Part shown: piece after piece, positions 1 to 48,195 of the stretch
How positions within the stretch are numbered: the stretch's first letter is position 1
Layout: every line of letters starts with the position of its first letter
Source of the DNA: Spirulinaceae cyanobacterium
GTDB taxonomy: Bacteria > Cyanobacteriota > Cyanobacteriia > Cyanobacteriales > Spirulinaceae
NCBI GenBank assembly: GCA_049601735.1
Contig: JBMYQW010000001.1
Location: 1 to 48,195, forward strand
Length of the DNA stretch: 48,195 nucleotides
Direction: 5' to 3'
Translations under genes and position numbers: made by a program
Notes under the pieces: generated by a model
Told to the model about the DNA's origin: nothing
The model's database searches: none
What the model saw: only the letters and a program-made list of their open reading frames with translations

Positions 1-3000
1 CATCGGCTAACCCAATCACACTGCCCATCCCATCTTCCAGGTAATAAACCGGATTGCCCAGCTCATCCAAGCGCATCAACGGCATCGACCCCGCATACAC
101 ATACGCCGCCAACGGATCGCCCGCTGCATCCGAAATTAGGTGCGGTGAGGCTAACCCATCCCCCGGATTCGGAGCCACCAGATAATCCCGCGTGCCCCGC
201 TCATCACTCATCTCCACCCGGCGACCCTCACTGTCGTAGTCATAGCTGACAATCGAGACGCCATTAGCATCGGTCACATTCACCAACAGGTCATCACTGT
301 TGTAGATCAGGTTAAAGGTCTCCCCATCCCGGACAATCTGGTCAACCCGACCACCATCGTCGTAACGATAGGTTTCTGTTCCTGAATCAGTGACGATGGT
401 CGAGAGCTGATGGATGCTATCACCGTAATCATAGGTTCCTTCAGCAACGCCGCTTGAAACCGACTGACGATTACCGTCCGCATCATAGGTGTAGGTGATC
501 TCCTCAATCAAAACACCCTGGTCGTCATAATAGGCTTCACTCTCCAACCGCAGTGAGGGATCATAATCCAGCTCAACATAAGAGCCATCTTCACGGGTAA
601 TCTTCGTCGGTTCCCCACCCGGAGCACGTTCATAGGTTACGGAAGCAAGCTCTGTTGTGCTGTTCGGTTCAGGCGCATAGTGGGTAATGCTCTCAATATA
701 GTCTGTGTTTTCCTTGTAGGTGTAGACCGTCTTGATGCCATTGGGCAATGTCCGTTCCGTCAGACGATTCACCTCGTCGTAGGTCATAGTGGTCGTGCCC
801 GTGAGCGGGTCAACCACCTTCGTCAGGTTATTGTTGCCGTCATATTCGTAAGTCGTCTCAAAGGTTTCCGGCGGATTCACACCATCCGGCTCCGCCGTCA
901 CCTTGACGCTGCTCATCCGACCCAAAGCATCATAGCCATATTCAACCTTGCTGCCATCGGGATATTCCAAGCCAGCAAATGCCCCGGTATCGGGTTCATA
1001 GAGGTAGGTCGTAGTTTCGGTTGTGCCCGCATTTTCCGTGACCGTCGTGAGTTGATTCGTGTCAGGGTCATAGCCAAAGGTGACATCACTGACCACATTC
1101 CCGTTATCAGTTTCGGTGCGGCGGGTTTCTAAGCCCGTGTCGGGGTCATAGGTATAGTCCACCACGGCACCCGAGGGCAGGGTTTCCCGCATCAGTTCAT
1201 TGGTCACGGGGTCGTAGACGAAGGAGCGACTGTTGCCACCATCGCCGTAGACGATGGTTTCAATTTCACCGTTGTCGGTGTAGTTGTAGCCGAGAATCGT
1301 CTCGCCCGTCGGGGTCTGGACACTGTAGTCATAGTCAGCCCCGTCGTAATGGAAGGTGTAGACGGTGTCACCCCAGTCGGTGGCGGATTCGAGGCGACCA
1401 AATTCGTCGTAGGTGAAGTCGCGGTCACGTCCGCCTCGGTCAGTGATTTCCGTGGGATAGTCACTGCCCTCTAGCAGGTTGTTGTCGTAGAGGTATTCGG
1501 CGCTGGTGCTGGTGCCATCGGCATACTGGGTCGAGTCGGGCAGGTATTCGGCGGTTTGGGTGCTGGTGGTGCGCCGACCCAAGGGGTCAATGACTGTGGT
1601 GGTGGTGTCGGTATATTCATACCGCCAGAGTTCCCCATTGGCATCGGTCATGGTCTTGATCTGACCATCGGTGTAGTAGGTGTAATGGGTGATGTAGCTC
1701 GTGCCATCGGGCAGACGAATTTCGCGGGCGGCGACTTGACCCAAGAGGTTGTCGTTGAGCGCGTCGGGGTCGGTGTAGCCATCCCCGAGGGTGGTTTGGT
1801 GCTCGTCGTAGTAAGTGAGGGTCTTGATGCCGGTGTTTTCATCCGTTACCTCGGTGACTCGTCCTAGGGGGTCGTTGTAGAGGTAGGTGGTGGTGCCATC
1901 AGGCGTGATTTCTTGCCAGAGTTGCCCGTTGTCGTGGTAGGTGAAGGTTAGATTTTCGCCTTCGGGTGTGACCCAGCCGCCGAGTTTGCCGTCGTCGGTG
2001 AACTTGCGCTCAATCGTGCCGATGGTGGGGGATTCAAGATAGGTCCAGTCACCGCCTGCGCCTTCGTAGTCGTAATCGACGTAGAGCCCATCGCCATAGT
2101 CCACATAGTCTTCGCGGCCCAAGCTGTCATAGGTGAAGAGTGAGACTTCCTCTTCCGGTGTGCCCGGATTCTCGATCATTCGCTCCAGATCACCATTGGC
2201 GTTGTATTCCATTTCGGTGACATCACCGTTGGCATCTTGCATCCAGCCCGGATTGCCGAAGGCATCGAAGTCTCCATAGTACGTCGTGCCATATTGGTCG
2301 GTTTCTTGAATCAGGTTCCCATTGGGCAGGTAAATCCAAGACTGAATCACATTGCCATCCCCATCCTTCAGAGCAGTCAGATTCCCCTGGCTGTTGTAGC
2401 CCATCTCAAAGGTTGCCCCGGTCGGCAGCGTCACAGAGGTCTGCTGACCATATTCGTTGTAGGTGTAGTAGGTCGTCGCTGGGTCACTGTTGCTCGGGTC
2501 ATGCAGTTCTGTCCGGGAGGTCAGATTTCGTTCGGCATCGTAGGTGTAGTTAACAACGTTGCCATTGGCATCAATGGTCTGGGTCAGCAGATGAGGGTCA
2601 TTCGGGTCTTCATATTTAAAGATGACGGTATGCCCAGCGGCGTTCTCTTGGCGAATTACATTGCCGATGTCATCGTATTCATGCAGCGTCGGGTTGCCCA
2701 AAGCATCCTTGGTGATTTGGGTATTGCTGTCGGGGTCGTATTCAAACTCAATCGGGTCGCCATCAGCATCAAAGATCTTCTTGAGCTTGCCATCGGGCAG
2801 ATATTCAGTGCGGACGGCAGGACGATCAAGGGGGTCTTCGATGCGGGTTAAGAAATGGTCTCGGTTCGGGTCTTCGTAGAAGAACTCGGTCTCGTTGTTT
2901 TCGGCATCCGTAACCTTAATCAGGTTGCCTTCCGCATCGTAGTCGTAGGTGATGACGTTATCACGCGGGTCAATCACCTTCACAATCCGACCTTCCGCAT

Positions 3001-6000
3001 CCCGCTCAAAGCGAACGGTTACGCCTGTATCACTGCTAATCCCGGCATCGGTGAAGGTGAGTTTGTTGCCGTTGGTGTCGGTGGCAGTCAGTAGATCGCC
3101 GCTCTCGGGATCAATCTGATACTCAATGCCATCACGGGTGGTGAGGGTGTATTGACCGCCAAAGCGGAAGTCAGCGGGGTTGTAGGGCGTGCCGTCAACG
3201 GCGCGGTATTCTCCATTATTCTGGTCTTCCAGGATCACAGTTCCCTTCACCGAAAGGGTCAAGCCGGAACCATCTTCTGCGACGAAGGCTGGAGAGTAAG
3301 GCGTTAGGCTGGCAAAGGTTGTTAGCCCAGCTTCGGCAAATTCTTCATTCAGCACTGGCTGGAAGCGGAACGATGTGCGTTTGCCACCGGGCAAGGTGAC
3401 GAAGACTCGGGTGTTCTCGGTAAAGGCAGGGTAACGACCCACTAGCTCTTCTTCGGGAGTCTGGGAACGTACACTGACCTGCAAGTTGGTATCCCGGAAC
3501 TCTAAGCGCCAGCCCTGACCAAAGTTATCGGACTGGTGCGCCGTCATACTGTCATAGGTGCGCGTCACCGAGATTGGGATGCCCGCTACAGGCAGTTCGA
3601 GGTCGGTGAAGGAGACCTGGAAGTTGCCGAGCTTCAGCTCACCTATCACCTCTACTTGCTCTTCAAAGAAGCCCGTTGACCCACCGGTGGTCTCAGAAGC
3701 CGTCAGGCGCAGCATATAGCTGTCATTGGGCAGCAATGAAGGGTCAAACGTGCCCAAGGGCTGGGCATCGGGCTTGCTGCCATCAATCTCAGGCACATTT
3801 GTCTGCTCAAAGATCGTGATGGGTTCACTGCCGTCGCGGGGAATCGCTTCGAGTTTGTACGAGACCGTATCCCCTTCACTGTTGAGCACCGTGCCGTAAA
3901 TCGGGGTGGGAGTACTGACAAGGGCGGTATCACCAGCTTCGGCTTTGAGATTATCCAGGTTGAGGTCGATGGTGACTTCGGCGTTGGATTGGGAGTTGAA
4001 GAAGCCAATCTGGAGCGTTTTGCTACTCTCATTGTCGGCAGTGTCCGTGGCTGTTGCTCGCAGTTCTAAGGTCTCGCCGGGCTGACCCACGGGGACAATC
4101 GCAACACCACGACTATCCAAGGGCACGGCAACCCAATCCCCGTTGTTGAGCTGGGTTTCCAGTTGCAGGCTCTTGAGTTTCACATCATCAATGCCCCTCA
4201 CTTGGAACATCATGGTATTGCCTTGACTGACATCTTTCTCAAAGTCGTTGGCTGGATCAAGGGCATCACTAATCACGCCAACGGGTCGGATAACAACTTG
4301 AGGCGCGACATCATCTTGAATCACCGTAAGGTTAATCGTTTCAGTCGTTTCACCCCCCAAGGGATCGGTGATAGTCACGGTAAAGGCAGGCAAACTGCCC
4401 ACATCATCCGCATCCGGTGTCCAACGTATCCGACCTAATTCATCAATCGTCACCCCTGCATCGAGCGCCGCTTGATGGCCGGGGATGTCTGCAATGGTAT
4501 AGGTCAATTCCTGACCCTCGGGATCAATCGCCTTGAGGTCGTAGACATACTCCTGTCCTACGGCTGCCGTATCTGGAGCTTGGGAATTGAGAATCGGGGC
4601 TTGATTCTCCAAGACCGTTACGGTGAATCCTTGCACTGCCCCATGCTCATCATCTGCCGCTGCCACTACAATGTCGTACTGCTGATTGGCATTCGTGCCA
4701 TCAAACGTCCAATTCAGCACACCCTGACTGTCAATGTAGAGACTGGTGGCATCAAAGCCTTGTGCAACCAAAGCATCCCAGTTGAGGATTTGGTAGTTAA
4801 ACTCTCCATTGGTCTTGCCTTCAGGATCATCAATTTCTAGAGCATAGGTGTAGGGGACAGTCGTATCCGCCACATAGCTCGGTAGGGAAGTAATACTGTG
4901 GGGTGAATTGGCTACTTGTGGGTTGGTCTCAGGGGTACTAACTTCCACTGTAAAGCGTTGGCTGGTGCTACCGCCTTGAGCATCCGTCACCACTACCTCT
5001 GCTGTGTAGGAACCGGCTGTATTGGGTGTCCAAAGCACGTCACCTGTTAACGGATCGATAGTCATGCCAGTAGGTGCTTCACTAAACTGATAAGTCAGGG
5101 CATCACCTTCAATATCCTGGGCAACGACCGTGTAGCGGTAGTCCTTGTTGGTACTGCCTTGAGTTGGTGGTGTGGAGTAAATCGTTGGTGGCTTATTGGC
5201 TCCACTGACCGACAGGGTGAATTCTTGACCGGAGGCTACACCGGACGGGTCAATCGTTTCAATAATGATGATATGGTCGCCAATCTGGTCGGATTGAGGC
5301 TGCCAGCTCACGGCTCCAGTCAAGGGGTCAATGACCATACCTCGTGGGGCTTCAATTAAACGCCATAGCAAGGTATCGCCATCGGGGTCACTGGCTGTCG
5401 CGTCATAGCGATAGCGTCGCTCAATGTTAGTTTGTTGTTCAGGAATTGAGGTAATGCGGGGTGGACGGTTCTCGGCGAAGTTAAAGGCATCAATTGTCCA
5501 TTCGTATTCAAGGATGTCAGTCCCATCGCTGATGGCAACCTTGACCCGATGCTCATCAATCTGACTCGCGTCCGGTTGCCAGAAGATGTTGCCTTCACTG
5601 TCTATGGTCATGCCCGCTGGGGCAACGTCATTGCCGTTTTCCTGGACAAACTGATAGGTCAGCGCATCACCATCCGGGTCGGTGGCTTTGAGAACGTGGA
5701 AGTAATTGGCTCCCAGGCGAATGCTTGTCGGTGGGGTTGACTGGAGTTCTGGTGGACGATTGGTCACGGCTTCAATCACCGTGGTGCGAATTGTCTGGAT
5801 GTCCGTGGCCCCCTGCGGGTCACTCACCTGGATGGTGATTTCCTGCTCTCCGAGGCTACTGGGTGTCCAAGTGAGCGTGCCATCGGCGGTGAGATTGACG
5901 CCGCTGGGTGAGTCAATCAGGCTGTAGGTGAGGTTTTCCTGGTCAGCGTCATCCCAGTCAAAAGCCGCGGCTTGATAGGTGAGGGTCTTGCCAAGCTGCG

Positions 6001-9000
6001 GCTCAACGGTTTCGGGAAAGGTGGAGGTGAAGATCGGGGCTTGATTAGGGGCTTCGAGTTCTACTTCGATGGTTTGCAACGCTTGACCGCCATTGCCATC
6101 TTTGGCAATGAGTAAAACGTCGAATTTGACACTTGTCGGAGCAGCATCGGGTCGGCCAAAGGCGGTCAGACGAGCTTGCACCTCACGCAGTTCAGCATAG
6201 TAGTCTTCCACTTGAGCTTTTGTGGGATTCCAGACCACAATGCCCGTATCTGGATCGACTGCCATGCCGTCAGGTTCAAGGGCAAGGTCATAGGTCAAAA
6301 TGTCCGCATCGGGGTCAACGGCATTGGCGCTGTAGCGGAAGCTCTCACCCCCTGCCAGCACCACATCGGGAGCGGTGGTCACAAAGCTTGGATCACCATT
6401 GGGACGGTTGGCTTCTCCATCATGGAGACCAAACCACCGTTCAACGGGTTCACCATCTTTGACCTGGACGATCCAGGGGTCACTGGTGGTGGGATCGTCA
6501 TCAGGGTTGGTGGCTGTTTGACCATACGCTTCGGGTCGGATGGCTCGGATGACATAGTTTTCGGTGTCACTGAGGGGCAGATTTTCAAAGCGGTAGCCCA
6601 CAAAGGCCCGTTCGACGAGAGAGTCGGTATTTTGTTCTCCGGTGACTTGCCAGGGTTCACTGTCATCGAATACCCCATCCCCATTGGGGTCGAGATCCAG
6701 TTGCCCATTGTTATTGGTGTCAAGGTAGACAGTGATGCCTGCTAAATCGGGTTCAAGCTGATAGGCTGCATCCTTACCACTGAGAATGTCTACAAATTCT
6801 TCCACATCGAGCAATTGCCGCACATTGGGATCAATGGGCGTCATCGTTGTAATCGTGGAATAGGGGCCTACGGCAAAAGCACTCAAGGTGGCTCCAGTGT
6901 CGCGGATGGCTTGGGCACTTGCTGCTAACGCTGCACGATTCTCCGGTAACGTAACCCCCCCGTCATAGCCATCGGAGAGGAAGATGACATTGGGGTTTTC
7001 TGTCCCGAGGACATCAATGTACTGGGAAATATCATCAATCGCGCCTTGGATATCCGTTCCATCGTGACCGGGGATGAAAGCGGGCGTTAGGGCATCGAGG
7101 TATTCCAGAATATCGGGTGTGCCGTTCCCGTCATAGTCTGCTTCTGGGGTGATAAAGGCATCCAGGTCGCCACCAGGAATCCAGTCATGGGGCAAGGTTC
7201 CTGTTGTGCCGGTGTTATGACCGGCAATAGCAATTTTGATTTGATTCCCCAAGCCCTGGGAAATATAGCTCTCAATCAATCCTTTGGTGGCGGCAATCTG
7301 AGCATCCAGTACGGTTTCAATCCCATCAGGGCCGGGGAAGGGGGCAGCGACACTGCCAGAGGTGTCAATGGCAATCACAATCGCCGGATCATCCCCTTGA
7401 ATAAGCAGACTATCCCGGAGACCATTCCCGTTGAGGTCGTCAAAGACCGTGCCTTGAATGGTTCCTAAGCTCTCGTGGGGAGTGACATCGAAGGTCTGGG
7501 TATCAAAGCCCCCTCGTCCATCCGTAACTTCTACAGTGAAGGTTTCTGGATTCCCTGCGGTCACAGCATCACTGGGGAACCACAGCAACTCGCCAGTATC
7601 CGTGCTAATTACTGCACCTACTGGCGCATCGACTAAGCGGTATTTGAGCGCGTCACCATCCGCATCCAAGGCGGTGAGCTGATACCGATACATCCCTTGG
7701 TCAAGGGCCACTTTCTCAACGGGCTGACTGAGAATATTAGGTGCATTGTTCTCTGGATCGGGCCAGAGCTTGATGGCATAGGTTTGGAGAGCACGGCCGC
7801 CGCGACCATCATCAGCTTCAACAGTGACGGTGTAGGTTCCCAGGCTGCTGCCTTCTCCATCTAGGGCATCAGCACTGTTCTCACCCGTTCCTGGTGTGAC
7901 GAGATCAGGTCGGGCGGCAGCATGGAGATAGGGGATGAACTCATAAGTAGACGCACTACTCCCCTCGTTTTTCACAACGATAGTGTATTCGCCACTTTGC
8001 GGGAGTTCGATACTGCGGGCATCCTGATTGCTGGTGTCTGAACTCACAGTCAACGGCACAAGTTGATTATTGGGGCCATACACTTCAATTTCCCCCAGAC
8101 CAGATAGGTGGTCTAAGAATAGAGTTTGGCCCGCTTCCGCCGTAATGCGCTGGGCGACATATTCTTTGGGCGCAATAGTGACACTGGTGGCTAGGTTGGG
8201 AGTAAGCTCTGTTGCGGTACTCAACTCTAGAATTTGGAATTTAGAGGTTTGAGTTCCCGCTTGGGTTCCCCGTAAGACCAATTGGTAAACCCCTTCTTCG
8301 GTCAAAGTCAGGATCTCGTCGATATCTTCTCCAGTTTTGGTACTGGCGAGAACTTGACCATTGGGTTTATAGATTGTGGCTTCAACGTTGTTCCCCTCTA
8401 AGCCGTTGAAGAGGTAGCGTACCCCATTGGCTCCATTGAAGGTGTAGACCTTGGTTTCGTAGTTGGTGAGGGTGTCTTGAACGGCATGACCCACTTCCAG
8501 ATAGTTGGCTCCCCGAGTGCTGGCGGGGAATTCGACCAACTCGAACTGATAGTTGCTATTGAGTGAACCGGTGATTTCGAGGGTGTAATCCCCTTGCTGC
8601 GGTAGGACAGCGGTTAGGTGTTCGTTCTGATTCGCAGAGAAGATTTCGGTACTGCCGTCGGGGGCGATGAGACGGGCGGTAATGCTGCCATTTATATTGG
8701 GCGGCAGTGTGAAAAAGACTTGGGTTCCCACATTGCCAGTGATGGTATAGGTCTCGGGGCCAGTGGTCGTAATCGTGCCACTGACGGCGCGGTTGAGATC
8801 ATTGGTCAGGGGTGGGAGACCAGCGGCTGGTGTGGCGGTTACGCCATAGTTGAGAGGAGTTGCCCCTGAGTTGATGACCGCCAGGGTGTATTGACCATTG
8901 GCTGGGAGGGTTGCAGCGAAGTCGTTGGCATCACTGCTACGGGCAATCTCGGCGTTACCACTGTCGTAAAGTACCCATTCAACTCCGGGATCAGTGGTGA

Positions 9001-12000
9001 GGTCATCCAGGTCAAGATCCAAGATTTGACCCCGTGTTCCTGTGAAGTGATACAAGTCTGTGGTTTGAGGGGCGACTTGACCGGTTGTGGGGCTGCCGAG
9101 AGGTAATGCGGGTGTGGTTGCAAGATCACTGAGTTGGAAGGTGTAGGCGGCTCCCGGATAGGGTTGACCATCAATCCCTTCAATCACGACCCGATAGGCT
9201 CCTGGAGCCGTCAGGGTGATGGCTTTGGTGTCATTCAGCACTGTGCCTGTGGTTTCACCCGGTGCATAAAGCTGGATGTTCAGGTTCGCATCCTTGACGA
9301 GTTCGTCAAAGAACAGTTTCTGCCCTGTTGCGCCTGTAAAGGTGAAAGTGTCTTGTTCTCCAAGTTCACTAACCGTGCCACTGACCGTCGTACCCAGCGT
9401 GAGGTCAGCTGTCGCACTGTGGGGAAGATACACCTGGATATCGTAGTCCGCAGCCACGCCTTGGCTTTCCACCACGAGGGTATAGTCCCCATCTTGAGGA
9501 AGCGTCATTAGTTCTTTATCTGCACCTGTGGGTGTCGAGAGGTTGATAGCCTTGCCGTCTGGGCCAATCACCTGAAAGCGATATTGACCCCCTGCGGTCT
9601 GGGAGTTGTCATTCAGCTTATCTTCCAGATAGAAGGGTTGACCGGCGACACCAGAGAAGCGATAGATCTCAACGGACTTGGCCCCAGCAGCCAAACTGCC
9701 ACTGATCTGCATCGAGTCTGGTTCGTCCGGGTTGAGGCGAGGGGCATTGTCAACATCTAAGATTCGGAGACTGTAGTCACCAACCGTATCGACGGATGTG
9801 CTGTACGCTTCGACTTTGACGGTATACGTCCCGATTTCTTCTAAAGAATAAACATACTGCGCTTCACCAGAATTCTGGGGGGGTGGTGCATCACTAGCCG
9901 TAGAGCGTTGTTGAGATAATGCTTTGCCGCTCGGAGCAATTAACGTGTATCGAATATAGTTGTTGGCATTTCCAGTCAGACCATCAAACCAAATCTTCTG
10001 ACCCGGTTGAGCATAGAAACTGTATTCATCCGTTTCCTGAGGTTCATTGAGAGACCCCACAATGGTTTCTCCGAGGGTGTAAGGGGTTGTAGTGGTGTCA
10101 GGCGTCACCAAGGTTAAGTCATAACCACTGGAGTTAGAGACGGCTAGCAGGTATTCACCGGTATAAGGCAGCGTCAGACGACCACTATCTCCGCTTTTTG
10201 GGAATTGCCAACGGACCCCATCGGCATCGTAGAGGGTGTAATTGAGACCGCCTGCTTGCTCATTCACATCCACAAAGAGCGTTTCGCCTTCTACTCCCGT
10301 AAAACGGTACAGATCAACAGTCTCGGGGGTTGTATCGTTGTTTTGGAGTCGGATGGTATCGGTCATTGCATCCCAGGTTTGCAAGGGGGCATCTTGCCCG
10401 CTGGCATCCAAAAGCTGGAATTGATAGTCACCGACGCCATCGTAATAGCCGTCGATTTCTAAGCGGTATGTGCCATCCTCGGGTAAAACCAACCGTAGTT
10501 CAGCGTCGCTACCCGGATCATTGAGTGGATCATTGATGACATTCGACAAGAATCGGGTGACATTCCCCACCTTAATCCCACTGGGGGCATAGAGCGTTGC
10601 TTGGAGATCGCCATTCGCGAGCAAATTATCGAACCATAAGTGTTGACCCGCATTCCCCTCAAATTCAAAGAAATCCGTCTCGCCCGTTTCTGAAATCGTG
10701 CCACTGGTGGGAACACCAAAGCTGAGAGCTTGGGGCAGCGCAAAGTCTGGTGAAATGATTTCAAAGTCATAACTCCCCAGAGACGCACTATGAACCACTA
10801 ATGTGTAGCGACCGTCGGTGGGCAGTGAGAAATTGTTAGCTAAATCATTACTATTGAACCCACCCCAGTAACCTGGGATGTGATCAAGGAAAATCTGACC
10901 ATCGGGAGCATAAAGGTTGTATCGGTACGAGCCATTATGGTGATCAACATAGAGAGACTGGCCCGCTGTGCCATCAAGCTGATAGATGCGCGTCTCATTA
11001 TCACCGCCAAAATCACCACTCAGGGCAATGCTGCCATTTGCCTCCGTCATCACAGGCGCTTGGTCAACATCCATGATTCTGAATTGGTAATCCCCGGTGG
11101 TGGCGCTACTTCCATCCACAATTAGCTGATAAGTGCCCGCCTCAGGTAATCGAAAAGCCCCCGTGCTTAAACTCGAGTCTTGGTTGGTGCCTTGACTACT
11201 CCAGATTGTTTGACCAGAGGGGCTGAGGAGATCCGTAATGATGCCAGACTGTGTGCTTAAACCATCAAACCAAATCTGTTGATTTGCTTCCCCTGTGAAG
11301 GTGTAGAGATGCTGCTCACCCCGTTCGGTCAATGTGCCAGAAACAAAGGGTTGAGTGCCATCTCCGGTTACCCGTTCCCCGAGGGGGGTTGTGGTCCAGG
11401 TTAGGGGTGGATGGGCGATCGCTTCCGGGGTGCTGACGAGCTGAAGCTCATAGTTGCTATTGGAACCATTCCCGTAGACAACCAGCAGGTATTCGCCATC
11501 CACCGGGAGTCCCTGCTTTAAATCATGGGAGCTACCCGCAAATCCCCCCGAGGGCTTGTACAAGTCATAAGACGCATGGCTTGATAATTGGTCAAAGTAG
11601 AGGCGTTCGCCTTGAGCAGCGGTGAACTTATACAGATGAGCATCTCGGTTCTGGGCACCAAAGCTCCCGGTTAAGACCGGGTCATTATTCAAATCTACTA
11701 ATGTGGCATCAGCATCCGTGAGGAATTGGAACTGAGCATCGTTCTGGGGGACATATTGAGAAGATTCGATCGCCAGATAGTAGTCTCCAGGCTCATCCAG
11801 CACGTGGGGGCTTTTTTCACTCAGACCCACTCTTGTGTTGGTCTGGGCGTTATAGAGATAAAAACTCTCAGAGTTACTCCATTCAGTCCGGTTAAATAAG
11901 ACCTTATCCCCGACTTGCCCAGAGAGTTTATAGAGCTTGGTGCTGCCCGCAGTGAGGGTAATGTCATCCGTAAAGTTACCGGTTTGAGTGGGCAAGTTCG

Positions 12001-15000
12001 TATCGGTCAGAACTTGCAACTCCGCATTCAGCGAGTGGTAGGTCGGAGTCCCAAACTCTAGGTAATGCTCCCCGCTCTCGTTGAGGATGACATGGTGGAG
12101 ACCAGATGGGCCAATTCTGCCCGTCCAGGAACCTGCCGCGAGATTAATCACCTCACCACTGGGCTGATGCACCTTGAAGACCGTACTGCCACTCCCTGAG
12201 CCGAGGAAATCAAACCATAGACTCTGACCCGGTTCCCCTTGGAACTTGTAGAGTTGCGGTGTATCGGGAGGGAGATTAATGGATGTGGGGGTGTTGAAAT
12301 CTAAGGTTGTGGTGACATCCTGGCGAATAATTGGCGTAAAGGATGTGGTGAAGGGGATTTGGAAGTGGTAGTCGCCGGTGCCCGTGAGATGAACTTGATA
12401 GGTGTTGTCGCTATTGAGCGCAATGGGATTTCCAAACTCAAGGGGTTCTGCATCTTGGTTGGCGGGGCCAGAGAAGATAGACTGCCCGGCTTGGTTGTAA
12501 ACCGTGACCATAAAATCATCGCCACCACTAATGGCGTCAAAGGCTAACTTTTGCCCGGTCTGTGCCTTGAAGGTATAAATTTCGGTCTCACCGCTACTTA
12601 ATGTTCCTGATTGCGGCTCGTTGAAATGAATTGGCGTGACGGTTTTGACCTGGAATTGATACGAACCGAGTGCTTCATTATTCCCATCAAAAATTCCATC
12701 AAAGATGATCTGATATTCTCCAGGTTCAGTGAGGGTTAGGAGTTCACCTTGCTTTGTGGTTTGACCATCAGCGATCGCAGAATTCCCAAAGTCTGACTGA
12801 TCCCCAGAGGGACTGATGACTTTATACGTAATGCTTGAAGTCCCGTCTTGGAGCTCCACAAAGAGCTGCTGACCCGTTTGGCCGGTGAAGGTATACGTAT
12901 CCTGATCCCCCAGAACATCAATGTTGCCACTCTGTTGAGTATTGAGGCCGATCTGCGCAGAGGTATCAGAAGAGGCGATCGCTTCGAGATCATAGGCAAG
13001 CGGGGAATTACTCTTGTTGGTGAGCGCCAAATAGTAGGCTTGCTCAGAGCCAATCACAATCTCCGCATCATACTGACTGAGCCAGTCTTGACCACCGTCC
13101 GGCAGATACCAAATGGCTTCGAGATTAGAGCCCGCTAAACCATCAAGGTAAATGCGCTCGCCAACATTACCTGTGAATCGATAGAACTGCTTGGCTTGGG
13201 GCGCGATCGTGCCATTGAGGGGTTGGCCGACCAGAAATTCAGTGGACGCATCCACATCAATCAACTGGAAGTTATAGTCGCCAAGACGATCTTCATACCC
13301 TTTGACAATCACTTCGTATTCGCCGTCCTCAATGAGTTCAAAGGAGCGATCGCTAATGGTCGAGAAATCGCGTATCGGGTTGCTCGCGCTATTAAAAGCA
13401 TTATTACTAGAACCGGGACGCCAATAACGACCACTGGGAGCAACAATCCTGACTTGGATGTTTGGGTTATCGGCTAGCTCATTCAAGAACAAGTTTTGCC
13501 CCTTTTGCCCCGTAAAGGTATACGTATGCCACTCCCCGATCTCACCCAAGGTTCCCGTGATAGGCTGCTGGGGAACTGTACTCGTACTCGCCAGCGCCAC
13601 TGCGCCGGAGTCGATCGTTAGGGGTGTAATGACCTCAAATTCATAGTCAATTGGCGTATTGCTGCTATTTGACCCATGAATCACTAATGTATAGGTATCA
13701 TCTTTCCTGAGCAGAATTTCTTTGTCTTGCCCAGTGCTATCAAAGTAAACCGGCTGATTGCCTGAATCATACAGCGACCAAGACGCACTACTGTAGGTCG
13801 AAGAATCAAAATAGAGTCGTTCGCCAGCTTGCCCAGAGAAGGTATAAACATGAGCATTGCGCCCGGCTTCTGAACCCGATTCGAGGGGAACACTGAGGGT
13901 TCCATTGATTGGGGTATCAAAATTTAGGGGTGTTGCACCTTGCTCGAGGTCAATAATATTAAAGCGATAATCCCCCGTACTCGCCTGACTGCCATCAACC
14001 TCTAACGTGTAGGTGCCATCCTGAGTCAAGGTGATTGGATTGGAATCACCACCTAGATAGGAGAAGTGACTAATTGCGCTCTCATCCCCAGACGGGCTAC
14101 GCAACTTCACAATGAAGTTAGTCCCTGCCTCTTTTTCAATCAAGTCGAGTAAGAGGCGCTGACCGGCTTGCCCCGTAAAGGTATAAAGATCTTGCTCGCC
14201 TTTCTCTGTAATCTCACTGGCAATCAGTTGGGGCGTCTCATTTGTGCCGATCAGATTGCCAAGAGCATATTCCTGGGTTGTGGGTGTAATGATTTCAAAG
14301 GCATAGTCAACCGCATCCGCTGGGGTTGTTGCCCCTTCGACAACCAAAAGATATTCCCCAGACTGAGGAAGCTCTTGCTCTGCAATGGAGTCACTGATGC
14401 TATCCACATTGAAAATCTGGTTGCGATCAGGGCCATAAAGCACCCAATGAACTCCCGTATCAACCAGATCATCAATAAAGAGCTTTTGGCCCGCAACGCC
14501 TTCAAAGCGATACAGGCTATCTTGACTCCCAAATGCTGCCCCAGAAACGATTTCATCGAAAGTTGCCACAGGCGCTAGGCTGGGGTCAATCAAGCTGAAG
14601 CCATATTGCCCAACTTCATCACTGATCTCTCCTGGTGAGACTTTAATCTGATACCGTCCAGATTCATTCAGTCGGAATAAGGCTGGATCTTCAAAGGTCA
14701 CCGCAGGTAAGGTTTCTCCTGTGGGACTGACAATTTCAAACTGCCAGTCTTGAGCAACGAGGGGGTCAAAATAAATCTCTTGGCCAGCACGTCCATAGAA
14801 GGTATATTCATCCACTTCTCCAGGCAGACTAATTTTGCCAAAGACGGTGTCACCTAGGTTGAAGAAGGGTTCTGGCTGCCAGGTAATCTTCCCGGTCTCA
14901 GTATTAATCGTCATCCCTTCCGGGCCGAAGATGAGATCATAAAGCAGCACATCTCCGTCTGGATCAACCGCTTGAGCCAAGTAGTTGTATTCCTGACCCA

Positions 15001-18000
15001 GCCATGCATCAACCTCTGGGGTTGAGGTGAATAAAGGCGGGCGGTTAGGCACACCATCCACAACATCCAACGTATAGGTCTGAATATCAATCCCACCCCG
15101 ACCATCGCTGACCTCCACTACCACCGCATAGGTTCCCGCATCAGAGGAATCCGGAGCTGTCCAAACCAGACTCGCCTCCCCCGTCTCACTATCCGTCTCC
15201 AATACCAAATCACTCGGAGCCACTAACAACCGATAACTCAGCACATCCCCATTCGCATCCGTCGCCGCCAACGTGTAGCTGTAGTTCTGACCCACTACCG
15301 CTTCCGTATCCGGCGTCGAGGTAAACACCGGCGCTTGGTTCAACTCACCCAAGACCGTAACGTCATAGCTAAACTGTTCCCCCGTCGGATTGTAGAACTG
15401 AATCCACCCCGCCGCCGTCACCTCACCGGGGTCAAACGAGCCATCCTCGTCCACATACTGACTAAAGTCGTAGTAGGGACGACCATCAGGCAAAACCCCA
15501 TCACTCTGTAGGGGGACCACCGCCGGATCACTCAAGTTATCAATCACCACCAACAACGGCGCATCCGCTGCATAGGTCCCGCCATTCTCCAGCATCAACT
15601 CCGCAAAGAGCACTTCACTCCCAGCATTGAGACTCGTCTGCCCGTAGAGCGTATTGACACTGCTCGTGATGTTTTCAAGCAGACTAAAGTCCGTAATCGG
15701 CTCGACATCCAGGCGGCTGTTGAGCACTGCCGTTGCTGTCTCATGTCCAGTGGGAACCGCAACAAAGTTCTGGTCACTAATCCCTGCCAGCGTGACGGTG
15801 GTCGCCGTGTCCACATCGGCAACCCCATCTACAGTGCTGTCATTGTTGACCAAGCGCAGATCCAGGATCACATCTGTACCTGCGGGCAGATGAGAGACAT
15901 CAATGCTCACTTCTCCCGTGGCAGCATCATAGGTGACACCGGGCGCGAGGGCGGGGTCTTCCCCTTCCGTGAAGTTAATCAATGCGGTGCGCCCTTGACC
16001 CAAGGTATGGGTGATGGCATTGCCCTCAGCATCAAGCAGTGAGACTTCAAAGGCGTCATTAATCGCCCCTGGATTATCGGTATCAAAGACCAGACTGTTA
16101 ATCGTGAAATTGAGGAACGAGGGCTCACTGGGAATCTGGAGATCTATCTGCTCCTCTACGGTGAAGTCACTGTTCTCCGTCAATTGAATCGTCGGCAGCA
16201 GCCCCACCCGCGTGATGGTCTGGTTCAGACTGGTTTGATTGCCGGCAAGATCCTCCACTTCAATCGTGAAGTCGTTTGTCCCTTCAATCAGCTCAATGCC
16301 GCTGAAGCTGAAGTTGCCGTTGGCATCGGCGGTAGCGGTGGCTCCCGTTTCAATGAGGGTGACGCTGCTACCAGGATCGGTTTGTCCGGTGAGCGTAACG
16401 ATGCCTTGAGCCGTTTGCAGATCGCCTTGGGGGTCAGTGTCACTGCCGGGGCTCAAGCCCCAGTCCAGGCTAATGGCGCGGTCAATTTCATAGACGTAGT
16501 AGAAGAAGCTCTCGTTACCGGCGACATCCGTGGCTTTGAGTTGAAGCGTATACGACCCATCGGGCAGGGGCACACCGTTGTTGAGCTGGGCCTGTTGGGT
16601 TTCATCCAGGCTAAAGCGCCCATCGGGTTGGAAGGCGATGTCGAGGAAGGCATCTCCGTCGTTGAAGCGACCCTGTAAGTTGCTCACACCACCGGGGTCA
16701 ACCACTTGACCGTTGAGGTTGGGGTTCTTCGTCAGGCGGTCGTAGGGGTTGGCTCCTGTGTCTTCAGTCAAGGTGACGTAGATCAGGGGGCCTTTGGTGT
16801 CGGGGTCTGCGCCTTCGGGGTAGAGGATGACGTCACCGAGGGGGCCGTTGCGCCAGTCTTGGGCTGGGTCGATGTTGGCATCGATGGTATCGATGTTGGC
16901 AATCACCCCATCAAAGGTGAAGATGATGTCGTTGAAGTCTTGGTCGCCACTGGGTAGGCGGATGTCTTCGAGGACAAAGATGTTGCGACCGGCTTGGGCG
17001 GCTCCGAATTGAATTGCACCGGGGTTACTGTTGTCGTCGGGAACCAGGCTGATGTAGGTGTCGTGATTGAGCCCGTCGTAGACCGCTTGCAATGTCCGGT
17101 TACGGACGGCAATCACGCCGAAATGGTCGCCGGGGTTCATGGCGACGGTGCGGGGGCCGGGGTATGTACCTTGGTTAAAGATGCTGTCGATTTTTGCCCC
17201 TTCTTGGGGGTCGGAGATGACCAGATGTCCTTCGGTGGTGCCGGAGAGGGCGCGGCGCAGGGCTTCTTGCTCGAATGCGGGGGTTCCCAGTTGGCTGAGA
17301 TCCATTCCGGCTAGGCTGAAGATGCCCAGTTCACTCTCGTAGGAGCCGTCGTCGTAGAGATAGTCAATCGTGACTTGCCCGGTGGCATCGACGGTGAAGT
17401 AGCCTTTGCTGATGCCTGCGGGGGGAGCGGTATCTAGTTCTCGGGTAATCGTTTGGCTCTGGTTGAGGGTGTTACCCGCAGCGTCGGTGGCGGCGATGTC
17501 AAGGATGTTGTCGCCCAGGTTTAAGGCAATGTTTGTGAAGCTGAAGTTACCGCTGCTATCGGCGGTGGTGGTTTCGCCAGTGGTGGTGAGGGTGACGCTG
17601 CTATTGGGGTCGGTTTGACCGGTGAGGGTAATGCTCCCGGCGGTAGTGGTGAGATCGCCGATGGGGTCACTGTCACTGGCGGGATCAAGCCCCCAACTGA
17701 GCGTGGTGGCGGTATCGAGGGTGAAATTGAGGGTTTGGCTACCGCTGTTGCCGAGTCCGTCGGTGGCTTCGAGTTCGAGGCTGTAGCTGCCGTCGGGGAG
17801 GCTGCCGCCGTTGAGGGTGGTGAGGAAGGCCGTGTCCAGACTAAATGTGCCATCGGGGTTGAGCTGGCTGGTGATGTCGCTATAGGCACTGCCATTGAGA
17901 CTCACTTGGACGAGGCTGATGCCGTTACTGTCAGTGACTTGACCGCTGATATCGGGGCTGTGGGTGATGCCGTCGCTGGCGTCGCTACCGCTGTCGCTGG

Positions 18001-21000
18001 TGAGGTCTAGGGCAATGGCGGGAGGCGTGATGGCGGGGTCGAAGCGGTTGACGGTCTGCTCCAGGCGGACTTCGTTGCCGGCATTGTCGGTGGCGATGAT
18101 TTCAAAGGGGTTGGCTCCCAGGGCGAGGGCAATGCCGGTGAAGCTAAAGTTGCCGCTGCTATCGACGGTGGCGGTTTGACCGTCTAGGGTGATGGTGCTG
18201 CCGGGGTCGGTTTGACCGGTCAGGGTGACGGTACTTTGGTCGGTGCTGAGATCGCCATGGGGCAGGCTGTCACTGCTGGGGTCGAGTCCCCAGTTGAGGT
18301 TGAGTTGGGTGTCACGGGTATAGCCGTAGAAGTTGCTCGTCGCGTTGCCCAGGGTATCGACAGCGCGGACTTCGACGGTGCTGTTGATGCCTTCAGCCAG
18401 CGGGCCACCTCGGATGGCTTCTAGCTCGGCTTCACTGAGGCTAAAGCTGCCGTCCGGGTTGATTTGGCTGGTGATATCGGTATAGGTACTGCTGCCATCG
18501 GTGAAGCGCACTTCAACCGTGGTGATGCCGCTGGGGTCAATAACTTGTCCGGTGATGCTGCCGTCGTTGCTGAGGCGGTCGTAGGGGCTGTTGCCGTTGT
18601 CTTGGCTGAGTTTGACGAAGATGTAGGGATTCTCCGTATCTGGGCTCGTTGGCTGCGGCAGGAGGGCTTCTTCGAGGGGGCTGTTGCGCCAATCGTTGCT
18701 GGGGTTGATATGGGAATCGACTAAACCGACGTTAGCGATGACGCCTTCGATGCTGAAGATGTAGTCGTCGTAGTCTTGGTCGCCACCGGGCAGGGCGGTG
18801 TCTTCGACGGCGAAGACGTTTTGATTGTTCTGAATCGACCGTAGCTGATAGGCTCCAGGATTACTGTCATCGCTGGGAACGAGGCTGATGTAGGGGTCGG
18901 TCTGGTTCCAGTCTTTGGCTTGCTGGAGGGTGCTGGTTCGGGTGATGATGACGGCGAATTGGTCGCCGGGGGTCATGGCGAGGGTTTTGGGACCTTGATA
19001 GGAGCCGTCATTAAACAGCCCATCAACTTTCGCGCCTTCCTGGGGGTCGGAGATGACCAGATGCCCTTCGGGGGTGTTGGTGAGGGCACGACGCAGGGCT
19101 TCTTGGGTGAAGGCGAGGGTTCCCAGTTGGGTCAGATCCATCCCCGTGAGACTGAAGATGCCAATCTCGCCTTCGCGGGCTTCGCCGTCGTAGCGGTAGT
19201 CTACGGTGACTTGACCGCTGGCTTCGACGGTGAAGTAGCCTTCGCTCATCCCAGCGGGGGGAGCGGTACTGAATTCGCGGGTGAGGGTCTGGCTCTGGTT
19301 GGTGGTGTTGCCGGCGGCATCGGTGACGGTGATGTCTAACGTGTTGTCGCCCAATGCCAGGTCTACATTGCTGAAGCTGAAGTTGCCGCTGCTATCGGCG
19401 GTGGTGGTTTGTCCTGTGGTCGTAAGGGTGACGGTGCTGCCGGGGTCGGTTTGCCCGGTCAGGGTGACGCTTCGCTCGTCGGTGATTTGGTCACCGGGTG
19501 TGCCGCTGTCACTGCTGGGGTCGAGGCCCCAGGTGAGCGTGGTGGAGGTGTCGAGGGTGAAGCTGAGGGTCTGGCTGTCGCTGTTGCCGAGTCCGTCGGT
19601 GGCTTCGAGTTCGAGGCTGTAGCTGCCGTCGGGTAATGTGCCGCCGTTGAGGGTGGTGAGGAAGGCGGTATCCAGACTAAATGTGCCGTCGGGGTTGAGT
19701 TGGCTGGTGATGTCACTGTAGGCGCTGCCGTTGAGGCTCACCTGGACAAGGCTGATGCCGTTACTGTCAGTGACTTGACCGCTGATGTCGGGATTGTTTG
19801 TGATGCCGTCGCTGGGGTCGCTGCCGCTGTCGGTGGCGAGGTCTAAGGTGATTTGGGGTGGATCGCTGCCGGGTTGGGTGCGGGTGATGGTTTGCTCAAT
19901 GCGGACTTCGTTGCCAGCATTGTCGGTGGCGACAATTTCAAAGGGGTTGGCTCCCAGTTCTAGCGTCACGCCCGTGAAGCTGAAGTTACCGCTGCTATCG
20001 ACGGTGGCGGTTTGCCCGTCTAGGGTAATGGTGCTGCCGGGGTCGGTTTGACCAGTGAGCGTGACGGTGCTCTGGTCGGTTTGTAGGTCGCCAACGGGGG
20101 TGCTGTCACTGGCGGGGTCAAGCCCCCAATTGAGGTTGAGGATGGTGTCGCGCTGGTAGCCGTAGACAAAGAGGTAGGTGTTGCCCGCGGTATCGATGGC
20201 TTTGAATTCGGCCGCATTCCCGCCTTCATTGAGGGGAGCGCCTTTGATGGTCTCTAGCTGCGCCTCATCCAAACTAAACCGCCCGTTGGCGTCGAGTTGG
20301 CTGGTGATGTCGGTGTAGCCGTTGCCGCCACCAAAGACCTGGACTTCAACGCTGACCAAACCACTGGGATCGAGGATTTGTCCACTGAGTCCACCGTTGT
20401 TGCTGAGGCGGTCGAAGGGATTACTGCCGTTGTCTTGGGTCAGTCGGATGAAGCCGTAGGGAATTTCTGTGTCTGGGCTTGTCGGTTGGAGCAGGAGGGC
20501 TTCTTCCAGGGGGCTGTTGCGCCATTCTTTGCTGGGATTGATGTGGGGATCTACTAAGCCCACATTGGCGGTTGCGCCTTCAATGCTAAAAACGTAGTCG
20601 TTATAGTCCTTGTCGCCACCGGGGAGAGCGGTGTCTTCCACCGCAAAGACGTTCTGACCACTGCGGATCGCTCGCAGTTGGTAGGCACTGGCGTTGCTGT
20701 CATCGCTGGGAACAAGGCTGATGTAGGGGCTGGTCTGGTTCCAGTCTTTGGCTTGCTGGAGCGTATTGTTCCGGGTGATGATAATGCCGAAATGGTCGCC
20801 AGGGGTCATGGCAACGGTTTTGGGGCCGTTGTAGACTTCGCCACTGACATTAATCCCGTCAATCTTGGCTCCGTCTTGAGTATCGGCAATGACGGTATGC
20901 CCTTCGGTGGTGTTGGTCAGGGCGCGGCGCAGGGCTTCTTGGGTGAAGGCTAGGGTTCCCAGTTGGCTCAGATCCATCCCGCTGAGGCTAAAGAGCCCGA

Positions 21001-21985
21001 CCTCACCTTGGGCGAAGCTCCCATCGTAGAGGTAGTCCACGGTGACTTGACCGCTGGTCTCGACGGTGAAGTAGCCTTCGGTAATTCCGGGGGGGCCGTT
21101 ATGCTCTAGGGCAATCGTTTCTCCGTTAATTGTCTGTAGGGTCTGGTCATCCTCAGCCCGCCAATGGTCAAGCTGCGCCGCATTCAGCTCCTGACCCTGC
21201 ACCAGCGCGGCGAATATAGCTCCTTCATCCCCTGCCGTATCGGCAGGGTTCAACTGGGCATCAAAGGCGTGACCGAGTTCTTCGAGGTAGAGCGCCGCCA
21301 CATCTTCAGCTGTACTGTTGAGCAGGACTTCGCGGGCGAGGTAGATTGTGTTGCTGCTCTGGGCATAGGCTCCCCGACCGCCAATTTCGTTACGGCTGAG
21401 AAGTTCAATCGGGGGACGGGATGTTTCCTCAAGCCATTGGCTCACCAGCTCTGATGCTGCCTGGGGTTGCCATGCCGCGCCGAATGTGGTTTCGAGTTGA
21501 GTTGTGAAGTCGGGGTTGGCTTGCCATTGGGAGAGTGCATTACTGGCAACGGTCAATGCTTCGTCTAAGAAGGCGGCTTCCATTTGCCCCAGACTGGGAC
21601 TGGGCAGGGAGACTGGGGTCGGAGGTGCGACCAGTTGGGGTAGTTCGTCTTGGGCAAGCAAGTCCTCTAGCCACGCTCGGGCTGCTTGGCTGGTGGCGGT
21701 GGGGATGGCGTCGGGGTCGAATTCGGGTTCAACGAGCTGACTCAGTTGCTCGGCAATGGGTTCAAAGCCGACTGGGTGAGAGTTGCCGTCTAGGGTGGGT
21801 TCTGGATACAGGGGCGAGTTTTCTGCGGTCAGCCCCCACAGATTCAGGTCGGCGGTTCCGGCGGCGAGCAGCGGGTCTTGATACGTCCCGGCTGTTTCTA
21901 GCGGTTCGGGGAGTTGGAGGAGATTTTCTTCATCGAGCAATAATGCCGATGATTCAAGTGTTTGAGGCGACCCTAGCTGATCCAT
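1..21985 (-). CDS. Giant multidomain Rhs/YD-repeat surface or toxin-like protein, at least 7,328 aa visible, 3' end outside the window
   Basis: The reverse-strand ATG is at 21985-21983, with an in-frame TAA 14 codons upstream. I translated this frame by hand and spot-checked it at 2938, 7390 and 13558. It stays open to position 2. Every minus-strand ORF the track lists below 22 kb ends at a coordinate that is 0 mod 3, which is a different frame. No complete ORF is listed in this frame, as expected for an ORF with no stop in the window. Motifs read: LYLEELGHAFD (N-terminus); three copies of GYFTV...GGD(K/Q)DY(N/D)DY(V/I)FSIEG; NQAPVFTSTPDTEAVVGQNYSYTLAATDANGDVLSY; DPAIVIAIDTSGSV; LGNFQVSFTDLELPVAGIPISVTRTYDS; many YDYDAEGNLIKVTD-type repeats. 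The last residues are YYLEDGMGSVIGLAD. Confidence 0.88.
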   Translation of the reverse strand, partial: MDQLGSPQTLESSALLLDEENLLQLPEPLETAGTYQDPLLAAGTADLNLWGLTAENSPLYPEPTLDGNSHPVGFEPIAEQLSQLVEPEFDPDAIPTATSQAARAWLEDLLAQDELPQLVAPPTPVSLPSPSLGQMEAAFLDEALTVASNALSQWQANPDFTTQLETTFGAAWQPQAASELVSQWLEETSRPPIELLSRNEIGGRGAYAQSSNTIYLAREVLLNSTAEDVAALYLEELGHAFDAQLNPADTAGDEGAIFAALVQGQELNAAQLDHWRAEDDQTLQTINGETIALEHNGPPGITEGYFTVETSGQVTVDYLYDGSFAQGEVGLFSLSGMDLSQLGTLAFTQEALRRALTNTTEGHTVIADTQDGAKIDGINVSGEVYNGPKTVAMTPGDHFGIIITRNNTLQQAKDWNQTSPYISLVPSDDSNASAYQLRAIRSGQNVFAVEDTALPGGDKDYNDYVFSIEGATANVGLVDPHINPSKEWRNSPLEEALLLQPTSPDTEIPYGFIRLTQDNGSNPFDRLSNNGGLSGQILDPSGLVSVEVQVFGGGNGYTDITSQLDANGRFSLDEAQLETIKGAPLNEGGNAAEFKAIDTAGNTYLFVYGYQRDTILNLNWGLDPASDSTPVGDLQTDQSTVTLTGQTDPGSTITLDGQTATVDSSGNFSFTGVTLELGANPFEIVATDNAGNEVRIEQTITRTQPGSDPPQITLDLATDSGSDPSDGITNNPDISGQVTDSNGISLVQVSLNGSAYSDITSQLNPDGTFSLDTAFLTTLNGGTLPDGSYSLELEATDGLGNSDSQTLSFTLDTSTTLTWGLDPSSDSGTPGDQITDERSVTLTGQTDPGSTVTLTTTGQTTTADSSGNFSFSNVDLALGDNTLDITVTDAAGNTTNQSQTLTREFSTAPPAGMSEGYFTVEASGQVTVDYRYDGEAREGEIGIFSLTGMDLTQLGTLAFTQEALRRALTNTPEGHLVISDPQEGAKVDGLFNDGSYQGPKTLAMTPGDQFAVIITRTSTLQQAKDWNQTDPYISLVPSDDSNPGAYQLRSIQNNQNVFAVEDTALPGGDQDYDDYIFSIEGVIANVGLVDSHINPSNDWRNSPLEEALLPQPTSPDTENPYIFVKLSQDNGNSPYDRLSNDGSITGQVIDPSGITTVEVRFTDGSSTYTDITSQINPDGSFSLSEAELEAIRGGPLAEGINSTVEVRAVDTLGNATSNFYGYTRDTQLNLNWGLDPSSDSLPHGDLSTDQSTVTLTGQTDPGSTITLDGQTATVDSSGNFSFTGIALALGANPFEIIATDNAGNEVRLEQTVNRFDPAITPPAIALDLTSDSGSDASDGITHSPDISGQVTDSNGISLVQVSLNGSAYSDITSQLNPDGTFSLDTAFLTTLNGGSLPDGSYSLELEATDGLGNSGSQTLNFTLDTATTLSWGLDPASDSDPIGDLTTTAGSITLTGQTDPNSSVTLTTTGETTTADSSGNFSFTNIALNLGDNILDIAATDAAGNTLNQSQTITRELDTAPPAGISKGYFTVDATGQVTIDYLYDDGSYESELGIFSLAGMDLSQLGTPAFEQEALRRALSGTTEGHLVISDPQEGAKIDSIFNQGTYPGPRTVAMNPGDHFGVIAVRNRTLQAVYDGLNHDTYISLVPDDNSNPGAIQFGAAQAGRNIFVLEDIRLPSGDQDFNDIIFTFDGVIANIDTIDANIDPAQDWRNGPLGDVILYPEGADPDTKGPLIYVTLTEDTGANPYDRLTKNPNLNGQVVDPGGVSNLQGRFNDGDAFLDIAFQPDGRFSLDETQQAQLNNGVPLPDGSYTLQLKATDVAGNESFFYYVYEIDRAISLDWGLSPGSDTDPQGDLQTAQGIVTLTGQTDPGSSVTLIETGATATADANGNFSFSGIELIEGTNDFTIEVEDLAGNQTSLNQTITRVGLLPTIQLTENSDFTVEEQIDLQIPSEPSFLNFTINSLVFDTDNPGAINDAFEVSLLDAEGNAITHTLGQGRTALINFTEGEDPALAPGVTYDAATGEVSIDVSHLPAGTDVILDLRLVNNDSTVDGVADVDTATTVTLAGISDQNFVAVPTGHETATAVLNSRLDVEPITDFSLLENITSSVNTLYGQTSLNAGSEVLFAELMLENGGTYAADAPLLVVIDNLSDPAVVPLQSDGVLPDGRPYYDFSQYVDEDGSFDPGEVTAAGWIQFYNPTGEQFSYDVTVLGELNQAPVFTSTPDTEAVVGQNYSYTLAATDANGDVLSYRLLVAPSDLVLETDSETGEASLVWTAPDSSDAGTYAVVVEVSDGRGGIDIQTYTLDVVDGVPNRPPLFTSTPEVDAWLGQEYNYLAQAVDPDGDVLLYDLIFGPEGMTINTETGKITWQPEPFFNLGDTVFGKISLPGEVDEYTFYGRAGQEIYFDPLVAQDWQFEIVSPTGETLPAVTFEDPALFRLNESGRYQIKVSPGEISDEVGQYGFSLIDPSLAPVATFDEIVSGAAFGSQDSLYRFEGVAGQKLFIDDLVDTGVHWVLYGPDRNQIFNVDSISDSIAEQELPQSGEYLLVVEGATTPADAVDYAFEIITPTTQEYALGNLIGTNETPQLIASEITEKGEQDLYTFTGQAGQRLLLDLIEKEAGTNFIVKLRSPSGDESAISHFSYLGGDSNPITLTQDGTYTLEVDGSQASTGDYRFNIIDLEQGATPLNFDTPINGTLSVPLESGSEAGRNAHVYTFSGQAGERLYFDSSTYSSASWSLYDSGNQPVYFDSTGQDKEILLRKDDTYTLVIHGSNSSNTPIDYEFEVITPLTIDSGAVALASTSTVPQQPITGTLGEIGEWHTYTFTGQKGQNLFLNELADNPNIQVRIVAPSGRYWRPGSSNNAFNSASNPIRDFSTISDRSFELIEDGEYEVIVKGYEDRLGDYNFQLIDVDASTEFLVGQPLNGTIAPQAKQFYRFTGNVGERIYLDGLAGSNLEAIWYLPDGGQDWLSQYDAEIVIGSEQAYYLALTNKSNSPLAYDLEAIASSDTSAQIGLNTQQSGNIDVLGDQDTYTFTGQTGQQLFVELQDGTSSITYKVISPSGDQSDFGNSAIADGQTTKQGELLTLTEPGEYQIIFDGIFDGNNEALGSYQFQVKTVTPIHFNEPQSGTLSSGETEIYTFKAQTGQKLAFDAISGGDDFMVTVYNQAGQSIFSGPANQDAEPLEFGNPIALNSDNTYQVHLTGTGDYHFQIPFTTSFTPIIRQDVTTTLDFNTPTSINLPPDTPQLYKFQGEPGQSLWFDFLGSGSGSTVFKVHQPSGEVINLAAGSWTGRIGPSGLHHVILNESGEHYLEFGTPTYHSLNAELQVLTDTNLPTQTGNFTDDITLTAGSTKLYKLSGQVGDKVLFNRTEWSNSESFYLYNAQTNTRVGLSEKSPHVLDEPGDYYLAIESSQYVPQNDAQFQFLTDADATLVDLNNDPVLTGSFGAQNRDAHLYKFTAAQGERLYFDQLSSHASYDLYKPSGGFAGSSHDLKQGLPVDGEYLLVVYGNGSNSNYELQLVSTPEAIAHPPLTWTTTPLGERVTGDGTQPFVSGTLTERGEQHLYTFTGEANQQIWFDGLSTQSGIITDLLSPSGQTIWSSQGTNQDSSLSTGAFRLPEAGTYQLIVDGSSATTGDYQFRIMDVDQAPVMTEANGSIALSGDFGGDNETRIYQLDGTAGQSLYVDHHNGSYRYNLYAPDGQIFLDHIPGYWGGFNSNDLANNFSLPTDGRYTLVVHSASLGSYDFEIISPDFALPQALSFGVPTSGTISETGETDFFEFEGNAGQHLWFDNLLANGDLQATLYAPSGIKVGNVTRFLSNVINDPLNDPGSDAELRLVLPEDGTYRLEIDGYYDGVGDYQFQLLDASGQDAPLQTWDAMTDTIRLQNNDTTPETVDLYRFTGVEGETLFVDVNEQAGGLNYTLYDADGVRWQFPKSGDSGRLTLPYTGEYLLAVSNSSGYDLTLVTPDTTTTPYTLGETIVGSLNEPQETDEYSFYAQPGQKIWFDGLTGNANNYIRYTLIAPSGKALSQQRSTASDAPPPQNSGEAQYVYSLEEIGTYTVKVEAYSTSVDTVGDYSLRILDVDNAPRLNPDEPDSMQISGSLAAGAKSVEIYRFSGVAGQPFYLEDKLNDNSQTAGGQYRFQVIGPDGKAINLSTPTGADKELMTLPQDGDYTLVVESQGVAADYDIQVYLPHSATADLTLGTTVSGTVSELGEQDTFTFTGATGQKLFFDELVKDANLNIQLYAPGETTGTVLNDTKAITLTAPGAYRVVIEGIDGQPYPGAAYTFQLSDLATTPALPLGSPTTGQVAPQTTDLYHFTGTRGQILDLDLDDLTTDPGVEWVLYDSGNAEIARSSDANDFAATLPANGQYTLAVINSGATPLNYGVTATPAAGLPPLTNDLNRAVSGTITTTGPETYTITGNVGTQVFFTLPPNINGSITARLIAPDGSTEIFSANQNEHLTAVLPQQGDYTLEITGSLNSNYQFELVEFPASTRGANYLEVGHAVQDTLTNYETKVYTFNGANGVRYLFNGLEGNNVEATIYKPNGQVLASTKTGEDIDEILTLTEEGVYQLVLRGTQAGTQTSKFQILELSTATELTPNLATSVTIAPKEYVAQRITAEAGQTLFLDHLSGLGEIEVYGPNNQLVPLTVSSDTSNQDARSIELPQSGEYTIVVKNEGSSASTYEFIPYLHAAARPDLVTPGTGENSADALDGEGSSLGTYTVTVEADDGRGGRALQTYAIKLWPDPENNAPNILSQPVEKVALDQGMYRYQLTALDADGDALKYRLVDAPVGAVISTDTGELLWFPSDAVTAGNPETFTVEVTDGRGGFDTQTFDVTPHESLGTIQGTVFDDLNGNGLRDSLLIQGDDPAIVIAIDTSGSVAAPFPGPDGIETVLDAQIAATKGLIESYISQGLGNQIKIAIAGHNTGTTGTLPHDWIPGGDLDAFITPEADYDGNGTPDILEYLDALTPAFIPGHDGTDIQGAIDDISQYIDVLGTENPNVIFLSDGYDGGVTLPENRAALAASAQAIRDTGATLSAFAVGPYSTITTMTPIDPNVRQLLDVEEFVDILSGKDAAYQLEPDLAGITVYLDTNNNGQLDLDPNGDGVFDDSEPWQVTGEQNTDSLVERAFVGYRFENLPLSDTENYVIRAIRPEAYGQTATNPDDDPTTSDPWIVQVKDGEPVERWFGLHDGEANRPNGDPSFVTTAPDVVLAGGESFRYSANAVDPDADILTYDLALEPDGMAVDPDTGIVVWNPTKAQVEDYYAELREVQARLTAFGRPDAAPTSVKFDVLLIAKDGNGGQALQTIEVELEAPNQAPIFTSTFPETVEPQLGKTLTYQAAAFDWDDADQENLTYSLIDSPSGVNLTADGTLTWTPSSLGEQEITIQVSDPQGATDIQTIRTTVIEAVTNRPPELQSTPPTSIRLGANYFHVLKATDPDGDALTYQFVQENGNDVAPAGMTIDSEGNIFWQPDASQIDEHRVKVAISDGTDILEYEWTIDAFNFAENRPPRITSIPEQQTNIERRYRYDATASDPDGDTLLWRLIEAPRGMVIDPLTGAVSWQPQSDQIGDHIIIIETIDPSGVASGQEFTLSVSGANKPPTIYSTPPTQGSTNKDYRYTVVAQDIEGDALTYQFSEAPTGMTIDPLTGDVLWTPNTAGSYTAEVVVTDAQGGSTSQRFTVEVSTPETNPQVANSPHSITSLPSYVADTTVPYTYALEIDDPEGKTNGEFNYQILNWDALVAQGFDATSLYIDSQGVLNWTFDGTNANQQYDIVVAAADDEHGAVQGFTVTVLENQAPILNSQAPDTAAVGQEYVYDLKAIDPEGQELTYTIADIPGHQAALDAGVTIDELGRIRWTPDADDVGSLPAFTVTITDPLGGETTETINLTVIQDDVAPQVVIRPVGVISDALDPANDFEKDVSQGNTMMFQVRGIDDVKLKSLQLETQLNNGDWVAVPLDSRGVAIVPVGQPGETLELRATATDTADNESSKTLQIGFFNSQSNAEVTIDLNLDNLKAEAGDTALVSTPTPIYGTVLNSEGDTVSYKLEAIPRDGSEPITIFEQTNVPEIDGSKPDAQPLGTFDPSLLPNDSYMLRLTASETTGGSTGFFEEQVEVIGELKLGNFQVSFTDLELPVAGIPISVTRTYDSMTAHQSDNFGQGWRLEFRDTNLQVSVRSQTPEEELVGRYPAFTENTRVFVTLPGGKRTSFRFQPVLNEEFAEAGLTTFASLTPYSPAFVAEDGSGLTLSVKGTVILEDQNNGEYRAVDGTPYNPADFRFGGQYTLTTRDGIEYQIDPESGDLLTATDTNGNKLTFTDAGISSDTGVTVRFERDAEGRIVKVIDPRDNVITYDYDAEGNLIKVTDAENNETEFFYEDPNRDHFLTRIEDPLDRPAVRTEYLPDGKLKKIFDADGDPIEFEYDPDSNTQITKDALGNPTLHEYDDIGNVIRQENAAGHTVIFKYEDPNDPHLLTQTIDANGNVVNYTYDAERNLTSRTELHDPSNSDPATTYYTYNEYGQQTSVTLPTGATFEMGYNSQGNLTALKDGDGNVIQSWIYLPNGNLIQETDQYGTTYYGDFDAFGNPGWMQDANGDVTEMEYNANGDLERMIENPGTPEEEVSLFTYDSLGREDYVDYGDGLYVDYDYEGAGGDWTYLESPTIGTIERKFTDDGKLGGWVTPEGENLTFTYHDNGQLWQEITPDGTTTYLYNDPLGRVTEVTDENTGIKTLTYYDEHQTTLGDGYTDPDALNDNLLGQVAAREIRLPDGTSYITHYTYYTDGQIKTMTDANGELWRYEYTDTTTTVIDPLGRRTTSTQTAEYLPDSTQYADGTSTSAEYLYDNNLLEGSDYPTEITDRGGRDRDFTYDEFGRLESATDWGDTVYTFHYDGADYDYSVQTPTGETILGYNYTDNGEIETIVYGDGGNSRSFVYDPVTNELMRETLPSGAVVDYTYDPDTGLETRRTETDNGNVVSDVTFGYDPDTNQLTTVTENAGTTETTTYLYEPDTGAFAGLEYPDGSKVEYGYDALGRMSSVKVTAEPDGVNPPETFETTYEYDGNNNLTKVVDPLTGTTTMTYDEVNRLTERTLPNGIKTVYTYKENTDYIESITHYAPEPNSTTELASVTYERAPGGEPTKITREDGSYVELDYDPSLRLESEAYYDDQGVLIEEITYTYDADGNRQSVSSGVAEGTYDYGDSIHQLSTIVTDSGTETYRYDDGGRVDQIVRDGETFNLIYNSDDLLVNVTDANGVSIVSYDYDSEGRRVEMSDERGTRDYLVAPNPGDGLASPHLISDAAGDPLAAYVYAGSMPLMRLDELGNPVYYLEDGMGSVIGLAD
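2..3650 (-). repeat. Rhs/YD-repeat shell region of the giant protein (C-terminal part, continues off-window)
   Basis: Translation reads GNFQVSFTDLELPVAGIPISVTRTYDS, the typical entry motif of Rhs/teneurin-type shells. It is followed by repeated Y-D/G-N-L-x-x-x-x-D units, for example FTYDAEGNLIKVTDAENNETEFFYE, YTYDAERNLTSRTE and FVYDPVTNELMRETLPSG. It ends at the window edge in YYLEDGMGSVIGLAD, which resembles the Rhs repeat-associated core. Confidence 0.8.
4300..6400 (-). repeat. About seven tandem cadherin-like (He_PIG / dystroglycan-type) domains within the giant protein
   Basis: Units of about 95 aa recur. Each begins N(Q/R/K)(A/P)P-x-(F/I/L)-x-S and contains Y-x-Y-x-x-x-A-x-D-P-(D/E)-G-D-x-L-T-Y and G-x-(L/I/V)-x-W-x-P. 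Examples: NRPPRITSIPEQQTNIERRYRYDATASDPDGDTLLW and NKPPTIYSTPPTQGSTNKDYRYTVVAQDIEGDALTY. Further copies lie at about 14890-15350 and about 7460-7800. Confidence 0.65.
6800..7400 (-). other. von Willebrand factor A (VWA) domain inside the giant protein, flanked by SdrD-B-like segments
   Basis: The reverse complement of 7390-7349 encodes DPAIVIAIDTSGSV, which carries the MIDAS DxSxS motif. Further on the translation reads NVIFLSDGYDG and TLSAFAVG, typical VWA strands. The flanks read GTIQGTVFDDLNGNGLRDS and AGITVYLDTNNNGQLDLDPNGDG. Confidence 0.7.
7925..14870 (-). repeat. Array of about 22 tandem beta-sandwich repeats of about 105 aa (PPC / pre-peptidase C-terminal-like) within the giant protein
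   Basis: I counted 22 occurrences of the unit signature (G/S)-E-x-D-x-Y-x-F-x-G-x-x-G-Q-x-(L/I)-(F/Y/W)-(F/L/V)-D. Each is followed about 60 aa later by (D/E)-G-x-Y-x-(L/V)-x-(V/I) ... GDY-x-F-x-(L/I)-x-D. Examples: GEQDLYTFTGQAGQRLLLD, GEWHTYTFTGQKGQNLFLN, GETDFFEFEGNAGQHLWFD. The family name is an assignment by eye only. Confidence 0.6.
16200..21100 (-). repeat. Three tandem copies (the third partial) of a 1.84-kb coding module: DUF4114-like domain plus Ig-like domains
   Basis: The anchor sequence ggtgaagtagcc(t)t(c/t)g, the reverse complement of the codons for GYFT, recurs at about 21065, 19229 and 17393. The spacings are about 1835 and 1837 bp. Protein blocks are conserved between copies: G(I/M)(T/S)(E/K)GYFTV(E/D)(T/A)(S/T)GQVT(V/I)DY, FTQEALRRAL, and LTGQTDPGS(T/S)(I/V)TL...ADSSGNFSF. 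Confidence 0.8.
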
Positions 21986-22557
21986 GCTGCACCTGAGCAA
22001 ACTATGCGAGTTTTGTTGATGTTGGTCTTAAAACTAGCCAATTTGAATGTTCAGAAATACACCCAATCGCTCAGAACATCACAATTTTCAATCATTCAAA
22101 TCGTGCTTGCTCTAGCTCTGTTTAAGACGCTGCGATAGTAGCACGGAAATCGCTCTTCTTTCGGAGATCTCGGGCGATTGCTTTACAATCCGTCAATTTC
22201 ATCGAACGGGTTAAGATTTAGTTCGCTTTTGAGCATTTTCTACGTGTTTTCAATGGGCAGCTCCCTAGGAAAAAGCCGAGTCCGCTGCTTTTTACGTGGA
22301 TCTACGCAGCTTAATCAGTACTGGTCTTATTCTGTCTCAGGGTTATGGCGGTGCTCTTGATTCAACATCCATTTTGAGTCGGGTTTAAGTTCGTTTTTGA
22401 AGACCTAGAAACCTGGGTTATACAGGGGCTAAACTGGGTCTCCTTAGAAATACGGAGAGACGAAAGGATGTGTTTTGCGGTAGGGTTACGAGCCGAGGAT
22501 CAATGCTGACCCAGTTGGTGGTTGGTGTTGGATTCTTTCGCAATCAGGGGTGTGGTC

Positions 22558-23277
22558 ATGACAGCAGGTATGGCAATGGGGTCGTTGCTCCAGGTGGGGG
22601 ACTATTCTCTCACCCCCGACGAATTACTCGCTTGCTTACGGCGCTATCAGCTCCTGCCGCAGTTGGAGCGGGAACTACGGATTGACCGGGCGATTTCCGA
22701 AGTTGCCTGTAGTGAAAAAGAAGTGCAGTTTGCCTGCGAGCAGTTCTACGCTGGGCGTCAGCTCCAAGGTGAGGGGCAACGGCAACAATGGCATCAGCGC
22801 CAAGGGCTCTCGGTTGAAGATTTAACGGTCATGGCGAGTCGTCAGGTACGCCTTGCCAAGTTCAAGCAGCAGACCTGGGACCATCAGGTGGAGTCCTACT
22901 TCCTCAAGCGCAAGTCAGACTTGGATCGCTACAGTTTCTCTCTCTTGCGCCTGCCGGAGTTGGGCATTGCTCAGGAGCTTTACTACCGTTTGGAGTTGGG
23001 AGAGCAGACGTTCGCTCAGGTGGTCGCGGAGCAGGGCAGCGATGCAGAACGTCAAGCTGGGGGACGCATTGGCCCGGTCTCTCTGGGTCAGCTCTCACCC
23101 CCCCTGAGCCGTTGTCTCAAAGCCAACCCGCCGGGGACGGTTGTGCCACCGTTTGAGTTGGGAGAGGGCGTTGTCCTGGTTCAGGTGGGCGAGGTGCATC
23201 CGGCACGGCTCGATGAGGCGATGCGACGGCAACTCCTCGATGAGTTGTTCGAGCAATGGCTGGCAGGGCAATCATGA
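22558..23277 (+). CDS. Parvulin-like (PpiC-type) peptidyl-prolyl isomerase domain protein, first gene of the secretion operon
   Basis: This is track ORF 22522-23277, which starts on TTG. I prefer the in-frame ATG at 22558 (MTAGMAMGSLLQVGDYSLTPDELL...). The C-terminal half reads FAQVVAEQGSDAERQAGGRIGPVSLGQLSPPLSRCLKANPPGTVVPPFELGEGVVLVQV. This follows the parvulin pattern F..LA...S.D..S...GG.LG....G.L.P. The stop overlaps the possible ABC start at 23274 (ATGA). Confidence 0.6.
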   Translation: MTAGMAMGSLLQVGDYSLTPDELLACLRRYQLLPQLERELRIDRAISEVACSEKEVQFACEQFYAGRQLQGEGQRQQWHQRQGLSVEDLTVMASRQVRLAKFKQQTWDHQVESYFLKRKSDLDRYSFSLLRLPELGIAQELYYRLELGEQTFAQVVAEQGSDAERQAGGRIGPVSLGQLSPPLSRCLKANPPGTVVPPFELGEGVVLVQVGEVHPARLDEAMRRQLLDELFEQWLAGQS

Positions 23278-26200
23278 CGGGTCTCGATGGGCTTCCGCCA
23301 GCGGTACGGGAGGCATTTCAACCCGTGCAGTTCCCCATGGGTGCAACCCTCTTAGCTGCCGAGCAGGTTCCCGCTCAAGTGCTCTTTCTGACCTCGGGGC
23401 AGGCGCGTTTGCTGATTCATGACCCCCGCACCGAACGGCTGGTGCCCTTGGCTCGGTTGGAGGCGGGGGCGTTTCTCGGGGCGAATAGCCTGCTGCGGGG
23501 TGTTGCGGGGGTGGGGGCGATCGCCTCCACAGAGATCCTGGCGTTGATGATTCCGGCGGGTCAGTTTCTCTCGCTGGTGGCAGCCTATCCATCATTTGCC
23601 CAAAGGGTGAGTGAGCCCGCTTTGGAGGAAGTGGCTCAGGTGCTCTTGCAGCAGCTTGTCCGCCAAGCGGATGGCACTACCCCGATTCGTCCGCTGGCGC
23701 TGGAGGCATTTCCCCAAGCGCAATTGGGGTCTGGGGGTAATCCTGCTCTGTCAGAGCGTTATGGGCAGAGCAATGGTAATGATGCAATAGAGCGTCCCCT
23801 AGCCGACCTGTGGGCGGAGGAGATTCCCGAATTTTCGGGGTTGGTCTCTACTGCCAACCCTGCCGTACCCGTCACCCCCACATCAGGCTACTGTTGGTTT
23901 GTTTCCGGCGGAACGCTGGACTCCGAGCTGCTCTACAGCAGGATTGAGCAACCAGAGCCGTCGAGCCCATTGCGTCTGTTGGGACTGCCCTTAGAATTTC
24001 TGCCCTCCCGTCCCCAGCCAACCGATACCGCCCCGCCTGCTCCACCCCTCGCGCCTCGTCCCGAAGCCACATCTGACACCCGACACCCAATCCCCGACAC
24101 CCCGCCTCAATCTCCCCTTGCTCCTGCACCAAACCCCCACACCCCATCCCCAACACCCTCTACCCCTACCGCCGAAACGCCACCCAGCCTCAAAAAATAT
24201 CCCTATACCCACGGTTCCGGCCCCCTCCACGGCACGTTGGCTTGCTTCAAGATGCTTACCACCTTCCTGGAGCTGCCCTACCGCCCCGATGTGATGCGGC
24301 GGGTGTTGCAAGATCGCTTGCGTAAGGATGGCTCCCTCTCGTTGGAGTTCTGTGCGGCGATTGGGGATCTTTTAGGCTTACAAGTCCAGCTCACCCATTG
24401 CCCGGCGGAAGTTCTACCCCGTGTACCCACCCCGGCACTCCTGGCATGGGAGGATTCCTTTGCCGTGCTCTATGAAACCCGACCCAACCTCTTGGTCGTG
24501 GGCATTCCTGCGGCAGGGGTGCAACGCTATACACCCGCTGAACTCCAATCCCTTTGGGGCAATGAGGGGCCGGTCTTGCTGTTGCAGCGCACCCTAACCA
24601 CCCCCAAGCAACGCTTTGGCTTGTCTTGGTTTCTGCCTGCGGTCTCCCAATATCGCCGGGTACTGCTGGAGGTCTTTCTCGCTTCCTTCTTTGTCCAGCT
24701 CTTTGCCCTAGTCAATCCCTTGATGACGCAACAGATCATTGACAAGGTGATTGTCCAGGAAGCGCCGGATTCGCTACCCACGTTTGGCTTGATTCTCTTG
24801 GTCGTGGGCGTGTTTGAATCTTTGCTCACGGTCTTGCGTACCTATCTGTTTGTGGATACGACCAATCGGATTGACTATGGCTTGGGCTCGCAGATCATTG
24901 ACCATCTGCTGCGCCTGCCCCTGGGCTTCTTCAGTCGGCGGCCGGTGGGGGAATTAACCAGTCGGGTGAATGAGTTGGAGAATATTCGCCAATTTCTCAC
25001 GGGCACGGCGTTGACGGTGGTGCTCGATGCGCTGTTTTCGGTGATCTATGTGGCGATTCTCTTTTTCTACAGTGTCAAGTTGGCATTGGTGGCGCTGGCG
25101 GTTGTGCCGCTGTTTATCCTGCTGACGATTCTGCTCTCCCCAGAGATTCGTCGTCGCTTGCGGGTGAAGGCGGAGCGGAATGCGGCGACCCAGTCCCATC
25201 TGGTGGAAGTGCTCTCGGGTATGGAGACGGTGAAGGCACAGAACATTGAGTTGAAGTCACGGATGTCTTGGCAACAACGCTATGGACGTTACGTGATTGC
25301 GGGCTTTCGAGCGATTCAGCTCTCGACGGTTGCCAGTGCGTTGAGTGGCTTTTTGAATAAGTTCTCAGGACTGCTGGTGCTCTGGGCGGGGGCTTATTTG
25401 GTGATTGCCGGGGAGATGACGCTGGGGGAGTTGATTGCCTTTCGGATTATTGCGGGCTATGTGACGAGTCCCCTATTACGCCTCTCCCAACTCTGGCAAA
25501 ACTTTCAGGAGACGGCACTTTCTTTGGAGCGTTTGAGCGACATTGTGGATCATCCCCAAGAGGCGGAGGCGGATGCGCGGGGTAATCTGCCGATGCCGTT
25601 GGTGGCGGGCAAGATTGAATATGACCAGGTCTCGTTTCGCTTTGGCAATAGTGGCCCGTTGCAGTTGGATAATGTCTCGCTGGAGATTCCGGCGGGGGCG
25701 TTTGTGGGGATTGTGGGCTTGAGTGGCTCGGGGAAGAGTACGCTGACCAAACTATTACCACGTTTGTATCATCCCTTGGGGGGCAGGATTCTGGTGGATG
25801 GCTATGACATTCACAAAGTTGAACTCTATTCCCTACGACGCCAGATTGGCATTGTGCCCCAGAATACGCTGTTGTTTGAGGGCACGGTGCAGGAGAATAT
25901 TGCCCTGACCAACCCAGATGCGACGTTTGAGGAGATTGTGGCAGCGGCTGAGGTGGCAGCCGCTCATGATTTCATTATGGAGCTGCCCGCGGGCTACAAC
26001 TCCCTAGTGGGGGAGCGAGGCTCGAACCTGTCGGGGGGACAGCGTCAGCGGGTTGCCATTGCCCGGACGGTGCTCCAAGACCCCCGCCTGCTGATTATGG
26101 ATGAGGCGACCAGCGCCCTGGACTATGACACGGAGGCGCAGGTCTGTCGGAATTTAGTGCAGGCGTTCAAAGGACGCACGGTGCTGTTTATCACCCATCG

Positions 26201-26333
26201 CCTCAGAACCATCCAGAATGCTGACCGGATTGTGATGATGGGCAATGGCGCGATTCTGGAGCAGGGAAGCCATGAAGAACTGATGCAGTTGCGGGGCAGT
26301 TATTACTGTTTGTTTCGGCAGCAGGATGGGTGA
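23256..26333 (+). CDS. Type I secretion-type ABC exporter with an N-terminal cNMP-binding-like domain, a proline-rich linker, a non-catalytic C39-like domain, a TMD and an NBD
   Basis: 1025-aa ORF, with an alternative start at 23274. Walker A is GLSGSGKSTL, the signature is LSGGQRQR, Walker B is LLIMDEATSALD and the H-loop is FITHRL. The CAP-like segment is LFLTSGQARLLIHDPRTERLVPLARLEAGAFLGANSLL. The C39-like segment is GPLHGTLACFKMLTTFLELPY...LLAWEDSFAVLYE...VVGIPAAG. The proline-rich linker is encoded at about 24000-24180. Confidence 0.9.
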   Translation: MAGRAIMTGLDGLPPAVREAFQPVQFPMGATLLAAEQVPAQVLFLTSGQARLLIHDPRTERLVPLARLEAGAFLGANSLLRGVAGVGAIASTEILALMIPAGQFLSLVAAYPSFAQRVSEPALEEVAQVLLQQLVRQADGTTPIRPLALEAFPQAQLGSGGNPALSERYGQSNGNDAIERPLADLWAEEIPEFSGLVSTANPAVPVTPTSGYCWFVSGGTLDSELLYSRIEQPEPSSPLRLLGLPLEFLPSRPQPTDTAPPAPPLAPRPEATSDTRHPIPDTPPQSPLAPAPNPHTPSPTPSTPTAETPPSLKKYPYTHGSGPLHGTLACFKMLTTFLELPYRPDVMRRVLQDRLRKDGSLSLEFCAAIGDLLGLQVQLTHCPAEVLPRVPTPALLAWEDSFAVLYETRPNLLVVGIPAAGVQRYTPAELQSLWGNEGPVLLLQRTLTTPKQRFGLSWFLPAVSQYRRVLLEVFLASFFVQLFALVNPLMTQQIIDKVIVQEAPDSLPTFGLILLVVGVFESLLTVLRTYLFVDTTNRIDYGLGSQIIDHLLRLPLGFFSRRPVGELTSRVNELENIRQFLTGTALTVVLDALFSVIYVAILFFYSVKLALVALAVVPLFILLTILLSPEIRRRLRVKAERNAATQSHLVEVLSGMETVKAQNIELKSRMSWQQRYGRYVIAGFRAIQLSTVASALSGFLNKFSGLLVLWAGAYLVIAGEMTLGELIAFRIIAGYVTSPLLRLSQLWQNFQETALSLERLSDIVDHPQEAEADARGNLPMPLVAGKIEYDQVSFRFGNSGPLQLDNVSLEIPAGAFVGIVGLSGSGKSTLTKLLPRLYHPLGGRILVDGYDIHKVELYSLRRQIGIVPQNTLLFEGTVQENIALTNPDATFEEIVAAAEVAAAHDFIMELPAGYNSLVGERGSNLSGGQRQRVAIARTVLQDPRLLIMDEATSALDYDTEAQVCRNLVQAFKGRTVLFITHRLRTIQNADRIVMMGNGAILEQGSHEELMQLRGSYYCLFRQQDG

Positions 26334-26656
26334 AAGGGGAAGGATGAAGGATGAATAAATTGGCTGGTTTTGAGTGGCAAGTAAAAAGTAATGAGTTTTG
26401 GAGAAGTTCATAATGCGACCGTCTTTTAATTCCAGCCGGGTTGAGAATACTGGCCCCTATTGCAAGAGTCTGAGATGGCAATCTCCATCTCAGCAGGAGG
26501 TGTCGGGGGACTGGTCCCCTGACAACCGGGTTTGGCAGCGAGGTTGTTCGTTTTTCAAGGACGCGAATGGTGAGTGAACCATGACTTCTGTTTGCATCGA
26601 TGCAATGGATTGAACCAATATTTTTGAATTTCTACTTTTGAATTTTGCATTGAACC

Positions 26657-28162
26657 ATGCCCCAATCCTCCAAACCCCCCACCCAACCCACCAACCTCGT
26701 CCCCTTCCCCAACCAACCCCCAGGGGAGCTAACAGCCTTTGAAGATCCAATTCTGCTCAAACAATCGCCCTTTTGGTCACGATTACTCCTCTGGGCGCTC
26801 CTAACCATGACGACGTTTACGATTGGCTGGGTGTTTTTGGCGCAGATTGACCAGGTGGTCGTGGCTCAGGGGGAGTTGGAGCCCCAGGGCAAGGTGGAAG
26901 AGGTGCAGGCGGTGGCGAATGTCACGGTGGATGAGGTGCTGGTGGAGAATGGCGAAGTGGTGGAGCGGGGGGAGCGGTTGATTGCTCTGGATACAGCGGC
27001 GCTGGAGACGGAGCTGGAGAGTTTAAAGCGGCAGTTTTTGCTGCTGTCCCAGGAGACGGCGTTTTATCGGGCGCAGTTGGGCAATGGGTCATTGCAGGGG
27101 GTGGATCTGGCGTTGGTGGATGTGCCGGCGGATATTTTGTTTTTGGTCAGAGACCGGAGTAATTTGCTCGGTGAGATTGCCCTGCTGCGTTCGCAGTTGG
27201 GTCAGAGCTCGGGGGGACTTTCTGCGGAGCAGCGGGCGCGGTTGCGGAGTTCTCAGGCGAGTTTGCAGGCGCAGTTGCAGGTGGATGAGTTGGCGGTGTC
27301 TCAATTGCAGAGTCAGTTGGCGCAAACTAGGGTGGAGCTGGCAAATGCCCGGACGGATTTGGCATTAGAGCAGGATAAGCTCTCGCGCTATGAGGCGTTG
27401 GAGAAAGAAGGGGCGGTGGCGGAGTTGGTGACGATTGAGCAGGAACAGAAAGTGAATGGGGTGGAGACGCAGGTGGGGGTACTGACGAAGGAGGTGCAGC
27501 GGTTGGAGCGGGCGATCTCGCAGGCCCAGGCGACGGTTTCAACCACCGTGCATGGGGAGACAACGGCGGTGCAGGGGCGGATCGCCGAGGCGCAGCAGCA
27601 GCTCAAGGAGTTGGATGCGCGGTTGGGCAAGTTAATTGTGGACAATGAGCGGCAGTTGGCGCAGCTTGAGGGTGAAATTGAGCAGACGGAGGCGCTGCGG
27701 GTGGAGCATGAGTTGGTGGCGCCGGTGGCGGGGGTGGTGTTTGAGTTGGAAGCCTATGAGGGCTTGGTGGCGAATCGCTCGGAGGTGCTTTTGAAGGTGG
27801 TGCCGGGGGATGCGCTGGTGGCGGAGGTGTTTATTGCGGCGGATGATATTGCCTATGTGCAGCGGCAGATGGCGGTGGATGTGCGCCTGGAGGCGTTTTC
27901 GAGTAGTGATGGGGCGAAGGTTGAGGGGACGCTGATTTGGATTGGGGATGATGCGATTGAGCCGGATGAACTCAATCCCTATCATCGCTATCCGGCGAAG
28001 GTGCGGCTAGAGCAGCAAACAGTGGAGGTGCGGGGAGAGGTGAAGCGGCTGAAGCCGGGGATGCGGGTGAGTGCTTCGATTAAGGAGCGCAGGCGTCCGG
28101 TTTTTGCTGTGTTTGCGGATTTTTTGACGGACCGCTGGGATAGCTTGAAGAAGATGCGCTGA
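26657..28162 (+). CDS. HlyD-family membrane fusion (periplasmic adaptor) protein
   Basis: 501-aa ORF. It has an N-terminal cytoplasmic tail followed by one TM segment (FWSRLLLWALLTMTTFTIGWVFLA). The lipoyl-like hairpin reads VVAQGELEPQGKVEEVQA. A long coiled-coil section is rich in Q/L/E. The C-terminal beta-barrel motif reads LKPGMRVSASI. It sits downstream of the ABC gene. Confidence 0.85.
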   Translation: MPQSSKPPTQPTNLVPFPNQPPGELTAFEDPILLKQSPFWSRLLLWALLTMTTFTIGWVFLAQIDQVVVAQGELEPQGKVEEVQAVANVTVDEVLVENGEVVERGERLIALDTAALETELESLKRQFLLLSQETAFYRAQLGNGSLQGVDLALVDVPADILFLVRDRSNLLGEIALLRSQLGQSSGGLSAEQRARLRSSQASLQAQLQVDELAVSQLQSQLAQTRVELANARTDLALEQDKLSRYEALEKEGAVAELVTIEQEQKVNGVETQVGVLTKEVQRLERAISQAQATVSTTVHGETTAVQGRIAEAQQQLKELDARLGKLIVDNERQLAQLEGEIEQTEALRVEHELVAPVAGVVFELEAYEGLVANRSEVLLKVVPGDALVAEVFIAADDIAYVQRQMAVDVRLEAFSSSDGAKVEGTLIWIGDDAIEPDELNPYHRYPAKVRLEQQTVEVRGEVKRLKPGMRVSASIKERRRPVFAVFADFLTDRWDSLKKMR

Positions 28163-28461
28163 GGGGGATGTTCAGAAAACTGTGCCTGCTCCGGCTGGAA
28201 CCCTTGATTTTTCGTTGCCAGAATCGGGGGTTACACAAAATCCGGATCAGACCCTTCAGGGGAACGGGAGTGACGATGCTTTCTCTTACGTGATCTACTG
28301 CTGGTTCATCTAGCGTTTTTTAATCAGGCCAAGCCTTCCCAAACGGCAACCTTGCCGAGTAGCCGGGTTATCAGTCGCGGATTGGCCTATCTTTCCAAAT
28401 GACTTAGAAGTTTTTAATTCATCCTTTCAGAAACCAAATCTCACTTATCAGGGGTCACGCT

Positions 28462-28549
28462 ATAATGACCGACTCTTCATTTCTGAGGATTTATTGTTTA
28501 ACAGAAACGACATTCTGTTAAATAACAATTGAAGTAAAGTATTTTTGTA
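28462..28549. repeat. Left copy of an ~88-bp imperfect direct repeat (att-like site A)
   Basis: The sequence ttctgaggatttattgtttaacagaaacgacattctgttaaataacaattgaagtaaagtatttttgta aligns with 47302-47370, ttcttgaggattcattgttcaaccgaaaagacattctgttcaataaaacttggactatagagtatttgtat. Identity is about 75-80% by eye, with small indels. It is AT-rich and lies 145 bp beyond the stop of the 739-aa recombinase gene. Confidence 0.7.
28497..28522. promoter_or_regulatory. Candidate tyrosine-recombinase core site: perfect 10-bp inverted arms around a 6-bp spacer
   Basis: The sequence is tttaacagaa-acgaca-ttctgttaaa. The arm at 28497-28506 is the exact reverse complement of the arm at 28513-28522. The geometry (two inverted arms, 6-bp central region) matches Xer/Int core sites. 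Confidence 0.5.
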
Positions 28550-28692
28550 CTTTGTGTCAATAGACAGGATTAATTGATAATATTGGACTAGCGAACGGTC
28601 GGGGAGTTCGGGAGCGTCACCACTCCCTTCTCCCCTAAAAACCGAACGAGCGATCTGAAAGTTGCACTTGAAAGCGAGGGTTTTGGGCGATC

Positions 28693-30912
28693 TTATTGCT
28701 GGCTCCTACACTTGCGCCGCTTATACTCCTGCAACTGATGCGGCGACAACAAATCAACTACATCAGGATCAAGATCGTGCGCATCTTTGAGACAGAGTTC
28801 CGCTGATGCCCCATCCACCTCAACAGCCTTCAACTCATACATCCCCTCAATCTCAGTGGCAAAGCGCTCCATCATATTCTGTGCCGGACGTAGCTCCTGA
28901 AAGCTCTGAAGTTCCGTGTAATTTTTGCGCTGCTGCTCCTCCGAGTGACGCTGCATCTTCGCCAGAGATCGCCGTTCTGCATCAGTGATGTTTTGCTCCA
29001 GGGCATAGGTCACTAGAATCGAGCGCAAGAGGTGCGGTCGAACCCCCGTATAGCCCGTAAACTGTGCCAACGCCCGCTCAAAAGCATACCCATAGTGACT
29101 GGAATCAACCGCTCGCCCCTTCTCGGTGGTAAAAAAATAATTGTGCAGCGGGTTCTGTCCCAAGAACGGACGCCATTGAGCCAACCACTCATCCATGTAG
29201 TCATAGAGAGTCTTCCCCGTACGAAAGCGACGATTGGGAATATGGCACGTCCAGCCACCCACATCGATCGTATTGCGTTTGCCATCCGCTGGCGTGAGAT
29301 CCAGCCACCACAATGCATTCTCCTGCTCCAATGGCGATAGCTTGTCATAGGGCGTAAAGGCAGTTCCTGTCGCGTTAAAGCAACCCCGAATCAACGTCTT
29401 ACCCAGCTCTAAACTGTAATAAACCTTGGAGCGGCCGGGGGGCAATGCCGTGGCGATCGCCAAGATCAGCGCCCGCTTTAAATCCCGGGCTATGGCGAGA
29501 TCACTACGGTCAACTTGGCAAATTCGGGGAGACCCATCAGCCCTTTGAGCTCGTTTCGTCCGGGTCACTTGGGTTTTGTCCTTCTGCTCATATTTCTGAA
29601 AGGCGAGATCAACTGCCAGAAATACGGCTGGCCAAGGCACCATACGCTGCCGTTTTGCCTGTTTCATTCGGGTCTTCTCTCCAGAGCTAATCGCCAATTC
29701 GCAATGGGTGTTCGCCAGTTGCCGGAAAGCACGAATAATGGGCACATCTTCAAAGCCACGCTCTGGCTTGAAATGTTCGGTCTGATCCGCGTACAAATAA
29801 CGGGCTAAGTTAATCCAACTTTTGGTGTAGTTCACCCGACTATCATGCTGGACATCCTTCGCGTTTAAATACCGTTCCAAGCGCTGTCGGGAGGTCTTGA
29901 CCGTTTCATCCAAGGTCTCCTGAGCCATCACTTTGGCGAGCGCCAGCTCCTCGCGGGCGCGGCGGGGATTATTCGGGTATTGTTTGCAGAACGTACTGAG
30001 GCGCAATGTTTTCGGCAGCGGCGGTGCCTCGACGAGATCCTGCAAAGAGAGTTCAGCCAAAGGAATCTTCTCGGTGGTCACCACCCAATCGAAGGCTCGC
30101 AATATTTCGTGGACATCTCGCCGTACGGTTTGAAAAGAGCGGTTACAACGACAGAATAGAAAATTGGCAAATTCCAGCAGGCTACGATCCAGATCGGGGT
30201 TCCCCAACGCCAGCGCCGGTTCAATAGTCCTCAAGACTATCCAGAGCAGGATGAGCCCCAGCTTGTGGGAGCGCAGGCTGACGCCAGCCGCAGCCATGAA
30301 CATCTGATGCCACCCAAAAGGAATCACCGGGGCTGCGACCACTTGATAATGGGCTAAGTCTCGCCCAAACATTTGATTGGCAAAGCTCCGACCCCGCTTA
30401 TTCACATTGGGCGGAGCACCCTGACTATGGCGATAGATCACCAGGGGCTCTGGGGGGTCGGGCTCGGCGCTGAACCAGTCTTGTTGTTGCATCCACTGCT
30501 CAAATGCTTTGAACTTCGAGCGCAGATTGTTTTGCACCGATTTGGGCAGCTGGGCCTGCTTGCTGTATTGTTCAATCTTCTCATCCACATTGGTGAGGGC
30601 GGTGAGGGGTAAGTCAGCGAGGAATGCTTGCGCTTCCTGGCTCGCTTGATGAGTGAGTCGGGCACAGGTATGGCTGGGCCCGCCTAATGCGGGGGTTAAA
30701 TGACGGAAGAAAACCGATTGGACTCCTTTTTTCTGACTATCACTCACGTCAGGTTCTTCAAGGAAGAACGTTAATGCTTGGCCGACAGATTGGGGTCGTG
30801 TCACTTGAGACAATGGCACTTCAAGGAACTGTTGGTTGGCATCCGCCACGATTGTGGTGAAACCGGGAACTTGGTAGTCCGTCTGGGTTGAATAATGCGG
30901 GGTAAAATCCAT
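28693..30912 (-). CDS. Large divergent tyrosine recombinase (739 aa from the ATG at 30912), with a C-terminal catalytic domain and an ~470-aa uncharacterised N-terminal region
   Basis: This is track ORF 28693-30969, which starts on TTG. The ATG at 30912 gives MDFTPHYS.... The catalytic-domain motifs appear in order: ATALPPGRSKVYYSLELG (Arg I), GVRPHLLRSILVTYAL (His-x-x-Arg) and MQRHSEEQQRKNYTE (His ... Tyr). Confidence 0.7.
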   Translation of the reverse strand: MDFTPHYSTQTDYQVPGFTTIVADANQQFLEVPLSQVTRPQSVGQALTFFLEEPDVSDSQKKGVQSVFFRHLTPALGGPSHTCARLTHQASQEAQAFLADLPLTALTNVDEKIEQYSKQAQLPKSVQNNLRSKFKAFEQWMQQQDWFSAEPDPPEPLVIYRHSQGAPPNVNKRGRSFANQMFGRDLAHYQVVAAPVIPFGWHQMFMAAAGVSLRSHKLGLILLWIVLRTIEPALALGNPDLDRSLLEFANFLFCRCNRSFQTVRRDVHEILRAFDWVVTTEKIPLAELSLQDLVEAPPLPKTLRLSTFCKQYPNNPRRAREELALAKVMAQETLDETVKTSRQRLERYLNAKDVQHDSRVNYTKSWINLARYLYADQTEHFKPERGFEDVPIIRAFRQLANTHCELAISSGEKTRMKQAKRQRMVPWPAVFLAVDLAFQKYEQKDKTQVTRTKRAQRADGSPRICQVDRSDLAIARDLKRALILAIATALPPGRSKVYYSLELGKTLIRGCFNATGTAFTPYDKLSPLEQENALWWLDLTPADGKRNTIDVGGWTCHIPNRRFRTGKTLYDYMDEWLAQWRPFLGQNPLHNYFFTTEKGRAVDSSHYGYAFERALAQFTGYTGVRPHLLRSILVTYALEQNITDAERRSLAKMQRHSEEQQRKNYTELQSFQELRPAQNMMERFATEIEGMYELKAVEVDGASAELCLKDAHDLDPDVVDLLSPHQLQEYKRRKCRSQQ

Positions 30913-31413
30913 AGTGAGTCTGACCGTAAATAAGCCTTTAACCGATGATATGAATATCGCAACTCTCAACAGTGCGATCTGGCGAATAAATTTTTCCTGC
31001 TCACCTCTACGATGAGGTTTTTATTACAAAATCAGGCATTTATCTAGTTATACCAGATTTCGATATAGCCGTACTAAAGGCGGTTTTAAATGATCTTTTT
31101 CCTAGCCCAGATCCCTAAAAACCTTGATTGATAGGGGTTTCAGGTTGACGAGCAAAATTTGGTTTGTAATAAAAAAATTTTTGGCTTATTACAGCGAATT
31201 TTGAGGGTTTATGCGCATAAATGGATGAATTTCAGGATCGAGCTTTGGGCATAGCCGTTATTCTGTAATAAATTTTTTCGAGGATTTTCGAGAAAGATCC
31301 TGCATGTGTCGTGCCCGAGGAGGGCTCTGCACTGCCAAATTTGATTTCAGCGGATTGGACAACTGGCGATCGAGAAATTCAGATAATCGTTTATCACGAT
31401 TCAATGGATAGCA

Positions 31414-31677
31414 ATGCAGCAACACGGCCGGCCCCAATACAGCCGCAAAGGGAAACATCCTGGACAAGCTTGTCGCCGAGGAAAAGGGATATTTCACCAG
31501 GAAAGAAAGACAGCAATTAATTTCAGCCTGACGCCAACGGTGCAAGCGCGTTTGGGTCGGTTTGCCGATGCAGCGGGAACTTCCCGCTCGGAGCTGCTGG
31601 AGAATTTGCTCCGGCGCTTAACGGTCTCTGAGGTTTTGGCAGTCTTGGCGCAACAGGAGGGGCATGATAATTGCTGA
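31414..31677 (+). CDS. Small ribbon-helix-helix (CopG/Arc-like) protein, tentative
   Basis: 87-aa ORF with a basic N-terminus. It continues KTAINFSLTPTVQARLGRFADAAGTSRSELLENLLRRL, which fits the RHH pattern of a beta-strand followed by helix, G-x-S/T-R-S-E and helix. It lies between the Rep stop and the recombinase promoter region. The overlapping alternative ORFs (31258-31545 minus, 31311-31520 plus) show no recognisable motif. Confidence 0.45.
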   Translation: MQQHGRPQYSRKGKHPGQACRRGKGIFHQERKTAINFSLTPTVQARLGRFADAAGTSRSELLENLLRRLTVSEVLAVLAQQEGHDNC

Positions 31678-31763
31678 AGTCGGCGTAATGTCCATGTCAA
31701 AACTGCCCTGCCGGTGGGCGGAGGGACATTGGGAAAGGTTTTTGGCTTCTCCTCGGGTCTGGA

Positions 31764-34700
31764 CTAGGCGATCACCGGCTGCAATGTGCTCGATAGGGAA
31801 GTTATCCGCCAATTTTCGCAGGGAGAGGATGTTTGAACAGGCACTTGTTCCTCTTCTTTCCTCCCCCAGGCCACCCCTGGTAAAAGATATTTCATAAGGG
31901 GGGTGGCCGCTGGAGTTAATCCTTGTTGGAAGTGGTCTGGAGCTCGTTTGAGCAGTAGATCTTGCAAGGTATCAAAAGAATCCAGATGCACTTCATATCG
32001 CCGCGCCCGTTCGCCCTTGAGAGTAATCCGCTTAGAGCAGGTCTTGAGCCCATACCGCCGCAGGATTTCGCCCACAATTTGCACACCCGTCATTTTGGCA
32101 GGATTAAACCCGAGGCATAGCCGCACATCCTCAGAACAAGCCCGTGCCCGGTCTCCAACCGCTTTCACCCAAGGTGTATCCCGATACCAGCCTGCACCGG
32201 TGGCAGTTGCCTCTAGACATTTCTCTAGCAGTGCCGGAACCTCGAGGGCGATCGCCGCTTTAGCCTCGAATTCATCGCAGGGCCGGTCGTGGGGGGCGAT
32301 TGGTTGGTTCCAGCGGGTCAAGAGGGCCAGCTGGGCATCATCCTTTGCTTGTGCCAGTCCCTCCCAGAGCAGGTTCTCCAGTCGTGAGACATTGCGCCGG
32401 TAGCGACCCTTGCCATCAGCTTTAACCGCCTCGGGGGTGAGGGTCTCGGGGTGGATGTGGAAGAAGTCGCAAATCTTGAAGCGTTCTAGTTGCAGGGATT
32501 CAGCATGAGTGAGGGAGAGCTTCTCCTGTAAGGCTTTGGCGCGATCGCCATTAATGATGAGGGAGTCCACCACCTCAGGGAAATAGCGATCGCGCACCGC
32601 TTGAAGCCATCCCTGCCAGCGCTGGGCAGCAGCATCCGCCGCGCCGGTGGGAGTCCCGAGAGTCACGGTATGACCTGCGGCTTCGAGTCCTGCCTGGAGA
32701 TATGCGCCGAAATCTGCCATGGCTCGGTTTCGGGCAGCAGCTGCGGTTGCGATGTAGGCGGTGATCGCCTCGTGCTGGAGTGCAAACGAGCGGCCGGTGG
32801 CTTGGGTGTAGCGGCTTTCTTGACGGTCAAGATTCCTCTGGTAATCCCTGGCGTTGGTCGCACCGTTTTGATCCTTTACTCCCCGCGCCGCTGCAAAGAC
32901 GATTCGGGGCACGGCGGGACGACAGCGGGCGAGCTGCTGGATGGCGTCATTGGGGGCAATGGTCTTGCCCTCGAACAATCCCCCCACAAAATCAAAATAC
33001 TCCTCCTCAATGTTGATGCCGGAGGTCAGGGAGCTGTTGTGAATGACCAGGACGATGCCATGTTCCCTGAGCCATTTGGCCTTATCTTTGGCATCCAGGA
33101 ATGACTGCTGGAGTTTATTGCCCGAGGTTTCCCTGGTGATGGTCAGGATCGCTTCGGGGGGAACGCCGAGGGATTCAGCCATGAGCCTGAGTGCCTTAGC
33201 ACTAATGCGTTGGTCGCAGGCAATAATGCCAAATTCGCCGCGCCGGATACGGGTTTCAATCTCAGCGATCGCCGCGCCCCGTGCCTGCTTCTGAGCACCA
33301 GGGGCAGAGTCGTGGGTATAGAGGGTGATGGGATAAGCATTACCCTGGTAGTCGTTTTGCAGAATCCAGGGCTGCTCCTGCCGTAGAGCTACGAGGAGCT
33401 TAATATCCTGAGCTGAGAGCGTGCCAGATGCCGCAATCACCAGCCGCGCCCCATGAATCCGGTCAATGCCCCGTGCCACAATTCCGGGCCGCTTGCCGCC
33501 TTTTGCAACGGTTGCACCCTTGAGCAGATGCCAGAATCCCTGGTCTACCTCGTCGAGCACCAGAATGTACGAGCCATCGGGGAATAGCAGTGCCGGAACC
33601 TTCAGCAGCGAATCCCAGCAGAGGGAGACCCGCTTGGTGGGTAGCCCAGCTCGACTGATGATGTAGCCGCCGCCGAGATCAACTTCGCCGATGTATTCCA
33701 ACCCCAGACTTGTGGCCAAAGCGGTTTGCAAGCTGGCCCGATGACCTGGGGCTATCACCGCTTCGCAGTCAGCGATCAGCTTTTCAATGAGTTTGGTTTT
33801 CCCGGTTCCCAGTCCGCTGTGCAGAATGACAATTCCTTCGTTTTGGATGCTCTCTGGGGCGATCGCTGCGCCGAGGCAAGGGACATTCACCCGTAGGTTG
33901 GGTTGATACTTGCCGAGGGGGTTCTTTACTGCATTCCGTGCCTTGTAGAGCGCGTAGAGAGTTGCACCGGCGATCGCCTTCTCCATCGCTGCTGGCCCAG
34001 ACTTGGCAATCAAGTCATCCAGTCCCTTACCTTGCCTTGGCTGCCATTGAGCCACGGAGAGCACTGCCCCCCTGGAGCCGATTGCCCCACGGAGAATGCC
34101 GATGCCCTGTTTGACTGCTTTTTTGGCGCTGCCTTTGGTGTCGGCATCGAAGGCGACGCTAATGAGCCGTCCTGGTGTGAGGAAGGGGACGAGGTCTTCA
34201 GAGCGACCGCATTTGCAACCATAGAGGGCGATCGCGATGTATCCCTGAGAGAGTGCTGCGAGGGCTTTTTTGGCCCCTTCGGTGATGACGAGCGGCAGCT
34301 CGGGGTGGGTTTCAACCCATGCCCAAAAGCTGCCATGGTCAGTGATTTCTGAGGAGACAGATTTGAAGTTGAGGCTGTGGCGATCGCAGATGAGCTTCAA
34401 TACCGCATCGGGGATGGGCGGCAGATACGCCCGGTTCCCAATGCCCTTAGGGGCAAGGTATTTTCCGCGCCGCCCGTCGGCCTGGAGAACCCCCAGCTCC
34501 CGCTTTACCTGCCAGACGGAACTATCCTCGTTTCGGAAGATCAAGCCTTGTTCGTTGGCTTTTGCCTGCCGACCGAATCGGGTATATCGCTTGCCCAGTG
34601 CATCGTCTAGGGGGGTGGCGATCGGTTCTCTGGTGGTGGGGTGGTACTCGATCTCCTTAGCAATCTCGACTGCTCTGCCGATGAAGCTGGGATGGATTGC

Positions 34701-34820
34701 GGATTGTTCCAGCTCTAGTTCGGGAGATTCTGGTGGGTGTGGTGAGCCTGGTTTGGAGGGTTCTGAAGGGAGTCCAATTGTCCGCCTTAAAGCGGCATCA
34801 CAGTTTTGGAGGCGAGTCAT
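31764..34820 (-). CDS. Plasmid replication protein of the cyanobacterial CyRepA type: Toprim-like DUF3854 domain plus a P-loop helicase/NTPase
   Basis: 1018-aa ORF. The Toprim-like block reads LPLVITEGAKKALAALSQGYIAIALYGCKCG...SVAFDADTKGSAKKAV...GKGLDDL. Walker A is HSGLGTGKTK and Walker B is ILVLDEVDQ. Similarity to Synechocystis pSYSA Slr7037-type Rep proteins is from memory and not searched. Confidence 0.72.
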   Translation of the reverse strand: MTRLQNCDAALRRTIGLPSEPSKPGSPHPPESPELELEQSAIHPSFIGRAVEIAKEIEYHPTTREPIATPLDDALGKRYTRFGRQAKANEQGLIFRNEDSSVWQVKRELGVLQADGRRGKYLAPKGIGNRAYLPPIPDAVLKLICDRHSLNFKSVSSEITDHGSFWAWVETHPELPLVITEGAKKALAALSQGYIAIALYGCKCGRSEDLVPFLTPGRLISVAFDADTKGSAKKAVKQGIGILRGAIGSRGAVLSVAQWQPRQGKGLDDLIAKSGPAAMEKAIAGATLYALYKARNAVKNPLGKYQPNLRVNVPCLGAAIAPESIQNEGIVILHSGLGTGKTKLIEKLIADCEAVIAPGHRASLQTALATSLGLEYIGEVDLGGGYIISRAGLPTKRVSLCWDSLLKVPALLFPDGSYILVLDEVDQGFWHLLKGATVAKGGKRPGIVARGIDRIHGARLVIAASGTLSAQDIKLLVALRQEQPWILQNDYQGNAYPITLYTHDSAPGAQKQARGAAIAEIETRIRRGEFGIIACDQRISAKALRLMAESLGVPPEAILTITRETSGNKLQQSFLDAKDKAKWLREHGIVLVIHNSSLTSGINIEEEYFDFVGGLFEGKTIAPNDAIQQLARCRPAVPRIVFAAARGVKDQNGATNARDYQRNLDRQESRYTQATGRSFALQHEAITAYIATAAAARNRAMADFGAYLQAGLEAAGHTVTLGTPTGAADAAAQRWQGWLQAVRDRYFPEVVDSLIINGDRAKALQEKLSLTHAESLQLERFKICDFFHIHPETLTPEAVKADGKGRYRRNVSRLENLLWEGLAQAKDDAQLALLTRWNQPIAPHDRPCDEFEAKAAIALEVPALLEKCLEATATGAGWYRDTPWVKAVGDRARACSEDVRLCLGFNPAKMTGVQIVGEILRRYGLKTCSKRITLKGERARRYEVHLDSFDTLQDLLLKRAPDHFQQGLTPAATPLMKYLLPGVAWGRKEEEQVPVQTSSPCENWRITSLSSTLQPVIA

Positions 34821-35131
34821 ACCGTCACCCCCTGCTGGTCTGATGTTTGTGTCGTCACTATTGTTTGGAGCGTAAGGGATGCCCTAGTATCTAAATCCGC
34901 CTCCTGGCAACTGTAGATTTGAGCGATTTTCCTTGCCCTTAGCCCATCATCAAATGCTGAAAACCCCAGCAGAGAGTGGGATACAGCGTTTTTGTAAATT
35001 TGTGGATTTTTGGTCTCTTTGGCGAAGCGCACAGATGCAGGAGCTGCGCTAGGCTGTGCGACGCCATTTGCATCCGTAACCCGATGGATGCTGCTGGTTT
35101 GCGGGTTGCCAGCGCCCTCATGAATTTTCAT
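34817..35131 (-). CDS. Hypothetical 104-aa protein, translationally coupled to the Rep gene
   Basis: The ATG is at 35131-35129. Its stop overlaps the Rep ATG by 4 nt (ATGA at 34820-34817). No recognisable motif. Confidence 0.4.
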   Translation of the reverse strand: MKIHEGAGNPQTSSIHRVTDANGVAQPSAAPASVRFAKETKNPQIYKNAVSHSLLGFSAFDDGLRARKIAQIYSCQEADLDTRASLTLQTIVTTQTSDQQGVTV

Positions 35132-35601
35132 GGGAAGCTCTATCTCAGCAACGCAGACTTGCTTAAAAAGTCAGGTTGTCTGGGGAAAAATGGACATGAC
35201 AAACTCTCCCCGTGAGCAAGATGCCGTGCTAAGATAGGCACACGGTTGCAAGCCCAAAGGGTATGCTGCCGGCTCCAGAGTTAAGGAGCGGCTAAAATGA
35301 ATAGCTTTTCTTTTGAGGAGTAATCGCTAGCAGTCCCGCCAAAGACATAAGCGATTGCTTCTCTTGCTATTTAGGGGTGTTGAGCATGGAAATCGGGTTC
35401 TATAGGCACTTCTCCTAGTTATTGATACAAAGATTCGATTCAAGGATCATACCCTCTTTGCTGGGGAATCGTGCGGTTGATGTTGAATCAATCAATTGAT
35501 TTCTCTGTATTAAATTGGGATGGAGAGGTGTGATCTTGCATTGTCCAGATACCAGTCAGCCGTGAGCATCTTGGCGATCGCCTCCACAGCTTTGTCCTTC
35601 A

Positions 35602-36267
35602 CTACAAATCCTCAGGATTAACACCCAGCTCCCGCAGTTTGGCGAAGGCGCGATCGCGTTCGGCTTGAGCGACCTCTTCCCCCAGAGCGAATGCTTCAGG
35701 GTCTTTGAATGGCTTACCGTTCGGGTGGAATACGGCCAAGCCGTCCTCAAGCATCTCGAACCGAATCCCCAGTAGGGGGGAAGTCCAAGGCAGATTGGCG
35801 GGAATGACAGCACTTGGGGAATCTGTTGTATTCTCTCGCGCCAGTCCCCAGAACTCATGGGAATCCGGATCGTAGAAGTACATCTCCAGAACACCGTGTT
35901 TGATGTAAAACCCTTGCTTGGCAAACATTTCCGCTACGGTGTTGCTGGGTGAAATGATTTCAAAAACCACCTGGGGGGCGACGCCATCCTCTTTCCACTG
36001 CTGATAGCTGCCGCGATCGCCCTCGGGACGCCCCAAGACCACCATGGCATCTGGGGCCTGACGGGGTGCGGTTTCCCCTTTGCCAACTTGAACGGGATAC
36101 CAAAGCAAGTCTCCAGCGACAAATGCAGTTTGGTCTTTGAGCAGGTGTCTCAGGTTGGTGACAAGACGGGTAATCCATTGATACTGCTTAGTATTGTCAG
36201 CCATGGGTTTGCCATCTGAGTCGGGGTATTGGGTTTCGAGTTCGGGTCTGATGGGGGTTTGAACCAT
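35602..36267 (-). CDS. Uma2-family (DUF820) PD-(D/E)xK-like endonuclease, copy 1
   Basis: 221 aa. Family-typical strings are YPDSDGKPMADNTKQYQWI, AFVAGDLLWYP, PDAMVVLGRPEGDRGSYQQWKEDGVAPQVVFEIISPSN and GVLEMYFYDP. Confidence 0.8.
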   Translation of the reverse strand: MVQTPIRPELETQYPDSDGKPMADNTKQYQWITRLVTNLRHLLKDQTAFVAGDLLWYPVQVGKGETAPRQAPDAMVVLGRPEGDRGSYQQWKEDGVAPQVVFEIISPSNTVAEMFAKQGFYIKHGVLEMYFYDPDSHEFWGLARENTTDSPSAVIPANLPWTSPLLGIRFEMLEDGLAVFHPNGKPFKDPEAFALGEEVAQAERDRAFAKLRELGVNPEDL

Positions 36268-36375
36268 GGGTTTGAGTTCTCCGTTTCGGGTAGTCTATTT
36301 GCATGAGGCTTCTTCTCTTGAATGGCGCAATCGCTGATCTGAACCATTGCATCGAAGTACCTTTAGCTGTGGTGG

Positions 36376-37086
36376 TCATTTCAAATCCTCAGGATTGACA
36401 CCCAGCTCCCGCAGTTTGGCAAAAGCGCGATCGCGTTCGGTCTCGGTCTGTCCAAGTTTGGCTTCGGTCTGGGTGAGCTGGGCTTTAGCCTCGTTTCGTT
36501 CTTTCGCCAACTCAGAAAAAGTCTTGAAGGGCTCTCCATTGGGGTAGAACATCTCTAAGCCATCCTCCTGCATCTCGAACCGAATCCCCAGCAGGGGTGA
36601 AGTCCAAGGCAGATTGGCGGGAATGACAGCGATTGGGGAATCTGTTGCATTCTCTCGCGCCAGTCCCCAGAACTCATGGGAATCCGGATCGTAGAAGTAC
36701 ATCTCCAGAACACCGTGTTTGATGTAAAACCCTTGCTTGGCAAACATTTCCGCTGCGGTGTTGCTGGGTGAAATGATTTCAAAAACCACCTGGGGGGCGA
36801 CGCCATCCTCTTTCCACTGCTGATAGCTGCCGCGATCGCCCTCGGGACGCCCCAAGACCACCATGGCATCTGGGGCTTGTCTGGGTGCGGTTTCCCCCTT
36901 TTCGACTTGAACGGGATACCACAGCAAGTCTCCGGCGACAAATGCGGTTTGGTCTTCGAGCAGTAGTTTCAAGTTCTCGACAATGCGGACAATCCACTGG
37001 TACTGCTTCGTGTTGTCAGCCATGGGTTTACCGTCTGAGTCGGGGTAGAGGGTTTCAATTTCGGTTTTGATGGGGGTTTGAACCAT
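36376..37086 (-). CDS. Uma2-family (DUF820) PD-(D/E)xK-like endonuclease, copy 2, with a longer C-terminal coiled-coil tail
   Basis: 236 aa, with the same motifs as copy 1. The extra C-terminal segment reads FSELAKERNEAKAQLTQTEAKLGQTETERDRAFAKLRELGVNPEDLK. Confidence 0.8.
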   Translation of the reverse strand: MVQTPIKTEIETLYPDSDGKPMADNTKQYQWIVRIVENLKLLLEDQTAFVAGDLLWYPVQVEKGETAPRQAPDAMVVLGRPEGDRGSYQQWKEDGVAPQVVFEIISPSNTAAEMFAKQGFYIKHGVLEMYFYDPDSHEFWGLARENATDSPIAVIPANLPWTSPLLGIRFEMQEDGLEMFYPNGEPFKTFSELAKERNEAKAQLTQTEAKLGQTETERDRAFAKLRELGVNPEDLK

Positions 37087-37091
37087 GGGTT

Positions 37092-37649
37092 TTAGTTCTT
37101 CGTTTCGGGTAGTTTGTAAGGGTCATGTCCTAGCTGCCGGAGCCGTTCGAGGAAGCGATCGCGCTCCCATCGGATTTCGTCGTCAATGGCCATCCCCTCC
37201 CCAACGTCTTGGAGAAACCGCCACATTTCATCAATCTGGGTTTGTAGCCGTTGGTTCCGCTCGGACTCGCTGCGCTCGACACCAAAGGCTGCGTCAAAGC
37301 GGCGTTCTAGGGTTTCGGGGGCGATCGCCATCACCAAAGCCATCGCCTCTTTATTCCCTTTTGAACATTCCCAGACCCAGTAGGCAGTGACAACGTTAAG
37401 CGGTAAGGCGTTGAACCGGGTTTGCCCACGATAATCTGACTCAACCTCTAAAGTGACGGCCGTGTACTCTTTACCCAGTAAGGTTTTGATGCCCTTTGAT
37501 CCCAAAAAGCGACGGGCGCTCGATTCGGGCTTGCTGATGCACTCAGCCGCCTGGGTCTGACTCAGCCGATAGGAGCCATCGGGTAGCATATAGCCCTCTA
37601 AGGTACGGCTGCCAAGTTGAATTTGAGCGCGTTTGGCTTTGATCGTCAT
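37092..37649 (-). CDS. Conserved hypothetical 185-aa protein, possibly DNA-binding and P63C-like (very tentative)
   Basis: The ORF is in the operon. Its start overlaps the upstream gene's stop (ATGA at 37649-37646), and its stop lies 5 nt before the Uma2 copy 2 start. The sequence reads LEGYMLPDGSYRLSQTQAAECISKPESSARRFLGSKGIKTLLG. The family name is a weak recollection. Confidence 0.55.
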   Translation of the reverse strand: MTIKAKRAQIQLGSRTLEGYMLPDGSYRLSQTQAAECISKPESSARRFLGSKGIKTLLGKEYTAVTLEVESDYRGQTRFNALPLNVVTAYWVWECSKGNKEAMALVMAIAPETLERRFDAAFGVERSESERNQRLQTQIDEMWRFLQDVGEGMAIDDEIRWERDRFLERLRQLGHDPYKLPETKN

Positions 37650-37966
37650 TGTTTGAATGCCTCATCAAACTTTTGAGTCAGCCCGCCCTGAACGTAGGTA
37701 ATGCAGTTTTGAATCGCCTCATCCTGCCCCAGTCGCACGTTCATCAGCAGTGGCATGGGGTTGTCACATTCACCTCCTGCATGGATGCATTCCAATATGA
37801 GTGATTCGGTTTTAGGGTTGCCTTCGTAATATTGCCAAGTCCAAAGCGATGCAGTGGCCCACAAGTTGCAGGTGGCTTCTTGTCTGCCGTCTTCGGTCTC
37901 AACAATTTGGCCCCACTCGGCGAGGGGATGGCGGAATTTTGGGGGGATGTTGTCAAAATCAGTCAT
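37646..37966 (-). CDS. Hypothetical 106-aa protein
   Basis: ORF in an operon context on the minus strand with a 4-nt overlap to the downstream gene. No motif recognised. Confidence 0.5.
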   Translation of the reverse strand: MTDFDNIPPKFRHPLAEWGQIVETEDGRQEATCNLWATASLWTWQYYEGNPKTESLILECIHAGGECDNPMPLLMNVRLGQDEAIQNCITYVQGGLTQKFDEAFKQ

Positions 37967-37997
37967 GGTGCGGAGTGCTCCACTCAGATGAGAGTGT

Positions 37998-38351
37998 TTA
38001 TGATTCAGTGTCTACGGCGTCATGCCGATCCGGGTCTAAATCTGCAACAGGACTGACGCCTCCCTTCATAGCCTCCGAAATTAGCTGATCTACCTTGTCT
38101 GGATCAGTATAAATTAACTCTAAAAAATCACGTCGAGACAATCCGCAGCTATCGGCGTAGAACCCAACTTCACCCATAATCCGGGTTTCACTCTGCCGTA
38201 GATACATTGATAAGCAGTGATGCGCTTGGGTTGTGCGTTTGCGTTGGGTACGAAAATAGGAGAGCGCTGCCAATAGGCGATCCTCGTATGGAGCTAGGGG
38301 ACGCAAGTGTAGTCGTTTTGGTTCTGTGCTGTCTTTTTGAGGTTGGGGCAT
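37998..38351 (-). CDS. Hypothetical 117-aa protein
   Basis: ORF in the minus-strand operon, between the RHH gene and the 106-aa gene. No motif recognised. Confidence 0.45.
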   Translation of the reverse strand: MPQPQKDSTEPKRLHLRPLAPYEDRLLAALSYFRTQRKRTTQAHHCLSMYLRQSETRIMGEVGFYADSCGLSRRDFLELIYTDPDKVDQLISEAMKGGVSPVADLDPDRHDAVDTES

Positions 38352-38411
38352 TAGTAGCTTTTGTGAATTCCTCGAAGAAGATTACGAGGCGCGGATGAGA
38401 GTGAAGAGTGA

Positions 38412-38603
38412 TTATGATTTTTGCTTCACTCCCGATCTTTGCTCAACCCAAGCTCGGATAGCTGCCTCTAAACCTTCAGAAACACCTAGCTGTTCTTTGA
38501 GGCACTCAATTTTGAACTGGGTTGCCAATTCATTTGGGATATGTCCCGCTAGTTGTGAATAATTCGGGTCGTCTCGTTTGGCGACCATAGCTGTATTGTC
38601 CAT
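38412..38603 (-). CDS. Small ribbon-helix-helix-like regulator (63 aa), first gene of the minus-strand operon
   Basis: This is track ORF 38412-38618, which starts on TTG. The ATG at 38603 gives MDNTAMVAKRDDPNYSQLAGHIPNELATQFKIECLKEQLGVSEGLEAAIRAWVEQ. This fits a short beta-strand followed by two helices. It lies directly downstream of a 13-bp inverted repeat. Confidence 0.5.
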   Translation of the reverse strand: MDNTAMVAKRDDPNYSQLAGHIPNELATQFKIECLKEQLGVSEGLEAAIRAWVEQRSGVKQKS

Positions 38604-38651
38604 CGCTCTATTCCTCAAATTATGTCATTACTTCGTGCATGAGCGTTTATC

Positions 38652-38693
38652 TTGCACTCTAGAACTCTAGCACGCTAGTATTCTAGAGTGCAA
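38652..38693. promoter_or_regulatory. Candidate operator: perfect 13-bp inverted repeat in the divergent promoter region
   Basis: ttgcactctagaa (38652-38664) and ttctagagtgcaa (38681-38693) are exact reverse complements, separated by 16 bp (ctctagcacgctagta). The site lies between the divergent starts at 38603 (minus) and 38775 (plus). Confidence 0.5.
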
Positions 38694-38774
38694 AGCAAGT
38701 AGTTACTAAGTGTTTTTTTTCCAAAACCCGCACAAACCACTTACCACTGCCCTTTGATGTAGACACACCAAGGA

Positions 38775-39101
38775 ATGGAGGTGATCACCCTGCCAACATC
38801 AAACCCCGTAGCAACCCCTTACCGACCCCTTAAGAGTCAACGCGCTCGAATTGCCCAGACCTACGGCATATCAGCCGATACGCTGCGTCGCTGGGTGAGA
38901 TTTGCCGAAGAATGCTGCCTTGATTGGTGGCGCGTTTGCCCCGGTAAAAAAACGCCCCGATTTCTACACCCCTATCAACGTGCAGTGATCGAATGGATTC
39001 TGAGCAATCGGGACAAGGGGAGCGAATGGCTTGAACACGCATTACTGCACGATGAACGCCTTACTTACCAGGCATTTCAACAAACCCAAACCTTCACATG
39101 A
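38775..39101 (+). CDS. Hypothetical 108-aa protein with a helix-turn-helix-like segment
   Basis: ATG ORF, first gene of the plus-strand operon. The segment RARIAQTYGISADTLRRWVRFAEE looks like an HTH. Confidence 0.5.
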   Translation: MEVITLPTSNPVATPYRPLKSQRARIAQTYGISADTLRRWVRFAEECCLDWWRVCPGKKTPRFLHPYQRAVIEWILSNRDKGSEWLEHALLHDERLTYQAFQQTQTFT

Positions 39102-39113
39102 GGATCAAGAACC

Positions 39114-39491
39114 ATGACCCAAAACGGAACCCTAGAAACCGTTAAATTCCTACCCGCCGACCTCGCTAAGGAGCTGAACTGCACCGAAAACGAGATCCGC
39201 ATTGCCGCCAAGAAACACAACCTCAGCGCACCCTATACCGCCGGAGAAGCCGACACTATTCGCCTAGAACTGGCTCCCCCCGAGCAAACCCAATCCGCAC
39301 CGGCTGCACTCGCTCCCCAGGAAAACGCCGCGCCAGTCACCACCCCTGAAACCGTCACCAGCCCCGCCTTTGGAATGTTTTGTGATGCCCTGCAACAGGA
39401 GATCACTCAGCACCTAACCACAGAGATGCAGCGCCGGATGCCTGAGATCAAGACTGCCGTGATAGACGCGGTGATGCCCACACAGCAATAG
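39114..39491 (+). CDS. Hypothetical 125-aa protein with a Pro/Ala/Thr-rich middle
   Basis: ATG ORF 12 nt after the previous stop. No motif recognised. Confidence 0.45.
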   Translation: MTQNGTLETVKFLPADLAKELNCTENEIRIAAKKHNLSAPYTAGEADTIRLELAPPEQTQSAPAALAPQENAAPVTTPETVTSPAFGMFCDALQQEITQHLTTEMQRRMPEIKTAVIDAVMPTQQ

Positions 39492-39561
39492 AGCCAAGCC
39501 GCTTTCTCACCACCGCTTGACTCTATTGCTTACCCGAGGGGCTTTTCAGCCCTCATTACCT

Positions 39562-39972
39562 ATGAAGATACCCGAATATCAACGCACACCGCCAGCAGGC
39601 CACCATGACGCCCTGGCGTACCGGCCCGCCTGTAGCCAACTCAAGCGCCGCCTGGTCAATGACCAAACCGAATGGTTCGTCACCCTGCCCGATGGCAGTG
39701 ACTACACCCTCGCCACTATTCCCCCCATGCCCCAAGCCCAGAGCCACGCCAGCCTGGATGCAGCGGGTTATTGCAAAACCGGAGGGGAAGATGTGCCGAT
39801 CATCGCGCCAGAGGATGCGATCGCCACCATTGGCCATCGCCTCGAACTAACCCCCGTCATGGCGCAAACACCCGCCCTGCCCTGGCTCACCATTGCCGGA
39901 GTGATCGCCATCCCGACCCTGATCTATGGACTCTACCGCGCCCGTCAGGGTGGGGAGAGTGAATCATGGTAG
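39562..39972 (+). CDS. Hypothetical protein with a C-terminal transmembrane anchor (136 aa from the ATG at 39562)
   Basis: The track ORF starts on TTG at 39517; the in-frame ATG at 39562 gives MKIPEYQRT.... The C-terminal hydrophobic stretch is LPWLTIAGVIAIPTLIYGLY. It overlaps the next gene by 7 nt. Confidence 0.5.
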   Translation: MKIPEYQRTPPAGHHDALAYRPACSQLKRRLVNDQTEWFVTLPDGSDYTLATIPPMPQAQSHASLDAAGYCKTGGEDVPIIAPEDAIATIGHRLELTPVMAQTPALPWLTIAGVIAIPTLIYGLYRARQGGESESW

Positions 39973-40340
39973 ATTCCACAACCGCAACCATGATCGGGGG
40001 TGTGGCGATCGCCCTGGTCGGAGCTGGACTCCAACAATTCAGCGTCACTCAGCAAAGCCTGACCACCGCGCAAACCAGCGCCGCCCGAAATGCGATCGCC
40101 ACCGAGATCAGCGCCGAAGCCCTCGCCGCCGCTGATGCCCTGGCTAAAGAACGATTCAACTCGGGGCAATGCATCAAGAGCACCATCCCCATTGTGGAAA
40201 GCATGAAAGTCGATCGCACCTATGCCGGACAAATCATCTGTGATGCCCAAGGCACAACCGCAGTGATCGCTCGGAATGGAGCCCTGACCCTACTTGCCAA
40301 GACCGGCGATCAAGCCGTGATTCTGGAGGGGCTGAAGTGA
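39966..40340 (+). CDS. Hypothetical 124-aa protein with an N-terminal transmembrane or signal-anchor segment
   Basis: The ATG ORF begins MVDSTTATMIGGVAIALVGAGLQQF.... It overlaps the genes on both sides. Confidence 0.5.
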   Translation: MVDSTTATMIGGVAIALVGAGLQQFSVTQQSLTTAQTSAARNAIATEISAEALAAADALAKERFNSGQCIKSTIPIVESMKVDRTYAGQIICDAQGTTAVIARNGALTLLAKTGDQAVILEGLK

Positions 40341-40822
40341 TGACACAGACCTATGATGTACAACGAGATCGCCGCGTTGATCTGGCGTTTGGCGGTGCGA
40401 CCATCATCAGTTGCCGGATTGCCCAGGGAATTATCGTCATGGCCAACGTCCGCCCCTACAGCCGCCTGGTCACAGACGTTCTCGCCAAAGTCTTTGGCTT
40501 TCAGTTGTGGGGGCCGCTATCCGCTGCGACAGGCTTTGTCCTGTTGCTAGGGATTCAGGCGGCCGAGCTGCGCCCCTTGATGATCCACCGCCCCAACCCC
40601 GAAAAGCTCAAGCGAGTAGAGCAAGTGGCGACGCTGGGATTCTTGGTCGATGCAGTTTTGGCACTCTACAACTGGCCCGTGATTGAGGTTAGCCTGGCCC
40701 GCTTTGTCGCCGCGCCGACCCTCTCCAGCGTGAACTGGATTAACTGTCTGATGGCGATCGCGATTGTCTTTGGCGTAGCCAAACTGGAAAGCATCGTCCA
40801 GACCGTTCAGCGGGACATCTAA
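40340..40822 (+). CDS. Polytopic small membrane protein (160 aa)
   Basis: The ATG at 40340 overlaps the previous stop (TGATG). Several hydrophobic segments are present: LWGPLSAATGFVLLLGIQAA, VATLGFLVDAVLALY, INCLMAIAIVFGVA. Confidence 0.55.
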   Translation: MTQTYDVQRDRRVDLAFGGATIISCRIAQGIIVMANVRPYSRLVTDVLAKVFGFQLWGPLSAATGFVLLLGIQAAELRPLMIHRPNPEKLKRVEQVATLGFLVDAVLALYNWPVIEVSLARFVAAPTLSSVNWINCLMAIAIVFGVAKLESIVQTVQRDI

Positions 40823-40871
40823 CCATTATTAAACCGTTGTGCCGTCAGGGTTCTGGCGGCTTTACTTTGTC

Positions 40872-42101
40872 ATGAGTGAGCAGAAATTATCTAAGGATGA
40901 ACTGATCTATCGTGCTCAGTGTGAGGCGATTCGGAACCGTTACGCCGTCCTGAAATATGGGGGACTAGGCTTGCTCATCTTGGGTGGGCCGATGGCGTTT
41001 GCGACTGCTGGCTGGGCTGGGGTCGCAGGTGTTGGGGCTGTGCTGGTGGGCGGGTTCTTCTCTGCTAACCAGGGGGCTGATCAAGATTGTGAAAAGCTCG
41101 ATCGGGGAGACAAGCGCCTGCTGAAACAGTTCACGCCCCGGAAGTTATGGCCCGAGCTGTACCAAGCGTTTGCCCCTGGAAGCGATGCGGCTGCAACCTT
41201 ACCGGCCGGTAAACCCATCGCCCCGTGGGAGCCGTCCAAGTTTGACGCTAAAGCATTGCTCGATCGCGGTGTGGGCATCCTCTTGGCAGGCAACCCCGGC
41301 AGTGGCAAAAGCACTTTAGCCCGGTACATCTTGCAGCAGGCTGCCGCACCTCTGATCCGGCTCGACCCGCACTTTAAAGCGGGGGTTCCGGTCGGTGACG
41401 CCCTGGTCATTCAGGATAAAGACGCCATCATCAAAGCAATGGAATACCTGTTGACCCTGATCGACAAACAGGACGATCGCCCGCTCAATATCTTGGTGGG
41501 TGAGGTTCCGTCGATTCGGCTCTATGCCAAGCGCCAGAAGCGCCTGGATTTGGTGGATGAGTTTATCTTGAGGTTTGGGGCCGAGGCGCGGAAGTACAAA
41601 AAGATCGCCATCCTTGAGAGTCAGAGCGGCAATGTCAAAAGTTTTGGTCTGGAGGGCCAAGGGGATTTCATTGAGTCGTTCACGTTCATCCGTCTGGGGA
41701 AGCTGGCCGTTAAACACGCCTACACCCAACCGAATCGGGAGCAGTATCACTGGCTTAACCAACAGAGTTACGCTTTGACGGTGGATGGTCAGGATGCTGC
41801 TTTGCACCCCTGTCTGGGGCATCACCAAATGGTTGATAATTCCAACGCGCCGATCCGGTTGACGGAGGCCAAGTTTCCACCGTTACCAGCGGATATTCGA
41901 GCCGCATTGGTGGGGGCTATTGATGATGATGACAGTGTGGAGTCTCCCCCAGGTCAATCACAGCGAGCATCCCAGGCGTCATCAACACCATCATCAACGA
42001 CAGCGACCTGCCCTTCCTGCGAGAGTCCTGAGACGGTGAAGAATGGGGCGGGTCGCCGGAAGTGTAAGGCCTGTGGGGTGACGTTTGCCGATCATGGGTA
42101 G
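40872..42101 (+). CDS. Membrane-anchored P-loop NTPase with a C-terminal zinc ribbon (409 aa from the ATG at 40872)
   Basis: The track ORF starts on GTG at 40839; the ATG at 40872 gives MSEQKLSKDEL.... Two N-terminal hydrophobic segments are present (GGLGLLILGGPMAFATAGWAGVAGVGAVLVGGFF). Walker A is LLAGNPGSGKSTL. The C-terminus reads CPSCESPETVKNGAGRRKCKACGVTF, a CxxC...CxxC arrangement. Confidence 0.65.
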   Translation: MSEQKLSKDELIYRAQCEAIRNRYAVLKYGGLGLLILGGPMAFATAGWAGVAGVGAVLVGGFFSANQGADQDCEKLDRGDKRLLKQFTPRKLWPELYQAFAPGSDAAATLPAGKPIAPWEPSKFDAKALLDRGVGILLAGNPGSGKSTLARYILQQAAAPLIRLDPHFKAGVPVGDALVIQDKDAIIKAMEYLLTLIDKQDDRPLNILVGEVPSIRLYAKRQKRLDLVDEFILRFGAEARKYKKIAILESQSGNVKSFGLEGQGDFIESFTFIRLGKLAVKHAYTQPNREQYHWLNQQSYALTVDGQDAALHPCLGHHQMVDNSNAPIRLTEAKFPPLPADIRAALVGAIDDDDSVESPPGQSQRASQASSTPSSTTATCPSCESPETVKNGAGRRKCKACGVTFADHG

Positions 42102-42176
42102 GTGCGATCGCGGGAAGTCCGACAAACCTGTGACTTTTATCACGATACTTTGTTTGCGAATGTCACAAACCACCTT

Positions 42177-42206
42177 TTGTCAAGTCACAGAAATAAACTG
42201 TAATAA
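42177..42206 (+). promoter_or_regulatory. Possible sigma70-type promoter for the small Psb34-like gene
   Basis: ttgtca (42177-42182) and taataa (42201-42206) are separated by 18 nt, about 65 nt upstream of the ATG at 42273. This rests on sequence pattern only. Confidence 0.3.
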
Positions 42207-42272
42207 TCCGTTACATTGGTATCAACAACACGAAACGACAGCACTCTTCTACTTCTCTTGGAGGTTCTCACC

Positions 42273-42443
42273 ATGTACACCACTGTTAACCCCGACGGCC
42301 AACTCAACAACTACGCTGTTGAACCGGAAATGTATTTCGCTGAATACCCCTCACTCTGGCAGCAACGTCGCTACCTCCAGCAGGGTGCTGCTGTCCTCGC
42401 CTTGGTTGCCAGCCTGATCGGGATTGCAGTCGGCGTTAGCTAG
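42273..42443 (+). CDS. Small single-TM protein resembling the ssl1498 / Psb34 (light-harvesting-like, PSII assembly) family
   Basis: The ATG at 42273 is preceded by GGAGG at 42260-42264. The 56-aa product is MYTTVNPDGQLNNYAVEPEMYFAEYPSLWQQRRYLQQGAAVLALVASLIGIAVGVS. The pattern G.LNN(F/Y)A.EP.(M/V)Y.AE.PS..QQR.Y plus one C-terminal TM helix matches my recollection of this family. No search was run. Confidence 0.55.
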   Translation: MYTTVNPDGQLNNYAVEPEMYFAEYPSLWQQRRYLQQGAAVLALVASLIGIAVGVS

Positions 42444-42527
42444 TCGGTCTTGCGTCTGATATCGAGTCAATACTCCTCTCTTTCACTTTTTCTCCTCCTA
42501 CGTTCCCATAAACCTTTTTGAGCTTTT

Positions 42528-42554
42528 CCCCTGTTCTCCCAGGGGATTTTTTTA
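42528..42554 (+). terminator. Rho-independent terminator after the Psb34-like gene
   Basis: The stem is cccctg (42528-42533) paired with cagggg (42540-42545), followed by attttttta. Confidence 0.6.
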
Positions 42555-42882
42555 TGGCAGGGGTTTTGGATTCCACCTTATACCGAATCCGTAAATTGGG
42601 GCTACAGATCAGAAACTGAGGGCTGAGCGGAGTCGAAGTCCGGCGGTTACGATCGAACGTTCATGTGTAGTCGGACTTTTGTGTTTTGGTATTAATGGTG
42701 ATTTCGAGCACATCATTCAGGGAGGGCGATCGCCCCCCGACCCAACCGCCCCCACTCTTCCATCGTTACTCCCATCAACCTCAAACCCCCTCAAGGTTCA
42801 CAGTGCAGGACGTGACCCCATCACGGAGCAAACGGGGCAAAAACTGGATACTGATAACTGTAGAGAGAAACCCATCCGACCC

Positions 42883-43077
42883 ATGCTTCAACTCCAACTC
42901 CTCCCCGGCGCTATCTCTGCAATGTTCGCCGATGCTACTGAAACCAAGACCTTGACCGAAGCCGACCGCTACGGCTTACTGGCTGCCATCCTCACGGAAG
43001 ATATCGAAGACGAGGAGCGCCGCGCTGTTGACCGCATTCTCCGCTCCGTCCGTCGCGGCAAGCTGGCGATTGCCTAA
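42883..43077 (+). CDS. Hypothetical 64-aa protein
   Basis: This ATG lies within track ORF 42679-43077. The product is MLQLQLLPGAISAMFADATETKTLTEADRYGLLAAILTEDIEDEERRAVDRILRSVRRGKLAIA. It is followed by a clean terminator. The start choice is uncertain. Confidence 0.4.
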   Translation: MLQLQLLPGAISAMFADATETKTLTEADRYGLLAAILTEDIEDEERRAVDRILRSVRRGKLAIA

Positions 43078-43129
43078 GCTCAGCTAAACCAGATTTTCAG
43101 TTTTCTCTCTATCTCCTCTTGTGGATCTG

Positions 43130-43157
43130 ACCCAGCTTTACGGCTGGGTTTTTCTTT
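43130..43157 (+). terminator. Rho-independent terminator
   Basis: The stem is acccagc (43130-43136) paired with gctgggt (43143-43149), followed by ttttcttt. Confidence 0.6.
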
Positions 43158-43254
43158 GGCTGGATAATCCCAATATACCGGGGAGCAATCGTACCGAAAA
43201 AGTTCCCAGGCTTAGGTGGTTCTTTCTATGGCGTGACCCCTGGTTCGACTCTGC

Positions 43255-44175
43255 TCATGGTTCTTCTAACAGAGTGTCGATCTGCTCCAAAAGCGCTTGA
43301 ACCTGCTGCCATTTTTTAGGGTTTCTCTCCCAAAATTTACTCTTTTGTAAGCGTTGGTAAGTTGACTTCAGTTGAGTTTGAGGTTTGCTGCTTTGTTCCG
43401 TCTTGCTCACTAGAGCTGCTATTCGTTCTTTGATCTGGGTTAGTGAGAGTTGTTCGGCGATCGCCGCCTTGAGAATTTTTCGTCGCTGGCGAGTATCTTT
43501 CACTTTGGCGATCGCACGGGCTTTCGTAAATTGAATCTGACCTAAGCGCAGAGCTTCGATTATGTCATTAGGTAGGTTGAGTAGAGGGAGGCGATGTGTA
43601 CGAAATGATTCAGCGGAAAAACGTCCTAGCTTTGTGAATAGCTCATCGATAAGATTTTGTTCTTCTGGGCGGACAACGTTGTCCGCTACGCCACGTTGCT
43701 GCTTGGCAGACTGGTTAAGCAAACGAATCACATCATCTTGGGAGCGCTCAAGGCGTATTGCCAAGAGCTGCAAGATACTTTCTGTTTCCTCTATGGGGTT
43801 TAAATCTTCACGCTGGAGATTTTCAATCAGTGCGACTGCGATCGCTTGCTGGTCGTCTAGCTGGTGGCTCACGACCGGAATTTCGTGCAGTCCAATTTCT
43901 TGAGCGGCTCGGTATCGACGCTCACCGGCCACAAGTTCATATTTGTCACCTTTCGGTCGGACTAATAGGGGTTGGAGGATACCGTGTTCTTTAATAGATG
44001 CGATCAGGCTCTCCATGGCTGTTGGATCAAAATAGCGTCGGGGCTGTTGTTCAGGCAGAACGATTTTGTCGATCGCGACCGTGGTGATCGGTTGATTGGT
44101 TGAGTCAATTGAGTCAAACAGTCCAACGTTTTTCATGGTTCGGCGTTTGGCTGGAGGAGGAGTACGATTACTCAT
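43255..44175 (-). CDS. parB: ParB/Spo0J-family partition protein
   Basis: 306 aa. Motifs: IDKIVLPEQQPRRYFDPTAMESLIASIKEHGILQPLLVRP...YELVAGERRYRAA. The start overlaps the parA stop (TGATG). Confidence 0.9.
   Translation of the reverse strand: MSNRTPPPAKRRTMKNVGLFDSIDSTNQPITTVAIDKIVLPEQQPRRYFDPTAMESLIASIKEHGILQPLLVRPKGDKYELVAGERRYRAAQEIGLHEIPVVSHQLDDQQAIAVALIENLQREDLNPIEETESILQLLAIRLERSQDDVIRLLNQSAKQQRGVADNVVRPEEQNLIDELFTKLGRFSAESFRTHRLPLLNLPNDIIEALRLGQIQFTKARAIAKVKDTRQRRKILKAAIAEQLSLTQIKERIAALVSKTEQSSKPQTQLKSTYQRLQKSKFWERNPKKWQQVQALLEQIDTLLEEP
43669..43686. promoter_or_regulatory. Candidate parS-like centromere site (18-bp perfect palindrome), copy inside parB
   Basis: gcggacaacgttgtccgc is identical to the copy at 44999-45016. 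Confidence 0.5.
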
Positions 44176-44945
44176 CAGAGTGCCTCCATTGCTTGAGCGA
44201 GTTCGTCAAATTGTTTGAGTAGTTCCTTATGCTTGGTCGGGGCGAGGGCTAACGGTAAACCGTATTCGGTAGCTTCTGCGATCGCGGTGGCCCTGGGCAT
44301 CGGGGGGAAGACGGTCGCAATCCCTGAGAGCTGTTCTTCGAGGGCTTCTAAGGTTCGCTTGTCTAGAGAATTAGTGACCTGATACATCGTGGGCAGAAAG
44401 CCAGCAAGGGCCAGTTGAGTATTGAGCCGCTTACGAACTCGTGCAATAGTCCCCAGGAGCGAGTCTGTCCCGATCAGGGCCTTAAACTGGCATTGCACCG
44501 GAACGAGAATGTGAGTCGCTGCCACCAACGCGATCTGGCTCAGAAGACCAAGGGAGGGAGGGCAGTCAATCAGAATAAAGTCATAATCTTTGGCAATGGG
44601 TTCGAGAATGTGACGCAGGCGCAGCTCACGTAATTCTGCGAAGATTAATTCCTGCTCAGCATTGGCCAGGAGTAAATTGGCTGGGACAAAATCCATCTCA
44701 TGAATCTGCGACAGGATGGGGAGTGGGATCTCATCTTGGTCTTCTGGTGGGATCAAGGCGTTGTAGATTGTGACCTTCTGTTGATCGGCTTCTAGCCCCA
44801 TGAAGCTGGTGAGTGAGGCTTGAGGATCGAGGTCAATGAGGAGAACCCGGTGTTTGCGGCTAGCAAGGTGATAGCCGAGATTTTGCGTTGTCGTTGATTT
44901 GGCGACCCCTCCAGCTTGGTTAAAGAGGGCGATGGTTTTAGCCAA
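44175..44945 (-). CDS. parA: ParA/Soj-family partition ATPase
   Basis: 256 aa. Motifs: MAKTIALFNQAGGVAKSTTTQNLGYHLA (deviant Walker A), VLLIDLDPQ and FILIDCPPSL. Confidence 0.9.
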   Translation of the reverse strand: MAKTIALFNQAGGVAKSTTTQNLGYHLASRKHRVLLIDLDPQASLTSFMGLEADQQKVTIYNALIPPEDQDEIPLPILSQIHEMDFVPANLLLANAEQELIFAELRELRLRHILEPIAKDYDFILIDCPPSLGLLSQIALVAATHILVPVQCQFKALIGTDSLLGTIARVRKRLNTQLALAGFLPTMYQVTNSLDKRTLEALEEQLSGIATVFPPMPRATAIAEATEYGLPLALAPTKHKELLKQFDELAQAMEAL

Positions 44946-44998
44946 TGGTTTAGAGGGTATGGGGTGAATGGATGTTCAAGATCATCATATTTCTTTTG

Positions 44999-45016
44999 GC
45001 GGACAACGTTGTCCGC
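44999..45016. promoter_or_regulatory. Candidate parS-like centromere or operator site (18-bp perfect palindrome) upstream of parA
   Basis: gcggacaacgttgtccgc lies 54 nt upstream of the parA ATG, in the parA / DUF1016 divergent intergenic region. Confidence 0.5.
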
Positions 45017-45086
45017 TTTTTGCGCTTTTTGGGTAAGAGTCTTTAGCATGAGGGGGGTCTAGCCTTTCTGCCTGTGAGTTTGCCTT

Positions 45087-46145
45087 ATGTCAAAACAGTT
45101 TTCCTTGTTCTCAGATCATCATTACATTCAGTTTCTGGAAGGACTCAAGCAGCGTATTCGTTCGGCGCAATTGAGGGCAGCCTTAGCTGTAAACCAGGAG
45201 TTGATTCATCTCTACTGGCAGATTGGGCGTGAGATTATTCTGCGGCAGGAAGAGCAGGGTTGGGGTAGCAAGGTCATTAGTCAGCTTGCGAAGGATCTCA
45301 AGCGGGAGTTCCCGGAAATGACGGGATTTTCGACAACGAACCTCAAATATATGCGTTCGTTTGCGCGGGCCTACACTGAGGCTGAAATTGGTCAACGCTG
45401 CGTTGACCAATTGCCCTGGCGACACAATATCGTTCTGTTCACCAAACTCAAAACGCCAAAAGCGCGATTTTGGTATGCCCAGAAAGCACTGGAGAACGGC
45501 TGGAGTCGGGATGTTCTGGTGATGCAGATCGAGAGTCAGCTTTTTGAACGCCAAGGGGGTGCGATTACCAATTTTGAGCGAACGCTGCCCGTACCACAGT
45601 CGGATCTGGCCCAGCAAATCATCAAAGATCCCTATAATTTCGATTTTTTGTGTTTGGCTGAGAATGCCCAAGAGCGTGATCTGGAGCGGGGGTTGTTGTT
45701 GAATATTCGGGATTTTCTCCTGGAGCTGGGGATGGGGTTTGCATTTTTAGGGAGTCAGTATCCTATTGAGGTCGATGGGAAGGAATACCGGATCGACTTG
45801 CTGTTCTATCACATCCAACTCCGTTGCTTTGTGGTCATTGATCTCAAGATGGGCGAGTTTCAGCCAGAGTTTTCGGGCAAGATGAATTTTTACGTTTCGG
45901 CGGTGGATGATTTATTGAAGCAGCCGGTGGATAACCCCACGATTGGTTTGATTCTGTGCAAGACAAAGAGTAAAACGACGGCAGAATATGCACTCCGGAA
46001 TTTGAGTACGCCCATTGGCGTTTCGACTCATCAGCTTCCCAGGCAATTGGCTGAGCAGTTACCTTCGGTTGAGCAGCTAGAGCTACAGTTGGAGACAGTG
46101 GATTTGGCAAGGGAGGCGGAGTCTTGTGATGATTCCTCGGTTTAG
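45087..46145 (+). CDS. DUF1016 / YhcG-family PD-(D/E)xK nuclease domain protein
   Basis: 352 aa. The N-terminus reads FLEGLKQRIRSAQLRAALAVNQELIHLYWQIGREI...GWGSKVISQLAKDLKREFPEMTGFSTTNLKYMRSFARAY. The nuclease core reads RIDLLFYHIQLRCFVVIDLKMGEF. Confidence 0.85.
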   Translation: MSKQFSLFSDHHYIQFLEGLKQRIRSAQLRAALAVNQELIHLYWQIGREIILRQEEQGWGSKVISQLAKDLKREFPEMTGFSTTNLKYMRSFARAYTEAEIGQRCVDQLPWRHNIVLFTKLKTPKARFWYAQKALENGWSRDVLVMQIESQLFERQGGAITNFERTLPVPQSDLAQQIIKDPYNFDFLCLAENAQERDLERGLLLNIRDFLLELGMGFAFLGSQYPIEVDGKEYRIDLLFYHIQLRCFVVIDLKMGEFQPEFSGKMNFYVSAVDDLLKQPVDNPTIGLILCKTKSKTTAEYALRNLSTPIGVSTHQLPRQLAEQLPSVEQLELQLETVDLAREAESCDDSSV

Positions 46146-46216
46146 GTTTCCTCTGGAGGTCACGCCATAAAAAGGAAACTCGGACTCCCCCTCAACCCCC
46201 TATACACCAAGACTTT

Positions 46217-47197
46217 TCAAAACCGAATTCGCTCAATATCATCCAAACTCACCATCTCCCGCCGCCGGTCATACAACGCCGTCGTCCGCACATCCGCATG
46301 ACCCGCGATGTACTGCGCCCGGTCTCTCGACCCCCCATTCGTCAAAAAATTCGTAATCCCCGTCGCCCGGAAACTATGGTTGCAAATCTCCCCCGCCAAC
46401 CCCGCATCAGCCACCCGTCGCCGGATCATCCGCCAAGCCGAATCCCGAGACAACGCCCGCTCCGTCAGCGTGCGGCTGCGCCCACGGGTTGACCGAAACA
46501 GCGGCGTATGGGGAGATTCCGACAACCCACCCGCCTCGATGTAGGCATCCAGGTATTCCTCCAAGGTATGATGCACCGGAATCTTGCGCTCCTTACTCCC
46601 CTTCTCCGCCAGCTTCAGAAAGAACTTCTTCCCCTGGGGCGCATAATCCTTCACCTGGAGCTGGATCACCGCCCCAATCCGCGCAAACGTAAACAGCATC
46701 ACCCCAATCACAGCCCGATCGCGCAAACCCACCACATGGCTCGTATCAATCGAATCCAGCAACTCGCGCGTTTCCTCGGTTTCGAGCACCGGGGTCTTGC
46801 CCTCGGTGTAGGACATACGCGGACGCTTCACCTCATGACAGGGGTTCTCTGGAAAGTGCCCCTTGGCAATCATCCAATCAAAAAACTGCGTTAACCCGGC
46901 GAGTTGCTGGTGGATAGTGGCAATGGAACAAGGATGCAGCTCTATATATAAGGAGATAACTCTTTGCGTCACGTCCGTCAGGCGCGTTAACCCCTTTTCA
47001 TGACACCAATCACAAAATCGTTTAACTGCCCGCGTATAGGCACTTCTCGTATGAGGGTTGCGAATCGTGACGACGAAGAAATCTAAAAAGTCGTTGAGGA
47101 ATTGTTCACTCTCGCCGGAAACGAGTAGCGGTAACTTTGTTCTATCTGGGGTTGCAAGCGGGGCGGGTTCGCGTGAGACGTGCAAAAGTTGGTACAT
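46217..47197 (-). CDS. Tyrosine recombinase / phage-type integrase (326 aa)
   Basis: The N-terminal SAM-like segment is TIRNPHTRSAYTRAVKRFCDWC. The catalytic residues lie in FARIGAVIQLQVKDY (Arg), HSFRATGIT (His-x-x-Arg) and GHADVRTTALY (His ... Tyr). Confidence 0.9.
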   Translation of the reverse strand: MYQLLHVSREPAPLATPDRTKLPLLVSGESEQFLNDFLDFFVVTIRNPHTRSAYTRAVKRFCDWCHEKGLTRLTDVTQRVISLYIELHPCSIATIHQQLAGLTQFFDWMIAKGHFPENPCHEVKRPRMSYTEGKTPVLETEETRELLDSIDTSHVVGLRDRAVIGVMLFTFARIGAVIQLQVKDYAPQGKKFFLKLAEKGSKERKIPVHHTLEEYLDAYIEAGGLSESPHTPLFRSTRGRSRTLTERALSRDSAWRMIRRRVADAGLAGEICNHSFRATGITNFLTNGGSRDRAQYIAGHADVRTTALYDRRREMVSLDDIERIRF

Positions 47198-47285
47198 TTA
47201 TACTCTTTCGTTGCATGGAGGTTGTTTTGTTCTTGGGTTGAGTGTAGCATCAAGTTGTACAGCATAAAAAGATATTATGTTGCTT

Positions 47286-47370
47286 AATAACGGTCGTTCT
47301 ATTCTTGAGGATTCATTGTTCAACCGAAAAGACATTCTGTTCAATAAAACTTGGACTATAGAGTATTTGT
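47286..47370. repeat. Right copy of the ~88-bp imperfect direct repeat (att-like site B)
   Basis: It aligns with 28462-28549 (see that feature). It starts about 90 bp upstream of the integrase ATG at 47197. Confidence 0.7.
47319..47344. promoter_or_regulatory. Candidate recombinase core site in repeat B: imperfect arms with the same 6-bp spacer geometry
   Basis: The sequence is ttcaaccgaa-aagaca-ttctgttcaa. The left arm has 2 mismatches to the reverse complement of the right arm. The string gacattctgtt is shared exactly with site A. Confidence 0.45.
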
Positions 47371-47470
47371 ATTAAATGCGGCTCGGTTGGGGTTTATTGC
47401 GGATATGGGATGGAAGTTATGCTAAATGCGGATAAAATGTGTTTGGGTTACGGTTGGTTGTTGTGTACTG

Positions 47471-47503
47471 TTTATCTCAAGAGTGAGGTGTTCTTGAGAT
47501 AAA
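47471..47503 (-). terminator. Strong hairpin downstream of the truncated right-hand gene; possible terminator without a canonical T-run
   Basis: tttatctcaaga (47471-47482) and tcttgagataaa (47492-47503) are exact reverse complements with a 9-nt loop. The hairpin lies 38 nt past the stop at 47542. Confidence 0.4.
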
Positions 47504-47541
47504 TGCAAGCATAAGGCGTTTGTATTGGTTTTGAGGTGTGT

Positions 47542-48195
47542 TTACATAAACTGCTGGAACAAACCCTGATAGGTGTCCCACACCTGTCGCCACTGCCCAA
47601 TAGCGTTACGAAGTTGGTCGAGTTTTTCGCCTTCGCTCTCAGCGTTGATCTTCTGGGGCACGTTGCCAGAAAAGAGGACGGCGTGTTGGGCGCTTTGGTC
47701 TTCTTTCTGGAGTTTGATTTCGTTGATGCTGAGGTTGAGGGTTCGTTCGCCGAAGGTGTAGTTGAGGTTGAGGGTGGCTTTGAGGGGTGCGGTTCCGGCG
47801 TTTTGCCAGGGGGCTGGGGCGAGGAGGTTATTGAGGTATTGTCGGGCGGCGTCGTCGTTGTCGTCGGGGAAAGTCAAGAAGGTGCGGGGGTTGATGCTCA
47901 AGGCTTGGTAGTCGAGGTTGGGTAGGGCTTGGGCGTATTTTTGGGCGAGTTCGGGGGTTTTGAGGCTGTTGGGATCGCTGTCGGGGGCGAGGGCTTGGAT
48001 CAGGGTTAGGCTGCCGGGTTGGGAGATGAGGTTAATGCCGTTGGTGAAGGAGATTTGGGCGATTTTGGGGGTGAGGGTGGGTTTACGGGCGAGCTCCCAT
48101 TCGCTGGGGATGATGCCGCTGCCTTTGAGGAAGTTGGGGGTGAGGAGGATGGGGTTGCAGTCGGGGGCGGCTAGGGTGAGGGTTAGTTCTTGGAT
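47542..48195 (-). CDS. Conserved hypothetical protein, 5' end outside the window (218 codons visible)
   Basis: The track lists only 47542-47901, which starts on TTG. The same frame stays open to 48195 by hand translation: IQELTLTLAAPDCNPILLTPNFLKGSGIIPSEWELARKPTLTPKIAQISFTNGINLISQPGSLTLIQAL.... No family recognised. Confidence 0.7.
   Translation of the reverse strand: MQELTLTLAAPDCNPILLTPNFLKGSGIIPSEWELARKPTLTPKIAQISFTNGINLISQPGSLTLIQALAPDSDPNSLKTPELAQKYAQALPNLDYQALSINPRTFLTFPDDNDDAARQYLNNLLAPAPWQNAGTAPLKATLNLNYTFGERTLNLSINEIKLQKEDQSAQHAVLFSGNVPQKINAESEGEKLDQLRNAIGQWRQVWDTYQGLFQQFM

Follow-up and report, generated by a model that had tools for sequence, protein, structure and literature searches.

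The locus described here raises the question of how a giant Rhs/YD-repeat protein without a signal peptide would leave the cell, and whether the operon that diverges from its gene codes for the exporter. The window, by which we mean the whole 48,195-bp stretch of DNA that was analyzed, holds the giant ORF and, beside it, genes coding for a parvulin-like PPIase, an ABC exporter, and a HlyD-family adaptor. Our results suggest that the giant is probably an Rhs polymorphic toxin exported by a type I secretion system (T1SS), with a private, diverged T1SS inner-membrane operon on the same plasmid.

Plasmid Setting

The giant/T1SS cluster is regarded as plasmid-borne because a CyRepA1-family replication protein is encoded in the window, which, judged by its CyRepA1 and ParAB genes, is part of a cyanobacterial plasmid. 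The relevant features are as follows.

31764..34820, minus strand: CyRepA1-family plasmid replication protein (NF042913, 217 bits against a cutoff of 200; DUF3854)
43255-44175, minus strand: ParB (Pfam)
44175-44945, minus strand: ParA (Pfam)
47545..48195, minus strand: fragment of a gene from an uncharacterised family of ~240 aa (the 'up' family), assigned by homology and cut by the right edge

The product of the last gene matched no Pfam family; along 204 aa it is 36% identical (E 2e-48) to its counterpart encoded upstream of the giant in Calothrix PCC 7716. Homologs of the 'up' family are found upstream of giants on Calothrix p3 and p4 and in Nostoc UHCC 0870, N6, and UHCC 0926, and also near five chromosomal T1SS operons. 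This gene is a possible accessory gene.

Architecture of the Giant ORF

2..21985, minus strand: giant ORF, 7,328 aa or longer, with an ATG at 21985, open to window base 2 and cut by the left edge
21581..21985, minus strand: aa 1-135, acidic, Pro-rich N-terminal extension with a DPLLAAG motif (composition)
21098..21580, minus strand: aa 136-296, uncharacterised N-terminal module (N-module; profile family, no named domain)
16181..21097, minus strand: aa 297-1935, three super-repeats of ~600 aa, DUF4114 and then Ig-like domains (Big_13, Glucodextran_B, Big_6; Pfam and translation)
7886..14995, minus strand: aa 2331-4700, long array of PPC-like beta-sandwich repeats (Pfam PPC and motif count)
3656..7885, minus strand: aa 4701-6110, He_PIG, Big_9, and cadherin-like domains, a sub-threshold VWA-like segment, then Ig-like domains (Pfam)
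2..3655, minus strand: aa 6111-7328, DUF6531 and RHS/YD-repeat shell (Pfam), with the window edge ~290 aa short of the expected end

The start of the ORF is supported by the orthologs L001 and L002, in which the N-terminal MDQLGSP... is kept. An earlier, sequence-only reading had reported that the giant lacks a Sec/Tat-type N-terminus, and our scan agrees with it: Kyte-Doolittle hydropathy (19-residue window) peaked at 0.74 in aa 1-300 and at 1.36 over all 7,328 aa, and no signal peptide or membrane segment was detected in the visible giant. The protein is acidic overall (D+E 1102, K+R 312) and contains no Cys in the 7,328 visible residues (P ~2e-34, given that Cys makes up 1.06% of residues in the remaining ORFs of the window). 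The giant resembles a T1SS substrate because of the missing signal peptide, the lack of Cys, and the strong acidity. As had also been noted earlier, the RTX motif GGxGxD does not occur in the visible 7,328 aa (motif count 0); no recognizable T1SS signal was seen in this part, and the true C-terminus lies beyond the window. The reported absence of T6SS and Tc machinery was borne out as well, with no T6SS or Tc genes in the window.

The Pfam search matched DUF4114 (three copies), Big_13 (eight copies), Glucodextran_B, Big_6, He_PIG, Big_9, Cadherin_5, and PPC, and, on the C-terminal side, DUF6531 (aa 6119-6164; 30.9 bits) and RHS_repeat (200.7 bits). Among the extracellular-type domains named earlier, the Ig-like, cadherin-like, and PPC-like domains and the YD shell were recovered, but the VWA assignment was not, since the segment at ~aa 4860-5060 stayed below threshold (VWA_2, 18.9 bits against a cutoff of 27). 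The motif count gave 19 PPC-like units in aa 2394-4312, spaced mostly at 95-120 aa, and this array is colinear with Calothrix BAZ65188.1. The extension at aa 1-135 (22 D+E, 1 K+R, 18 P) had no Pfam match, and its identity is 68% to L001 and 39% to L002. DPLxG-type motifs are also present near the N-termini of other T1SS-adjacent giants. At the other end, the nearest Rhs modules, with 55% identity, run ~290 aa further, through the end of the Rhs core and into a variable toxin, and complete homologs of the giant likewise extend ~290 aa past the window-edge position with the same two elements. The giant is read as a predicted surface or exported protein terminating in an Rhs/YD shell.

The N-Terminal Module

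No Pfam or NCBIfam family scored above threshold for the N-module, which carries the motif GAYA..NTIYL...LLEELGHaxDaxLN..DTxGDEGxxF. A profile search retrieved 3,699 cluster representatives, in which the module is almost always N-terminal, and 20 of 30 long family members contain RTX repeats. In cyanobacterium ESFC-1, an RTX protein with the N-module adjoins T1SS genes, and a single protein of Nostoc HK-01, BBD63171.1, has the N-module, RHS repeats, and, at its C-terminal end, nine RTX repeats. Judged by these sequences, the N-module is typical of cyanobacterial RTX/T1SS substrates. Its AlphaFold2 model (pLDDT 79.9) had zincins as best Foldseek matches (E 0.1-0.6), and weak Pfam matches were to SprT-like (E 0.011) and M48 (E 0.021), which gives the predicted fold a weak resemblance to zincins, with EExxH replacing HExxH. 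However, the module cannot be the common targeting element, because a profile search found no EExxH module in the Nostocales Rhs giants that lie beside the operon. No T1SS operon was found near N-module genes in 80 metagenome loci, and the two N-module Rhs proteins in PLSDB, from Nostoc HK-01 and UHCC 0870, have no annotated T1SS gene within 15-20 kb.

The Divergent Operon

21986..22521, no strand: divergent intergenic region between the giant and the operon (sequence read)
22522..23277, plus strand: parvulin-like PPIase or chaperone gene (Rotamase, 31.7 bits)
23256..26333, plus strand: HlyB-family T1SS ABC exporter, 1,025 aa (Pfam and NCBIfam)
26657..28162, plus strand: HlyD-family membrane-fusion adaptor (HlyD_3, 56.4 bits)

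The gap between the giant and the operon, earlier put at about 570 bp, is 536 bp to the listed TTG start and ~590 bp to the ATG that matches homologs, and no consensus sigma-70 promoter was found in 21986..22521. For the parvulin-like gene, the ATG at 22577 is the likely true start, and the last 22 nt of the gene are shared with the beginning of the ABC gene. Its product scored 71 bits against TIGR04500, under the cutoff of 180, and carries no signal peptide. The exporter consists, in order, of a cNMP-binding domain (cNMP_binding, 34.1 bits), a Pro-rich linker, a C39-like domain (Peptidase_C39, 22.9 bits), a transmembrane domain (ABC_membrane), and an ATPase domain (ABC_tran). As proposed earlier, its C39-like domain is non-catalytic, because the catalytic Cys is replaced by H here and by D, N, or A in relatives. 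Together with a TIGR01846 (type_I_sec_HlyB) score of 743, over the cutoff of 725.55, and E. coli HlyB as the closest solved structure (563 bits), this indicates that the operon codes for a genuine T1SS on sequence grounds. The adaptor scored 169 bits against TIGR01843, under the cutoff of 208.65. A TolC-like partner, which the earlier reading had suggested looking for, is not encoded within the window.

The operon had been called atypical, and this description did not hold up. Of the 71 cyanobacterial genomes (loci) compared, 51 have a PPIase homolog immediately upstream of the ABC gene and 66 have a HlyD homolog immediately downstream, and the upstream PPIase homolog is also present on the plasmids examined. 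The PPIase, the ABC protein with cNMP-binding and C39-like domains, and HlyD constitute an ordinary conserved cyanobacterial T1SS operon. The window copy is diverged: the ABC clade to which it belongs shows 54-59% identity to the chromosomal copies, which share 60-78% among themselves, and the MAG P01_G01_bin.54 holds a giant-linked copy (L003) alongside a standard one (L059). By these comparisons, the window operon is a diverged extra copy of the standard T1SS operon.

Linkage of Giants and T1SS Operons

Two relatives with differing flanks retain the giant-PPIase-ABC-HlyD block (ABC identity 95% and 77%). Homologs of the giant, 4,511-7,546 aa in size, were found on complete plasmids of three Nostocales strains. 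BAZ65188.1 (7,546 aa) on plasmid4 of Calothrix sp. NIES-4105 lies beside the operon and aligns with the window giant at 33% identity over 5,147 colinear columns (2,065 bits); its gene is in tandem with the operon, whereas the arrangement in the window is divergent. WP_181154573.1 (4,621 aa; 889 bits) on pNPM1 of Nostoc sp. N6 has an adjacent operon, divergent as in the window, and WP_273769849.1 (4,511 aa; 917 bits) on pn2 of Nostoc sp. UHCC 0926 also has an adjacent operon and is followed by DUF4241 and Tdi1-like immunity genes. All three are colinear with the window giant (33-34% identity over 2,300-5,100 columns), terminate in an Rhs core and a toxin, differ from it in the N-terminal domain, and have an 'up' family gene immediately upstream. 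Operon-adjacent giants elsewhere contain 0-2 Cys. One giant homolog ends in an HNH-like domain and the Nostoc UHCC 0870 protein in a colicin E3 domain, and the genes beside the ends of Rhs homologs are immunity-like (ankyrin, Tdi1-like, DUF4241, or small ORFs). No RTX repeat or recognizable T1SS signal was seen at the C-termini of the complete Rhs homologs, and these ends, which are polymorphic toxin domains, are hard to reconcile with a C-terminal secretion signal.

The linkage extends to other plasmids. Of the 11 plasmid-borne operon copies examined, 9 have as neighbor a candidate substrate 1,200 aa or more in length, and these neighbors include non-Rhs giants of 10,327, 10,491, and 11,597 aa. 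On Acaryochloris pREB1, the operon follows two HlyC acyltransferase genes and a gene for a 1,365-aa RTX protein with 26 GGxGxD motifs, which by gene order is the classical hlyCABD layout. Co-occurrence of operon and giant, which had been suggested as a check, was found on plasmids, and no Rhs giant lies beside chromosomal-type copies at any of 79 loci. The earlier reading had named giants without the operon, or the reverse, as an argument against the link, and this needs qualifying. The operon mostly occurs without a giant and N-module genes usually occur without the operon nearby, the pattern of a housekeeping T1SS with unlinked substrates, whereas the extra copies on plasmids nearly always have a large substrate as neighbor.

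Proposed Export Route and Alternatives

The same pairing on Calothrix and Nostoc plasmids points to an export route for Rhs toxins that is undescribed so far. No published description of a T1SS-linked giant Rhs toxin was found, while examples already sit in public genomes with no annotation beyond 'YD repeat protein' or 'putative Ig domain-containing protein'. What was established directly is the identity of the genes, their setting on a plasmid, the paralogy of the operon, and the recurrence of giants next to a T1SS. As for the earlier proposal that the giant is exported by the adjacent operon, the linkage is strongly backed by comparative genomics, but it is from gene neighborhood and homology that we infer export itself, activity as a toxin, and what the PPIase, the cNMP-binding domain, and the N-module do.

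According to this proposal, the giant, having no signal peptide, would be synthesized in the cytoplasm, where its acidity and the absence of Cys would favor an unfolded, secretion-competent state. The cytoplasmic parvulin-like protein, translationally coupled to the ABC exporter, may serve very long substrates as a holdase or foldase. By homology, the HlyB-type exporter would recruit the giant through its non-catalytic C39-like domain, and the cNMP-binding domain may gate its activity. The ABC protein, HlyD, and a chromosomal TolC-like channel would pass the chain through both membranes in a single step. Outside the cell, the Ig, DUF4114, PPC, and cadherin-like repeats would fold into a long stalk, and the YD shell would enclose a variable toxin domain of ~200 aa encoded off-window, with immunity provided by a nearby gene. 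More speculatively, the N-module may tether or process the giant at the cell surface.

It seems unlikely that the plasmid T1SS serves substrates other than the giant, for instance RTX or N-module proteins whose genes lie elsewhere, while the giant leaves via the housekeeping T1SS, an unknown pathway, or lysis. The unlinked pattern at the 79 chromosomal-type and 80 N-module loci fits such hitch-hiking, as do a 17-kb Synechococcus plasmid that has the operon without a large substrate gene and the Rhs giants that lack RTX repeats and a recognizable C-terminal signal. However, Rhs giants adjoin the operon in four separate lineages, in two gene orders and with differing flanks, and most plasmid copies have a large substrate-like neighbor. 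In addition, the remaining visible plasmid is backbone, so no other candidate substrate is in view in the window.

Somewhat more doubtful still is that the giant is a T1SS-exported adhesin or surface fiber of the LapA, SiiE, or SwmB type, whose YD shell is structural or internal, with further domains such as RTX repeats and a signal off-window, and which delivers no toxin. Adhesin-type repeats make up most of its mass by Pfam, the RHS region of BBD63171.1 is internal and followed by VWD, He_PIG, and its RTX repeats, and the source contig (52,992 bp, against the window of 48,195 bp) leaves room for up to ~1,600 more residues. Against this, the nearest Rhs modules and all three colinear homologs stop ~290 aa past the window edge, at a canonical Rhs core and variable toxin with neighboring immunity-like genes, and the HNH-like and colicin E3 ends point the same way.

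PVC-delivered polymorphic toxins, including cyanobacterial Rhs-containing ones, carry constant N-terminal metallopeptidases (Zhang et al., 2012; PMC3482391), and the zincin-like matches of the N-module recall these; however, it is very improbable that the module is a DUF4157-like releasing peptidase of the PVC/eCIS type and the giant the cargo of a contractile injection system or other phage-derived machine. The giant has no DUF4157 match, its motif is EExxH and not HExxH, RTX repeats are common in long family members, and contractile-system genes are absent from the window and from the surroundings of the homologs. To our knowledge, a protein of more than 7,300 aa also far exceeds known eCIS cargo.

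Comparison with Known Systems

The preferred reading, a T1SS-exported Rhs toxin, combines features of several known systems. As in E. coli HlyCABD and RTX-type T1SS, the ABC protein fits the HlyB model and contains a non-catalytic C39-like domain, a HlyD adaptor is present, the gene for the substrate adjoins the transporter, and TolC is encoded elsewhere. In contrast to HlyCABD, the window has no HlyC acyltransferase gene. The ABC protein also carries a cyclic-nucleotide-binding domain as an additional N-terminal part, and its gene is translationally coupled to an upstream parvulin-like gene. RTX repeats are missing from the 7,328 aa of the putative substrate, which terminates in an Rhs shell.

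The giant T1SS adhesins LapA, SiiE, and MpIBP and Synechococcus SwmB are similarly signal-peptide-less, acidic, repeat-rich, and several thousand residues long; their export runs through a neighboring ABC/MFP pair, and an N-terminal module may remain at the cell (reviews PMC3034196, PMC8277102). Unlike the LapA-type adhesins, the window giant has no RTX repeats, and it carries an Rhs/YD toxin cage distally, where those proteins have a ligand-binding domain. Genes for a release system of the LapG/LapD type are absent from the window, and the weakly zincin-like N-module is unrelated and at most a candidate retention plug.

With the Rhs/YD toxins (T6SS Rhs effectors, Bacillus WapA, and TcB/TcC of Tc toxins) the giant shares the DUF6531 and RHS-repeat shell, and its homologs share the Rhs core end, variable toxins, and adjacent immunity-like genes. 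However, it lacks PAAR/VgrG, a Sec signal, and a TcdB/SpvB domain, is 3-5 times the typical Rhs size, and is linked to a T1SS operon. The trafficking classes that Zhang et al. (2012; PMC3482391) list for Rhs toxins do not include T1SS.

Finally, CdiA/CdiB offers a functional analogy, not one of descent, in its very long extracellular stalk, polymorphic C-terminal toxin, and cognate immunity. The stalk of the giant is Ig/PPC/cadherin-like instead of FHA repeats, the toxin would be caged in a YD shell, and export would occur through a T1SS and not a two-partner (T5b) system. By this analogy, the giant likely plays a role in competition between neighboring cells.

Export operon

The sequence-only reading had claimed a giant gene of at least 7,328 aa and, divergent from it, a three-gene operon for a parvulin-like PPIase, an ABC exporter and a HlyD-family adaptor. 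The giant is real, with a frame that stays open to window base 2 and a start that is kept in orthologues, and all three operon genes were found. The features are as follows.

2-21985, minus strand: giant ORF of at least 7,328 aa, open from the ATG at 21985 to window base 2
21098-21580, minus strand: N-terminal module of the giant (aa 136-296)
22522-23277 (likely start 22577), plus strand: parvulin-like gene
23256-26333, plus strand: ABC exporter with a cNMP-binding domain, Pro-rich linker, weak C39 match, transmembrane domain and ATPase domain
26657-28162, plus strand: HlyD adaptor (HlyD_3, 56.4 bits, cutoff 22.2)
47545-48195, minus strand, running off the right edge: fragment of the 'up' family (about 240 aa, no Pfam match)

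The ABC exporter belongs to the HlyB subfamily (TIGR01846, 743 bits vs. a cutoff of 725.55), and its best PDB match is E. coli HlyB (563 bits). Its Peptidase_C39 match is weak and begins at profile position 15. The catalytic Cys site is occupied by H in the window copy and by D, N or A in relatives, so the C39-like domain is, as had been proposed, non-catalytic; it is of the HlyB type. The HlyD adaptor scored 169 bits against TIGR01843, below the cutoff of 208.65. The stop of the parvulin-like ORF overlaps the ABC start by 22 nt (23256-23277), which suggests translational coupling of the two genes, and annotated plasmid operons show the same tight parvulin/ABC junction. A promoter scan of the divergent intergenic region between giant and operon gave no match. 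No gene for a TolC-like outer-membrane channel was found within the window; in type I secretion systems (T1SS) this gene is often unlinked.

The operon had been called atypical, which was wrong. The combination of cNMP-binding, C39-like and ABC domains occurs in hundreds of cyanobacterial proteins (52-56% identical). Eighty genome loci were fetched around such ABC homologues, and 79 were compared, since L003 duplicates L001, the giant-linked locus of a close relative. Among the 71 with enough flank for neighbour counts, 51 have a PPIase homologue immediately before the ABC gene and 66 a HlyD homologue immediately after it. The parvulin-like gene is a regular part of cyanobacterial T1SS operons.

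Chromosomal ABC copies from different orders are 60-78% identical among themselves, whereas the window copy and those of its two close relatives are only 54-59% identical to all chromosomal copies. The window copy shares 83 and 78% identity with these relatives in full-length alignment (95 and 77% in BLAST local alignment). In addition, the metagenome-assembled genome (MAG) P01_G01_bin.54 holds both kinds of operon, the giant-linked L003 and the standard L059. The giant-linked operon is therefore a diverged paralogue of the usual one.

Giant protein

The start of the giant (MDQLGSP...LESSALLL-EE) is the same in two orthologues. Its first 135 aa contain 22 D+E, 1 K+R and 18 P and are acidic and proline-rich. 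The 19-residue hydropathy maximum is 0.74 at the N-terminus and 1.36 over the whole protein, and no hydrophobic segment was detected by this measure anywhere in the visible 7,328 aa; the earlier claim that the giant has no Sec or Tat signal therefore holds. A motif search of the same 7,328 aa returned no GGxGxD, in agreement with the absence of RTX nonapeptides noted before. The visible protein has no cysteine, which is improbable given the 1.06% Cys of the other window ORFs (P about 2e-34), and carries 1,102 D+E vs. 312 K+R. Cysteine is also scarce in the T1SS-adjacent giants of Calothrix, Nostoc N6 and Nostoc UHCC 0926 (0-2 in 4,500-11,600 residues), and the 3,212-residue Rhs protein of Nostoc UHCC 0870, without a T1SS beside it, has no Cys at all.

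Pfam matches in the giant comprise three DUF4114, eight Big_13, Glucodextran_B, Big_6, He_PIG, Big_9, Cadherin_5, PPC, DUF6531 (30.9 bits) and, following the latter, RHS_repeat (200.7 bits). A motif count gave 19 PPC-like units within aa 2394-4312, mostly spaced by 95-120 aa. The VWA domain of the sequence-only reading does have a match, but this is below threshold and unconfirmed.

Several further observations concern the gene itself. Its G+C content is uneven, about 0.58-0.60 in the DUF4114/Ig N-terminal part (16-22 kb) and about 0.50 in the PPC part (10-14 kb), and the GC skew reverses inside the gene at 14-16 kb, which hints at a mosaic origin. A DPL(x)G-type motif lies at giant aa 37-43 (window about 21857-21877) and also in L002 (the second close relative), L170, L174 and L175; such motifs recur in low-complexity N-terminal extensions of otherwise unrelated T1SS-adjacent giants. 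In MAG P01_G01_bin.54 (L001/L003, about 2336-2382), the orthologous giant shifts frame near residue 122, and the gene caller made two ORFs of it; the cause could be an error of assembly or a genuine frameshift.

Homologous Rhs giants

Three Rhs giants encoded beside plasmid-borne copies of the operon are homologous to the window giant and align with its visible C-terminal part.

Alignments of the giant with homologous Rhs giants
Calothrix BAZ65188.1: window aa 2380-7328, homologue aa 2520-7253; 33% identity, 5,147 columns, 2,065 bits
Nostoc N6: window aa 5076-7271, homologue aa 2199-4357; 33% identity, 2,326 columns, 889 bits
Nostoc UHCC 0926: window aa 5191-7328, homologue aa 2062-4187; 34% identity, 2,288 columns, 917 bits

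The Nostoc N6 protein also matches window aa 1929-2371 (44% identity). All three, which have 0-2 Cys and no RTX motifs, run past the window end, by 264 aa in Nostoc N6, 293 in Calothrix and 324 in UHCC 0926. This extra stretch holds the end of the Rhs core (..YYxRARYY..G.F..D....NP.N..DPxG) and a C-terminal domain that differs in each; that of UHCC 0926 is HNH-like, and downstream of its gene lie DUF4241 and Tdi1-like immunity genes. Searching for homologues of the giant's Rhs end gave only proteins of at most 1,922 aa; neither the window protein nor a full-length orthologue was among them. The short Rhs modules closest to the window shell (55% identity) are found together with ankyrin-repeat genes in arrays, an arrangement typical of toxin-immunity loci. 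These modules, like the three homologues, have the Rhs core end with the autoproteolytic motif, a variable toxin at the C-terminus and an immunity gene. One such array (L163, 1043-13791) alternates Rhs fragments with ankyrin-repeat genes and resembles a row of orphan toxin-immunity cassettes. Because the three homologues and the closest Rhs modules continue in this way, the giant most likely ends about 290 aa past the edge in a predicted toxin domain, with an immunity gene nearby.

Linkage on plasmids

The remaining window is plasmid backbone, including the CyRepA1 replication protein, ParA, ParB, two tyrosine recombinases, two Uma2 proteins and a YhcG nuclease. Megablast of the whole window against PLSDB gave no match. 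A 758-aa ORF just past the operon (28693-30969, minus strand) has no Pfam family; its C-terminus matches XerC weakly (E 6.7e-5), and it could be a tyrosine recombinase of unusual size. The Uma2-family paralogues (putative restriction endonucleases) are in tandem on the minus strand at 35602-36267 and 36376-37086. Uma2 genes are also present on other plasmids, immediately after HlyD on Nostoc N6 pNPM1 and Nostoc UHCC 0926 pn2 and about 13 kb downstream of HlyD, past the two PPC proteins, on the Gloeocapsa plasmid.

In both close relatives the giant gene lies divergently beside the PPIase-ABC-HlyD genes, yet the genes past HlyD differ: a recombinase and CyRepA1 in the window, ParA in L002, and acetyltransferase, LRR and cyclase genes in L001. 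No giant-like gene was present in any of the 79 loci around chromosomal-type ABC copies. A tblastn search of PLSDB showed that plasmids of many cyanobacteria carry copies of the ABC gene. The neighbours of 11 such copies were inspected, counting proteins of at least 1,200 aa as candidate substrates, and 9 of the 11 adjoin one.

Neighbours of plasmid-borne copies of the operon
Calothrix PCC 7716 p5: 10,327-aa giant beside the operon; ParA just past HlyD
Calothrix NIES-4105 plasmid3: 11,597-aa protein
Calothrix NIES-4105 plasmid4: 7,546-aa 'YD repeat protein'
Aulosira laxa: 10,491-aa protein
Nostoc N6: 4,621-aa protein, divergent as in the window
Nostoc UHCC 0926: 4,511-aa protein, divergent
Nostoc TCL26-01: 1,625-aa Calx-beta protein, on a CyRepA1 plasmid
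Gloeocapsa PCC 7428: PPC proteins of 1,510 and 1,205 aa beside the operon
Acaryochloris marina pREB1 (L178, 12231-23731): two HlyC-type lysine acyltransferase genes, then a 1,365-aa RTX protein, directly upstream of PPIase-ABC-HlyD

Only small genes adjoin the copy on PCC 7120 alpha, and no candidate substrate of at least 1,200 aa lies beside the operon on a 17-kb Synechococcus plasmid. The layout on Acaryochloris pREB1 is a classical hlyCABD with a parvulin-like gene inserted, and the locus would serve well as a reference for what this type of operon does. Several complete plasmids in public databases already contain the giant-operon system, which had gone unrecognised there.

N-terminal module and 'up' family

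The N-terminal module has no Pfam or NCBIfam family. A word-indexed search gave only 5 matches, and the family was counted by an exhaustive profile search of 1.84 billion representatives, which returned 3,699 proteins (1,324 at E <=1e-30) with the module almost always N-terminal. Its invariant residues are EExGH..D...N..D..GDEG. The module is seen mostly on cyanobacterial RTX proteins. RTX repeats occur in 20 of 30 long members; other long members carry DUF11, Calx-beta, cadherin, He_PIG, DUF4114 or PPC, and two have RHS repeats. Named members come from Planktothricoides, Pseudanabaena and Nostoc, and a protein with the module is encoded on 18 cyanobacterial plasmids. In cyanobacterium ESFC-1, a 2,317-aa RTX protein with the module is encoded 2.6 kb downstream of PPIase-ABC genes. 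Nostoc HK-01 BBD63171.1 (4,202 aa) combines the module with DUF6531/RHS repeats and nine C-terminal RTX repeats, and Nostoc UHCC 0870 WP_237996442.1 (3,212 aa) combines it with Ig, cadherin and VWA domains, 19 RHS repeats and a terminal colicin E3 domain. The module marks a class of T1SS-type substrates. It cannot be a shared targeting element, because the Nostocales Rhs giants (Calothrix BAZ65188.1, Nostoc N6 and UHCC 0926) lack it.

AlphaFold2 modelled the module as a compact alpha/beta domain (pLDDT 79.9). The best Foldseek matches are all zincin metallopeptidases; because they are weak (E 0.1-0.6, TM 0.44-0.54), the putative zincin-like fold is kept as a lead only. The non-Rhs giants of Calothrix have a genuine matrixin motif at the position of the module. 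Two other assignments fared poorly. A double-glycine leader (IELLSRNEIGG, aa 192-202) was rejected, as the GG (aa 201-202) is part of the conserved module and the C39-like domain of the transporter has no catalytic Cys. A PVC/DUF4157 metallopeptidase has no Pfam support and is retained as a rival of low probability.

The 'up' gene lies directly upstream of T1SS-linked giants in Calothrix p3, p4 and PCC 7716 p5 and in Nostoc UHCC 0870, N6 and UHCC 0926, and near five chromosomal T1SS operons (L008, L013, L015, L018, L044). An accessory role in the export system is possible. A single-sequence structure model of the protein reached a pLDDT of only 34, too low to be of use. The analysis also brings out two widespread, uncharacterised families, the 'up' family and the EExxH N-terminal module, for which there are about 3,700 cluster representatives.

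Interpretation

We consider that the window probably carries a plasmid-borne cassette in which a T1SS-exported Rhs polymorphic toxin on a long stalk is encoded with its own ABC/HlyD/parvulin exporter; the TolC channel for the proposed export would be supplied by the chromosome. The earlier proposal of a dedicated export route was largely borne out as to the link between giant and exporter, by the same block in relatives and by the plasmid copies, but not as to the unusual nature of the operon. Weak points of this reading are that no recognisable secretion signal was found in the visible giant and that the homologues have polymorphic C-termini. As a rival, the giant could merely neighbour a plasmid T1SS and leave the cell by another route; the recurrent pairing makes such hitch-hiking unlikely in our view. 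A mainly adhesive giant with further domains beyond the window edge would suit the long Ig-like and PPC part; it is less probable still beside homologues that continue into the end of the Rhs core. An eCIS route for the giant is very improbable.

For a T1SS-exported Rhs toxin, the pairing raises two questions of mechanism, one of which is recognition of the substrate. The C-terminus of the giant lies beyond the window, and in its complete homologues this end is a polymorphic toxin domain without RTX repeats; T1SS would therefore need a signal other than a conserved extreme C-terminus. The other is whether a YD cocoon can fold when export proceeds from the C-terminus. Tentatively, cyanobacteria might possess a distinct, plasmid-mobilised class of Rhs polymorphic toxins, delivered by T1SS through non-C-terminal recognition and tethered by a stalk, although we consider this less likely than not. 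The recognition element would then be internal or N-proximal, or recognition would involve the 'up' protein as an adaptor or the parvulin-like partner. The exported giant would stay tethered, and its very long stalk would present the caged toxin to neighbour cells. If true, such delivery would be the T1SS equivalent of contact-dependent inhibition. The pairing amounts to a mobile 'weapon plus launcher' cassette carried by cyanobacterial plasmids, which is relevant to how cells compete in mats, lichens and blooms. Strains that can be cultured and whose plasmids are complete (Calothrix NIES-4105, Nostoc N6 and Nostoc UHCC 0926) make the idea directly testable.

Comparison with known systems

Established routes for Rhs/YD toxins are T6SS, Sec, T7SS, PVC and Tc complexes. 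The giant shares DUF6531 and the RHS/YD shell with these polymorphic toxins and differs from the systems compared below. Unlike T6SS Rhs effectors, it has no PAAR or VgrG match in Pfam, and the window has no T6SS genes; unlike the TcB/TcC components of Tc toxins, it has no TcdB/SpvB domains in Pfam and no TcA partner among the neighbouring genes. The sequence-only reading was thus right that T6SS and Tc machinery are absent from the window. In contrast to Sec-dependent Rhs proteins of the WapA type, the giant lacks a cleavable N-terminal signal peptide. It also differs from PCAT systems with double-glycine substrates, since the window ABC has no catalytic Cys and the GG of the giant is not a leader, and from LapA-like RTX adhesins, since its visible part has no RTX motifs and the window has no BTLCP or LapD genes.

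For Rhs-type toxins, Zhang et al. (2012) listed T2SS, T5SS, T6SS, T7SS, PVC, TcdB/TcaC, PrsW and MuF, and mentioned T1SS only for RTX toxins (PMC3482391). In the literature searched, T1SS export of signal-less Rhs-like toxins appears only as a speculation, for Rickettsia (PMC9111745). Cyanobacteria are rich in T1SS-exported RTX proteins (PMC3034196). Our literature search on Rhs/YD repeats, T1SS and cyanobacteria found no description of the giant-operon pairing. In Omnitrophota, secretion loci with a Rotamase_2 PPIase among their genes lie ahead of giant genes (bioRxiv 10.1101/2023.11.21.568195), an interesting parallel to the arrangement in the window. A conserved association between private T1SS operons and Rhs giants of 4.5-7.5 thousand residues would give Rhs toxins a further delivery route.

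Follow-up and report, generated by a model that had tools for sequence, protein, structure and literature searches.

How did a segment of 18.8 kb carrying its own replication and partition genes come to lie next to a type I secretion locus in a Spirulinaceae cyanobacterium, and do the two similar sequences at its ends mark the places where it was joined to its neighbours? The window, that is the whole stretch of DNA analysed here, covers 48,195 nt of a contig of 52,992 nt, and the molecule that hosts the segment may be a chromosome or, alternatively, a plasmid of about 53 kb.

The repeat pair and its dif-geometry cores

The initial annotation had reported direct repeats of roughly 75-80% identity at 28462-28549 and 47286-47370, and this description proved accurate. 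The repeat finder returned a direct family (D18) with copy A at 28463-28549 and copy B at 47285-47371, 87 nt long, 75% identical without gaps and spaced by 18,822 nt, and a MAFFT alignment placed the two copies in the same register. Counted position by position, 65 of 87 match without gaps. With a match probability of 0.29, taken from the local base composition, the corresponding binomial tail is 1.9e-18, or about 2e-9 after correction for every position pair in the window. Identity peaks in the central 41 nt (28485-28525 against 47307-47347, 36/41 matches) and is only about 60% in the outer 22-24 nt. A degenerate pattern of these 41 nt, with up to three mismatches allowed, retrieved copies A and B alone, with no occurrence in 100 shuffles. 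Exact matches between the copies reach at most 11 nt.

The centre of copy A consists of perfect 10-bp inverted arms, TTTAACAGAA (28497-28506) and TTCTGTTAAA (28513-28522), on either side of ACGACA (28507-28512). The equivalent stretch of copy B (47319-47344) reads TTCAACCGAA-AAGACA-TTCTGTTCAA, its arms being complementary at 8 of 10 positions, and the string GACATTCTGTT is identical in both copies. Read directly, arms, spacer and shared string are as the initial annotation gave them, and the Xer/Int-type geometry that it had proposed turns out to be more Xer-like than claimed: with one extra base on each side, both cores become 28-bp sites of 11-6-11 layout (11-bp arms around a 6-bp centre). 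Core A then occupies 28496-28523, GTTTAACAGAA-ACGACA-TTCTGTTAAAT, with arms complementary at 10 of 11 positions, and core B occupies 47318-47345, GTTCAACCGAA-AAGACA-TTCTGTTCAAT. The right arm of core A matches the XerD-binding arm of E. coli dif, TTATGTTAAAT (PMC3025954), at 10 of 11 positions. The overlap regions, ACGACA in A and AAGACA in B, are identical at 5 of 6 positions, which fits the need of canonical strand exchange.

A dispersed repeat or a MITE was considered as the origin of the pair and rejected. A core pattern with 22 specified bases gave no match in 596 Gb of genomes and none in the metagenome collection, and a blastn search of both cores against PLSDB returned nothing similar, just a chance match at the start of a Nostoc gene. 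A looser core pattern had five matches in viral contigs, in low-GC phage DNA and without flanking similarity. The concern that the 88-bp unit might be dispersed can thus be set aside, since the pattern scans found two copies in the window and none in the genome and metagenome collections. The absence of a tRNA or tmRNA at either end, also noted at the outset, was confirmed by ARAGORN, which detected neither in the whole window, and by an Rfam search around both copies, in which nothing came near the gathering score. A genomic island or prophage of the tRNA-targeting kind was rejected because neither boundary holds a tRNA or tmRNA. Nothing meaningful was found either when known RNAs, promoters and terminators were considered at the repeats, and a search of the flanks for remnant recombinase genes found none.

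A plasmid-type replicon with two tyrosine recombinases

The segment between the repeats encodes on the minus strand a 1018-aa replication protein of the CyRepA1 family (31764-34820; DUF3854 in Pfam, together with a helicase region), which scores 217 bits against the NCBIfam model NF042913 (cut-off 200). CyRepA1 is Slr7037, the replication protein of the Synechocystis plasmid pSYSA (PMC10079941). Relatives of the protein encoded here occur on 236 PLSDB records, and the organisms among those listed are cyanobacteria. A partition operon recognised by Pfam, also on the minus strand, spans 43255-44945, with ParA at 44175-44945 and ParB at 43255-44175. Following the minus strand from copy B, the genes come in the order XerD-like recombinase, YhcG-type nuclease, ParA, ParB, a P-loop ATPase with several genes of unassigned function, two Uma2-family paralogues, CyRepA1, a small ORF and a large recombinase. 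The presence of CyRepA1, ParA/ParB and two recombinases makes the segment a complete plasmid-type replicon. A megablast of the whole segment against PLSDB gave no match.

Other genes of the segment include a P-loop ATPase with a C-terminal zinc ribbon (40839-42101, plus strand), which we count as cargo, and two small minus-strand genes encoding 185 and 106 aa (37092-37966), collinear with genes of the related contig L002 (60% and 72% identical). Next to these lie the tandem Uma2 genes, which encode putative endonucleases (35602-37086, minus strand; 35602-36267 and 36376-37086; repeats D4 and D20). Their duplication can be followed at the nucleotide level (35588-36004 and 36365-36823), with 300 nt at 93% identity and a further 76 nt downstream at 87%.

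Just inside each repeat copy, the initial annotation had placed a tyrosine recombinase gene, and both assignments are borne out, one by database matches and the other by family evidence. The gene beside copy B (46217-47197, minus strand, start at 47197) begins 121 nt from core B and encodes a 326-aa XerD-like protein, which matches Pfam Phage_integrase at 9e-21, the NCBIfam XerD model at 2e-35 (under its equivalog cut-off) and the E. coli XerD structure (PDB 1a0p) at 1.5e-15. Its nearest relatives in PLSDB, at 45-47%, are encoded by small plasmids of proteobacteria, where rep, par and toxin-antitoxin genes are their neighbours.

The adjoining gene encodes a YhcG/DUF1016 PD-(D/E)XK nuclease (45087-46145, plus strand), a PADLOC candidate defence protein of family PDC-S02 and a recurrent neighbour of the XerD-like integrase family: the two genes adjoin in three loci, namely the window and contigs L003 (nuclease at 2319-3332) and L006 (8699-9784). 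The position and orientation of the nuclease gene vary from locus to locus, suggesting a linked two-gene module that has been rearranged.

A second dif-like site, TACAGCATAA-AAAGATA-TTATGTTGCT, is found at 47258-47284, 61-87 nt upstream of the integrase start, where it abuts the inner edge of copy B. Sites of the form CATAA-N7-TTATG occur at this place in the window and at L003 3405-3421, L004 9931-9947 and L006 9940-9956, with spacers ending in CTTT or CTCT, and in L002 (9888-9922) the variant GATAA/TTATC has arms that pair perfectly over 14 bp. The motif is kept about 45-105 nt upstream of the start of the XerD-like integrase in otherwise unrelated cyanobacterial contexts, and it is probably a cognate site or an operator of this family.

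The gene beside copy A (28693-30969, minus strand) has its stop at 28693, 169 nt (about 170 bp) from core A, and its ORF encodes 758 aa; a 739-aa form (P0121) would start at 30912. The protein falls below Pfam thresholds and has no Pfam match of its own; it has a weak XerC match at residues 580-693 and a PHROG integrase match at 2e-6. A full HMMER scan gathered 334 representative clusters of this family, mostly of 600-700 aa. In 35 aligned members, R513, K564, R649, H675 and Y684 are invariant, 15 of the 35 match Pfam Phage_integrase (PF00589) on their own, and the family profile matches XerD (1a0p) at 1e-7 from box II to the tyrosine region. Based on this conserved catalytic set and on the profile, PHROG and Pfam matches, the 758-aa protein is a large, divergent tyrosine recombinase. 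In PLSDB the family is present on 12 plasmids, all of them cyanobacterial and including the small pANACY.05 and Calothrix p9.

No counterpart of the core was found in L002, in L007 (the locus of the closest large-recombinase homologue, 66% identical) or in other loci of the integrase family, nor did any other cyanobacterial locus compared contain a similar site. Because the core is conserved neither beside the L007 homologue nor in L002, neither enzyme can be assigned to it by co-variation. L007 holds the sole close homologue of the large recombinase, and the region downstream of that gene has a MITE insertion and, at best, a half-site. The insertion (L007 2849-3020) is a miniature inverted-repeat element just downstream of the homologue, with terminal inverted repeats of about 17-19 bp (CTTAGTGGTGCAGAAAA…) and a 10-bp target duplication (CTGAGCACCC). 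In L018 (35% identical) and L002, GC-rich or AT-rich hairpins with 6-bp loops follow the large-recombinase gene, and terminators explain them equally well. On the Anabaena plasmid pANACY.05 (L027), two inverted arms around a 6-bp spacer, AGGCGTTCTA-TTTATT-TAGAACGCTT, occur upstream of the homologue at 95-140, and a further arm copy in direct orientation follows them; the large-recombinase family may recombine at this sequence.

Integrated state and alternative readings

Both junctions of the segment were recovered independently. In Logan contigs of run SRR27204700, the assembly crosses them at 100% identity (L010, corresponding to window 35809 to 28200, and L001, 47723 to 42813). An assembly chimera was therefore rejected, since the two assemblies agree and the copies share no exact match longer than 11 nt, too short for the repeats to have led an assembler to link a free plasmid with foreign DNA. 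No circular junction was found in SRR27204700: its contigs that carry the integrase and large-recombinase genes show the same order as the window. A look-up of the 199-aa form of the XerD-like integrase returned nothing.

The nearest homologue of the integrase (70%) is on L002, the 29.9-kb Logan contig SRR22824324_36791, whose gene order is a homologue of the 106-aa protein (72%), of the 185-aa protein (60%), Uma2 (81-85%), a small protein, CyRepA1 (76%), a 692-aa protein and the integrase. The 692-aa protein is distantly related (20%) to the large recombinase and has its catalytic motifs, and 333 bp separate its gene from that of the integrase. L002 thus runs collinear with the window from 37966 to 28693, with protein identities of 60-85%, and then from 47197 to 46220, which is the order expected if the window segment were closed on itself at the repeats. 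We regard this comparison of gene orders as the strongest support for an integrated plasmid.

The segment is bounded on the left by a gene of the HlyD membrane-fusion family (26657-28162, plus strand), which belongs to a type I secretion locus and lies outside the element; copy A is between the convergent ends of this gene and of the large recombinase gene. The HlyD gene is beside a C39-peptidase/ABC exporter gene (23256-26333), whose product has a cyclic-nucleotide-binding domain at its N-terminus, and this gene adjoins an ORF on the minus strand that exceeds 7,342 codons and runs off the left end of the window (1-22876). This giant ORF has internal repeats of about 1,836 nt (sub-periods of 600 and 1,233 nt) at 16.2-21.1 kb and shorter periodic motifs at 9.3-14.8 kb, and it probably encodes a type I-secreted repeat protein. 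Between exporter and HlyD genes, a 109-nt stretch (26444-26550) is 80% identical to an intergenic sequence in a different gene context of another cyanobacterial assembly (L016 16937-17044, GCA_039180005.1), and may represent a dispersed element of regulatory or repeat type. The right flank holds a minus-strand gene (47542-48195) for a protein of roughly 224 aa, function not assigned, which runs off the end of the window. About 40 nt past its stop and outside the repeat unit, a perfect 9-bp inverted repeat, ATCTCAAGA-N9-TCTTGAGAT (47480-47506), is probably the terminator hairpin of this gene. Both the GCGATCGC motifs and every close homologue indicate that the DNA is cyanobacterial.

An empty site was sought through both flanks, and none was found. 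The right-flank gene has 88% identical orthologues in two other cyanobacterial assemblies (L016 and L017), in which similarity to the window is lost at the stop codon or 11 nt past it; the DNA that follows is unrelated to the window and differs between the two. On the left, scans of the genome and metagenome collections with the HlyD protein gave only relatives of 24-34% identity, and an exact look-up of the protein returned just a 1.7-kb contig of run SRR27204700.

We propose that the 18.8 kb are a small cyanobacterial CyRepA1 plasmid integrated in another replicon between the type I secretion locus and the unrelated right-flank gene, and we give this reading, including an exchange within the 28-bp cores, a probability of about 0.6. 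It draws directly on the repeats with their core geometry, on the plasmid-type genes and the pair of recombinases, on two independent assemblies that show the segment integrated and on the circularly permuted gene order of L002, and the 87-nt repeats are then best read as its attL-type (copy A) and attR-type (copy B) junctions. Mechanistically, a tyrosine recombinase would bind the arms of the cores, most likely an enzyme encoded by the element itself, either the XerD-like or the large recombinase. Strands would be exchanged across the 6-bp overlap, ACGACA in A and AAGACA in B, and at integration the site on the plasmid would have recombined with a homologous one that the host molecule already had. 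Run in reverse, the reaction would, if excision still takes place, free a circle of 18,822 bp that is self-sufficient in replication and partition; the initial annotation had likewise predicted that recombination between the two cores would excise a circle of ~18.8 kb.

The likeliest competing explanation, which we nevertheless consider rather unlikely, is that the contig of about 53 kb is a plasmid cointegrate of two circles and that the repeats are multimer-resolution or cointegrate sites. The chemistry would be unchanged, and the arc with the secretion and adhesin genes would equally be the 'insert'. The contig is indeed just 52,992 nt long, the context of the right-flank gene is variable in all three genomes that have it, and the company that PLSDB relatives of the XerD-like enzyme keep (rep, par and toxin-antitoxin genes) suggests a role in maintenance or resolution. 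However, the ORFs scanned in the rest of the window include no second replication or partition module and nothing points to circularity of the contig. Moreover, an active resolution system would resolve directly repeated sites on one circle, yet both junctions were stably assembled.

It is also conceivable, but quite unlikely in our view, that the same element crossed over at the integrase-proximal CATAA-N7-TTATG site, into the end of an older related element, in which case the 87-nt repeats would be the site-adjacent homologous sequence of two tandem elements. The motif resembles the inner arms of dif and occurs once in each of these loci, namely those of the window and of L003, L004/L005 and L006 (three independent relatives), with the variant in L002; the repeats abut it on one side only. 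Outside copy A there is, in addition, a lone half-site, TTATCAGGGG (reverse complement CCCCTGATAA, 28445-28454), that resembles an arm of the integrase-proximal site of L002. The similarity of the copy-A side to the integrase-proximal sequence of L002 stops exactly at this half-site, where CCCCTGATAA matches the L002 arm at 8 of 10 positions, and the half-site is possibly the relic of an earlier element. On the other hand, the overlaps that such a crossover would have left are unrelated (GTGAGAT at A, TATCTTT at B), whereas the canonical two-step exchange leaves identical ones; the A junction has no right arm and the window contains one match to CATAA-N7-TTATG; and the arms of the reconstructed plasmid site would match at only 5 of 9 positions, when those of the relatives are near-perfect. 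On these sequence criteria an exchange in the 28-bp cores is to be preferred by a fair margin: (i) its overlaps are identical at 5 of 6 positions and those at the other site are unrelated, (ii) the alternative gives the plasmid badly matched arms unlike those of its relatives and, (iii) only the 28-bp cores form a pair able to recombine today. Either crossover needs a target that was itself a related, probably relic, site, which would explain why similarity extends beyond the core and reaches the half-site outside copy A.

A reading in which the repeats are no recombination sites but a duplicated RNA or protein-binding element, for instance an operator, partition site or small RNA, and lie near the segment ends by chance is highly improbable: the core is missing from related loci and copy B, upstream of the integrase gene, could be in the position of an operator, but copy A lies between two convergent gene ends with nothing to regulate, Rfam gave no match and no terminator-like feature occurs at the core, the substitution at mirror positions of the copy B arms breaks pairing, the repeats are far from parAB, and the sites are exactly where the contiguous gene order of L002 is broken.

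Relation to known elements and implications

The actinomycete elements pSAM2 and SLP1 and the integrative plasmids of archaea are replicating circles with an integrase gene beside the attachment site; they insert by site-specific recombination, come to be flanked by direct repeats, and their excision regenerates the plasmid. Their targets are usually tRNA genes, with a core sequence that is identical in element and target. The integrated CyRepA1 plasmid proposed here shares with such elements a replication and partition module of its own, a recombinase gene adjoining the attachment site and flanking direct repeats, but it differs from them by the absence of a tRNA, by its diverged repeats (75%), by a CyRepA1-type replicon with ParAB and by its two tyrosine recombinases.

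Its flanks recall elements integrated at dif. The CTX and VGJ phages (IMEX) have no recombinase of their own and rely on host XerCD at the chromosomal dif, where the gonococcal genetic island is also inserted. Here too, direct 28-bp sites of the 11-6-11 Xer type bracket the element, one of them being nearer to perfect symmetry. Unlike an IMEX, the element encodes an XerD-like enzyme and a second recombinase, and it does not fit the IMEX definition because the recombinases are its own.

Within cyanobacteria, the nifD (XisA) and hupL (XisC) elements of heterocystous species are flanked by short direct repeats and have a tyrosine recombinase gene just inside one end. They interrupt a gene that must be restored and carry no replication or partition genes. 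The present segment resembles them as a cyanobacterial segment with short direct repeats and a tyrosine recombinase gene just inside the end, but both of its sites are intergenic and the segment is a replicon; it is therefore not an excision element of the heterocyst type. A last point of comparison is offered by cer, psi and the pdif modules of Acinetobacter (PMC6449649), which likewise are Xer-type cores located on plasmids beside maintenance genes and in which recombination between two sites fuses or separates circles. These systems depend on XerCD of the host and, in the case of cer and psi, on long accessory sequences, whereas the units described here are of about 87 nt and the recombinases are plasmid-encoded.

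Prediction of dif by sequence profile failed for cyanobacteria (PMC3025954). If the sites described here are active, they would provide an example of dif-like sites in a phylum without a defined dif. It is tempting to go further and to speculate, at long odds, that the core is the native dimer-resolution (dif-type) site of the host replicon and that the CyRepA1 plasmid is a dif-targeting episome, switching between an autonomous and an integrated state with its own XerD-like enzyme and possibly the large recombinase. If this were true, the locus would be a first point of entry to the dif-type sites of cyanobacteria.

Site-specific integration of plasmids is well known, and the mobile element proposed here is thus of a familiar kind, in a group where it is little documented. 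Its interest lies in the CyRepA1 context, in the dif-like sites and in the uncharacterised large-recombinase family. That family, plasmid-borne and counting 334 representative clusters, has no assigned role, and the member encoded here is one of two candidate recombinases of the locus. CyRepA1-type plasmids are being developed as vectors and their interplay with other replicons is poorly documented; the locus would present such a replicon while integrated, and its candidate attachment sites are located to the exact base. Should these sites be active, they would constitute a natural integration and excision module for cyanobacterial genetics.

Follow-up and report, generated by a model that had tools for sequence, protein, structure and literature searches.

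Here, we describe a 48,195-nt window (the whole stretch of DNA that was analysed) from a contig of a Spirulinaceae cyanobacterium, in which an 18.8-kb segment is most likely the replication and maintenance backbone of a plasmid, with a ~34-kb giant-toxin secretion locus lying between two copies of a dif-like site. On balance, we favour a history in which this locus was joined to the plasmid as a cointegrate, or captured as a module, at the plasmid's own Xer-type resolution site, the contig being a circular CyRepA1-type plasmid of ~53 kb. The segment and its bounding sites are organized as follows:

28463–28549, forward strand: site copy 1, an 87-nt repeat between the convergent HlyD and 739-aa recombinase genes
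28693–30912, reverse strand: divergent tyrosine recombinase, 739 aa
31021–31271: cluster of four motifs, TTATTACAG, upstream of the large recombinase gene
31764–34820, reverse strand: CyRepA1-family replication protein with a DUF3854/Toprim-like domain and a P-loop helicase region
34817–35131, reverse strand: small ORF of 104 aa, overlapping the Rep start
35602–36267 and 36376–37086, reverse strand: two tandem Uma2-family (PD-(D/E)XK) paralogues
37092–38351, reverse strand: three small backbone genes of 185, 106 and 117 aa
38775–42101, forward strand: six-gene operon for small, apparently mostly membrane proteins
43255–44175, reverse strand: parB, a clear match
43669–43686: candidate parS, the perfect 18-nt palindrome GCGGACAACGTTGTCCGC, inside parB
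44175–44945, reverse strand: parA, a clear match
44999–45016: candidate parS, an identical 18-nt palindrome, ~55 nt upstream of parA
45087–46145, forward strand: YhcG/DUF1016 PD-(D/E)XK nuclease, matching the PADLOC candidate defence family PDC-S02
46217–47197, reverse strand: XerD-like tyrosine recombinase, 326 aa
47285–47371, forward strand: site copy 2, an 87-nt repeat in the same orientation as copy 1

The replication protein matches DUF3854 with an E-value of 1.5e-28, scores 217 bits against the NCBIfam CyRepA1 model (curated cut-off 200) and is 41% identical to the Rep of pANL. A plasmid database search with Rep, as the original prediction had proposed, returned homologues in 236 plasmid records. 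In pSYSA, CyRepA1 together with its upstream region suffices for autonomous replication, which is primed in the ssr7036 region upstream of cyRepA1 (PMC9978351); judged by its position, the 104-aa ORF may be the counterpart of ssr7036. With the clear ParAB matches and the two palindromes, the set of Rep, parA–parB and candidate centromere palindromes claimed earlier to lie between the repeats is borne out, as is the claim that relaxase, T4SS and phage structural genes are missing, for which Pfam, NCBIfam and PHROGs scans gave no match. The 106-aa gene, the 185-aa gene and Uma2 keep the same order in L007, the closest relative, whose Rep is 76% identical. The last product of the six-gene operon (420 aa) combines a membrane segment, a P-loop and a C-terminal zinc ribbon.

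Both recombinases called in the original prediction hold up as tyrosine recombinases. The 326-aa protein is recognized by Pfam (E 9e-21), with XerD as its best NCBIfam match (2e-35), and shares 70% identity with its L007 counterpart and 44–47% with recombinases of small proteobacterial plasmids. The 739-aa protein alone has no Pfam match; in a 40-member alignment of its family, however, R494, K545, R630, H656 and Y665 are invariant, and the family profile matches XerD 1a0p (E 1.3e-8). On these grounds it is a divergent large tyrosine recombinase with R494, K545, H627/R630, H656 and Y665 as catalytic residues. Homologues of it are found on free cyanobacterial plasmids, and on pANACY.05, a free 20.6-kb plasmid, a large recombinase occurs together with one of 325 aa. 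The region of the TTATTACAG cluster is conserved upstream of a 742-aa homologue in another relative (L012), and the cluster may serve the large recombinase as a binding site or operator. Other CyRepA1 relatives also carry a resolvase-type gene beside Rep, namely a serine resolvase (L013) and a Xer-like gene (L023).

What kind of element are the two repeats? They lie in direct orientation at an offset of 18,822 nt and are 75% identical over 87 nt. Each contains an 11-6-11 core, the dif architecture described in PMC6449649: GTTTAACAGAA-ACGACA-TTCTGTTAAAT in copy 1 (28496–28523) and GTTCAACCGAA-AAGACA-TTCTGTTCAAT in copy 2 (47318–47345), the latter 120 nt from the start of the 326-aa recombinase gene. 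The cores agree at 24 of 28 positions, with one mismatch inside the 6-nt spacer, and the right arm matches the XerD arm of E. coli dif at 10 of 11 positions. The arms also occur 115 nt upstream of tyrosine recombinase genes on unrelated metagenomic contigs. A 33-nt degenerate consensus with up to three mismatches matches only the two repeats in the window and nothing in shuffled windows, although it was derived from both copies and is not an independent chance test; at this threshold the window contains no third copy, nor was one seen in related loci. The repeats resemble two copies of a Xer-type resolution site belonging to the plasmid itself, not phage-style att sites. The original prediction had called them att-like, allowing that they would rather be resolution sites if the segment held the only rep and par functions of a plasmid contig; the only rep and par genes visible on the contig are indeed those in the 18.8-kb segment.

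It is very improbable that the repeats flank the segment by chance, as transcription terminator hairpins or as copies of some small intergenic repeat element. Both are intergenic and come after the ends of genes, with copy 1 folding into a 13-bp hairpin (z = -2 to -3.5). Copy 2, however, is unfolded (z = +0.4 to +0.7) and the differences between the copies are not compensatory, which argues for a DNA site rather than an RNA hairpin. There is also no T-run, a terminator scan reports nothing at either repeat, Rfam gives no match, a third copy is lacking in the window and related loci, and HlyD has a terminator-like site of its own at 28299–28315.

The relation of the two copies to one another becomes apparent in L007, where the large recombinase gene is immediately followed by one 11-7-11 palindrome, beyond which lies the 326-aa recombinase gene. 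In the window, the toxin/T1SS module comes between the two genes of this pair, with one site copy at each junction. Joining copies 1 and 2 would recreate the L007 gene arrangement, with a spacer of 317 bp versus 333 bp in L007. The placement of the recombinases 'one at each end', which had been put forward as an oddity, dissolves here, as circularising the segment makes them neighbours on either side of the site. The large recombinase of L007 is only ~20% identical to the 739-aa protein, so this region was replaced and not inherited intact, a point against the favoured history. The locus that separates the pair is made up of the following genes:

2–28162: cargo module outside the segment, left part
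2–22027, reverse strand: giant Big/RHS polymorphic toxin gene, extending beyond the window edge
22522–23277: PPIase gene
23256–26333: cNMP-C39-ABC exporter gene
26657–28162: HlyD gene
47542–48195, reverse strand: 224-aa-family gene, truncated by the contig end 7 codons from its start

At the left junction, HIP1 density falls from 1.38 per kb to the 0.17 per kb of the cargo module; tetranucleotide usage of the T1SS genes and the backbone is fairly close (r = 0.85), which speaks against the favoured history. One could also picture the contig as an old fixed mosaic in which the repeats are regulatory or protein-binding elements (operators, accessory sites) that played no part in the arrival of the toxin locus and do not recombine. 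The copies reach only 75% identity, their mismatches fall on either side of the centre, copy 2 occupies the promoter of the 326-aa gene, a place where autoregulation would be expected, and no other instance of the module or site was seen near relatives. Nor did the toxin module turn up a second time in a different context, or this backbone in a module-free twin, both of which count against the favoured history. We nonetheless hold the fixed mosaic to be quite doubtful, given that the copies occupy the position of the single inter-recombinase palindrome of L007, in direct orientation and with spacer lengths that add up, that the core has a dif architecture with a XerD-like arm, and that the HIP1 step coincides with the left copy.

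Does the contig represent a complete plasmid? It measures 52,992 bp, its right end is the right edge of the window, and 4,797 nt of it lie outside the window. The truncated protein at this end (217 aa) begins at residue 8 of a 224-aa homologue, and homologues of its gene lie just downstream of giant polymorphic toxin loci in three relatives: in L009 the order is RHS C-terminus, DUF1877 and 224-aa gene, L010 is similar, and in L011, where ParAB is also present, the gene follows the giant toxin locus. This recurrent position suggests that the 224-aa gene is the other edge of the cargo module. The RHS toxin gene leaves the opposite contig end while still within its repeat core. With both ends in the same type of toxin locus, the contig most simply closes, and probably does close, into a ~53-kb circle. 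By comparison with L009, the RHS tail, the immunity gene and the missing gene start need ~1.8 kb of the remaining 4.8 kb, a surplus of ~3 kb.

A different arrangement, unlikely but conceivable and the main reading of the original prediction, is an autonomous 18.8-kb plasmid that integrated site-specifically into a larger replicon, chromosome or megaplasmid, beside the toxin locus and can be excised again, the repeats being attL and attR. The direct repeats do enclose a complete maintenance gene set, circularising at them gives the L007 gene order, and CyRepA1 plasmids of Synechocystis are known to fuse with the chromosome or with another plasmid (PMC9978351). Moreover, the gene at the contig end has 88%-identical homologues in other assemblies and one Logan unitig also breaks inside it, so that this end might reflect a larger replicon whose assembly broke at a repeat. 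Against this, a contig of only 53 kb with both ends in the same toxin-locus type fits a circle, the window contains no tRNA or other chromosomal marker, and the spacers of the two site copies differ. In an independent assembly, Logan unitigs of run SRR27204700 match the window without a difference at both junctions; one traverses copy 1 unbroken and another traverses copy 2, free of the branching expected from abundant excised forms. Of the original proposal of an integrated plasmid or cointegrate, the plasmid-type, repeat-bounded unit survives and 'cointegrate' is apt in light of the L007 order, whereas an episome in a host chromosome does not fit the 52,992-bp contig.

For the favoured cointegrate or module capture, we propose an ancestral state in which the two recombinase genes were adjacent, with one dif-like site between them, upstream of the XerD-like gene, that would have served plasmid multimer resolution. 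L007 still has this recombinase–site–recombinase arrangement; we infer fusion in the lineage of the window rather than deletion in the relative. A second circle with a related site would have fused to the backbone through tyrosine-recombinase strand exchange at the site, leaving a Rep-less ~34-kb module (the giant RHS toxin, PPIase, ABC exporter, HlyD and 224-aa genes) between diverged direct sites. The four core differences out of 28, one in the 6-nt spacer, would then hinder re-excision and thereby keep the cargo on the replicon. The longest stretch of identity between the copies is 11 bases and their spacers differ; there is no sign of a recent exchange, and the sites may no longer be active.

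The backbone resembles the CyRepA1 plasmids pSYSA of Synechocystis 6803 and pANL of S. elongatus 7942 in its DUF3854/Toprim-like and helicase Rep architecture and in the small ORF directly upstream of rep, and sizes are comparable (46 kb for pANL, 15 to 50 kb for S. elongatus plasmids). DNA similarity to any PLSDB plasmid was not found. In contrast to these plasmids, the backbone adds two tyrosine recombinases and a duplicated dif-like site; pANL has a tyrosine recombinase fragment only.

Cre/loxP of P1, ResD/rfsF of F and Rsd/crs are plasmid-encoded tyrosine-recombinase systems for multimer resolution, in which one inverted-repeat core site immediately precedes the recombinase gene, beside the genes for replication and partition. 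L007 has this type of arrangement, with a single inverted-repeat site upstream of the recombinase gene, whereas the window has two diverged direct copies, apparently unresolved, and a second, large recombinase linked to them. Integrative elements exploiting Xer (IMEX, such as CTX phage) and integrated plasmids offer a further parallel: a circle with a dif-like site is joined to a replicon at a dif-like site and ends up with two flanking sites, as proposed here. However, a Rep-less toxin module apparently takes the place of the chromosome as partner here, the element brings its own recombinase, and a chromosomal dif context is absent.

In Acinetobacter, plasmids fuse and resolve via tyrosine recombination at pdif sites, site classes are told apart by variation in their central region, and plasmid cargo lies between 28-bp 11-6-11 dif-like sites, as it does here (PMC6449649, PMC5790767). 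There, the host XerC and XerD act on inverted site pairs around modules of a few kb, whereas here a single, plasmid-encoded XerD-like recombinase would act on direct copies around a ~34-kb cargo, the site arms are near-palindromic and movement of the module between contexts is not seen. With these differences, the architecture can be regarded as a variant of known Xer-site plasmid fusions.

A search of the window for repeats returned a single 87-nt direct pair, at 28463-28549 (copy 1) and 47285-47371 (copy 2), with 75% identity between the copies. The two copies bracket a plasmid backbone and set it apart from a locus for a giant toxin and its type I secretion system (T1SS).

Features of the window, in order:
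2-22027, minus strand: giant toxin reading frame of >7,342 codons that runs off the left edge, with Big-type Ig domains and RHS repeats at its visible end
left 28 kb, after the giant frame: PPIase, ABC exporter (cNMP-binding and C39-like domains) and HlyD-family protein
28496-28523: core of copy 1, GTTTAACAGAA-ACGACA-TTCTGTTAAAT, 11-nt inverted arms and 6-nt centre
28693-30912, minus strand: 739-aa protein, between the repeats
also in the segment: Rep, 104-aa ORF, two tandem Uma2 paralogues and three small genes
38775-42101: six-gene operon, divergently transcribed, with a 420-aa P-loop/zinc-ribbon protein last
further genes of the segment: ParB, ParA, YhcG nuclease and 326-aa tyrosine recombinase (46217-47197, minus strand)
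47318-47345: core of copy 2, GTTCAACCGAA-AAGACA-TTCTGTTCAAT, 11-nt inverted arms and 6-nt centre

The cores have the 11-6-11 layout by which dif and pdif sites are defined (PMC6449649) and agree at 24 of 28 positions, with one difference in the 6-nt centre. Of the 11 positions in the right arm, 10 agree with the XerD arm of E. coli dif (TTATGTTAAAT, checked against the published sequence), and 120 nt separate the core of copy 2 from the 326-aa gene downstream, which places a 28-bp site beside a recombinase gene. A 33-nt degenerate consensus built from both copies matches only these copies in the window, even with 3 mismatches allowed, which rules out a third; shuffled windows gave 0 matches, a result that is not an independent test of chance. 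Only copy 1 folds as a hairpin, the differences between the copies are not compensatory, and a terminator scan reported nothing at either copy; the repeats are therefore DNA sites rather than RNA structures, and we reject their interpretation as terminators or hairpins. Rfam gave no match in the window. The original prediction described the repeats as att-like, and an attL/attR pair would share an identical crossover core. No such core is present here: identity extends over no more than 11 consecutive nt (GACATTCTGTT), and the centres differ (ACGACA versus AAGACA). Reconstructing the parental sites by swapping arms left the palindromy score unchanged, and is uninformative on the direction or age of any exchange.

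The description of the segment as a discrete unit with a Rep, ParAB and two recombinases is borne out by domain and profile matches. Rep (1018 aa) combines an N-terminal DUF3854 (Toprim-like) domain (Pfam, E 1.5e-28) with a C-terminal helicase region, scores 217.1 bits against NCBIfam NF042913 (cut-off 200), which identifies a CyRepA1 replicon, and shares 41% identity with the pANL Rep across 93% of the length. The comparison with plasmid records that had been proposed as a check found Rep homologues on 236 of them, mostly cyanobacterial. Among CyRepA1 rep regions, only those of pSYSA and pCC5.2 have been shown in the literature to replicate autonomously (pSYSA: PMC9978351). The 104-aa ORF overlapping the start of rep is a counterpart of ssr7036 by position, rather than an established homologue. 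ParA (AAA_31, E 4.8e-51) and ParB (ParB_N, E 3e-30; HTH_ParB, E 5e-10) identify a ParABS system, and a perfect 18-nt palindrome, GCGGACAACGTTGTCCGC, occurs in two identical copies, upstream of parA and inside parB (0.04 expected by chance), which are good candidates for centromere sites. As predicted, scans of all segment ORFs with Pfam, NCBIfam and PHROGs found no relaxase, T4SS or virion/capsid genes. Megablast of PLSDB with the whole segment as query gave zero matches, a scan with Rep of the GTDB representative genomes, a set that does not include the source genome, found no relative, and Tandem Repeats Finder detected no iteron array near rep.

Several other features of the backbone deserve mention. 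The operon at 38775-42101 encodes small proteins that are mostly membrane-bound as judged by eye, and its 420-aa protein combines a membrane segment at the N-terminus with a Walker-A ATPase and a C-terminal zinc ribbon of four cysteines. Scans returned generic Walker-A matches alone for this protein, with no family assigned, and comparison with a 421-aa protein of contig L014 shows no homology. A role of the operon in DNA transfer is possible, and these matches do not mark the 420-aa protein as a conjugation ATPase. A near-perfect 20+20-nt palindrome (TTGCACTCTAGAACTCTAGC / GCTAGTATTCTAGAGTGCAA) at 38652-38693, within a 423-bp AT-rich divergent promoter region between genes for 117-aa and 108-aa proteins, is a candidate operator or origin element. 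The Uma2 paralogues (35602-37086) have a 300-nt stretch in common at 93% identity and a weak match to PADLOC PDC-S03, the YhcG/DUF1016 nuclease (45087-46145) matches PADLOC PDC-S02 (E 7e-150), and together they are possibly defence cargo carried by the backbone.

Why does each end of the segment carry a recombinase gene? Within the protein collection, the nearest Rep, at 76% identity, is encoded on L007, a 29.9-kb Logan contig that has in common with the window a block of 106-aa, 185/189-aa, Uma2, small ORF and Rep genes at 74-76% DNA identity, as well as a counterpart of the 326-aa recombinase with 70% protein identity. The order on L007 is Rep, small ORF, 692-aa large recombinase, 333-bp spacer and 326-aa recombinase, and the spacer contains a perfect 11-7-11 palindrome (ATGCCTGATAA-GACCTTT-TTATCAGGCAT), its sole copy in the 22.6 kb read. 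In the window, the segment has the large recombinase gene at one end and the 326-aa recombinase gene at the other, with one site copy outside each, and joining the copies leaves 187 + 130 = 317 bp from the stop of the 739-aa gene to the start of the 326-aa gene, versus 333 bp in L007. This correspondence indicates that the recombinase genes are neighbours around the recombination site of the plasmid, and that the site is interrupted in the window. A recombinase at each end, which had been considered unusual, is not so, as the same pair adjoins a single site in L007. The large recombinases of L007 and the window are only ~20% identical, so the region around the site has been exchanged, which fits a recombination hot spot. 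The comparison accommodates either direction of change: the window state may have arisen by fusion, or the L007 state by deletion.

The 326-aa protein is best matched by the NCBIfam models for XerD (2e-35, 122 bits) and XerC, with scores so far below the equivalog cut-offs of ~330 bits that it is Xer-like rather than an orthologue of XerC or XerD. Its nearest plasmid relatives are encoded on small proteobacterial plasmids (44-47% identity). The HIP1 octamer (GCGATCGC) is absent at 44279-47371, which covers part of parA, YhcG and the 326-aa gene and in which ~4 are expected at backbone density; this 3.1-kb stretch at the edge of the backbone may be of separate origin.

Searched alone, the 739-aa protein matched nothing in Pfam or PDB, and its C-terminal part gave a marginal Phage_integrase match (E 0.039) and a weak XerC match (7e-5). 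A word-index search yielded 1 relative and an exhaustive one 333 representatives (E<=1e-3), mostly of ~600 aa. In a 40-member alignment the catalytic set R494, K545, R630, H656 and Y665, which falls in the C-terminal domain, is invariant, 15 of the 40 members match Pfam Phage_integrase, and the family profile matches XerD (1a0p, E 1.3e-8), a XerC-like protein, Tn1549 Int, XerH and XerA. Judged from sequence, the 739-aa protein is a tyrosine recombinase. Distant homologues (~22-27% identical) were located by tblastn on free cyanobacterial plasmids such as Cal7716_p9 (14.8 kb) and pANACY.05 (20.6 kb), the latter also encoding a 325-aa integrase and ParA, so that a pair of both recombinase kinds is not peculiar to this locus. 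These large tyrosine recombinases of cyanobacterial plasmids (~600-740 aa) form a sizeable family that is unnamed and has never been characterised. Matches to a motif resembling TTATTACAG number 8 in the window, and half of them cluster in alternating orientation at 31021-31271, upstream of the 739-aa gene. The region is ~74% conserved upstream of a 742-aa homologue in contig L012 and may be a binding site or operator of the large recombinase.

To which replicon does the segment belong? The contig bearing the proteins of the window is 52,992 bp long. P0070, the protein at the right edge, has 217 aa and begins at residue 8 of a 224-aa homologue, so the contig ends at the right edge of the window and its other 4,797 nt are on the left side, in the direction in which the giant RHS gene continues. 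Contig L009 carries an RHS C-terminus, DUF1877 and a 224-aa gene in this order, the last being 88% identical to the gene in the window; on L010 a gene of this family comes after a 4,745-aa toxin, and on L011, which also carries ParAB, after RHS genes. Aligned with the RHS fragment of L009, the giant protein's visible end falls where the final ~300 residues of that fragment begin. As the right-edge gene follows toxin loci in relatives, the simplest topology would be a ~53-kb circle, in which a ~34-kb toxin module would extend from copy 1 leftwards across the contig junction to copy 2, and the 18.8-kb segment would be the sole part with rep and par genes. Of the 4,797 nt to the left, ~3 kb is unaccounted for under the circle. 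Possibly the contig end is instead a repeat-induced break within a larger replicon: the gene in which it falls has homologues elsewhere that are 88% identical, and one Logan unitig is interrupted in this gene too.

A ~53-kb plasmid fused with its cargo is the reading we prefer, and it bears on the original prediction of an integrated plasmid or cointegrate, which is half right: the observation of a bounded replicon joined to other DNA is sound, and the insertion into a chromosome is not supported. The contig is plasmid-sized, the window contains no tRNA or tmRNA, no empty site was found, and the segment is flanked by a toxin/T1SS locus that is itself known on the plasmid-like contig L011. HIP1 occurs at 1.38 per kb in the segment, 0.17 outside it and 1.69 in the chromosome-like contig of a related cyanobacterium; by tetranucleotide usage the giant gene is clearly separate, and the T1SS genes are weakly and ambiguously so. 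Logan unitigs of run SRR27204700 match the window exactly and pass through both site copies without a branch, which confirms the junctions; they show no sign of abundant excised forms, which is weak negative evidence.

The toxin locus has features of its own. The T1SS ABC exporter (23256-26333) has a cyclic-nucleotide-binding domain N-terminal to its C39-like domain, an arrangement that suggests that export of the giant toxin may be gated by cNMP. The spacer between the ABC and HlyD genes contains a 109-nt stretch (26444-26550) that is 80% identical to 16937-17044 of L008, a chromosome-like contig of a related cyanobacterium (GCA_039180005.1), where it sits between called genes; a conserved non-coding RNA and a small dispersed element are both possible. 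The ~225-aa family (47542-48195 in the window; P0070-P0091) has no Pfam domain, lies directly downstream of giant toxin loci in L009, L010 and L011 and not in L008, and could be an accessory or immunity-related gene of such loci. Assembly GCA_010672165.1, whose Rep is labelled Spirulina sp. SIO3F2 by NCBI, is the source of both L009 and L014: one contig carries a CyRepA1 backbone (Rep 49% identical) and the other, which is short, the RHS C-terminus, DUF1877 and 224-aa gene. This organism may have a plasmid of similar composition in pieces.

How could backbone and cargo have been joined? The parts and their geometry are observed, and a route by site-specific recombination would connect them. 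If it works as Xer-type and plasmid resolution systems are known to do, the 326-aa recombinase would bind both arms of the site and normally resolve plasmid multimers at a single copy. The comparison with L007 suggests a further step, in which this copy recombined with a related site carried by another circle; that would fuse the two molecules and leave one site at each junction. More speculatively, the mismatch in the 6-nt centre may now block strand exchange and stabilise the fusion, and the large recombinase may have another site of action, possibly the cluster of four TTATTACAG motifs.

Scans with the site pattern covered genome contigs and the JGI metagenome collection. The former gave 1 match, in a Paraburkholderia coding region with no recombinase nearby, which we dismiss as chance; the latter gave 5, none related to this plasmid. 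Three of these have the exact arms GTTTAACAGAA / TTCTGTTAAAT around three different 6-nt centres (L019 1147-1174, L020 2700-2727 and L021 4705-4732), on related phage-like contigs, of which L021 has a phage capsid gene. In both L019 and L021 a gene for a 195-aa tyrosine recombinase begins 115 nt past the site, compared with 120 nt between copy 2 and the 326-aa gene; the encoded protein consists of the catalytic domain alone and is 26% identical to the 326-aa protein. This position of the site upstream of recombinase genes is suggestive support for an Xer site. The same palindrome is also found in two AT-rich metagenomic stretches, L018 (219-246) and L022 (1664-1691), each time a short distance past a fragment of a HlyD-family gene. 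Copy 1 likewise comes after a HlyD gene, and this shared context is probably a coincidence or a hairpin.

A more far-reaching reading, which we regard as unlikely, is that the ~34-kb giant-toxin/T1SS locus is a mobile cassette without Rep or recombinase, moving between cyanobacterial plasmids via dif-like sites on which plasmid-encoded Xer-like recombinases act in trans. The 600-740-aa recombinases could then be a second player that controls the direction of the reaction or acts at the TTATTACAG cluster. Site scans of the genome and metagenome collections found no second context for the toxin module. If true, such a cassette would be a counterpart of pdif modules and integron cassettes, ~10x larger and with a polymorphic toxin system.

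If fusion at a dif-like site is right, CyRepA1 plasmids can take up very large cargo at the site that resolves their multimers, here a >22-kb polymorphic toxin gene with its secretion system, and a single difference between the 6-nt centres of the site copies may then lock that cargo in. The 326-aa recombinase and its 28-bp site make a concrete pair that could perhaps serve as a recombination tool for CyRepA-based cyanobacterial vectors. For calls of a plasmid inside a genome, contig size and synteny at contig ends need to be checked before an integrated episome is reported.

Fusion of CyRepA1 plasmids with other replicons has been described, through transposase homology (PMC9978351), whereas the fusion proposed here would involve a dif-like site. 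The nearest described systems are the plasmid cointegrates formed at XerC/D sites and the pdif modules of Acinetobacter, together with plasmid resolution systems such as Cre/loxP. An Acinetobacter pdif module is bounded by an inverted XerC/D site pair and found in several plasmid contexts, whereas the sites here are direct repeats, which sets the toxin module apart from that class. Compared with the Acinetobacter cointegrates and pdif modules and with Cre/loxP-type systems, this locus is distinguished by its plasmid-borne recombinase, direct site copies, very large cargo and cyanobacterial host.
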